Positions 1 through 64,000 of a stretch of DNA of 64,000 bases are shown piece after piece. The stretch is from positions 3,906,001-3,970,000 of the forward strand of contig JBHGNT010000003.1 in the NCBI GenBank assembly GCA_043228905.1, given 5' to 3'. Numbering within the stretch: the stretch's first letter is position 1; the number at the start of each line of letters is the position of its first letter. The translations under genes and the position numbers were made by a program. Source of the DNA: Azolla caroliniana. Taxonomy: Eukaryota > Plantae > Polypodiophyta. The notes under the pieces were generated by a model. The model was not told the origin of the DNA, ran no database searches, and saw nothing but the letters and a program-made list of their open reading frames with translations.

Positions 1-1003
1 TGTCTTCTCCCTTCTTCAAACAACTTCCCTCATTTCATGTTTCTTTGAAGATCCTATGTGTTCGCCCCGTCTCTTTTTCTTTTCCTCGACAAGGGCTTCA
101 TAATTTTGGCATATGGTCTCTACAAGGATTGTTTTCTCGTCCACAAGGTCATTCCACTCTGATATTTCTTGAACTCTTCATTCAGCTTTGCTAGCCTCGT
201 CTGTTCGAAGTTTCCCTTTCCCAATATGTTCTAAAAATGATCGGCCAAACTTCTCCTTCTAATGGGCCTTGGCCTCTCATATCATGCCCCGCTCGAACTT
301 TGGTTTACGTGGAATAATTGGATGTTTAATAAAAAGGGATGTAGCTAGCAAGTTCTTAGTTCGACATGATAAGCAAGTGATTATTATCGATTATCATACT
401 AGTTAGGCAAACAAATACAAGAGAATCTGAACATGGAGTAGTATTGCACATGAATGTCAGAATGGATCATTCGATAACTATCATTCATAAAGGTATGTGC
501 TTGCGAGTGTTTCAAGATGTTGCATACATTTCATGCCTTCATTGAAAGTATAGGTAATATCACCCATATGTACTCGGTCAATTCTCTAAACTTTAGCTGA
601 ATTTTTATATTCTTGGAAGCGGTCCTAGTCCCAATAATGTTGTAAACATGTAGACAATTTCTAATGTGTATGTATGTGAAAGTACATGTGTAAACATAAA
701 TGTTTGTGTATAACTATATATTTGTAACTTCTATATGTGTACAATTTAAACATGTAAATGTTTTTTAATATATTCATGTGCGTGCATTCTATATGTGTTT
801 ATGTAAAGGTTTATGTAAAGGCAACATTCTCATCCATGACTTTATTCAAATCCACAAATAACCTTGATTAATATAGGTTATAAAACAGGACAATTATTAT
901 TAGTTGCAAACCCCTGTCTAGGTTCATTGGAGGAATATTCAAAAGTTTACAAGAAATATCAAAAGTAGGCCTTTCTATTTAAACCCACGTAGCCAGATAT
1001 AAT

Positions 1004-4000
1004 TTAGCTTAGTGGGAAGGATTTTTTTCCTTCACAATGAATTTTGCATAACCATGCAACTTGAGTACTCTCCTCACCTTCATAATATATGGTACGCTTA
1101 AGAAGGAACTTCTTAGCTATGTTTTGGTCGGTCAAACCTCCATTTTCCACCAACATGGATGCCAAGCACTTTTGCCACTCTTTGGAAGCATACTCTAGTT
1201 TACTTAGAAATATATCCTTTTTTGATTCAAAATGACTTTGTATCATAGGGTATTGTTTCGCTAGTTTGAGGTGGTGTGTCCAATCAAGAGGTACCATGGA
1301 GGAAATACCGAGTCTAGCGGCTATAGTCAAAACATGAAACATACCATTGATATATGGTAGAACTTTTTCTAGATACTCTGAATGAGACTCTGAAAAAGAG
1401 GTGAGGGAGATACCAGGTTGGTTTTTCACCGGGTGTGGCAATTTTTTATCCTCACAATATAGTTGGATTCTCACCATTTTTCCTCCCAAAAGTCGAGGCC
1501 ACCGTGTCAAAAGTTCCTCAATGGTCGATGCACTAGAGCTAGTTGTAAGGAGGGCGACACGAGGGAGTTGCTTCTCAGCCTCATTCTCTAGAGCCATTTT
1601 CAATAGCTTACTTATAGATTTCTCAATGTTACTCATAACATCTTTCCTCATAATTTGAAGTTCTTTGTGCATTTCATCTACTGTCTTGGTCATTTGATCC
1701 ACCTTATCATGTATCTTTAGGACCACTTCATAAGTGGCATCCAACTTATCTATAATTTCCTTTGCCATGAGCTTGCTACATCGCACCTCAATTGCTTGAT
1801 TTTCTGATACTGGATCTTCTTGCACCAAGCTATTTTCAAGGCTAGTCATGGTCACATTTTGTTGACTTTCTTGTTCTCCAAATATTTTGACATCATTATT
1901 CTCCAATAATGGACTTTGTGCCTCTTGCTCAAGCCATGCTTTATATGACGCAAGAATTTCCTCATAATTTTCAAAACCAAGGAGATCAATGAAATCATTT
2001 GTTAGAGAACTGAGGAGTTCAGTCTGTTTCCAATCATAAGATCCTTGCTGGTTTTGCTCAAGCTTTTGTCTTAATTGTTCCTTCAAGTAAGTTATTTTCA
2101 CGCATTGATCTTCTCTATCTTGTGCATTTGATAGATCCCAACAACAATCAGGCCGGATGACACTCTCGATCAACCTAACCCCTTGGACGCCCGCGGGTTG
2201 TGCACATATTGTAATCAAGTTGTTGACGATGCGCTTTTCCATAAAAGCTAAGGTACTTAGAGTGTCTTTTTCAGTGTTAATATTTTGAGCACGAACCAAT
2301 ACATCTATGACATAGTTTGATTTTGCTTGGCAGAACATGACGATGATCACGATTTTTGGAAAACGTATGATTATGAAATTTTTTCCGAGTGTGATGTGAG
2401 CATTGTCATGTTCCGATTGGAATGCATTACTAAATAACACTTGAATCCTGGGAAACAATCCTGGAGTAAGAAATGTGAGGTTTTCATTCTCACACTCTAA
2501 CCTTCTACCCATATACACAAATGAATCCTTATCCTCAACTAAATTGTCGTCACGCTTTGCTCTTGGTGAAGTCCATTGGAGTTGTTCCACACCCACATCC
2601 TTGGACAATATGGCAGGAATGAAGATGAGTTCTCCATGGTTGGTGGGGACTTTGCAACATAGGTGCATGGGTTCCATCAATTGTACCAGTAATGAACCCT
2701 CCGCTTTAGATTTGGTAATTGATTCGAACTTCTCTTCGAGGAAATGTTTAGGGATGTATCCTTTCTCAAATACAATAGTACCCTTCCCTTTAGATTCTTT
2801 AGAGTGTGGGAAATGAATGAGGCTGCCCATGATCTCATTGCAAAACCAATTGGGATCAAGAATGATGTGTTGGATTCCGTTTATGTATATAACGTTACCG
2901 GATTCATTCAAGGACATGGCGATTGCATTTAATTTAGCTTTGTCACTGTTGGGATTGGAAAGTTGGGCAGCCATATGGCAGATTTCCTCAAACTTCTCCC
3001 ATGTAATGATTCGTTCATTTTTATTCTTCAAATGCTTTGATAACTGTTTGCTTACCCCTGTGCAGATGTCGTACAACAGAATACCTTGGAGCATATCCTT
3101 GGCATTGCTGAAGATAAATTCTGCTGTACCTTTTACAGAGTCCTTGTTCCTGGCATCTACATGGAAAGGAGGGTGGAGGATGTCGATCACCCCTTCAAAA
3201 TCTGATCGAAGTGAATCAATGCAATGTAAGAGAGCGCTAGTGACAAACTCCATTTGATCGGCTCGTGTGAATACCACGATCACCCTGAGAGCGATAATGG
3301 ATTGACGGCTTTTGGAAGCGAGGAACCGAAGCCAGTACCTGAAGCTTGCTATGAAGTCAGTGTCTCTTTTCTCTGATCCTCTGTCGCTACTTTCGCTATC
3401 CATGGGGCTCCAAACGAACATGAACATGGATGGGAACTGATAAGAGCTGGTTCCTATGTCTGGGAACATGCAGTCGTGGAATGCGTGGAACTCTTGTTGG
3501 CCTGCCATGTCCCAGAGAGACACTCGAATTCCCTCTTTCTTGATGGCTTGCACCTCGATTCCTTGTGTTCGACCTCCAGTAAACAGGGCTCTCGCCCGAT
3601 CTCTCTTTCGCCCGTAAATGGAACGCATGGAGGATACAAGGGTAGTCTTTCCTGCGCCAAACAAAATGCAGTGCAAGTGTGTTAGTGTGTGTTTATCTTC
3701 ATCAATCTGGCTTGTCTGATTTTTCAGTATTTGAGAGAGTGTGGGCATGTTATGTTGCCTGCGAATGGATCTCCGCATATGAACAATCGGATGGATGTCG
3801 CAGGCACTCGCTTCAAATCAGATCCCAACATGAAATTGCGCTGGTTCCTCCACAGCTGCGCCTCGATGGCAGGGTCCATCCTAATACGAAGGCCTCGAAT
3901 CGCAAAGAAAGGAAGTCCGGATCGTGAAAGTGCATCCACAACCACAGCAGTAGCAGATCGGGTTAATTCATCTGGGGAGACAGCTAAATGAAGGCTGTAT

Positions 4001-4956
4001 AATTGAGGAGGAGATGAAGGGGTACCGCCAACGGTCTCCGCCTCCTCCTTCTTTGGCGGTGCTAGGTGATCCATGAAATCCATTAGCTCCTCCTCTGTCA
4101 TTATACCGAATAGAGAGAGCTCTTTGAGCTTCGGCCAGTGGCGCACGAAACCAGTGTTCCTTCTCCAGTTCATGCACTTTGAATACATGTGCAGTCTGTG
4201 GAGGGAGGCTGCGAGGGGTGAATGTGAGGGATGAAGGTCCGCTAATTTCCCCACAAACTCAGCGGATATGTCCAGAGACGTGAGGTGGAGGGAGGTGAGG
4301 GAAGTGAAGTCACATAACTCCTCTATGCACTCATCCCCCATCCGCATCCACTGAAGGGAGAGATGTTTGAGGCGTTTGTTTTTCTTGAGAGCCCTCAGAA
4401 GACCATGAGGATCCTTGAATTCTGGTGCTTCGATGAGGAGGCTGCTGGGGGCGGCATCATGATCTGCAGCGAGAGAGAGAGCCTCCACCCAATCCCTCTC
4501 CTCCTCTTCGCTTAGATTCAGAAGGAGATGGAGAGATCGTCCGGAGAGATTGGCGGCAGCCGTGAGGATGGCCTTCCGTTCTTCTGCAATGGAGGTAGGA
4601 TCTCCTAAATCCAGCATCATGTGTCTGCTGCCCCATTCCCAAGATCGTTTCTTCCTGACGTTAGAATCAGCATATGACCAATATGCTATTCTTTGATTAT
4701 CCTCCTCCGGCGGCCTATGGATGAGGAAGAGATCCTCAACATTGGCGACATTATTTGACAGATCATGAGTAGAGGCTGAGGTTGAAGAATCAGAATCAGA
4801 ATCAGCAGCTGCATGATGTTGTTGTTGAGAGGTTGAATTTGAAGGGAGGTTGAGTAGAGCTGCTCTCGATTTCTCTACCGCTTCTCTCACCTCCTCGGAT
4901 GTCCACTTCGTGAGGATGAGGCTGTGAGGGGGTGGGAGGAGGTGAGGCTTCTCCAT
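1004..4956 (-). CDS. TORNADO1-like LRR-ROC-COR (ROCO) GTPase, copy A; complement(join(1004..3651,3759..4956)), 1281 aa
   Basis: Splicing 3652-3758 (GC donor, TTTTGTTTGGCGCAG acceptor) joins two ORFs and restores the P-loop ICGDPFAG|KTTL. Also present: G3 motif WDMAGQQEFH, G4-like FTRAD, COR motif IILDPNWFC, a coiled coil, and TRN1-type C-terminal LYCE..PHPV / VAWLC motifs. The N-terminus has degenerate LxxLxL repeats. Confidence 0.88.
3652..3758 (-). other. 107-nt GC-AG intron in the P-loop Gly codon of copy A
   Basis: GCAG|GCAACA donor and GCGCAG|GA acceptor. Phase 1 splicing keeps the frame, and the intron is at the same position in copy D. Confidence 0.8.
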
Positions 4957-6355
4957 GGAAAGGAAGGAATGGAATGAAAGAAAATAATGGAATGTGAAGG
5001 AAAGTTGTGAATGATAAATGAATTTAATAAATGAACATGTTAGGTTTAGCCAAAGTTTACATTAACATAATCATCAAGCACGTTATGTTTACCGACAAAC
5101 ATGACAATGATTAAAACGATACAAAACTGAAAATTCCTTATTTGGGCCCCACGTAGTTCATGACAAAGATTTCTCATCGGCTTCGTCCACCTTTCATGTT
5201 TTGTAGACGGAGAGTAGTTCTAGATTTATTGTTAGCGTGTTTGATGAAAAACGCTATTCAAACTATAATTTGAATGTCAAACCACAAAACAATTTCACTA
5301 TGAATGAGACAAGAACGATTTCATTGGTTTTAAATGACCATTTTTTTGTGCATTTTCATCTTCTCTCACATTGGATATTTAGGCAATACCATAAAGTCAA
5401 AACACTTGGGCACGTCTTTCGCTTTTACAATGCAATGCCGTGTTTCCTTTTCCTTTCCATTACTTTTTTATTGGCCTCTAACGAAATATGGCCAATTTTT
5501 AACAAATAGAATGAAAATAATTATATCCAAGGTCAATAATTCAAAAGATTGACAAACAATCCAACAATAATGGGGAACAATAGAATTTTTATAATGTTCA
5601 GTTTTTTATTATACAAGTGTTTCCTTTATGTAATGAAGCATTATGAGACTATTGTTTATAGCCTCTTCCTCTTTCTCCTTCTCCTTCTTCAGCTACTACT
5701 GGTTGATTGATGGTGGCACGATAAATTCTAGGATTAAATATGTGGCAATGGAATAGGGTTAGGCGAGGGGAGGGGGTAATTGGGCGATGGAGATGTAGAT
5801 GCAGGGGATGGGGAAAGATTGGAACTCTAGTCAAATAAGTATATGTAACTCTAAATTTATAATCACAATTTTTGTGGTATAGCCAGATATGTGTTTGTAA
5901 CCCTAAATTTATTTCCTTTGCATATTGGCACCATAATATAGCCTGCCACTGACAAACACTGCGATCCAACCAGATCCGGATTGGGTTATCAGTTCCTCAA
6001 ACCTCCAAACAACACTATGTTACTACTTTACATTACAAATTGTAGGTTATGAACATATACCCTTACAAGTCTCCATTTAACATCCCTAGCAATCAGTGTA
6101 GTTCTATTTGGCCTTTCATCCAAGAAACACATAAGAACCATTTTCAATATGAGGGACTACAGGAGAGGAATGTACAATATCCAAATTTATGTTGGAAATT
6201 TAGAAAACCCACCATGTGATGCGTCATACAAGCCTAATAACATATCCAGTGTATTGTGTCAAAAAAATCACTACACGCAGAACACAAAGCTAACATAATG
6301 CTTCTAAAGGATGCAACATAATTTCTTTCACAATGCGCAAATCAAGCACATTACT

Positions 6356-6760
6356 TGTAAAAAGTAACGTGCGGAAGCAAGTATGAAGACCGAACAGAAG
6401 GAAGAAAACTCAGGTTTAATGGAGAGCTTGAGCTTACGCAGTATACGCGGGAGAGACAGAGAGAGTGAGAGAGAGAAAACACAAGAACTATATTTCAACA
6501 AAACGATCTCGATTCACTACTCTATACATATGTGTGTTCCATGAACACTTTTATACAAGTCCTCGAAGGACTGACCGAAGTACTGACCGTACTTCAATGC
6601 TCTTTAAGAGCTCCTACACTAACTCCCAAATATATTCCTCACGGAATATCTTTCCTAACGGCCTCCCGGTTTACGCACTCGGCCTAACCGATCGGTCCCA
6701 ACCGATCTGGTCCTCGGCTTCTTCAGCCGATCCAGCCGATGTTGAGCTTGTCTCTCAACA
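6356..6760 (-). repeat. 3' LTR of Copia element 1
   Basis: Direct repeat of 11590-11994. Confidence 0.96.
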
Positions 6761-7258
6761 CTCCCCCTCAAGCTCAACTTGAGGCTCTTCGGGATCCTGG
6801 GGCTCACAGCTCCGGTTCCTCTTGGCTTCACACCTCGCTCGCGCTCCTCGACCTGTTCGACTCCGCGTGCTTCGACCCTTTCGGTCGGCTTGTCTGCTCA
6901 TGCGGCCCTTATCAGCTCTTCTGCTGTTGCGGTGTTGACGCTTCTCCTGCTGCCTTTTCTTCTGCTTGGGCCTCGGTTGATTCAGCATATCGGAATCAAA
7001 CATCCGAACCGACTCGGCTACCTCCGATCAGTTTTCGCTCCCGTCCGAGTTGGCTGTCTCCAACTCGTCTTCGGTCTTCTCGCCCTTGGTGGCATCATCT
7101 TCCCCATGCGTGGTTGGCTTCGGCTCTCTCCTTCGGCTGCTCCCCTTCTGTCCGCTTTCGGACTTTTCCGCGGGTCCGAAGTCGAACTCGACAACCGAGT
7201 CAACAACCGAGTCAACCGACTCGGTGTCGCGGCCTCCGCTCCTTTCCTGCTGCTTTGC

Positions 7259-10200
7259 TTAGTCGTTCGGGACTGTTCTCCCCCTCAAGTTTGGCACGTC
7301 GAGGTGACGCAATCCGAGCACACCAGAGAATTGCCGCAACTTGTCTAGACCAAGGGGCTTAGTGAAGATGTCGGCAGTCTGCCGATCTGTCGGAACGTAC
7401 TGAAGTTCGACGTCACCGGAAAGGACACGTTCACGGACGAAATGGTAGTGCACCTCAATGTGCTTGGTCTGTGCGTGGAAAACGGGGTTTTTCGCGAGCT
7501 GGATGCTGCTGAGGTTGTCGCAGTAGATCGTCGTCGGATTTGACACCTCCTCTTGCAGGTCCTTAAGTAGCCACTTCAACCATATGGCTTCGCATGTCGC
7601 GACAGCCGCTCCTCGGTACTCAACTTCGGTGCTCGACAGTGCAACTCTCGGCTGCTTCTTACTGCTCCACGCAATCGCGGCACTCCCGAGGGAGAACACG
7701 TATCCGGACGTGGATCAGCGATCGGCGGCGTTGCCAGCCCAGTCAGCATCGGTGTAGCCGACTAACTGCGCGGCTGCACCGGTCCGATATAGCAGTCCCC
7801 GGTCGTTAGTGCCGTTGACATACCGAAGTATGCGTTGCACACACTGAAGGTGGTCCTCAGTAGGTTGCGCCATGAACTGACTGATCACTCCGACCGGATA
7901 ACTGAGGTCGCGTCGGGTGATGGTCAAGTATATGAGGCTTCCGACAATTTGTCGGAACCTCGTCGGGTCGCGTACCGTTCCCGTATCGGGACGAAGCTTG
8001 ACGGTTCTGTCCAAAGGAGTCGAGACTGACTTACAGTCGGCCATCCCGAATTTGAAGAGCATACTCAGCACGTAGTGACGTTGGCTGATCAATATGCCTT
8101 CGGGGGTACGGATCACTTCGATCCCGAGGAAGTAATGAAGGTCCCCCAGATCCTTCATGTCGAATGATGCCGCAAGTTGGAGCTTCATGCGGTCGATTTC
8201 ACGTAGGTCGGCGCCGGTGATGACCAAGTCATCGACATATAGTAAAATACTAACCGGTCCGAGTCGACCTACGGATGAACAAGGAAGAGTCCGATTTTGA
8301 CGTGACGAAGCCCATCCGACGCAGTTGTTGCGTGATCTTCGCGTTCCAGGCACGCGGGGCTTGCTTTAGTCCATAAAGGGACTTCTTCAGTCGGCATACT
8401 ACCGAGGAGTTCGTTCCAGAGTGAAATTTGGGGGGCTGTACCATGTACACCTGTTCCTCAAGGTCACCTTGCAGGAACACATTCTTTACATCCATCTGAT
8501 GTAAGTGCCACCCCTTCACCGCAGCTACTACGAGCAAAACACGGACGGTCGTCATTTTCGCGACCGGCGCAAACGTCTCATCGTAGTCGATGCCGTGTTT
8601 CTGCGCGTAGCCCTTTGCCACTAGCCGAGCCTTGTACCGGTTGACCGAGCCATCGGTGTTGTACTTGACCTTGTACACCCACCTACACCCGATCGGTTTT
8701 ACCCCTCTTGGTGCGTCAACCAGATCCCAGGTCTCGTTCTCTGCCAATGCGTGCATCTCTTCCTCCATCGCGGCACGCCAATTCGCGTCTTTAGCCACTT
8801 CTGCGTAGCTCTCCGGCTCACGCACTTTCGCTACATGGGTCATGTATGCATAATGATGCGCCATGTACTCGTTGTATCCGAACCGCAAAACAGGATTCTT
8901 CTGATCGGCGTAATCTCACATTAGCCGATGTCGAGGCCTTCTCGGTCGACGCGGTCTTCACCTTTAAAGACCCGTCACCGGTTCCCTCGGAGTCGGACTC
9001 GCGTCAGTCTGACTCGTTCCTATCCGTGCCAGAATCCGACACCTCCTTCTTCCCTTTCTCTTTGCGCGTAAGCCGTCTCCTCGGCTTCCTGCGCGGGGAA
9101 TGCGCGGCCGAGTCTCCACTACTCGCCGACTCTTCATCGGACTGGTCGTACCGACTCAGTCGTCCAATCGGTCCACTTAAATGGAGTGAAATCGGACTCT
9201 CTTCGTGGGTCTCGATTTCGGGCTCATCCGGAGGCATCTCGGCCTCGCTGACCTCATCGTCAGAGCTCGGATTGGAGTCGGGGTTCGGAGTCGGGGGCTG
9301 GTACCAGGACGCGGACTTGTCAAACACAACGTTGCGGCTAACACGCGCTTGTTTGGTGCGAGGGTTATAGCACTTATAACCCTTCTGCTCGTCCGAGTAA
9401 CCGACCAAGATGCATTTCTCGGCCTTTGCGTCCAGCTTCCTCCTTTTCTCCTTCGGTACATGCACATACGCAATGCTACCGAACACCCTCAAGTGTCGCA
9501 AGTTCGGCTTCGTTCCGAAATACAGCTCGTGCGCCAACACTTTGTCTCCGATCCGGTTCTGGATGTATACCGCGGTCCTTACCGCCTCGGCCCAGTAGAA
9601 CTTGGGCAAGCTCGTCTCCTCCAACATTGCCCGTGCCGCTTCCACAACTGACCGATTCTTCCTCTCGGCCACGCCGTTCTGCTCTGGCGTGTATCTATAA
9701 CTGAATTCGTGCCGAATTCCCATTTGTTGTAGATAACCGTTGAATTGACCAGAAAAGTACTCTTTCCCGCCATCCGACCGCAGACACTTGATCTTTCGTC
9801 CCGTTTCCGTTTCCACGAACCCTTTGAGGTCCCGGAAACAGTCGAAGACTTCGCTCTTCCTCTCAATGAGGTAGATCCACGTGTGCCGCGTGTGGTCGTC
9901 GATGAAGGAGACGAAATTCGGCTCCCGCCAAGATTAACGTTTTGTGTCGGCCCCCATACATCGGAGTGTATAAGGTCGAGCTTATTCCGGCTCCGATTTT
10001 GCTCGTTGGGGAAAGGAAGTCGGTGTTACTTCCCGAGCTGGCAAGCTTCACAAATTTGTGCCTTTCGGCCACTAAATTTGGGCAATCCGAACACTACCTG
10101 TTTCGATTGCAGATCTTGAAGCCGCTGGTAGTTGACGTGGCCTATCCGCTTGTGCCACAAGTCGATGTCCGACTCGGTTTTTCTTCCCTTCGCGAACATT

Positions 10201-11517
10201 GCGGTGCCCGTCTCTGCGCCCTTGCGCAATCACACGGCCTTCTTCCTCAATGAAGCACCCGAGGTGTGTAAACCGAACCTCCATCCCTTGGTCGACGATC
10301 TGTCCGACCGAGACCAAGTTCTTCGTGATTGTCGGAACGTGGAACACGTTCATGAGTTTCCCTTTTTGCCCGACATGGCTAAGGGGAACTTCTCCGACAT
10401 TCGCGATCGGATGCGGAGTGTCGTCTCTAGTTGCGACTACTCCAGGTTGTATCGGTTTTTCAAGGTACGAGAACCACTCCTTATGGCTCGTCATGTGGTT
10501 TGACGCGCCGGAGTCTACGTACCACACCTCGTCCGATCTCGGGGTGATCCGTTTCATTGACTTTGCTTCATGTCTCGTCACGAAGGCAGACCCTTCTCTG
10601 GCTCTCTCGGAGTCTTCGGCGTAGTGTGATCGTTGCCGATTTCCCTTGTCGGTATGTCCGGAGCCGTTTCCGGAACTGGTTCTCTCCAAATCGGCACGCT
10701 TCTTCCAGCACTCACTTTCCCTGTACCAGCACTCCGTGATGGCCTTCCCTTGCCGGTTCTCATCGCTTCAACTCCCCATGTTTCCGGAGGGTCCGGAGTT
10801 GTTGTCGGCATCACTTTGGTGCCTTCTTCCTTGATCTCGTCGGCCGCCTCCATTGCGCGCCGACTCGCCTCGTCCTCCACGTCCACGGGGCGTATCTCCC
10901 TCCGTGTACAACATTTTGCTGTCGGTGTGCGTGCTTGTAGACGCACCCGCGTGGTTCTCCTCTACCAGGAGCATTGACTGTAAGTCGAAAAAGGACGGCG
11001 TATTCTCCTGGGTACACACAACCGTCTGGAACGCTCCGAACTTCGACGCCAAACCTCCGAGACAGATCTGGACCATCTCGCTCTCCTCGATGTTCACCTC
11101 TATGGAGGCGAGGGAGTCGCAGATATCCTTGATCTTCGAGGTATAGTCCGCCACCGACAAGTCGCGTTGTGGTAGGTTGCTCAACTCCTGTCGGAGCTGA
11201 AGCTTCCTTGCTGTGGTGCTCGCGGCGAAGATCTTCTTCAGATTTTCCCACGCACCCTTCGGCGTCTTTGCATCCCAAACATAGCTCAATAGTTGTTCGC
11301 CCACACATGACGCGAAGCAGTATAAAACCCTGCTCGCCGATTGCTCCCATGACGGGAAGTCTCTGTGTGTCGATTCGGGTGCCGCGTCATTAGCTCCTTC
11401 GACATAACTCCAGTAGCCGTGGCCGAGTAGGTACTGGTGCATCTTGTAAGACCAAGATGCGTAGTTGGTTCTGTCGAGCTTCTCTGTTGGAAGCGAGCTT
11501 GCCATGCCTCTATCCAT
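7259..11517 (-). pseudogene. Frameshifted Copia gag-pol
   Basis: Fragments in several frames: gag (KLDRTNYASW), protease (WYVDSGASNHMT), GAG-pre-integrase (LWHKRIGH), integrase (LRSDGGKEY, PEQNGVAERKNR), RT (LYVDDL), RNase H (YTDADWAG, TADIFTKPL). Confidence 0.93.
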
Positions 11518-11589
11518 CGTTCTTCTTGTTCTTCTTCATCAAGCTGTGTCGGCTGCAAAGAGGTTCACAACCCTCGCGCTCTGATACCA

Positions 11590-11994
11590 TGTAAAAAGTA
11601 ACGTGCGGAAGCAAGTATGAAGTTCGAACAGAAGGAAGAAAACTCAGGTTTAATGGAGAGCTTGAGCTTACGCAGTATACGCGGGAGAGACAGAGAGAGT
11701 GAGAGAGAGAAAACACAAGTACTATATTTCAACAAAACGATCTCGATTCACTACTCTATACATATGTGTGTTCCATGAACACTTTTATACAAGTCCTCGA
11801 AGGACTGACCGAAGTACTGACCATACTTCAATGCTCTTTAAGAGCTCCTACACTAACTCCCAAATATATTCCTCACGGAATATCTTTCCTAACGGCCTCC
11901 TGGTTTACGCACTCGGCCTAACCGATCGGTCCCAACCGATCCGGTCCTCGGCTTCTTCAGCCGATCCGGCCGATGTTGAGCTTGTCTCTCAACA
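11590..11994 (-). repeat. 5' LTR of Copia element 1
   Basis: Direct repeat of 6356-6760, adjacent to the PBS. Confidence 0.96.
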
Positions 11995-12210
11995 TTACTT
12001 ACAAACAAGGAATAGAAAACTTTACACATTTGTGATTGTTTTGAGAATACAAAATTAAGCTTAATTGTTATATATTATATAATAAGACAAATATTCTCCA
12101 AAAGCCCAAATAGGTTTGATCAACAAATGGATGAATGTTTGGAATACAATTTCAAAAGCAACATTCATGAACCAAGGAGATAATGTTTCTACTAATTTAG
12201 TTTAACTTCA

Positions 12211-14520
12211 TCAGAAGGGTCGTCGTTCTTCATAGTGTTTCTTGCATAACCACGCAACTTGAGTACCATTGTCTATTAAGGCATGCCTAAGACAGAACTT
12301 CTCGGCTATGTTTTGGTTTGTCACACCTCCATTCTCTTCTAATATGAATGCCAAGCATGTTTTCCATTCTTTGAAATACTCTGATGTACTTGGACATACA
12401 TGAAAGGCTTTTGATGAGATAGATCTATCAAATTTGGATTGAATAATACTTGAGATCATAGGGTCCTCTTTCGCTAGTTTGAGGTGGGGACTCCAATAAG
12501 GTATGCAAGACCTTGTGACTGGCGCCACGGAGTTAATACCGAGTCTAATAGCTAAAGTCAAAATAGAAAAGAAAAATTTAATATATGGAAGAACTTTTTG
12601 TAAACTCTCTAAACGAGACTTTGACCAAGACATGAGGGTGATTCCTTGTTGGTTTTCCACTGGGTGTGGTAATGTTGGATGCTCACAATACAAATGGATT
12701 TGCATGGGTAATGCTCCAAGCAATGAGGTTACCAAACTTGCCACATTCTTGTCATGACCATTAGTTGTAATGATGGCAACACGTGGGAGTTGCATATCAG
12801 TCTTGTTCTCCATAGCCAACTTTAATAGCTTACAAATAGATTTCTCAACCTTGATCATGACATCTTTTCTCAAAAATTGAATTTCACGATGTATTGCATC
12901 CATCTTCTCTAAGAGCTCTTTATGATTGGCATCTATTACATGATATAAACTTGAGATTGCCTTTGCCATGACCTTGATAGATCACACCTCAACATTAGTT
13001 GCCGCCTCCAATGTTTGATCTTCTAGATGTTGCAACAAGCTATTTTCCAAGCTTTTAGTGGTCATATTTCATTGGTATTGTCGTTCCATAGTTACATTGA
13101 CTTCATCATTCTCAAAGCACAATAATGGATTTTTTGCCTCTTGCTCGAGCCATACTTTACATGATGTGAGAACTTCCTCATAATTCTCGAAACCGAGAAG
13201 ATCAATGAAATCATTTTTCATATAGCCATACATTTGCTTACGAGTCCGTTTCCAATCATAAGATTCTCGCTCGCCTCGTTCAAGTTTATGTCTGAGTTGT
13301 TCCTTCAAATAAGTTATTTCCACACATTGATCTTCTCTATCTTGCGTGCTTGATGGATCATGTAAGCAGTCGGGCCGGATGAAGCTCTCAATTAGTTTAA
13401 CCCCTTGGCTTCCAGTAGGTTGTGCACATATTGTAATCAAGGTGTTAATAATATGTTTTTCCACATAAGCTAAGGTCGTTGGTGTATGACGTTGTTGGCT
13501 ATTAGTTGGATGATCAACCTGAATGAGCACATCTATCACATGCTCCGATTTTACTTTGCAGAACACAATGATGATCTCCCTATCAGGAAAACAAATGTAT
13601 ATGAAATCTTTGCCCAATGTGATCTCAGAATTATTGTCTTCAACTAATTTGAAGGCATCGCTAAATAACACTTGAATCCTCGGAAACAATTCTGGTGTAA
13701 GAAAGGTTAAGTTTTGATCTTCACATTGTAGCCTTTTACCCATGTGTTGAAAAATATCATTGTAATCATCATCCACATTATCTGTGCACGTTGATGATAT
13801 CCATTGGAGTTGCTCTATACCCGATTCATCTGTCAATAAGGTTGGGATAAAGATACGATCCACGCTGCTATTGGAGATACCATGATTAGTGGCAACTTTG
13901 CAACATAGGTGCATTGCTTGCATCAAGTCTACTAGAAATGAGCCCTTACCTTTAGATCCAGTAATCGATTCCAAGCGCCTCTCTATGAAATCTCGAGAGG
14001 GGAATCCACTATAAAAAACAATGGTATCCTTTGATGCTTTAGGCTTTGAGAAACCAATGAGGCTTCCCATTATCTCCTTGCAAAACCAATTGGGATCAAG
14101 AACAATGTGATCAACTCTGTTTATGTATATAATGTTACCGCACTCATTCAAGGATAGGGTAATAGCCTTCAATTTAGCTTCACTGTATAAATGGAATGGA
14201 TAGCATATCTCTTTCAACTTGTTCCATGTAATAATTCGTTCATTTCTGTTTTTCAAATGATTGGAGAGATGTTCACCTACTTGTGTGCAAATACTGTACA
14301 ACTGAACACCTTGGAGCATGTCTTTAGCAATGTCGAAGATACACCCTACCACAAATTTGACAGAATCCTGCTTTCTTGCATCCACATCGAACACAGGATT
14401 GACAATGTCAATGACCCCTTTAAATTCTGATCGAAGGGAATCAATGGAACGTGAGAGGGAGCTGGACACAAACTCCATTTGATCTGCTCGTGTGAACAAC
14501 ACGATCACTCTGAGAGCGAC
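12211..14520 (-). pseudogene. TRN1-like ROCO paralog B, 5'-truncated (late ROC, COR and C-terminus)
   Basis: ORFs 13069-14508 and 12211-12969 are in one frame, separated by two TGA stops. They are collinear with copies A and D from VALRVIVLFTRADQ to QVAWLCKKH. The LRR region and P-loop are absent. Confidence 0.9.
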
Positions 14521-14582
14521 ACTAAATAGTTGGAGCTGGTTAGCTTAAAAATACCACCGAATGAATCTTTCATTTTCCTTAA

Positions 14583-15110
14583 ATGCTGTGATACTAGATT
14601 GATACGCGAAATGGGAACTTGGCCACAATGAAGTCAAATGCGGAATAGGGAACACATGTAAAAATAGAGAGAAACAGAAATGGAAGTGGACAACCTATTA
14701 CGTGGAAAACCCCAAAATGGGTAAAAACCATGGGAGTCCACAGGCACCAAACAAATCACTATGAGAGAAATATATACAACGAACGAACGAACGAACGAAC
14801 TCACAGGCATTGACCTGAGCTCGTAAAGTTCACCGACAGGCGATTACAATAGGGAAGCTCTCGCTACCTCTTTCTCTTTCTCTCTTTCTCTCTCTCTCTG
14901 GCTATGGCAGCTCTGCTATAGACGCAACAACCTCGCACAAGCTGTACACAGTTGCAGAGACACCTCAAACACAGCGATCAACAAGAAAACTACGACTGCT
15001 CTCTATTCGCTCTCATGTAAGGTTTGCCGTAGTTATCTCTTTACTTAGATAACTTTCGGGCCATTTACATAACTAGCCTAAGTAGGCTTGACTCAAGAAA
15101 ACTATTTACA
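14583..15110 (-). mobile_element. Degenerate Copia-type LTR remnant truncating paralog B
   Basis: Decayed PBS-like GCTGTGATACTA followed by TACGTGGAAAACCC...AAAAACCA..CACTATG motifs typical of reversed Copia LTRs, and CT microsatellites. Boundaries are approximate. Confidence 0.4.
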
Positions 15111-15171
15111 TCTTCCTTTGTCCTAAATTTGGCCCATGCGAAAGGGACCTAATTCTTAGACGACTTCTAGA

Positions 15172-15443
15172 GAGTCAACGTCAATGCATTCTAATGGGCA
15201 AAAATGATGAACCCATATAAAACCTTCTTAGGGATGTTTTCACTATTGAAGAATTTAGAGATACGTCCATAGAATCTAATTCGAGGGTCAACGTCAATGC
15301 ATTCTACAAAGTGAAAATGATGAACCCATATAAAAACTTATTAGGGATGTTTTTCACTATTTAAGAATTTAGAGTTACATCCATAGAATCTAATGAAAGG
15401 GTCAAAGTCAATGCATTCTACAAAGTAAAAATGATGAACCGAT
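15172..15443. repeat. ~114-bp tandem repeat, about 2.4 units
   Basis: GTCAACGTCAATGCATTCTA recurs at 15174, 15287 and 15401. The same unit occurs at 38928-39168. Confidence 0.9.
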
Positions 15444-15467
15444 AGGGTTTAGGGTTTAGGGTTTAGG
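15443..15467 (+). repeat. Short interstitial plant telomere-type repeat (TTTAGGG)x~3.5
   Basis: TAGGGTTTAGGGTTTAGGGTTTAGG. Confidence 0.85.
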
Positions 15468-15489
15468 CGACCTACAAAGTAAAGAGGTC

Positions 15490-16090
15490 GTTCGAGGAGT
15501 AGGTCGCCATTCACGCTCCAGTGTTTGTCATAAGCGTGGTTTGTGGGCCATCAAAGCGAAGAACGGTGGATCCTTCCCTTCCCACCATAAGCAAGCTTCT
15601 GAAACTCTCGTATCTGAGAGACCTCCCAAGTTCTACCTTGCCGATGATGTTCCTAAACACCTTCGAAATAAACGTGTCCTCAAACCTACTAAGCTCAGGT
15701 CAAGCATCACCCTAGGCACTGTCTTGAATCTGCTTGCTGGACATTTTAAGGGGAAGAGGGTTGTTTTCCTTATGCAGTTGGAATCTGGTTTGCTTTTGGT
15801 TACAAGTCCATTCAAGCTAAATGGTGTACCTCTACGTCGAGTAAGTCAATCATATGTAATAGCAACCACTACAAAGCTTGATGTAAGCAAAGTAGATATG
15901 GGTAAAATTACAGACAACTACTTCGAAAAGGAAGTTTAGAAGAAGAAGAAGAAAAGTGAGAGCGAGTTCTTTGAGGCTGAGAAGGAGGAAAAAGAATCAG
16001 AATCTCAACGAGAAGGATCAGAAGAAGAAGACGGAGGATGTAAGCAGAAGATGGATCCATGGATGGAAAGACAAAGCTTTAATGCAGGTT
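15490..16090 (+). pseudogene. RPL6: Intronless 60S ribosomal protein eL6 pseudogene fragment
   Basis: [24 protein letters not shown]...[55 protein letters not shown]. There is no start codon, a premature TAG at 15937-15939 and a later frameshift. Confidence 0.92.
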
Positions 16091-17487
16091 ATGGGGCCCT
16101 CTTCATCATCATTATCATCCACACCATCACCATCTCCATCTAAGATCTCATCGGATACTTCTCTTAGGATGGGCCTCTCACAACATCTCAAAATCTTTGG
16201 ATGTTGACGTTGCTTCTTCTTGCGTTGATCCTTCGATTGACCTGAGGGTTTCTGATCCATTCCTACAGGTCATTATAAGGAGTGTAGTAGAGAGGCGACT
16301 GAGCTACAAGAACGTTCTACATTTTCTCACCACTTATTAAGTTAACATAGATTGTCTCTCTGAGTATCGCAACTCTCTTCAATGCTCCAGTAGCAAAAGA
16401 TGATTCTACCAGGGCTTGTGTTTTGTATGTAACTTCTCTAGAATTGTGTGGCCTACTTGTAACAACTATGGCACTACAACTAGTAAAGATGATGAATGGT
16501 GATTCCAACAAAATCAAAGAGATCAGCGCCACCGCCTCCATTGTTGTCATGATATGGCAAGACTCGAACCCATGACCTTATGCTACATAGGTCGAGCTCT
16601 TACCATTAGAATATGAATTGTAATTTGTAGAATATTATTTTCATTTATACTTTATCATAGAAAATTGATGTATATTCCAGATCTCTCTGGAACATTCTAG
16701 AAGCTTCAAGATTATTCCTAAAAACACTATAAAAGGAGGCACAAGGCATTGTTTTGAACCAAATTGGTTCAACGCCAGTCTTAAGCCTCTTAGCCACTTT
16801 GTACTTATCTTTTCACATAATATATTAGCTGTTGTCATCATCTTTCTCTCTCTCTCTCTCATTCTCGCTATCTCTCTCTCTCCTCTTCTCACTTCCTCTC
16901 TCGGGAATCTTACGTAGTCTGTTGTCTGCCTGGCCGGACTAGCCTCAACACAGGTGTCTATCTAACACTTCTCCAAAGGGGTGGTAAGGATTGGATGCTA
17001 GGTTACACGCGTAAGATGATTACAATTAAGCACAGACGGTAAACAATACGAGATACAGATAAACACGCAATAATTACTATTGTATTACTTCCGTCAAACC
17101 CTTTACAAATCATCGGATCCTTTTATAAGCATCCGACAAGGTTACAATCGGTGCGCTTAGGCAACCGACATCCGAATCGGTCCGGATCCGGATCGGTACA
17201 ACTGTACCGGATCCGTCCCTCCGAATAATAATTCTACTATTATTTACTTCCTATTATCCGATTCGACTCCGCCTTCCCACTTGTCCTTGCTCTTCTGACC
17301 GGCCAACACATGGCACGGCCGTGGGAAAGTGCCTTGCACTTCGAATCCACTCCCGGCCTCATTCTTCCTCCAAAATATCGAGCACACTCTGCTCGATGGT
17401 GTCAAGTGGTGCTTCTTCCTCCTGTTCCTGTTCCTTGCCTGCCTGGTCTCCGACCTCCGGTTGGGTGGGCTGTTCCGTAAAAATTTG

Positions 17488-18897
17488 CTACTCCGGCTCT
17501 GCTTGATTCCGTGGTGCTGGTGCTTCCTCACCGCTTCGTCCGGGTTCTTCCTGTTCTCCCTCTGTTCCAGGCTCTGTTCTATTACCAGTGTCGCTTTCTC
17601 CGGTCTCGACTGGTTGGCTCAGTACGCCTTCTTCCTCTGCTCTGGTGTCTTCCGGTCTCAGCTCTTCTTCTTCTCCGGCATCGGGCTGCTCCTGCTCTTC
17701 TTCTTCTCCTTCGATCGGAAGTTCTTCTTCGGGTATTCCTTGTCGGGGTTGTTCGGTGTCGGTTGGTTCATCTTCAGCCGGTCGCTCTCCCTCACTTATC
17801 GTGATTGGCGTCGTTCTTCCCTTAGCTTCCTGTCGTAACCGGTCCTGCTCGTATCTCTCCAACTCCAACTGAGTTGCGAGCTGCCCGTCATCCAACCTCT
17901 CTACCAACCCTCGGATTTCTTTGAGGTGTTCTTCTGCTAAAGTGTAGAAATCCTCCGACAATTCTTCCCGAATGGCGACGATACTTTCTTCATCCATCTT
18001 GTAGAACTTGTCACCGGTCTTCCTCCGATTCTCGGCATCCGCTCGGAGTGTCTGCAGCTCGGCTGCCTGTTGTGACCACTCCTTCGATAGCTTTTCCGTA
18101 CTTTCGTTGATGCTTGCCTGAGCTCGGGTACTCCATCCTGACATGATGAGCTTGATCCGGTCAACCCCTGCCTTAGCATGCGCATAAGCTTCCTGCTTTT
18201 CCTTCCTTGCCCGTTTTATAATGTCGGCCATTATCTGAGCCTGGGCCTCGTAATCCGCTTTCTGCTTTTCATAGGTACTTTGCAGTTTGCTGATCGTGAA
18301 GGTCGATTTTTCCTTTTCTTCATTCCTAATCTTGGTCAGATCCAGCTTTTCCCGCCTTAGCGCCTCTAATTCCTTCCTTCTCTCCGTCGCTTGGGCTATT
18401 TCCGCCGACAATACTTCCTTGTTGGCACTGACCTCATCCATTGCCTTAGCCAGGTCTAATCGGGTCTCTTTGAGCTGTTCTTTCAGCTTCTCTATTTGCC
18501 GGTCGTAGTCTGCTGCCCGTTTCTTGTTGTCCGACTCGGCCTGCTTGTGATCTCGGTAGAGATGGTCGAAGTCCTCCGTCTTCTGCTTCAGGCGTCGGTT
18601 TGCCTGAGCTCTTAACCGATCGTCCCGGTCCTTTTGTTGTCGGAGTTCTTCCTGCAGTCGTTCTATCTCCTGCTCGGCATGTCGACGTAGTCGGTCCTTC
18701 TCCTTTTGCAGCTTCTCTTTTTCTTCTTGCAGTCGGTCATTAGCGGCTCGACCTTTCCGGAGGCCTTCTTCCATTTTTCGTCTGTCGTCCTCCACCGCTT
18801 TCCGCTGCTCCCTTTCTCTTTCCCTTAATGCCTCCTGAGCTTTTAACTCCTCTTGTAAGGTTTCTATTATTTTTTCGGTCTCAGGGCCGGTTTGCAA
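17488..18897 (-). CDS. Long coiled-coil protein with acidic disordered tail, encoded by the nested LTR element (copy 1)
   Basis: Frame open from 18999 to 17488 (503 codons). The first ATG is at 18774 (428 aa); the listed start is TTG. The sequence is E/K/R/Q-rich with heptad character. Confidence 0.7.
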   Translation of the reverse strand: MQTGPETEKIIETLQEELKAQEALREREREQRKAVEDDRRKMEEGLRKGRAANDRLQEEKEKLQKEKDRLRRHAEQEIERLQEELRQQKDRDDRLRAQANRRLKQKTEDFDHLYRDHKQAESDNKKRAADYDRQIEKLKEQLKETRLDLAKAMDEVSANKEVLSAEIAQATERRKELEALRREKLDLTKIRNEEKEKSTFTISKLQSTYEKQKADYEAQAQIMADIIKRARKEKQEAYAHAKAGVDRIKLIMSGWSTRAQASINESTEKLSKEWSQQAAELQTLRADAENRRKTGDKFYKMDEESIVAIREELSEDFYTLAEEHLKEIRGLVERLDDGQLATQLELERYEQDRLRQEAKGRTTPITISEGERPAEDEPTDTEQPRQGIPEEELPIEGEEEEQEQPDAGEEEELRPEDTRAEEEGVLSQPVETGESDTGNRTEPGTEGEQEEPGRSGEEAPAPRNQAEPE

Positions 18898-19579
18898 GGC
18901 TACCGGTTCTGGTTCTGGTTCTGGTTGTTTCCTTGTTGTCCCGACCGGCTCGGTGACAACTTGTGCTTGTTGAATTCCTTCCCTTGCCTGCAGTCGTGGT
19001 CACCAAAATAGTGTTGTCTGCCTGGCCGGACTAGCCTCAACATAGGTGTCTATCCGACAGTTCTCCAAAGGGGTGGTAAGGATTGGATGCTAGGTTACAC
19101 GCGTAAGATGATTACAATTAAGCACAGACGGTAAACAATACGAGATACAGATAAACACGCAATAATTACTATTGTATTACTTCCGTCAAACCCTTTACAA
19201 ATCATCGGATCCTTTTATAAGCATCCGACAAGGTTACAATCGGTGCGCTTAGGCAACCGACATCCGAATCGGTCCGGATCCGGATCGGTACAACTGTACC
19301 GGATCCGTCCCTCCGAATAATAATTCTACTATTATTTACTTCCTATTATCCGATTCGACTCCGCCTTCCCACTTGTCCTTGCTCTTCTGACCGGCCAACA
19401 CATGGCACGGCCGTGGGAAAGTGCCTTGCACTTCGAATCCACTCCCGGCCTCATTCTTCCTCCAAAATATCGAGCACACTCTGCTCGATGGTGTCAAGTG
19501 GTGCTTCTTCCTCCTGTTCCTGTTCCTTGCCTGCCTGGTCTCCGACCTCCGGTTGGGTGGGCTGTTCCGTAAAAATTTG

Positions 19580-20989
19580 CTACTCCGGCTCTGCTTGATT
19601 CCGTGGTGCTGGTGCTTCCTCACCGCTTCGTCCGGGTTCTTCCTGTTCTCCCTCTGTTCCAGGCTCTGTTCTATTACCAGTGTCGCTTTCTCCGGTCTCG
19701 ACTGGTTGGCTCAGTACGCCTTCTTCCTCTGCTCTGGTGTCTTCCGGTCTCAGCTCTTCTTCTTCTCCGGCATCGGGCTGCTCCTGCTCTTCTTCTTCTC
19801 CTTCGATCGGAAGTTCTTCTTCGGGTATTCCTTGTCGGGGTTGTTCGGTGTCGGTTGGTTCATCTTCAGCCGGTCGCTCTCCCTCACTTATCGTGATTGG
19901 CGTCGTTCTTCCCTTAGCTTCCTGTCGTAACCGGTCCTGCTCGTATCTCTCCAACTCCAACTGAGTTGCGAGCTGCCCGTCATCCAACCTCTCTACCAAC
20001 CCTCGGATTTCTTTGAGGTGTTCTTCTGCTAAAGTGTAGAAATCCTCCGACAATTCTTCCCGAATGGCGACGATACTTTCTTCATCCATCTTGTAGAACT
20101 TGTCACCGGTCTTCCTCCGATTCTCGGCATCCGCTCGGAGTGTCTGCAGCTCGGCTGCCTGTTGTGACCACTCCTTCGATAGCTTTTCCGTACTTTCGTT
20201 GATGCTTGCCTGAGCTCGGGTACTCCATCCTGACATGATGAGCTTGATCCGGTCAACCCCTGCCTTAGCATGCGCATAAGCTTCCTGCTTTTCCTTCCTT
20301 GCCCGTTTTATAATGTCGGCCATTATCTGAGCCTGGGCCTCGTAATCCGCTTTCTGCTTTTCATAGGTACTTTGCAGTTTGCTGATCGTGAAGGTCGATT
20401 TTTCCTTTTCTTCATTCCTAATCTTGGTCAGATCCAGCTTTTCCCGCCTTAGCGCCTCTAATTCCTTCCTTCTCTCCGTCGCTTGGGCTATTTCCGCCGA
20501 CAATACTTCCTTGTTGGCACTGACCTCATCCATTGCCTTAGCCAGGTCTAATCGGGTCTCTTTGAGCTGTTCTTTCAGCTTCTCTATTTGCCGGTCGTAG
20601 TCTGCTGCCCGTTTCTTGTTGTCCGACTCGGCCTGCTTGTGATCTCGGTAGAGATGGTCGAAGTCCTCCGTCTTCTGCTTCAGGCGTCGGTTTGCCTGAG
20701 CTCTTAACCGATCGTCCCGGTCCTTTTGTTGTCGGAGTTCTTCCTGCAGTCGTTCTATCTCCTGCTCGGCATGTCGACGTAGTCGGTCCTTCTCCTTTTG
20801 CAGCTTCTCTTTTTCTTCTTGCAGTCGGTCATTAGCGGCTCGACCTTTCCGGAGGCCTTCTTCCATTTTTCGTCTGTCGTCCTCCACCGCTTTCCGCTGC
20901 TCCCTTTCTCTTTCCCTTAATGCCTCCTGAGCTTTTAACTCCTCTTGTAAGGTTTCTATTATTTTTTCGGTCTCAGGGCCGGTTTGCAA
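19580..20989 (-). CDS. Long coiled-coil protein (copy 2, same translation as copy 1)
   Basis: Same translation as 17488-18897, offset by 2092 bp. Confidence 0.7.
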   Translation of the reverse strand: MQTGPETEKIIETLQEELKAQEALREREREQRKAVEDDRRKMEEGLRKGRAANDRLQEEKEKLQKEKDRLRRHAEQEIERLQEELRQQKDRDDRLRAQANRRLKQKTEDFDHLYRDHKQAESDNKKRAADYDRQIEKLKEQLKETRLDLAKAMDEVSANKEVLSAEIAQATERRKELEALRREKLDLTKIRNEEKEKSTFTISKLQSTYEKQKADYEAQAQIMADIIKRARKEKQEAYAHAKAGVDRIKLIMSGWSTRAQASINESTEKLSKEWSQQAAELQTLRADAENRRKTGDKFYKMDEESIVAIREELSEDFYTLAEEHLKEIRGLVERLDDGQLATQLELERYEQDRLRQEAKGRTTPITISEGERPAEDEPTDTEQPRQGIPEEELPIEGEEEEQEQPDAGEEEELRPEDTRAEEEGVLSQPVETGESDTGNRTEPGTEGEQEEPGRSGEEAPAPRNQAEPE

Positions 20990-21642
20990 GGCTACCGGTT
21001 CTGGTTCTGGTTCTGGTTGTTTCCTTGTTGTCCCGACCGGCTCGGTGACAACTTGTGCTTGTTGAATTCCTTCCCTTGCCTGCAGTCGTGGTCACCAAAA
21101 TAGTGTTGTCTGCCTGGCCGGACTAGCCTCAACATAGGTGTCTATCCGACAGTTCTCCAAAGGGGTGGTAAGGATTGGATGCTAGGTTACACGCGTAAGA
21201 TGATTACAATTAAGCACAGACGGTAAACAATACGAGATACAGATAAACACGCAATAATTACTATTGTATTACTTCCGTCAAACCCTTTACAAATCATCGG
21301 ATCCTTTTATAGGCATCCGGCAAGGTTACAATCGGTGCGCTTAGGCAACCGACATCCGAATCGGTCCGGATCCGGATCGGTACAACTGTACCGGATCCGT
21401 CCCTCCGAATAATAATTCTACTATTATTTACTTCCTATTATCCGATCCGACTCCGCCTTCCCACTTGTCCTTGCTCTTCTGACCGGCCAACACAGTCCCG
21501 TCCGCTTAGTACTAATAGTACTGCTCTTCTTTAGTACTAATTCCATCTCTACTTTAGTACTATTCCTGACAGTTTGAACCAAATTTTCCTCCTCCAGCCT
21601 ACTTGTCACTCTCCCTCATCCTCCTACCCTTTTCCCTATACT

Positions 21643-24600
21643 ATGGCTACTGTTAGCGCCCAAGAATATCAATCCGTTTTCTCCGAGCTACAGTGCCTAA
21701 AAGAAAAGTTTGTTGCCCTGGAACAAGAAAACCAATGGTTGATAGGGGATCTGCAACAAATCGCTCTAGAAAAACAATAAACGCAACAACAACATGGGGA
21801 GTTAGCGTTACGGGTACAACAACTTGAAGCAGCGTTGCAACAACAAGGATCAAGTCCCCAAGGATTTCATAAAGAGCCCAAGATTGGACTTCCTGTGAAA
21901 TTTGATGGAACACGATCACAATTCCGGGGATTCCTTAATCAGGTACGCTTAGTTATCCAGATGCATCCTTCCCGATATCCCACTGATGCATCTCGAGTCG
22001 GCCTAATAGGCACGTTACTTAGCGGCTCAGCCTTGGCATGGTTCGCTCCGCTTCTAGAAAAACAATCGCCCTTGCTTAATAACTTTGAAGATTTTATTGG
22101 TGAGTTTAAAGCCTGCTTTGGAGATACCGATAGCATCAGGACGACGATCAACAAGATCCAAAGATTGCGTCAAGGCGATCGTCCAGCCTCTGCCTACGCG
22201 GTAGATTTCCGTCTACTCGCCTCAGATATCCCCTGGGATGATCAGGCCCTCATGGAGCAGTTTCGCTACGGCTTGCGCAACGATGTCAAAGACTTGCTTT
22301 TAACCTTCCCCGAAAAACCAAAGTCTCTTACGGAGGCAATCAGTCGAGCGGTCCGATGCGACAACCGCCTTTTTGAACGGCATTCGGAACGTCAGTTACA
22401 AATACCACGCTCTCGGCCGGAACCCACATACGCCTCAGTCATAGCTAAACCGTTTGCACGCGATGTACCTCAAGCCAATATTCCGACACCGATGGAGATC
22501 GACACCATGCGTCGACGCGGCCCGTTATCGGAAGAAGAAAAGCAACGACGACGTGCCAATTGATTATGTCTTTATTGCGGTGGACCAGGGCATATCGCCA
22601 TCAATTGTCCCCATAGGCCAAGAAGACAGGTAAATCAAATCGTCGCCTGTACTAAACCCGAGTCCATTCTTCCCTTCGGAGTGTCTGATAGTATTAATAG
22701 TACTAATAGAGTGTAAGATAGTATTCATAGTACTAATAGCCCAAGTATCTCAAACAAATTTGAAATCCTTAGTCAATTAGATGAAGAGTCAATTTGAGTC
22801 CAGCCAAAATAGGAGCCGTTTGGTTGGACAACAGCCCTAGATCTATACAGCACATTAGTGGTTCCATTCCTTCCAAGCAAGTTAGCAATGTGTTCCTAGC
22901 CCAAGTCATTATTAGTACTAAAAGTACTCCCCCAGTACCCGTCCTAGCCCTTTTAGATTCCGGAGCTAATTCCTGTTTCATGGATCGAAATTTTGCCCAA
23001 GCTTCTCAGATATCCTTAAGAAAACTTCCTTGTCCCGCATCTGTAGTAGTCATTGATGGTCGTCCCATTGCTTCCGGGAATATTGTAGAAGAATCAGAAC
23101 CCATTCAAGTTGTCCTAGGTAGTTTTGTGTGTGTAATATCATTTAATATAATTAGTAGTCCAGAGCATCCCATTGTCCTAGGATTACCTTGGTTTGAATT
23201 ACATAATCCAGCCATAGATTGGAGAACAAGAGAAGTCTGATATCGACCACCCTAAGAATCTACTCATCGAGTTTCGACCATTTCACTCCATCAATTACGC
23301 GAAGAAGGACACAAGGAGGCAATGTTCCTATTTGCAATATCAGTACATCCTTCCAGCACTATTAAGGACTCCTCAGTACAACTTTCGGCAAAATATCATC
23401 CTTATGCCGATGTATTTGACAAGGTAAAAGCCGGTACCCTTCCTCATCACCGTCCCTATGATTGTCCCATCGATTTACAACCAGGAACCGAGCCACCATG
23501 GGGATCAATTTACAACTTGTCACCCACCGAGTTAGAAGTCCTTCGAGCCTACATAGAGGAGAACTTGGTAAGCGGGTTCATTCGTCATTCGAAATCTCCG
23601 GCCGGTGCACCCATCTTCTTTGTCAAGAAGAAAGATGGCTCATTTCATCTCGTCGTTGATTACCGCGGATTGAATAAGGTCACCATCCGGAATAGGTATG
23701 CACTTCCTCTTATATCAAGTCTTTTAGAGTGAGTTAATGGTGCCAAGTTTTTTACCAAAATCGATCTACGCGGAGCGTATAACCTCGTGCGGATACGACC
23801 AGGAGATGAATGGAAGACCGCCTTTCGCACGCGGTATGGGCATTTCGAGTATACTGTTATGCTGTTTGGCCTAACCAATGCACCCGCAGTCTTCCAACAC
23901 ACGGAAAATGATATATTCAGAGACCTCTTGGATATCTGTTTGATCATCTATCTGGATGATCTATTGATTTATTCGAAGACCCAGGAAGAGCACGATTCTC
24001 ATGTACTATTAGTACTAAAGTGACTCCGCGAGAATGGTCTTTATGCCAAGCTAGAAAAATGTAGCTTTGACTGCAAGCAACTGGAATTTCTCGGCTACGT
24101 CATCTCCTCAAAGGGCATCGCCATGGATCCAGCTAAAGTCCAAACTGTACTAGGGTGGCAAATTCCACAGTTTCGACTTCAAAATCACATATCGACCGGG
24201 GAAGCAGCAAGGAAAAGCAGATGCACTATCACGACGTTCATATCTTGCACCTCGTCCTGGTGATCTAACATTTGATAATCAAAAGCAAGTAATCTTGGGA
24301 CCAACACGATTGCACACGACCCGGATTTTTCACACCCCGATGGATTCACGGATTATCGATCACATACGTGCAAACTTGAAGACGGATAGTTTTGCTCAAG
24401 ACATCCTGACGCACATTGATACTTCTCGGGCATCCTGTTCTCACTCTCAACAACCAGGTATTGATTACTGACAATTCGAATATCATGATGGTTTGTTATT
24501 CTTTAAAAAGCGCGTATATGTCCCCGATTGCTCCTGTCGCCTTCAAATCATCCAGCATTGTCACGACACCCATACGACAGGACATTTCTGTAGTACTAAG

Positions 24601-25850
24601 ACGTTGGAGCTAGTACAACGATCTTTTTGGTGGCCCCACATGCGCCGTTTTGTCGACGACTACGTTCGGACCTGTGATGCTTGCTGCCAAGCAAAGATGC
24701 CACGACACCATCCATATGGCTTGTTGGAACCCTTACCGATTCCAAGTAAGCCGTGGCAGTCTATTTGTCTTGATTTTATCACAGATCTGCCGGTCTCGAA
24801 GGGGTTTGATGCTATCTTAACCGTCATCGATCGATATACGAAGATGACACATTTTGTGCTGTGTACTAAGGCCATCACTAGCGAGGAAACCGCCGCCCTT
24901 GTCATGCGTGAGGTATTTCGGCATCATGGCCTCCCCGACAATATCATCAGTGACTGAGGACCGCAATTTGTCTCCAAATTTTGGCAACATCTCTTCAAGA
25001 TGCTCAAGGTCTCTTGCAACCTCTCCTCCGGCTACCATCCTCAGACCGATGGGCAGGCGGAACGAACAAATCAAATGCTGGAGCAATATCTCCGGTGTTT
25101 CCTGAGTTATCAACAGGACGATTGGGCCGAGATTCTCCACTTTGCGGAGTTTGCGTATAATAATGCTATTCACTCCTCGACTCGGGTCTCCCCATTTTTC
25201 GCTTATACCGGTTTCCATCCTCGCTAGTCGTTGATCGACACCCCGGAGCTACCTACCAACCCTCGTGATGAGGATCATTTGGAGAGGCTACGCAAGATCC
25301 AGATGGATCTCTCTACTCACCTTCGTCATGCTCAACACACACAGAAGACATATGCGGATCGTCATCGGATTCCCTCTTTTGCCATCGGACTCGATCGAGT
25401 ATGGCTCTTACGTCGTCACATCAAGACTACTCGACCGTGCGACAAGTTGGATTATCGACGACTCGGTCCTTTCCGTATTACGGGTAAGGTTAATGATGTC
25501 ACATTCCGCCTTGATCTCCCTCCGCAACTTCAGATACATCCAGTTTTCCATTGTTCTATTCTTGAACCTTATAAAGCAAACACCATTCCCAATCGTGTGA
25601 CACCACCGCCACCCCCGGTGGAGTTGGACGCCGGCCCAGAGTATGAAGTTGTTGCCATCCTCGATTCCAAACTTGTTCGCAACAAACTTTATTATTTGGT
25701 CGATTGGCTCGGTTATAGTCCGAGCGAACGTACTTGAGAACCCGTCAAGCATGTTGCCAATGCTCAGGATCTTCTTGCTGATTTCCACCGAAAGTATCCG
25801 GCAAACCCGGTCCGCAATCAGTGCCGACTCGTTCCACTCGTCGTCTTTAA
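21643..25850 (+). pseudogene. Chromovirus gag-pol with multiple stops and an internal deletion
   Basis: KFDGTRSQFRGF gag, CCHC knuckle, protease, RT, integrase, chromodomain. Many in-frame stops. Confidence 0.93.
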
Positions 25851-26313
25851 GGGGGAGATAGTGTCATGATATGGCAAAACTCGAACCCATGACCTTATGC
25901 TACATGGGCCGAGCTCTTACCATTAGACTATGAATTGTAATTTGTAGGATATTATTTTCATTTATACTTTATCATAGAAAATTGATGTATATTCCAGATC
26001 TCTCTGGAACATTCTAGAAGCTTCAGGATTATTCCTAAAAACACTATAAAAGGAGGCACAAGACATTGTTTTGAACCAAATTGGTTCAACGCCAGTCTTA
26101 AGCCTCTTAGCCACTTTGTACTTATCTTTTCACATAATATATTAGCTACTGTCATCATCTTTCTCTCTCTCTCATTCTCGCTATATCTCTCTCTCTCCTC
26201 TTCTCACTTCCTCTCTCGGGAATCTTACGCAGTCCCGTCCGCTTAGTACTAATAGTACTGCTCTTCTTTAGTACTAATTCCATCTCTGCTTTAGTACTAT
26301 TCCTGACAATTGT

Positions 26314-26475
26314 TGCCGTTGCCGTCACCGCAATCGTTGCCGCTATCGCTGTCATTGCTCTCGTCGCCGTCATTGTCGCCGTCATCGCTGCCGTTGCCGT
26401 AATTGTCATCACCGCCGCCATTGCCACTACCGCTGCAATCATTTCCACCTCCACGAGTGCCGCCGCCGCAATCCG
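26314..26475. repeat. GC-rich trinucleotide low-complexity tract (GCC/GTC/GTT)
   Basis: Degenerate triplet run immediately after the chromovirus TSD. Confidence 0.7.
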
Positions 26476-26950
26476 CTAGAATATGAGATTTCAAAATTTG
26501 GAGGGCAGAATGCAGAATTTCAAAAACACAAGGGCCAAAAATAAAATTTCAAAAAAATTTGAGGGTAAAAAATTTCAAAGACCAAAGGGTAAAAAATATA
26601 AAACTCACTTCACATGATAAAAGAAAGAATACACAAAGGCACAACACGATTTCACGACCCATGCCACATTGTACTAGCCGATTGGTGTATGATCCAATCG
26701 CAACTTGTGCTGACCGAACGAGAAGGTTTGAGTCAAGCAAAGCTCCGATCGAAGTGATCGATCGTAGAGCAGTGATCCGGTCGAGGGATTTTCGACCATT
26801 GAGACGACCGATGGAGTTCTGGTTGAGAAGAATTGCCATGGCGAGTGGGTTCATCGTGCAATGCACTATCCCATAGGTGTGCCATGTGTTACCCGTAAGA
26901 ATATACAGGGAGGCATAAGGGTATGTGTAATGATGTGGTTGGTGTGTATG

Positions 26951-27748
26951 TGTGAATACCAGGATCACTTTCAGAGGAATGATGGATTGAGGGCTTTTGG
27001 AGGCGAGGAACTTGAGCCAGTACCTGAAGCTTGCTTCGAAGTCCCCGACTCTTTTCTCTGAACCTCTATCGCTACTTTGGCTGGTCATGGGGCTCCAAAC
27101 GAACATGAACATGGATGGAACATGATAAGAGCTTGTTGCTATGTCAGGGAACATGCAGTTGTGGAATGCATGGAACTCTTGCTGGCCTGCCATGTCCCAC
27201 AACGACACTCGAATTCCCTTGTTTTTGATGGCTTGCACCTCGATTCCTCGTGGTCAATTCATGTTTTACCTGCGAATGGATCTCCGCAGATGAACAATCG
27301 GATGAACATGAAATTGCGCTGGTTCCTCCACAGCTATGCCTCGATGGCAGGGTCCTTCCTATAAAGACCTTTAATCTCAAAGAAAGGAAGGCCGGACCGA
27401 GAGAGTTCATCCACTACTGCAACAGTAGCAGATCGGCTTAAATCACCTCTAATGTTGCGTAATTGAAGGCGGTATAATTGAGGAGGTGAGGAAGGGGCGT
27501 TGCCAACTGTCTCCGCCCCCTTCTTTGGCGGTGCTAGGTGTTCCATGAAATCCATTAGCTCCTCCTCTGTCGTTCCCGGTGAATTGTATAAAGAGAGCTC
27601 TTTGAGATGTGGCCAGTGCCGCAGGAAACCAGTGCTTCTTCTCCAGTCAATGGGTACGCCATTTATATGCAGTATGTGGAGAGAGGCTGCGAGGGGTGAA
27701 TGTGAGGGATGAAGGTCTGCCAATTTCACCACAAGATACTCTCACACT
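26951..27748 (-). pseudogene. TRN1-like ROCO paralog C fragment (late LRR to mid ROC), very similar to copy D
   Basis: LADLHPSHSPLAASLHILHINGVPIDWRRST... with a stop at 27334. Deletions remove LGSDLKRVPAT and the intron acceptor plus the start of exon 2. WDMAGQQEFH is retained. Confidence 0.9.
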
Positions 27749-27789
27749 TATATTTGTAAAACTAAGCTCAATAATATTAACATGCATAT

Positions 27790-30700
27790 TATGGAAATAT
27801 TTAATCTAAATATAATATTTATTTATTATTACGAAAAGTTATTTCTATTATTATACTTTAGAGAAAACTCTTCATTTGAAGAGACATAACTTTTTGTTCA
27901 TCGTCTCTACAAAGAAGCCATTTGGGCTAATGTAACACACACAATTAATATAGAACAATTTTGTGTATGTGTGATCTCTCTCTAAATCTCTATTTGTATA
28001 GTTGCCGATTTCTACATGGTATCAGATTTATAGATTTCCGCATCTATCAAATAAGACTAGAGAATCCTAGGAGCATTGATCGATTTGTCATCAAGACGAG
28101 CGCTAAGCCGGATAGCCGTCTTCTATAAAAATGGCACAATCCTCATCTCCCGCCAACATTCTCAACACACATAAACTTTCATTAGTAAAGTTATCAAAGC
28201 AAAATTATCGCATTTGGAGTGCTCGACTCGAATTATTATTTCAACACTACAAACTTTGGAATGTAGTGTTAGGATCATCACTAAAACCTGATACCCCCGG
28301 ACCCGATCAAGTTATTTGGGAAGAGAAAGATCTTGTAGCAAAAATGGAATTATTAGCACATATATCAGATGTTCAAGGAGAAGCGGTCAGAAAGCTACAA
28401 ACTTCGCATCAAATTTGGGAGAAATTAAAGACACAATATGAACCACAAACGGATGCAGCACAAGTGCACACACTACGTGCATATGTCACATTTACAATGA
28501 AAGAAGAAGATGATGTAGATAATGTTCTAACCACATGGGAAAAGAAACTGGATGATACAATTACATCTGGCTTGGACATTTCCGACAAACTACAAAGATG
28601 TTTATTACTAGGTGCTTTACCCTCTTCATGGTCATCTTTTGTGACTACACAAAATTTAAATAAAAAAGCTACCGTGGAAGATCTCATGGGAGACATAAGG
28701 CAAGAAGACTCGATGAGAAAGACAAGAGAAGAAAACACATCAACACAAGCAATCGCTATGGCAGCCTATCGACCTCATTTCAAATCACAACCAAGATACA
28801 AGAGTTTCAAGAGTCAATGGACTAATGCACCGATGACGAAAGGAGGAATGAAGTTCACTAGGTCTTATTGCAACATTTGCAAAAGGCCAGGCCACACACC
28901 ACAAGAATGTAAGGCAAAACAAAAGATTCGGAGATTTCCAAGCAATATTCGCCGACCACAAGCGCACATTGTCGAGGAATTTGAGGAAGAGAGAAATGAA
29001 GAAGAAGAAGAAGAAGAAGAAGAAGAAGAAGAAGAAAAGGTTTATGCCGCCTCGATGGAAGAAAAGAATGAATATGAAGAAGAAGGTTACAGTGACTTGA
29101 TGCAAGCTTTCGTAGCTGAAGCACTTGTCGTAGACATACCAACAAAGAAGGACGACAAATGGTATCTCGACACCGGAGCAACAAATCATCTTACACATCG
29201 ATCGGATTGGCTTCAAAGGTACACACCCCTACAAAATCCAATAACTGTTAGATTTGGAAATAATGGAGTAAAACAAGCATTAGGCAAAGGCCAACTTACA
29301 TTTCATCTCCCCGGAGGAGGAAACTTCATGATCAATGATGTGTACCACGTACCTGGTATCACCAAGAACCTTCTCTCGATAAGTCAAGCAACTTCGAATG
29401 GAACCATCATCGAGTTCCATCATAACCAAGCCGTGATTCGTCACCTTCTACCAAATGGCCTCACAATACGAACTTCTTGCAAAAGACAAGGAGGGTTATA
29501 TCCCATTAGTGTACATCCAACAACCCAATCAACAATCGAAGTTCACACAACCGAAATCGAAAGACAACAAGAACTCACTCTACTTTGGCATTACCGACTT
29601 GGACATCCACACCTTGCTGTTATGCGAACACTCCAAACTCACAAGCTCGCTCAAGGAGTCCCAAAGGATATGTTTTGCAAAATCGACTTATGTGAGGCAT
29701 GCTTGTTCGGCAAAATGGCATCATCAAAGTTTCCTACAAGTAACTCACGAAGAAGTCGACCTCTTGAACTCGTCCATAGTGACATATGCGGTCCATTCCC
29801 AACTCAATCACTTTTAAAATCAAAATATTTCATTAGTTTCATCGATGATTATACAAGGTTTACAATACTAACATTTCTCAAAAGCAAAGACCAAGCGTTC
29901 ATTGCTTTTACAAATTACAAATCACTAACAGAAAAGCAACTAAATCTACAATTGAAATGTCTACAATCTGACGGGGGAGGAGAATATACATCTAACAAGT
30001 TTACAAAATTTTGTAAAGACCATGGAATTTTACAACGAATTTCTGTTCCTTCAACACCACAACAAAATGGTCTAGCCGAACGCAAGAATCGAACACTCCT
30101 TAATTCGGCCCGGAGCATGTTGAATCTAGCGTCACTTTCACCCTCATTTTGGGAAGAAGCCGTCGCAACATCATGCTATCTCCAAAATCGCAACTATCAT
30201 CGAACACTTGGGTTAATCACACCATACGAGTTATGGTTTGGAGTAAAACCAAATATGCAAGATCTCAAAATTTTTGGTTGCCTTGCATACGCCTTCGTCC
30301 CTGCTGAAAAACGATCCAAGTTAGAACAATGAGCAAGAAAAGCGATCTTTGTTGGGTACGGAGATGCAAACGGCTACAAGGCTTACCGTTTATTCGATCC
30401 AAGCAAGAACACGTTCTTTTATAGTCGTACCGTCAAATTTGATGAGTCACCATTTCTTGAATCCACGACACCAACGCATAACCCTAAAATTAATACTCGT
30501 GAAGGAGCCGAACAGTCAAAAGATGATGCCGCCACTGTTCGCCGCCCTGCAAACACCGCCGTCGCCGCCACCACCGCCGCCGCCACGTTTTGTCGCCCAA
30601 ACAGCAGTGTTGCTGATGATAATTGCTGCCCTCCAAACAGCGCCGCCGCCACCGATGCCATCGACATCTCCTGCCAAAAGGACATGGCGGTTGCAGACTA

Positions 30701-33613
30701 TCGCCGCCTCCCAAACAGCACCGCCACCGTCGCCTCCTTCCGCCAAGAAAACATCTCTGGTTCTGACGACCGCCGCCTCCCAACCAACACTACCGCCGCC
30801 GCCTCCCGCCAACAAAACATCTTTATTGCTGCCGACCGCCGCCTCCAAAACAGCACCGCCGTCGATGCCGCCCTTTGCCACCAACACAACAGTGATGATG
30901 ATAATTGCCGCCCTTCAAAGAGAATACCCACTGGCCATCGAGCGAAGAATGTTGATGCCGCTACTATCGCCGCCAACAATCGATCAAGAAAAGCCGCCAA
31001 TATCAACGTTGCCTCTCACTTTGATGAAGTCCTCGATGCTGTCGATCGTTATGTGGTAATCCCTCGCCCTCTTATTCACGTTGATCAGCCACTACCTCCA
31101 CCGCTTGCACCTCCTCCAATCTCTCCTTCACATCGACCCCTTGCATCTCCTCCCATCTCCTCTCCTCCAAGAACTCCTCCCGTTCGACTCCGTCTACATA
31201 AAAAGCCAATATTTAAATTTAAAGTTAATAAAAATAAAAGTAAAATAAAAAATGCATCTTTAAATGTAACCAACCAATATAAAAGAAATACCCAACCTAA
31301 ACAAACTAACTATATTAACCCACATCTTGATAGTGTTTTCACACCATCTAACTCTACACATTATGATGACCTCACAAACACATCCTCTACATCAACCTTA
31401 TCTTCACCACGCTTACATACATCTACCACTTTACCAATCTCTTTATCTAATTTCTCGAATTCTATTCAAAATACTCTTGAAAGCCCTCAAACCTCTCAAA
31501 TCATTCCGCCATTTCATCTTCACTCACCCGACATCACTAGTGATGTTTCAATTAACTCACAATCACAATCCTCGCAAGACTATCCAAACTCATATGATAA
31601 CGACTCACCACCTCGTCGTACGCGCTCCTTGTCCGATATCTATAAGGAACTTGACCAATTCGAGGCACACTTTGTGAACCTCGATATGGACGCTCTCATA
31701 GTTGAAGAAGAACCAGATACCGCAAATGAATTAATTATTACCGTTCGCGAAGCGTTGTCTGGTACCGATGACCCTAAATGGAGAGCAGCCATGGAAGAAG
31801 AGATGACAGCCTTATTAAAGAACAAAACTTGGAGCCTTGTCGATCCACCACCTGATCGACAAATTGTTAGTTGTAAGTGGGTTCTTCGGAAGAAGACCGA
31901 TGCTACTGGAAATATTATACGTTTCAAAGCTCGTCTCGTAGCTCATGGTTTTTCGCAAATACCTGGAATCGACTTCAAAGATACATTTAGCCCTACATTG
32001 CGAAGTATCACATTTCGCATATTCGTCTCTCTCGCCGTCGAACTTGATTTGGAACTTCATCACTTAGATGTTCAAACCGCTTTCCTTCATGGAGAACTCG
32101 AAGAAGAGATCTATATGCAACAACCACCACATTTTGAAGATTCAACTCAACCAAATGCTGTATGTCGCCTACATCGATCCTTATACGGTCTACGACAATC
32201 TCCACGAGTTTGGTATCATCGACTTCATAATTTTCTAACTAAGAATGGATATAAACGACTAAAGAATGAACCAAATGTATATATTAAAAGAGCTAAGAAT
32301 AATTTCATCATAATCGGTGTTTATGTCGATGACTTACCTCTACTTGCCAACTCACTCGCGTATCTACAACTTGCGAAGAAGGAACTTCAACAAGCTTTTC
32401 CAATAACTGACCTTGGTCCAATGAAGTATTTCCTTGGAATGAACCTACAAAGAGATCGTGCCAAAGGAACCATTTCTCTTTCCCAAACTCAATACATTGA
32501 AAGTGTATTAAAACGTTTTGACATGCTACATTGCAAGCCTATCTCGACACCCATGTCAACTCCATGCAAATTATCAATCGAAGATGCTCCTCGAACTATC
32601 AAAGAGCGAGATGAGATGCTCAATGTTCCTTACAAGCAAATTCTTGGATGTATACGCTACCTTGTTAGTTGTACACGTCCCGATTTATGTTTCACCGCTG
32701 GAATTCTTTCGAGATTTATGCAGGATCCCGGACCGAAACATTGGCAAGCATTAAAACGACTACTACGTTATCTAAAACGAACGAAAGATATGGTGTTAAC
32801 TTACTCCAGATCGCAATCCGAGTCCATCAACATGAACCTTGAAGGATGGACCAATCCATCACAATTATCTGGATGGACGGACTCGGATTGGGGGGGGGAT
32901 GTTGATGGTCGTAAGTCAACAAGTGGCTTCGTATATTGTCTCGCCGGAGCCGCTATAGCATGGAGGTCTAAGAAGCAAACAACGGTTGCATTATCTTCAA
33001 CGGAAGCCGAATATGTAGCTGCCGCACTCGCTGCTAAAGAAGGAATATGGATTCATTCCATACTTGAAGAACTTAACTTGTTTAAAACCTCAAAGCTAAT
33101 CCTTCATTGTGATAATCAATCATGTATCAAGTTAGCTTGTAATCCAAAAATGAGTGATAATATTCGACATGTCTCTTTCAAGCATCACTTTCTACGAGAC
33201 TTAATCGAAGAGAAGAAGCTAGATTTGAAGTATGCGTCCACAACACTAATGTGGGCCGATTTTCTAACAAAGCCAGTACCTCAAACAAAGCATATCGCTT
33301 GTTGCCGAAAGATTGGTCTAACAATGCCAAACTATTCGTCGAACGACAATACTTTTGAATAAAATAATATTTAGCTTAAGGGGGGGTATGGAAATATTTA
33401 ATCTAAATATAATATTTATTTATTATTACGAAAAGTTATTTCTATTATTATACTTTAGAGAAAACTCTTCATTTGAAGAGACATAACTTTTTGTTCATCG
33501 TCTCTACAAAGAAGCCATTTGGGCTAATGAAACACACACAATTAATATAGAACAATTTTGTGTATGTGTGATCTCTATCTAAATCTCTATTTGTATAGTT
33601 GCCGATTTCTACA
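27790..33613 (+). mobile_element. Ty1/Copia LTR retrotransposon, young and nearly intact
   Basis: 227-bp LTRs at 27790-28016 and 33387-33613 (2 differences seen), TSD CATAT, PBS TGGTATCAGA at 28017, PPT AAGGGGGGG. The LTRs begin with TA, not TG. Confidence 0.95.
28131..33362 (+). pseudogene. Copia gag-pol polyprotein with a single in-frame TGA (30330-30332)
   Basis: ORFs 28131-30332 and 30684-33362 are in one frame and the gap between them is open. CNICKRPGHTPQEC knuckle, WYLDTGATNH, integrase, YVDD RT and RNase H are all present. Confidence 0.93.
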
Positions 33614-36415
33614 CATATATTGTTGTATTAGGCCCTTTAAAGTATACATGTATATATAAGTTAAGGAGAAAATTAATGTAAAAGTTAAGGCTCATTTTTG
33701 CCCCTCTACCAAATTTGCCATCTTGAGTTTGTGTGCTGTAAATCTCTATGTCGTCTCATTGTGCCTTTGAGTGTTTTATTACTCTATGGTGGTGTAGATC
33801 TTTAGTTCATAGTTCAATGTCCCCACCTTCAACAAAGGTTCTTTTCACGCTCTAACATAGAGATATATTTTCCCAAATCTAATGTCCAAAACATCTCTTG
33901 ATTAGAGAAGGACTTCCTTGGCCTCTTCTACTTGATCATTTGTAATCTTGAACCTCTTGGTGATGTAGTCCAGGTCCAAGAGCATTAAACTATAGAGAAG
34001 ATAAAGAACTGCAATTCGAACTTTTGAAGCCATTTGCAAATACTAGGAAATGAAGTGAAAATCAGATTAATGTTGTGGTGTACTGGTATAAATCCTTGAA
34101 CTCTGATTGTTCGGATTAATGTCATGTTATAATAATATAAATTCTTTGTAATGTTAATCGTTTATGATGTAAATCCCCTGCAAGAGAGGCATAATGGTCC
34201 CACAATGCGATGCAGACAATCTTCTCCTTCCATCCCACATCTTTCCTTCTTCTAATGGCACTTGGTTTTTATTGCCATTTGGCTTGACATTACGTATTTC
34301 TTTATCTACTAAAACACTTGGTAGAATATTTTACTAGATAAAGAAATATAATCCGTCTTCATCTTCCCCATTTCTAGCAATGATAAATTATTCAGTAGAG
34401 TGTCTGACGATGGGGTATAGATTGGATCGTACTTCAATCCTTGATTATTGCCCTAAAAGTATAGTATGTTCCCAATAATGAAGATTCTAGAGAAAAGAGA
34501 ATCATTACTGGGCAAATCTGTTAGGAAGTTTTTGCTGTTTCTGCATATAGATGATACCCTATTTGTCTTGTTTACTTATGTCCTATTTCTATGATTTTCC
34601 AGGAATTTGAAGCTTTCATTGTTGATTCATAGACATTTAAAAAAGACCCCCACACACACAAGCAATGGACGAGGAACTCAATATATGTAGCCATGGATCA
34701 AGGATGGGAAGAGAAAAAATTTACTTCTCCGGATAGTAATAGCAGACACCAATGATTCGTCTTCTGTGTTCTCCAATTCTACCAACTACTTTGTGCCTTC
34801 ATATCTAAAACATTTGGAATTCGATCATTTCTAAAGTATCGATCAAGCCTCATATTCGACCATTCACTCAGCTAATGCAAGATGTATTATTCAACCATCT
34901 CGATTCTTCAAGTAAATATAATATGTATCTACATAATCTTGAGGACGGTCTTATCCAAGAATCTCATCTAAATGATGGTTTGAATGTTTACACTTGGGTC
35001 TCAAAGCTTCCATTACGAATTTGTGGCAGAAATTATACTCTTTTGTCGAATAGGAAAGACAGATGTGGATGGTATTGTATGGCTTCTTAAAAAAGGGTTT
35101 CACAAATTTGATACAGAAACAAGATGGGTGATGATCAAGTAGCTGATTCTCTGATTGCTGCATGCCAAATTAAATTCATGGAGGCAAAAGGTGAGCTCAA
35201 GTCACAGACACTGTATGGATTGAAGGTTTTAGGTGAAGAGTTCTTCTTTCGTAGGATAGATTGCAAGGAAGATTATTAAGAAGAGATTCTTGCAAACAAG
35301 AAACCATCCAATGATCTCATTGTGTGTCAATATCCAAAATGCCAAGGGCTCCACATATCGAAACTTGATGATAGGAGGCTACCTCTCTATGTCTTCCACA
35401 AAGTAAGATAGCATATGCTCTCTATCTCCATATCAGGATGAGTGAGAAAGTGAGTACATTATGATTAAATCAAAAAGAAATTATGGTTCTTTTCATAGTA
35501 AATTAAGTACCGAAACAAAGGTGTAAACCATTAAAATTGCTTTTAATGATGACAACATACAAATGAATCACAGGTTAAGAATGCCCAAGTAATATACACA
35601 AGTGATCTTTTGGCTCAAATGTGACCTGGTATACAAGACTCTTGAATTGAAATTGCTTAACCACTGTATACAACTGTGATTGTTTGCTTCCAAATGCAAG
35701 TGTACACAAGTTTTCAGTTTCACAAACCATTTAACTGATTAAGTACCTCAATCTTCGTCCCCTATCTAATATTAGTTTTAGTTCAAATTTTCACAAGAAC
35801 AAAGATGGATTATGATTGTAAGTCCCACCAATTTTCAATTTTCAAATTGGTTATTATCCTCTGTCATATCTTTGCTTTCTCATAATTATCGCAAGTATTA
35901 CCTGCCTTTTCTAATCGGCATTGTCAGAAATACACCAATCAGGCTACGTAGCTCTATGAAGTTTGATCTCTTGCTTGTTAACTAGATTGCCCTAACGTAA
36001 CAACGCACTTTTATGTTTTCCTGAATAATAGTGAAGCATAGCTTTGACCATATACTGGCATCAGATGACATGATGGTGTATGCATAATGTGGTCTTACAA
36101 TTGGTAATGATTCTTGACATTGCTTTTCGTAAGTAGATTACAAAGAGAAATTTGTAGTTGGAAACAGTTAATCGTAAATATATCTATATCTATATATATA
36201 TATATATAGGAAGTAGGAGGAGATGAAAATAGGAAGAAAGAGTTGAAGGCTTTGAAAGCTTTCATCCTTGCTCTCATTGTAAACTGTAACCCATTGTAAC
36301 TACGAAGATTCATGCCATGGCTGATTGGGTCATGTATGTCTTTTAATCTTCATGAGCATGTACCACCATGTTGCCATCAATGTATTCTAGAAGCCTCTTG
36401 GGCCATATTACCACA

Positions 36416-36620
36416 ATCTCGATTTCTCGAGGGCTTCTCTGAACTCATTGGATTTTCCACCTCGTTAGGATGAATTTTGTGATGGGTTGGGAGATGAGGC
36501 CTCTCCATGGAAGGACTGGATGGATGTGTGGAGGGAATGCAAGAAAAGAAAGAGTTTGACTATGAATGAACAAGAAAAAAAGAATGGAAATGTAAAACAG
36601 AAAAGGGCTCGATGATGCCA
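36416..36620 (-). pseudogene. Decayed 5' end (5' UTR and first ~30 codons) of another TRN1-like paralog (E)
   Basis: CTCGATTTCTCGA..GCTTCTCTGA...GATGAGGCCTCTCCATGGAAGG...GCAAGAAAAGAAAGA aligns by eye with the starts of copies A (4865-4965) and D (43805-43985). The ATG equivalent is at 36508. Confidence 0.7.
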
Positions 36621-38195
36621 AGGATGAATCAATCCAAGACCAAATTACAGGCTACATTGTCGAGATTCTTGGTTGTTGAAACCAGTTTTGGAAAAAGCTA
36701 TGCAGATAGATGATGTGAACGCAGTCACATAATCTCTTTTTCAGTTATCTTTATGTATCTTGGCATTTACTAATGGTTCATCTAAACAACTAAAAATCAA
36801 TCCCGGATGCTAATAGCAGTGATAAGAGCAACAACAACAATAGTCATAGTCATAGACCTTAGGTGCCACTGGTAGATTGAATCAGCACCAACTGTTAAAG
36901 ATACCAACAATGTGAAGATCCAAGATGTCTGACACAACTGGATTGTACATTGAGTTCATCAACTTATTTCAACTCACCTGAACAGTGCTTAATGCCCAAC
37001 TAGTCAAGATCGATCAAATCAAGCAGCCAATACACCTAGTTAATGCTAAAGAGGCCATCCTATATGCTTTGAATTGCTCCCCAAATTCTATTTTTCGAAA
37101 ATATTAATCACTAAAGAAGTATCTTCTCAAGCGCCCAAAATTTGCCTTAGGACAATTAACATATCAAGAAATCCATATATTCCTTTGTTGCTAATCACCT
37201 CCAACAAGTTGCCTCATTATCTAATATCATTCTCCATCCCATCTTCCATCATGACACCCGCATCTTTTGACCTAGGGGATTCAGACTCGTATTCAACAAG
37301 TCTATATGTATACATGCAGGATATGTTTCTAATCCTTTGTCTTTTTCCTTTCTTTTCCTCTTTGTTTGGTGTTTGTCTTTTACATTGCCAATACAAACTA
37401 GAGGTTTTGTTCTATACAAAATAAATGTATTATTTGGTGTAATTTGTTTGTTTCTTATCGATATTGGGTAGTATGGCTATTCATTTCTTAATGCACAATG
37501 TTTTAGATTTTTTGTGACCACCCAGAGTGAATGTGTTCCACGGCACAACTAACCTGTTTTATGGATATGTATTGGTCGAAAAGTAAGTGTTTTCGTTCCA
37601 ATTTGTGTATTGCATGTTATCTAACTGCTAGTTTGGTTTTAGAAAATATTGCTTGCTACATAGATGAATTCTTGTTTATCCTTCATATAAATCTGTTTTA
37701 TTCACCCTTGAGAGTATGCATAGGCTCCATCCATATGTGTCTGAAATAGATGTTACCTACTGATCTATGTCCGGGAGATCCACATGGAACACATTGTGAC
37801 TTTGAGCATCATGTCCTGTGGTCGTGGTCATTTCTATGATAGTCTGTAATCTAACAACTCTTCCGCCATTGAAAGTGTCATGCTAGCTACAATAGGTATT
37901 CTCAATGTATGTTTATCTATGATATCAATACTTCTTCATCCTTTACTAAATAATCTGTGTTAAAATCAGTGGTATCATGCTTTGATCTCATAATAATAGG
38001 CTGAGCAACGGTGCACATATTCAATCTATGTCAATACAATTCCCATGCTCAAACCTAGTATAGAGCTAGGTGGATCATTTACCTGTGATGTTAACCTGCA
38101 TTTGTACCTTACAAATTTTTTCTTGTAACTTAGAAATTTTAGAGACAGGCTGAATAATTTGTACAATGCCTGATCGTGCCTTTATTCTTATATAG

Positions 38196-38530
38196 GATGA
38201 ATTTTACTACCACTATATTTTGAAAAATGATCTATTTGGACTGGTTGTTGAAGCCTTCTTAGCAAATGGGTGTCGTTACAATCTTTTGGATTCAGTTGGT
38301 CTGGATCTTTTTAACACAATCCTTGTGGTTAATGAATTTCAATATATTTGAATGGACAAGAATATGACGACGAGCACATGCGTTGATTTATCAGGTCCTG
38401 TTTAGCCTGCATACTGCGGGTGGCTTTAATAATAGCTTGGACTCATACATTGTGCTGGATGATGCAAAATCTCAGCCGATTTATATAGTAGAAGAATATT
38501 ACGATAAGTTGAAACATAATCATTACTTGA
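38196..38530 (+). pseudogene. PP4 regulatory subunit 3 (SMEK/PSY2L) gene fragment: one clear exon and a probable next exon
   Basis: AG|38196-38327|GT encodes DEFYYHYILKNDLFGLVVEAFLANGCRYNLLDSVGLDLFNTILV, matching the conserved PP4R3 F.ANG.RYNLL motif. A weaker match follows at about 38458-38530. Confidence 0.72.
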
Positions 38531-38927
38531 AATATGTTCGAAAAGAGCTCCTAAAATCAAGAGACCTTATCCCAATAGGGAGAAACTATAAGCTAAATGA
38601 CTCGGGAAGGTTTTGCCTTACTTTCACTACGGATTTGTTCCCCACATATGTCAACTATTGGAAGATTGAATGCCTTGAATACTATTTACTCTCACTCATC
38701 GACTTGAGAATTTACGTGACCACGATTATGATGGACTCTAGAGTCATGCACCACCAATTTGTAGGGTTCTCCTCGTAAAAAGAAACAACATTTATCCTTA
38801 GCCCATTCACTTGATCTAGTTGAAGATCATGAGGAAGTTCACAAGGCAACATCCATAGAATTTGTAGGGTTTGTTGAAGTAACTACGTTCTTTACATTTC
38901 TTGGTCTTCTTGATATGTTCATTCTAA

Positions 38928-39168
38928 GTGTTTTTCACTATTTTAGAATGTAGAGTTACGAACATAGAATCTAATTCAAGGGTCAACGTCAATGCATTCT
39001 ACAAGGTAAAACTGATGAACCGATATAAAAACTTATTAGGGATGTTTTTCACTATTTAAGAATTTAGAGTTACGTTCATAGAATCTAATTCAAGGGTCAA
39101 AGTCAATGCATTCTACAAAGTAAAAATGATGAACCAATATAAATGATATAAAAACCTGTTAGGGATGT
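38928..39168. repeat. ~114-bp tandem repeat, about 2 units (same family as 15172-15443)
   Basis: GTCAA(C/A)GTCAATGCATTCTAC at 38982 and 39096. Confidence 0.9.
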
Positions 39169-40015
39169 AATATATCACTTAAGAGATGAGATGTAAGAAT
39201 TTGATGCAATCTAACCTAGGCAAGAATATGATGAGATGTAAGAATTAGCTTTTAATAGTTTAAACTATAGGAATAAATCCAATGGATTTATAAATCTTTA
39301 AGATGCATGGGCCCTAACATGCTCAACCAAACCAATCCTTCCATGAATTTCTCTATAATCATAGTCTGCAGTCTCAATCGTGAAATTTCTTAGTAAAGCT
39401 CTTGAACATTAATAGTTACTACTCACTTCCCTATGTATTACATGATGTCACTTTTTTTTAATGGGTATCCTAGTTCAACTTAACCTCCAAAAACAATAAT
39501 AAAATCCATCTTTCTCTCACTCATTGATAAAGAGATTCGTATTGAGAACTTAAATCTAAGGTTTCACTAATGTTCTAATATGTGATTCATAACTATTTGA
39601 AGTGTTTTTATCTCATTTGATGTGCTTTTGTACATCGTTTCGCTCATTCAGTGGTAGATGAAGCCAAATTATGTTAAGATAGTTAAGGGAGCAGAGGCAG
39701 AATTTTCCTTATGTCTAATACCCTATTTTTGATAACTAAAGAGTACTTGTCAACCATTCTTGCAAGTTACAACTTCACTTGAGAAGAAGTTGTGCACTTG
39801 ACGCAACATACCTAGAAGAGACACATTTAATAAGAAAAAGACATTGTACACTTAATTGAAGTATACAAATAACCTTGATTAGTATCGGTTATAAAACAAG
39901 ACAATTATTTCTAGTTGCAGAATCCCATCTAAATTCAAAAAGTGAATATTCAAATGTTTATATTAAATATGGGCAATAGACCTTTCTATTTAAACCCACA
40001 TAGCAAATATATAAT

Positions 40016-43000
40016 TTAACTTAGAGAGAAGGACCTTTTTCCTTCAGAGTGCATCTTGCATAACCATGCAACTTGAGTACTCCTGCCACCTTCATCATAG
40101 ATGGTACGCTTGAGATGGAACTTCTTAGCTATGTTTTGGTTTGTTAAACCTCCATTTTCTCTTAATATAGATGCCAAGCACTTTTGCCACTCTTTGGAAG
40201 CACACTCTAGTGTACTTAGAAATATATCCTTTTTTGATTCAAAACTATTTTGTATCATAGGATATTGTTTTGCTAGTTTGAGGTGGGTTGTCCAATCAGG
40301 AATAAAGGAGCTTCCAAGAGGCACCATAGATGAAATACCGAGTCGAGCAGCTATCGTCAACACATGAAACAAACCATTGATATATGGAAGAGCTTTGTCT
40401 AGATACTTTGAATGAGACTCTGACAAAGAGGTGAGAGTGATACCAAGCTGGTTTTCTACTGGGTGTGGCATTTGTTTATCCTCACAATATAATTGGATTC
40501 TTAGAAATTTGCCTCCCAAAATTCGAGGCACCCATCTCAAAAGTTCCTCAAAGGTTGACTCGGGAAACTTAGTCGTAAGGAGGGCAACACGAGGGAGTTG
40601 CTTCTCAGCCTCATTCTCTACAACCATTTTCAATAGCTTACTTATAGAGTTCTCAACCTTGTCCATAACATCATTCCTCATATATTGAAGTTCTTGATGC
40701 ATTTTGTCCAGTTCCTTGATCATTTGATCCATCTTATCATGTAACTTGAGGACTTCATTGTGAGTGACATCCATTTTATGATGTAAACTTAAAAGTAACC
40801 TTACCATAGCCTTACTAGATTGTACCTCTCTTGTCTCTTCTAAAGTTAATTGATCTTCTTGCATGAGGCCATATTCCAAGCTAGTCGTAATCACATTTTC
40901 ACGACTTCGATATTTCCTAGATTCATCGACAATTTCATCATTCTCCAATAATGCATCCCTCAACTCCACCTCAAACCATTCCTTATATGATTTGAGGACC
41001 TCCCCATAATATTCTAACCCGAGGAGATCAATTAAATCGCTTGATAATGGATAGGGCATATGCCTAGTCCGTTTCCAATCATATGATTCTTTCTCGCCTC
41101 GCTCAAGCTTTTTTCTTAATTGTTTCTTCAAATAAGTTACTTTCACGCATTGATCTTCTCTACCTTGCACCATTGATGGATAGAGTAAACAGTCAGGCCG
41201 GATGACACTCTCGATCAACTTGACCCCTTGCACACCGGTGGGTTGTGCACATATTGTAGTCAAGTTGGTGATGATACTCTTTTCCACTAAGGTTAAGTTA
41301 CTTAGCATGTCTTGTTGAGTATTATTTTGAGCCCGAACTAGGACATCTATGACATGGTTTGATATTGCTAGGCAGAACATGACGATGATCTCACTCTTTG
41401 GAAAACAAATGGATATGAAATCTTTGCCGAGTGTGATGTCAGCATTATGATCCTTAGATTGGAAAGCATTGCTAAATAATGCTTGAATTCTTGGAAATAA
41501 GCCTGGTGTAAAAAAGGTGAGGAATTTGTTCTCACACTCTAACCTTCTACCCATATACAGAAAAGTATCATTATCATCCATTCGTGTGGACCATTGGAGT
41601 TGTTCGACACCCACATCTGATAACATGGCTGGGATAAAGATATCTTCACATCTTTTGGGGACTTTGCAAGATAGGTGCATGGCTTCCATTAGGTCTACTA
41701 GTAATGAGCCCTTCACATTAGATTTGGTAATGGATTCAAACTTATGCTTTAGAAAATGCCGAGGGATGCATCCTTTGTCAAATCCAACGATACCCTTGGA
41801 TGCTCCAGACTTTGGGAAACCAATGAGGCTTCCTATAATCTCATTGCAAAACCAATTGGGATCGAGAATAATGTGTTTGAATCCGCTTATGTAGATGATC
41901 TTCCCAACCTCATTTAAGGACAAAGCGATGACATTTAATTTAGCTTTATCATTATTGCAGATTTCGATGAATTTCGTCCATGTAATAATTTGTTCATTTG
42001 TGGTCTTGGAATGATTCAAGAGATTTTTGCTTACTTGCGTGCAGATGTCGTAGATCTCAATACCTTGGAGTACACCTTTGGCAATGTTGAAAATACATTG
42101 TGCTATATGTTTGACAAAATCCTTCTTTCTTGCATCCACGTCAAAAGGAGGGTCCACAATTTGAATCACGGATTTGAATTCTGACCGAAGTGAGTTGATT
42201 GAATTTGAGAGAGAGCTCGAGACGAGATCCATTTGATCTGCTCGCGTGAATACCAGGATAACTTTCAGAGGAATGATGGATTGAGGGCTTTTGGAGGCGA
42301 GGAACTTGAGCCAGTACCTGAAGCTTGCTTCGAAGTCCCCGACTCTTTTCTCTGAACCTCTATCGCTACTTTGGCTGTTCATGGGGCTCCAAACGAACAT
42401 GAACATGGATGGAACATGATAAGAGCTTGTTGCTATGTCAGGGAACATGCAGTCGTGGAATGCGTGGAATTCTTGCTGGCCTGCCATGTCCCACAATGAC
42501 AGTCGAATTCCATCCTTTTTAATGGCTTGCACCTCGATTCCTTTTGTGCGTTCTCCAGCAAACAGGGCTTTCAACCTATCTCTCTTTCGACCATAGATGG
42601 AGCGCATGGTGGATACAAGGGTAGTCTTTCCTGCGCCAAACAACATGCAGTGCAAGTGTGTTAGTGTGTGTTTATCCTCATCAATCTGATTTTCAGTATT
42701 TGAGAGAGTGTGGCGGTCATTCATGTCTTGCCTGCGAATGGATCTCCGCAGATGAACAATCGGATGGAGGTCGCAGGCACTCGTTTCAAATCTGATCCCA
42801 ACATGAAATTGCGCTGGTTCCTCCACAGCTGTGCCTCGATGGCAGGGTCCTTCCTATGAAGGCCTTTAATGTCAAAGAAAGGAAGGCCGGACAGAGAGAG
42901 TGCATCCACTACTGCAACAGTAGCAGATCGGCTTAAATCACCTCTAATGTTGCGTAATTGAAGGCGGTATAATTGAGGAGGTGAGGAAGGGGTGTTTCCA

Positions 43001-43896
43001 ACTGTCTCCGCCCCCTTCTTTGGCGGTGCTAGGTGTCCCATGAAATCCATTAGCTCCTCCTCTGTCGTTCCCGGTGAACTGTATAAAGAGAGCTCTTTGA
43101 GATGTGGCCAGTGCCGCAGGAAACCAGTGCTTCTTCTCCAGTCAATGGGTACGCCATTTATATGCAGTATGTGGAGAGAGGCTGCGAGGGGTGAATGTGA
43201 GGGATGAAGGTCTGCCAATCTCCCCACAAACTCTCCGGAAGACACTCTCACACTGTCAAGGTGGAGGGATGTGAGGGAGGTGAAGTCGCGTAACAGCTCC
43301 ACGCACTCATCGCTCATTTTCATGGACTGAAGGGAGAGATGTTTGAGGCGTTTGTTTTTCTTGAGGGCACTCAGAAGACGATGAGTATCCTTAAATGATG
43401 GTGCCTCCATGAGGAGGCTGCTGGGGGCTGCATCGAGATCTGCGGCCTGAGAGAGAGCCTCAACCCAAGCCCTCTCCTCCTCTTGGGTTAGATTCCATCG
43501 ATACAGGAGGAGGAGATGGACAGCTCGTCCGGTGAGATTGGCGGCAGCTGTGAGGATGGCCATCCGTAGTTGTTCAGTTGTGGAGGCATCATCTCTGAAA
43601 TCGAACATGATGTCTCTGCTCCCCCATTCCCAAGCTCCATGTTTTACCCGTTCACCATATGTCCCATATGACCCATAACTTATCCCATTCTGTTTTCCCT
43701 TTTGAAGTTTGGTGGTATCCACAAGGAAGAGGTTCTCAACATTGGCGAGCTTAATTAGCAGATCATGAGAGGTTGAGGTTGAAGTGAGGTTGAGTAGAGA
43801 TGCTCTCGATTTCTCGACCGCTTCTCTGACCTCATCGAAGTCCCAGACCGTGTGGATGCGTTTGTGAGGGGGTGGGAGGTGGTGAGACTTCTCCAT
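40016..43896 (-). CDS. TORNADO1-like LRR-ROC-COR (ROCO) GTPase, copy D; complement(join(40016..42630,42732..43896)), 1259 aa
   Basis: ATG at 43896 (MEKSHHLPPP, matching copy A). A 101-nt GC-AG intron at 42631-42731 restores CGDPFAGKTT. Domain layout matches copy A, and the 3' flank is also homologous to that of A. Confidence 0.88.
42631..42731 (-). other. 101-nt GC-AG intron in the P-loop of copy D
   Basis: GCAG|GCAAGA donor and TTTGGCGCAG|GA acceptor. Confidence 0.82.
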
Positions 43897-45714
43897 GGAA
43901 TGAATGAATGAGTGAATGTGTGTATGTGATGGATGCAAGAAAAAGAAAGACCGTGACAATGAGTGAAGATGAAAAAGAATGGAATGAATGTGAAGGAAAG
44001 TTAAGGACGAGTCTTTGACGTTAAGTGAATGTGTTATGAATCATGATAATAAATGAAAATATTAGCCGATTATATTGTTATATTGATTTAAAGGTACAAA
44101 ATTGTGGCTTAGTAACAGGACATGACTTACTCTCTAAACCCTGAACCCCATTAGATAATGCGTATGCTCGTAAGAGAAGCTTATCCCATTATTTTTTAGT
44201 GAGAGGAAAACATGAGTTATTCTCTAAACTTTGAAACTTAGCTAATAATAGTTATCTAGTATGCTCATAAGACAACCTCATTTTATGATTGGCTTCCATG
44301 CAAGCATGCACTTGAGAGAGAGTTTAACATCCCATCAAATTTCCTACAACAAAGATCCTAACAAAAGTATATAAATATAAATATAATAGTAAATAGACTA
44401 TAGTACACATGTTGTAACTTGGTTAAACTTTGATCCTTCAAACGTAAGGAAACTTACATGATTGTCATCTAAATCGGTCTTAATGATGTTGTCCTAAGCA
44501 AAAGGTTTGAATTGAATGGGTTTAAGTTTACAATGCTTATGCCCATGTATAAGATGAATAAAGCTAGATTCAACCCACTAAACAAGGAACCTAATGTTGA
44601 ATTTTGATGAACCATACTCCACCATTGGTGGTGGAGCAACTATATTCATGGGTCACTTTCTGGCTCGAAGCTTATAATTCTAGGAACTAGTAGTGATCAA
44701 TATCAATGTGATGTCATAATTATTCGATATCACGATCTTGGTCTAGGTCGTGTGGTTGAGCGTTATAATTCAATATTGGGTCTATGTAAGCTCTCTGTCG
44801 TTTTCACTTCACTTACAATATTGAGGTGGTAGAAAAGTAAAAGAATATGGGGGTGCATTGGGCAATGTGTCAAAATGAAAGATATAATTATATCAATACC
44901 ATTATTAATAATAAATTCAATGTTCACCAAAACTACCCACATTACTTTAGAATTTCCTCCCTAATTTATTAAAGATACCTCCATTACATATGTCAAGATC
45001 TACCTAGATGTGCTAGATAGCAAGGTTTCTTTCTTACACATGGAGTAATTCATATTCATAAAGAGGCCCCGTAGATATTTATCCAACATTCATCTAGTAG
45101 TATAGTACCATTCAAGACAACTCTACTCCAACTTCCATGGCTCAAATAATGTTCAAGATGTATAGCTATTTATAATGACTATCGCAACCAACACATTGAC
45201 CTTTTTCGTGAAGCATTTCAAGTAACAAGAGAACTAAACTATTCACAAAAACATCCATTGGTTCAAGCAGGGCCTAAAATTGACAGGTTAGTCTTAAAGT
45301 TTTTTCACAGGCATTTTTTAAAGATGTATGTCCTATGACATAGATTGCAAAAACATAATATTTCATTTGACATATAGATTTTAGAAATGAAAAGCTCTAT
45401 GTAATGTTACATTGTTATATATTTCATTGCTATAGAAAGTACACAAAGATACACAAATCAACATAACTACCTCACAAAGATAATGAAATACGTAAAATAA
45501 ATATCATGTTAATGTATTTAAGCCAAAGCACAAACAAGATATTTATCGATAATCATAATCTATTCTTGCAAAGTGGATACAATAAACATATAAATTGAAT
45601 ACTTAATCATCATATATTCCGTAATGCCCAAAAAGATACAAAAATGTTTATCATACCGTAGCTCGTCTTACTAAGCATTGTGCATTATGTGTCTACTTCA
45701 ACGGTACCATCCTT

Positions 45715-45884
45715 CCATCTTTCTCTTCAAACCAAAGGTTAAATATATCCTTCCAACAAATGTTTGATATCTCTTGAGCATTTAAGGATATAAACATCAA
45801 AGAATCTAAAGTTTCCAAAGATAAACCATTTCTAATCTTGTTTTTTATGATATTTTGACGTGAAAAGCCTCGTTCACATGCAAC
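45715..45884 (-). mobile_element. hAT transposase C-terminal dimerisation-domain remnant
   Basis: The minus strand translates VACERGFSRQNIIKNKIRNGLSLETLDSLMFISLNA. Confidence 0.75.
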
Positions 45885-46592
45885 TATTTTCTATACTAAT
45901 AAGTTATTACTAACTTTAATTTGTTAATAAAGCATAGATGATACTTATTAGTAATAACTTAATAAGTATAAAAAGAATGATTAGTAAAAGTTTTAGTTTT
46001 AACTTAGAACTTATGTACTAAAAGTATTTCATTTCAATATAATACAAACAACCAAGTTATTGCTTAGGTAATGCAAAAACTATATTGTATAATATTATAT
46101 AATGTGATAGATGGTAACTTACCTATTTAAAATGTTGAAGCTTGAAGGATGTATTCTTCTATTGTTGTTGCAGAACAACTACATATAAAATCAATAAATT
46201 TTAAGTGGAACAATAACCTGCTAACCTATTAGAAGTACTCACTCACCTATTTTCTATACTAATAAGTTATTACTAACCTTAATATTTTCATTAAGCATAG
46301 ATGTTAGTAATAAGTATAAAAAAGATGGTTAGTAAAAGTTTTAATTCTAACTTAAAACTTGTGTGCTAAAAGTATTTCATTTCAATATAATACAAACAAC
46401 CAAGTTATTGCTTGGGTAATGCAAAAACTATATTGTATAATATTACATAATGTGATAGATGGTAACTTACCTATTTAAAATGTTGAGGCTTGAAGGATGT
46501 CTTCTTCTATTGTTGTTGCAGAACAATTACATATAAAAGCAATAAATTTTAAGTGAAATAATAACTTGCTACCGTAGTAGAAGTACTCACCT
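45884..46592. repeat. ~360-bp tandem duplication (AT-rich, with minus-strand GTAAGT/GTGAGT donor-like sites)
   Basis: CTATTTTCTATACTAATAAGTTATTACTAAC at about 45884 and 46247, with collinear downstream sequence. Confidence 0.85.
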
Positions 46593-46900
46593 TTGTTCTG
46601 TATTAATGTCATGATATGACAAGACTCGAACCCATGACCTTATGGTATATGGGTCGAGCTCTTAGCATTAGACTATATATTATAAAACAAAAAATATTAT
46701 TTTTATTTAAGTTTTATTATAGGAAATTGATGTATATTCTAGAGTTTTAGAAACTTCAGAAGTACTCTTGAGAACACTATAAAAGGAGGCACAAGACATT
46801 ATTTCGAACCAAATCAGTTCAACGCCAGTCTTAAGCCCCCTAACTACTATTGTATATTGTCTTCACATAATATATATCTTTTATCATCATTCTCTCTCAC

Positions 46901-46957
<57 letters not shown>

Positions 46958-49604
46958 TTCCTTCTCTCGAGAGTTCTACACCTCTCTTAGTACTAATCCT
47001 CATCTTTTAGTACTAATTCCTTCTCTGTCTTAGTACTGATCCTAACTGTTTGAACTGATTTGGTTTTCTTCCTTCCGTATCTTCCTTTCCTCCTCTTCCT
47101 TTTATCTTCTTACATATTCCCTTCATACTAATCCTCTTATCCTCCCTAGTAAAATGGAAACTATTAGCGCTCAGGAATACCAATATGTTTTCTCAGAGCA
47201 CTAGTGCTTAAAAGAGAAATTTGTAGCACTAGAACAAGAAAATCATCATTTGTTCGGGGATCTTTCAACAAATAGCGTTGGAAAAACAACAACACGGGGA
47301 GCTGACGTTACGTGTACAACAACTCGAAGCGACTATTGTATCATTACAACAACAAGGATCAAGCACTCAAGGGATTCACAAAGAACCCAAGATCGGTCTT
47401 CCTGCAAAATTTGATGGGACCCGATCACAGTTTAGAGGTTTTTCGAATCAGGCACGTTTAGTGATACAAATGCATCCTTCTCGATATCCCACCGATGCAT
47501 CACGAGTGGGACTAGTAGGCACTCTCCTTAGTGGCTCAGAGTTAGCATGGTTCGCTCCATTGTTGGAAAATGAATCTCCATTACTAAACAATTTTGAAGA
47601 ATTTATAAGTGAGTTTAAGGCTTGTTTTGGAGATACTGACAACATAAGGACTGCAATCTAGCGATTATGCCAAGGTGATCGTCCAGCCTCTACATACGCT
47701 GCAGATTTCCGCCTACTCGCTGCTGATATCCCTTGGGATGATCAAGCATTGATGTAGCAATTTCGTTATGGTTTACGCAACGATGTCAAGGATTTACTCC
47801 TGACCTTCCCCGAAGAGCCAAAGTCATTAACAGAAGCAATCAGTCGCGCGGTGAGATGCGACAACCGCCTCTTCGAATGACGTTCGAAACAATAATTCTA
47901 GATGCCAAGGGCAAGATCAGAGCCCACCTATGCCTCAGTGGTAGCGAAACCTTTTCCAAGGGAGTCATATACTGCACCTCTAGTGAATACTCGGACTTCG
48001 ATGGCGATTGACACTACACGTCGTCGAGGGCCATTGTCCGAAGAAGAAAAGCAGTGACGCCGAGCAAATCGACTATGTCTTTATTGCGGTGGACCAGAGC
48101 ATATTGCAGTAAATTGTCCCCATAGGCCAAGAAGACAGGTAAACCAAATAGTTGCTAGTTCTAATTGTACTAAACCCGAGTCTATCTCAATAGGAATATC
48201 TGATAGTCCTAATAGTACTAATAGCCCAGATCTAGCGAACAAATTTGATGTCCTTAGTTAGTTAGAAGAAGAGTTAAACGACTAAGTCCAGCCAAAATAG
48301 GAGCCGTTTGGTTGGACAACCCTAGATCTATGCAACCCATTAGTGGTTCCATTCCCTCTAAGCAAGTTAGCAATGTGTTCGTAGCCCAAGTAACATTTAG
48401 TACTAAAAGTACCCCTCCAGTACATGTCTTAGCACTTCTAGATTCCAGAGCTAATTCTTGCTTCATGGATAGGAATTTTTCCCAAGCTCATCAAATATCT
48501 CTCAAAAAACTCCCATGTCCAGTCTATGTAGTAGTCATTGATGGTCGTCCCATTGCTTCCGGAAATATCATAGAAGAGTTAGAGCCCGTTAATATTGTCC
48601 TAGATAACTTAGCGTGTGAAGTCTCATTTAATATAATTAGTATCCCAGAACATCCCATTGTTTTGGGATTACGATGGTTCGAGTTACATAACCCAGACAT
48701 ACATTGGAGAACCAGAGAAATCCAGTGTCAACAAACCTAAGGATCTACTCAGAAGATTGCAACCATTTCACTACATCAGTTGCGTGAGGAAGGACGCAAG
48801 GAGGAAATGTTTCTCTTCGCAATATCAGTAAAACCCTCCAGTACCACAAAAGAGGAGTCCACCGTTCAACTCCAAGAGAAGTATCGTCATTATGCCGATG
48901 TGTTCGATAAAGTACAAGCCAATACGCTGTCGTGAAGAAAACCGTCCACAAGCGGAATCGGTGCACAGGAGCGTAGGAACCGGCTCTTCTCGAATGTTGT
49001 CCATAGAAGATCCTAGGCGGGTAGATTTAGTGGGTAGGAAGTAAAGGGGAAACGGCTCCTTCCTTGCCTATAAAAAGGAGGGAGACGAGAACAGAAAGGG
49101 GATCGCGGAGAGTCGAGGACGAAGTGCTGTCGGTTTGCGTGCGAAGGCTTCTCTCTCTCTCTCTCTCTGGTTCGCAAACTCCATAGCTCCCTTCTGTGCA
49201 GGTTTCGGGAGGCTCGCGCTGCTCTGAGGAATGCCCGAGTGCTTCCGGCAGCACCTCCAACCTGCTCCTGTCTTTCTGTGCGTTTACGAACAGGCATCGG
49301 CATCTGTTCGCCGGCCTGTTCGGTTGTAACCGACTTCGTGTTTTTGTTGCTTCCGTGTTCTTGTTGTTGTCTTTGTTAATACATACATACATTCGTGTCT
49401 CTCTGAGTCGTTGTCCCACTCGCGTCTTTGTGTCGAAGGGTCGTGTCCCTGTGAATCTACGCTCGCACGTAGTGGGTCTCTTGTCCTTTCTCTCTTGCTC
49501 TTCGGTACAGGACCCCTGAGGTCCCGCCTCATTCCACGCATCCGCGAGGAATACCTCGACATCTTGGTGAACCCAACGTGAAGGAGGCGGCAGAAGAGTA
49601 GAAG

Positions 49605-61486: not shown

Positions 61487-64000
61487 GCGCGCGCCTTCAT
61501 GATGAACCGCCTTCAGCCTTCATTTGTAAAGCCAACCACACCTTTCTTTCAGTAAAACAAATTTGCCAACTGCCTGTCGTAGTAAAATACACCTCTCTCA
61601 CCGTCCAAGTACCACATCCACTAATTTGCCTACGACCAAGTCACAATCTAAGACTAAGCTACATCTAGGGAGTGGATAATAAACCCAAGACACAGGTGAG
61701 GCTTACAGATCACGAACTACAGATCGGTGGAGGATCAGTTCATCAATCTAGCAAAAGATAGAAATTTCTAAGCAGCTGCAATCTTTGCCGCGTAATAGTG
61801 CTTCTTGATTAGCTGCTTGACTCGATCGGGTTGCGGGCGAGGGGACCCACCCGCCCTCTCCCCGAGATAGATTGAGGTTCCTTTGTTGAAGTCCGAAGGA
61901 CCACAAGAAGAGGGAAAAGGAGTCCTCCTCTGGCCTTTCCAAAATTGGAACGGATCGAATAGATATTGATCAGTTTCAACACCATAAACAGCAAGGTGCT
62001 AAAGTCCAGGATTCGAAGTGAAATTCTTGATTTGTTTAGTCAATCTACGCAGAGTGAATCGGTCCCTAAGGAACCCCGAAAGGGCAACGTCCGATGGGTA
62101 CACGAAACCCCCATACGAAAAGCTGGGAACCATCCAACAATTGTGTGCGGTTTAAATATCTGAAGCCGTAACAATGAAAAGTGTTATTTTCAAAGAAGAT
62201 ATAGAGGGGAGGGATCGGACCTTCCCCCAGTGTTGGTTCGTATTGAAGAGTTCTATAGGAAGAAACTACGAACTAGTTGAGCTAGCTAGACTCCGAAGTT
62301 GTTTCTACAACGAGGTAATGATGAAAAGCTACATCCTATAGCTTTTCACTCACGCAAGTTTGACGCTGCCGAAATCAACTACGAAATTCATGATAAGGAG
62401 CTATTGGCAATAGTGGACTCTTTTACGCAATGGAGGCATTTTCTAGAGGGATCCTCTCATCAAGTCACTGTATTCAGTGACCACAAAAACCTTGCCTACT
62501 TTCAGGACGCGTGTGTGTTAAATGGACGTCAAGCTCGGTGGGCCCAATTCCTCACGCGTTTCGACTTCAAAGTTACATATCATCTGGGGAAGCACCAAGG
62601 GAAGGCAGATGCATTATCACGACATTCGTACCTAGCACCGCGTCCTCACAAGACAGCTTTCGATAACCAAAAGCAAGTAATCTTAGGACCGGCACGACTG
62701 CAAGCAACACAGGTCTTTGGCATGCCCATGGATTCCCACGTTATCGATACCATACGTGAGGACTTGAAGACAGATGCTTTCGCCCAAGCCATTCTAGCAC
62801 AAATCGATCCCTCTCGAGAATCTTGTTCGCAGTGGAACCACCAAGCACGGACTATCGGCAATTCAAATACCATGATGGATTTCTATTCTTTAAAAAACTC
62901 TTGTATGTTCCTAATGGTTCTGGTCGCCTTCGAGTAGTCCAAAACTGTCATGACACATATACAACTGGGCATTTTGGTAGTACTAAAACATTAGATTTAG
63001 TACAACGATCATTCTGGTGGCCCCGTATGCGACAATTTGTCGAAGATTTTGTTCGAACTTGTGATACATGTTGCAGAGCAAAAATGCCAAGGCATCATCC
63101 ATATGGTTTATTAGAACCATTACCAATTCCAAGCAAGTCGTGGCAATCCATTGCTCTAGACTTCATCACAGATCTTCCAGTCTGTAAGGGGTTCAATGCG
63201 ATTCTAAAAATAGTAGATTGATATACGAAGATGGCTCATTTCTTGCCATGTACTAAGGAAATCTCCAGTGAAGAAACCGTTGAAATTGTCATGCGTGAAG
63301 TATGTCGACATCATGGCCTTCCCGATAGTATCATCAGCGACCGTGGACCCCAGTTCGTATCAAAATTCTGGAAGCACCTTTTTAAAATGCTCAAGGTTAC
63401 TTGTAACCTCTCCTCCGGCTACCACCCACAAACCGATGGCCAAGCAGAACAAACAAATCAAACGCTGGAGCAGTATCTTCGGTGCTTTCTAAGCTATCAT
63501 CAAGATGATCGGGTAGATATTCTCCACTTCGCCGAATTTGCCTATAATAACTTTGTCCACGCATCGACTAAAGTTATGTCATTTTATGCTTATACGGGCT
63601 AGCACCCTCAGTGGTGTGTATTTGAAACCCTAGAGTTGTCCACAAATCCTTGCGCAGAGGATCGTTTAGAGCGGTTACGCAAGATACAAGCCGATTTATC
63701 TACTCATCTCCAGCAAGCTCAACAAACACACAAGGTTTACGCGGATCGTCATCGACTTCCATCCAGTTTTAACATTGGAGATCGGGTATGGCTACTACGA
63801 TGACACATCAAGACTACTTGCCCATGAAAGAAGTTGGATTATCGGCGATTAGGTCCTTTCCGTATTATAGGAAGGATTAATGATGTCGTTTTCTGTCTCG
63901 ATCTACCTCCGCAACTTCGGATACATCCAGTGTTTCATAGTTCTCTCCTCAAACCCTATCAAGAGAACACCATCCCAGGACGTATTACACAGCCTCCACC

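Follow-up and report, generated by a model that had tools for sequence, protein, structure and literature searches.

Published reviews credit plants with one or two ROCO genes each, and the TORNADO 1 (TRN1) family has been taken to be single-copy. Angiosperm TORNADO 1 (Arabidopsis TRN1/LOPPED1, ~1,380 aa) carries an RNI-type leucine-rich repeat (LRR) domain followed by Roc, COR-A, a COR-B region, and a C-terminal stretch of considerable length. Only Arabidopsis TRN1 has a known developmental role (Cnops 2006, cited in PMC4104024 and PMC11378527). The simplest ROCO architecture places an LRR ahead of Roc-COR (PMC4104024); it recurs in animal and bacterial members such as MFHAS1/MASL1, LRRK2, and the Chlorobium tepidum Roco. 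In brown algae (Ectocarpus), LRR-ROCOs form an expanded family of proposed receptors that diversifies through single-LRR exon shuffling and alternative splicing (PMC3341825, PMC11378527).

The locus described here lies in a 64,000-nucleotide stretch of Azolla caroliniana DNA, hereafter the window. Its predicted proteins have the TORNADO 1 domain order, and they differ from the animal and bacterial ROCOs in that neither a kinase nor any other catalytic domain serves as output. They share with the brown-algal proteins an LRR joined to Roc-COR, membership in an expanded family, and a proposed receptor role, the parallel that an initial annotation of this DNA had drawn. The likeness is a loose one, suggested by analogy: The entire LRR occupies one 1.2-kb exon in fern copies A and D and in two contigs from relatives (L002 and L003), with the sole intron in the P-loop, so repeat-exon shuffling is inapplicable; the brown-algal proteins, for their part, do not have the TRN1-type C-terminal region. 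NLR clusters likewise intersperse retrotransposons with tandem paralogues that may be intact, truncated, or mere fragments, join a nucleotide switch to an LRR, and show nonsynonymous rates that are higher for the LRR than for the switch. Unlike NLRs, the fern copies have a Ras-like GTPase rather than a STAND ATPase as the switch, and their LRR is N-terminal rather than C-terminal.

A Tandem Cluster of TORNADO 1-Family Genes

Searches of the window with A and D (tblastn and blastn), combined with a six-frame HMM scan, confirm a TORNADO 1-family tandem cluster of five ROCO copies or relics, all on the minus strand: two intact two-exon genes (A and D) and three decayed copies (B, C, and E). No sixth ROCO copy was found in the window by the HMM scan. 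The features of the cluster are as follows.

1004..4956, minus strand: copy A, intact, two exons, predicted 1,281 aa (ORFs; Pfam COR-A and Roc; junction read)
1004..3651, minus strand: A exon 2, rest of Roc (GKTT, RTxGIEV, WDMAGQ, TRAD), COR-A, COR-B-equivalent, linker and long helix, C-terminal alpha/beta domain
3652..3758, minus strand: A intron, GC-AG, 107 nt long and in phase 1, interrupting the Walker A codons
3759..4956, minus strand: A exon 1, N-terminal region, RNI-type LRR, first P-loop half (GDPFA-G)
6356..11994, minus strand: Copia element between A and B, decayed ORFs, 405-bp LTRs 98.3% identical; gag, Pol_BBD, SH3, RVT_2
12214..14544, minus strand: copy B, 5'-truncated pseudogene, COR to C-terminus (tblastn, 54% aa identity; frame analysis)
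16545..26234, plus strand: Gypsy/chromovirus element between B and C, LTRs 95.8% identical; gag, integrase, chromodomain
26939..27743, minus strand: copy C, 0.8-kb piece of recent origin from a D-like copy, LRR end to early Roc
27790..33613, plus strand: Copia element between C and E, nearly intact, 227-bp LTRs 99.1% identical; gag, integrase, RVT_2
36417..36589, minus strand: relic E, 0.17 kb, old trace of a copy's 5' UTR and initial codons (blastn)
40016..43896, minus strand: copy D, intact, two exons, predicted 1,259 aa (ORFs; junction; Pfam COR-A and Roc)
40016-42630, minus strand: D exon 2, ORF and junction
42631-42731, minus strand: D intron, 101 nt, GC-AG, within the P-loop codons
42732-43896, minus strand: D exon 1, ORF and junction

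This inventory bears out the initial annotation on its main structural points: at least five co-oriented copies in 43 kb with A and D intact and B, C, and E decayed (tblastn/blastn and HMM scan), interleaving with LTR elements (LTR pairs and Pfam domains), and tandem birth-and-death, seen here as duplicates of several ages with truncated and decayed copies among transposable elements. The TRN1-like ROCO identity it had assigned also stands, on the strength of colinearity with TORNADO 1 and the RNI-type fold of the LRR, both detailed below.

Gene Structure and Domain Architecture

A and D are classed as intact because each fits a two-exon model in which a GC-AG intron splits the P-loop; the two are 65-68% identical in amino acids and 78-79% in nucleotides. 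Contigs from four public runs cover only 922-5107, the gene A region of the window. Pieces from one run (X1) match gene A with zero mismatches, and in runs X2 and X11 the overhanging ends 'AATGGATC' at 3656 agree with the A exon 2/exon 1 junction. These apparently spliced contigs support the two-exon model for A, through an 8-letter overhang in two runs that may be related samples and are presumed to be RNA. Contigs from relatives carry an intron at the same position, with a GT or GC donor. Exons were handled separately in searches, folds, and trees, and B was read through with X at its stops.

The A and D proteins (~1,260-1,280 aa) run from an RNI-type LRR through Roc, COR, and a coiled coil to a conserved C-terminal domain. 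In A, the LRR horseshoe spans approximately residues 106-361 (3874-4641); the AlphaFold model of exon 1 (pLDDT 80.5) has 9-10 strand-helix repeats, and its Foldseek matches—NLRP14, NLRP1, ribonuclease inhibitor, SKP2, TIR1, and COI1—reach probability 1.0. Sequence-level LRR matches were sub-threshold only. Within exon 2 of A, Roc occupies ~3065-3651, COR-A 2606-3043, and the linker, helix, and alpha/beta domain 1007-2032. The COR-B-equivalent (~2075-2500) is placed only by colinearity with the Diospyros TORNADO 1 (P0029), where COR-B covers residues 911-1046; Pfam detected no COR-B in the fern copies.

After splicing, both genes encode the Roc motifs GDPFAGKT (G1), RTxGIEV (G2), WDMAGQ (G3), and TRAD (G4). 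Pfam Roc scored 23.5 bits in A and 24.7 in D, both under the gathering cut-off of 27, and we judge the match to be real. COR-A exceeded its cut-off (35.3 bits) in A (38.8) and B (37.0) and fell under it in D (31.0). The two features that mark ROCO proteins, a Roc domain with G1-G4 and a COR directly after it, are thus present in A and D. Beyond COR lies a disordered linker with a ~60-residue helix and then an alpha/beta domain common to TRN1; the model of this C-terminal region has a pLDDT of 65.5.

Relationship to TORNADO 1

Residues 1-871 of A exon 2 align with positions 514-1382 of the Diospyros protein at 25.5% identity (blastp, E = 3e-63), and exon 2 also aligns with other TORNADO 1 proteins. 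Colinearity extends to less than 10 residues from the C-terminal end, and WDxAGQ, FHAFHD-MFP, and YWLRF-AS are common motifs in or after Roc. An exon-1 profile matches the N-terminus of a moss TRN1-like protein (E = 3e-8), and 8 positions of the C-terminal-region alignment do not vary, among them those of a C-E-x5-H-x4-Q-x-G motif in the alpha/beta domain. The fern copies carry two TRN1-family features, an N-terminal RNI-type LRR and a post-COR region colinear to the C-terminus. A third, low copy number, does not hold, with five copies in the window and tandem copies in relatives. Fern identity to TORNADO 1 is only ~25%, the fern N-terminus is ~100 aa shorter, and the genes are multi-copy, tandem, partly decayed, and in a clade of their own; true TRN1s have a precomputed PF27087 match and a Pfam COR-B, neither of which is recorded for the fern clade.

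A family census returned 324 clusters (50% identity) at E <= 1e-3, of which 90 reach E <= 1e-30. Named multi-locus members come from Adiantum (at least five, two with consecutive locus tags), Ceratodon (at least six), and Marchantia (at least four loci); contigs L001-L003 from relatives also hold tandem copies and fragments. Each sampled angiosperm has essentially one TORNADO 1 sequence. As judged from these records, ferns, mosses, and liverworts each have several TRN1-family loci, contrary to the published statement of one or two genes per plant. The family is older than seed plants, and its tandem arrays in ferns gain and lose copies; the single-copy TRN1 of angiosperms may be what is left of a larger set. 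We found no paper on such a ROCO expansion in ferns or bryophytes in a search that mostly did not reach subscription journals; the fern cluster is new to the literature searched, and its absence there is weak evidence of wider novelty.

A phylogeny that includes angiosperm TRN1 places all 20 fern rows in one clade (SH-aLRT 99) and angiosperm TRN1 in a separate clade (100) with no fern row inside. These trees come from quick LG+G4 searches with long branches and unresolved depth, and the separation they give, being unrooted, fits either orthology to TRN1 or an old paralogue. A candidate outgroup, P0079 (a "SAR1 family" GTPase in IMG), was rejected; it groups beside a Ceratodon protein, and the trees were therefore treated as unrooted.

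We consider it likely that the locus is a tandem cluster of functional (A and D) and decayed TRN1-family ROCO genes, lineage-specific co-orthologues of TRN1 for which a TRN1-like role is a guess. Repeated rounds of local duplication would have produced the cluster, and truncation, point decay, and LTR-retrotransposon insertion would have worn it down, its genes being candidate co-orthologues that multiplied in the fern lineage, as in mosses and liverworts. A and D are predicted to be functional, each encoding a cytosolic protein of ~1,270 aa. By analogy with studied ROCO proteins, such a protein would dimerize through COR and switch conformation over a cycle of GTP binding and hydrolysis, with the LRR taking its input by binding proteins and the TRN1-type C-terminal region serving for output or localisation. 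Our best guess is that it signals inside the cell much as TRN1 does, through LRR partners that have diversified; it may also be an immune sensor. The fern copies also offer natural sequence variants for studying a kinase-less LRR-Roc-COR switch.

Decay, Transposon Insertion, and Age of the Copies

B keeps a single reading frame, free of frameshifts and interrupted twice by in-frame stop codons, at 13071 and 12984; it has lost exon 1 and ~118 aa from the start of exon 2. Against A and D its Ka/Ks is 0.38-0.41 at Ks ~0.75. C is 96-97% identical to D in nucleotides (Ks 0.03-0.14, Ka 0.04) and has a 172-bp deletion corresponding to D 42543-42714, which removes most of the intron and the first 88 nt of exon 2, including the GKT codons. 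E matches only the start-codon region: D 43804-43984 at 73.5% over 185 bp (E = 2e-21) and A 4864-4973 at 76.8% (blastn). The possibility that C and E are one copy split by the Copia element was rejected on their unequal identity to D (96-97% versus 73.5%), and it is further contradicted by the sequence just beyond the Copia, which has no ROCO similarity.

Duplicates fall into several age classes, with Ks from 0.03 to 0.77 and A-D at 0.33-0.77. LTR pairs are 95.8-99.7% identical, and the insertions are therefore younger than the A-D split. The Gypsy/chromovirus element contains an internal 2,092-bp tandem duplication (16920-19402 versus 19012-21494, 99.7%). A further Gypsy element lies beyond the cluster at 48928-55932.

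Such a record of loss could also arise if the copies were redundant, drifting duplicates of a developmental TRN1 in transposon-rich DNA, one functional and the rest (perhaps A or D among them) decaying, so that the pattern would reflect duplication-prone local DNA rather than selection for diversity. Three of the five copies are dead, the window is full of LTR elements, C evolves neutrally (12 nonsynonymous versus 3 synonymous changes in its exon-1 part), and an A-D Ka/Ks of 0.33-0.56 is on the high side, as would fit relaxed constraint. Yet A and D retain ~3.8-kb ORFs, all G-motifs, and their splice sites over Ks 0.33-0.77 with Ka/Ks well below 1; B evolved at Ka/Ks ~0.4 for most of its history; Adiantum and the relatives' contigs retain several old paralogues; and gene A is present in spliced contigs. 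We regard pure drift as quite unlikely.

Selection and LRR Variability

Purifying selection acts on both A and D and is least strong in the LRR and the coiled coil. Between them Ka/Ks is 0.33 in exon 2, 0.56 in exon 1, and 0.1-0.25 in Roc. No sliding window clearly exceeds a Ka/Ks of 1; a single 60-codon window reaches 1.11 on few changes. Ks itself is a mosaic along the A-D gene (chi-square P = 8e-6).

Uneven constraint of this kind bears on the initial annotation's proposal that the locus behaves as an NLR-like immune-receptor cluster. On an immune-sensor reading, the proteins would be intracellular immune or symbiont sensors in which a variable LRR senses non-self or modified self, Roc-COR replaces NB-ARC, the coiled coil and C-terminal domain execute signalling, and an arms race drives birth and death. 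The array does mix copies of several ages, some intact and others truncated or decayed; Ka/Ks rises from 0.21 in Roc to 0.54 in the coiled-coil linker and 0.56 in the LRR exon; and the mosaic Ks is as expected from paralogue exchange. Many run contigs are 90-99% alike, suggesting many expressed paralogues if the runs are RNA, as presumed, and brown-algal LRR-ROCOs are candidate receptors (PMC3341825, PMC11378527).

Differences between A and D are concentrated on the LRR face: 38/80 residues in the beta-strands and next loop versus 32/174 elsewhere (OR 4.0, P = 4e-6), with a Ka/Ks of 0.99, in a category defined post hoc, after the data had been seen. Canonical xxLxLxx positions gave Ka/Ks 0.63 (P = 0.27), and the same LRR-face test in five other paralogue pairs and one trio gave OR 1.2-1.7, none significant. 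Because the category is post hoc and both the canonical positions and the other pairs are null, we do not count this signal as positive selection. Together with the absence of a window clearly beyond Ka/Ks 1 and the presence of only two intact genes in 43 kb, this argues against an immune-sensor locus.

The C-Terminal Region

Searches for an output domain point the same way. Pfam returned no NB-ARC, NACHT, or TIR match in the copies at E <= 1, and no death-type, TIR, RPW8, or MLKL-like domain was found by Pfam, Foldseek, or VIA. Neither the STAND ATPase (NB-ARC/NACHT) nor the CC, TIR, or RPW8 signalling domain characteristic of NLRs was detected by Pfam or fold searches. A candidate RPW8 in the coiled coil (Pfam E = 0.06, 13.4 versus 30.4 bits) was set aside, the fold searches giving it no support. 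The C-terminal region is moreover shared with developmental TRN1 and represents no novel effector.

Of the immune-receptor proposal, then, the TRN1-type family and tandem birth-and-death stand; the immune function is a proposal with circumstantial support, and we think it improbable that the cluster encodes NLR-like sensors. The broader idea that ferns, and perhaps bryophytes, keep an expanded tandem LRR-Roc-COR family as pathogen or symbiont sensors sharing a common ancestor with TORNADO 1 is speculative and, in our estimation, similarly improbable. If true, it would mean that land plants have an equivalent of NLRs built on a GTPase. The locus supplies a candidate set for asking whether GTPase-based, non-NLR intracellular receptors exist in land plants.

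Remote searches with the C-terminal region were mostly negative and assigned its domain no fold. Foldseek of the C-terminal 342 aa against the PDB gave nothing below E = 0.85, VIA-wide on the model gave generic helix matches only (Z <= 6.8), a profile against PDB sequences gave coiled coils only, and an ESM-Atlas feature search with the C-terminal domain found nothing (best score 0.76). In an ESM Atlas shape search, the top three matches of the C-terminal model were bacterial Roc/COR-A/COR-B clusters at TM 0.34-0.47, which we treat as a lead only because TM is below 0.5. Two of these three clusters are mainly cyanobacterial, and one is mainly from Chloroflexota.

Copy number and state of the TRN1-like cluster

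The cluster consists of five minus-strand copies of a TORNADO1 (TRN1)-like gene with LTR retrotransposons inserted among them. Large ORF pairs lie on the minus strand at 1004–4956 and 40016–43959, each with COR-A and Roc matches (ORF listing and Pfam). Searches of the window with A and D (tblastn and blastn), together with a six-frame scan with family-built HMMs, gave exactly five co-oriented copies, located where the initial annotation had placed at least five.

TRN1-like copies in the window
1004–4956, minus strand: copy A, intact
12214–14544, minus strand: copy B, starting near exon 2 aa 119, a single frame with two in-frame stops
26939–27743, minus strand: copy C, a 0.8-kb fragment with 96–97% identity to D
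36417–36589, minus strand: copy E, matching the sequence around the start codon of D at 73.5% identity (E = 2e-21)
40016–43896, minus strand: copy D, intact

Frame analysis of 12214–14544 revealed no frameshift in copy B. A 172-bp internal deletion has removed the GKT codons and most of the intron from copy C. The interleaving of copies with LTR elements, also part of that annotation, is confirmed by LTR pairs and Pfam domains, with three elements inside the cluster.

LTR elements identified by LTR pair and Pfam domains
6356–11994: Copia LTR retrotransposon, within the cluster
16545–26234: Gypsy/chromovirus LTR retrotransposon, within the cluster
27790–33613: Copia LTR retrotransposon, within the cluster
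48928–55932: Gypsy element, outside the cluster

The LTRs of each pair are 95.8–99.7% identical, so the insertions are younger than the split between A and D.

Gene structure and transcription

The two ORFs of A, like those of D, overlap at the expected position of the Walker A motif. Read directly, ...GDPFA-G closes exon 1 and -GKTTL opens exon 2; GxxxxGKT is restored when a phase-1 GC–AG intron (107 nt in A, 101 nt in D) is removed. In two contigs of relatives, L002 and L003, this codon is likewise interrupted by an intron. Donor type differs among paralogues: it is GC in A (3758), D (42731), and L003 (~4912) but GT in each of the two copies on L002.

Contigs from four public sequencing runs map to 922–5107 only, which corresponds to the gene A body with short UTR-sized flanks, and some contig pieces from one run (X1) match gene A without mismatch. 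In contigs from two runs (X2 and X11) the match ends at 3656 and continues as AATGGATC, which is exactly exon 1 past the junction, since the first five letters of the intron are the same as the first five of exon 1 on the plus strand. These contigs provide good evidence that gene A is transcribed and spliced as modeled, evidence that is not taken as final because it is a guess that the runs derive from RNA.

Domain architecture of the encoded proteins

All searches, folds, and trees were run exon by exon, the spliced protein never being joined. The exon 1 model is a strand–helix horseshoe (pLDDT 80.5), and its Foldseek matches—NLRP LRRs, ribonuclease inhibitor, SKP2, TIR1, and COI1—identify the predicted structure as an RNI-type LRR. 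Exon 2 encodes the remainder of Roc, with motifs RTxGIEV, WDMAGQ, and TRAD, followed by COR-A as detected by Pfam. Its aa 1–871 align end to end with residues 514–1382 of Diospyros TORNADO 1 (P0029) at 25.5% identity (E = 3e-63), a span that takes in the TORNADO 1 COR-B region and the long C-terminal region; alignment, Roc motifs, and COR-A together establish the copies as TRN1-like ROCO genes, as first annotated.

In the model of the last 342 residues, two short helices are followed by a disordered segment, a helix of ~60 residues, and an alpha/beta domain. Across ferns and angiosperm TORNADO 1, eight positions of this region do not vary (alignment A1), among them those of a C-E-x5-H-x4-Q-x-G motif within the alpha/beta domain, with a conserved P and V close by. 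Fold searches assigned the region no known fold; the three closest matches in shape were bacterial Roc/COR protein clusters, two mainly cyanobacterial and one mainly Chloroflexota (TM 0.34–0.47), and this resemblance between models may serve as a lead, being the sole consistent clue to the fold. A Pfam match to RPW8 in the C-terminal region was sub-threshold and found no support in the fold searches.

Relationship to TORNADO 1 and multilocus families outside seed plants

A word-based search recovered close relatives in ENA assemblies (47–72% identity), Adiantum proteins (36–39%), and moss and liverwort TRN1-like proteins (~26%); with a Marchantia protein as query, angiosperm TORNADO 1 proteins were returned. 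An exhaustive search gave 324 clusters (50% identity) at E ≤ 1e-3, 90 of them at E ≤ 1e-30. Counting loci from the names available for 20 of the clusters and from the word-based and Marchantia-query searches, we found at least five in Adiantum capillus-veneris, with consecutive locus tags on two; at least six in Ceratodon (P0018, P0019, P0066, P0069, P0074, and P0081); at least four in Marchantia (P0022, P0077, P0220, and P0095); several in Riccia; and, among those sampled, one each in Ceratopteris and the stonewort Chara (P0092). One Marchantia protein is 3,382 aa long, and one Riccia protein is labeled a kinase.

In quick, unrooted LG+G4 trees, the fern sequences form a single clade (SH-aLRT 99) split into two old subclades, one of which holds A, B, D, and the ENA proteins. 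The window copies nest among Adiantum paralogues, and the genome is therefore called fern-like. Comparison with angiosperm TORNADO 1, proposed alongside the initial annotation, is answered in part: TORNADO 1 proteins form a separate clade (100) with no fern sequence within it, in trees that carry no root. On these sequence comparisons, the simplest reading would be a single TRN1 family that has undergone lineage-specific expansion beyond the seed plants; the separate clades could also mean that the fern genes are an old paralogue of TRN1.

Tandem structure recurs in three contigs of relatives (L001–L003), with a full copy adjoining a fragment in L001 and L003. In L002, an ENA metagenome contig, two TRN1-like paralogues lie head to tail at 1–4398, their exon 1 copies 73% identical and ~90 bp separating one stop from the next start codon; the gene caller fused both into one 1,328-aa protein (P0004). 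The named database relatives are all labeled "hypothetical" or "COR domain-containing", and TRN1-like diversity outside seed plants seems to be undescribed. Because the literature searched yielded no description of ROCO expansion in ferns or bryophytes, the locus is new to that literature as a multicopy, tandem, turning-over state of known TRN1-family genes.

Selection and turnover

Pairwise Nei–Gojobori comparison of A and D, the two intact genes, gave Ka/Ks values that differ by domain.

Ka/Ks between A and D
Exon 1: 0.56
Roc (exon 2 aa 1–120): 0.21
COR (exon 2 aa 121–470): 0.24
Linker and coiled coil (exon 2 aa 471–640): 0.54
C-terminal domain (exon 2 aa 641–881): 0.38

No A–D sliding window was clearly above 1; a value of 1.11 came from one 60-codon window with few changes at the start of exon 1. 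Ks between A and D is mosaic, at 0.77 in COR versus 0.33–0.34 at both ends (chi-square p = 8e-6), which suggests exchange between paralogues. Copy B, with Ks ~0.75 and Ka/Ks ~0.4 against A and D, was thus under constraint for most of its history, whereas C is recent and neutral, given Ks of 0.03–0.14 against D and Ka ~ Ks in its exon 1 part. Copy states, these rates, and LTR ages sustain the description of the locus as a tandem birth-and-death cluster, in a descriptive sense.

The further proposal that the cluster behaves as an immune-receptor locus, a counterpart of NLR clusters, is one that we consider improbable. Tandem turnover and the raised nonsynonymous rates of the LRR and coiled coil agree with it, as does a crowding of A–D differences on LRR strands and the next four residues (OR 4.0, p = 4e-6, Ka/Ks 0.99), a category defined post hoc with the alignment already seen. 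However, the effect vanishes at canonical xxLxLxx positions (Ka/Ks 0.63, p = 0.27) and is weak and nonsignificant in five other paralogue pairs and one trio (OR 1.2–1.7). Pfam and fold searches detected no signaling domain of known immune type in the proteins, and their C-terminal region is the one common to developmental TRN1. Unlike the brown-algal LRR-ROCO precedent, which shuffles LRR exons (PMC3341825, PMC11378527), this cluster could not diversify in that mode.

Repeats in and around the cluster

The Gypsy element at 16545–26234 contains a tandem duplication of 2,092 bp (99.7% identical; 16920–21494), each unit with one 469-aa minus-strand ORF (17488–18897 and 19580–20989); a Pfam scan of the first ORF gave no match. 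A short repeat of ~110–210 bp, 88–92% identical, forms a tandem doublet upstream of truncated copy B (15170–15444) and recurs ~0.9 kb downstream of gene D (38932–39143); it may be a small nonautonomous element. Inner parts of the same Gypsy element recur at ~76% identity (21633–23432 versus 47143–48920; 24170–25591 versus 62558–63977), so more decayed members of its lineage flank the cluster at 47–49 kb and 62.5–64 kb.
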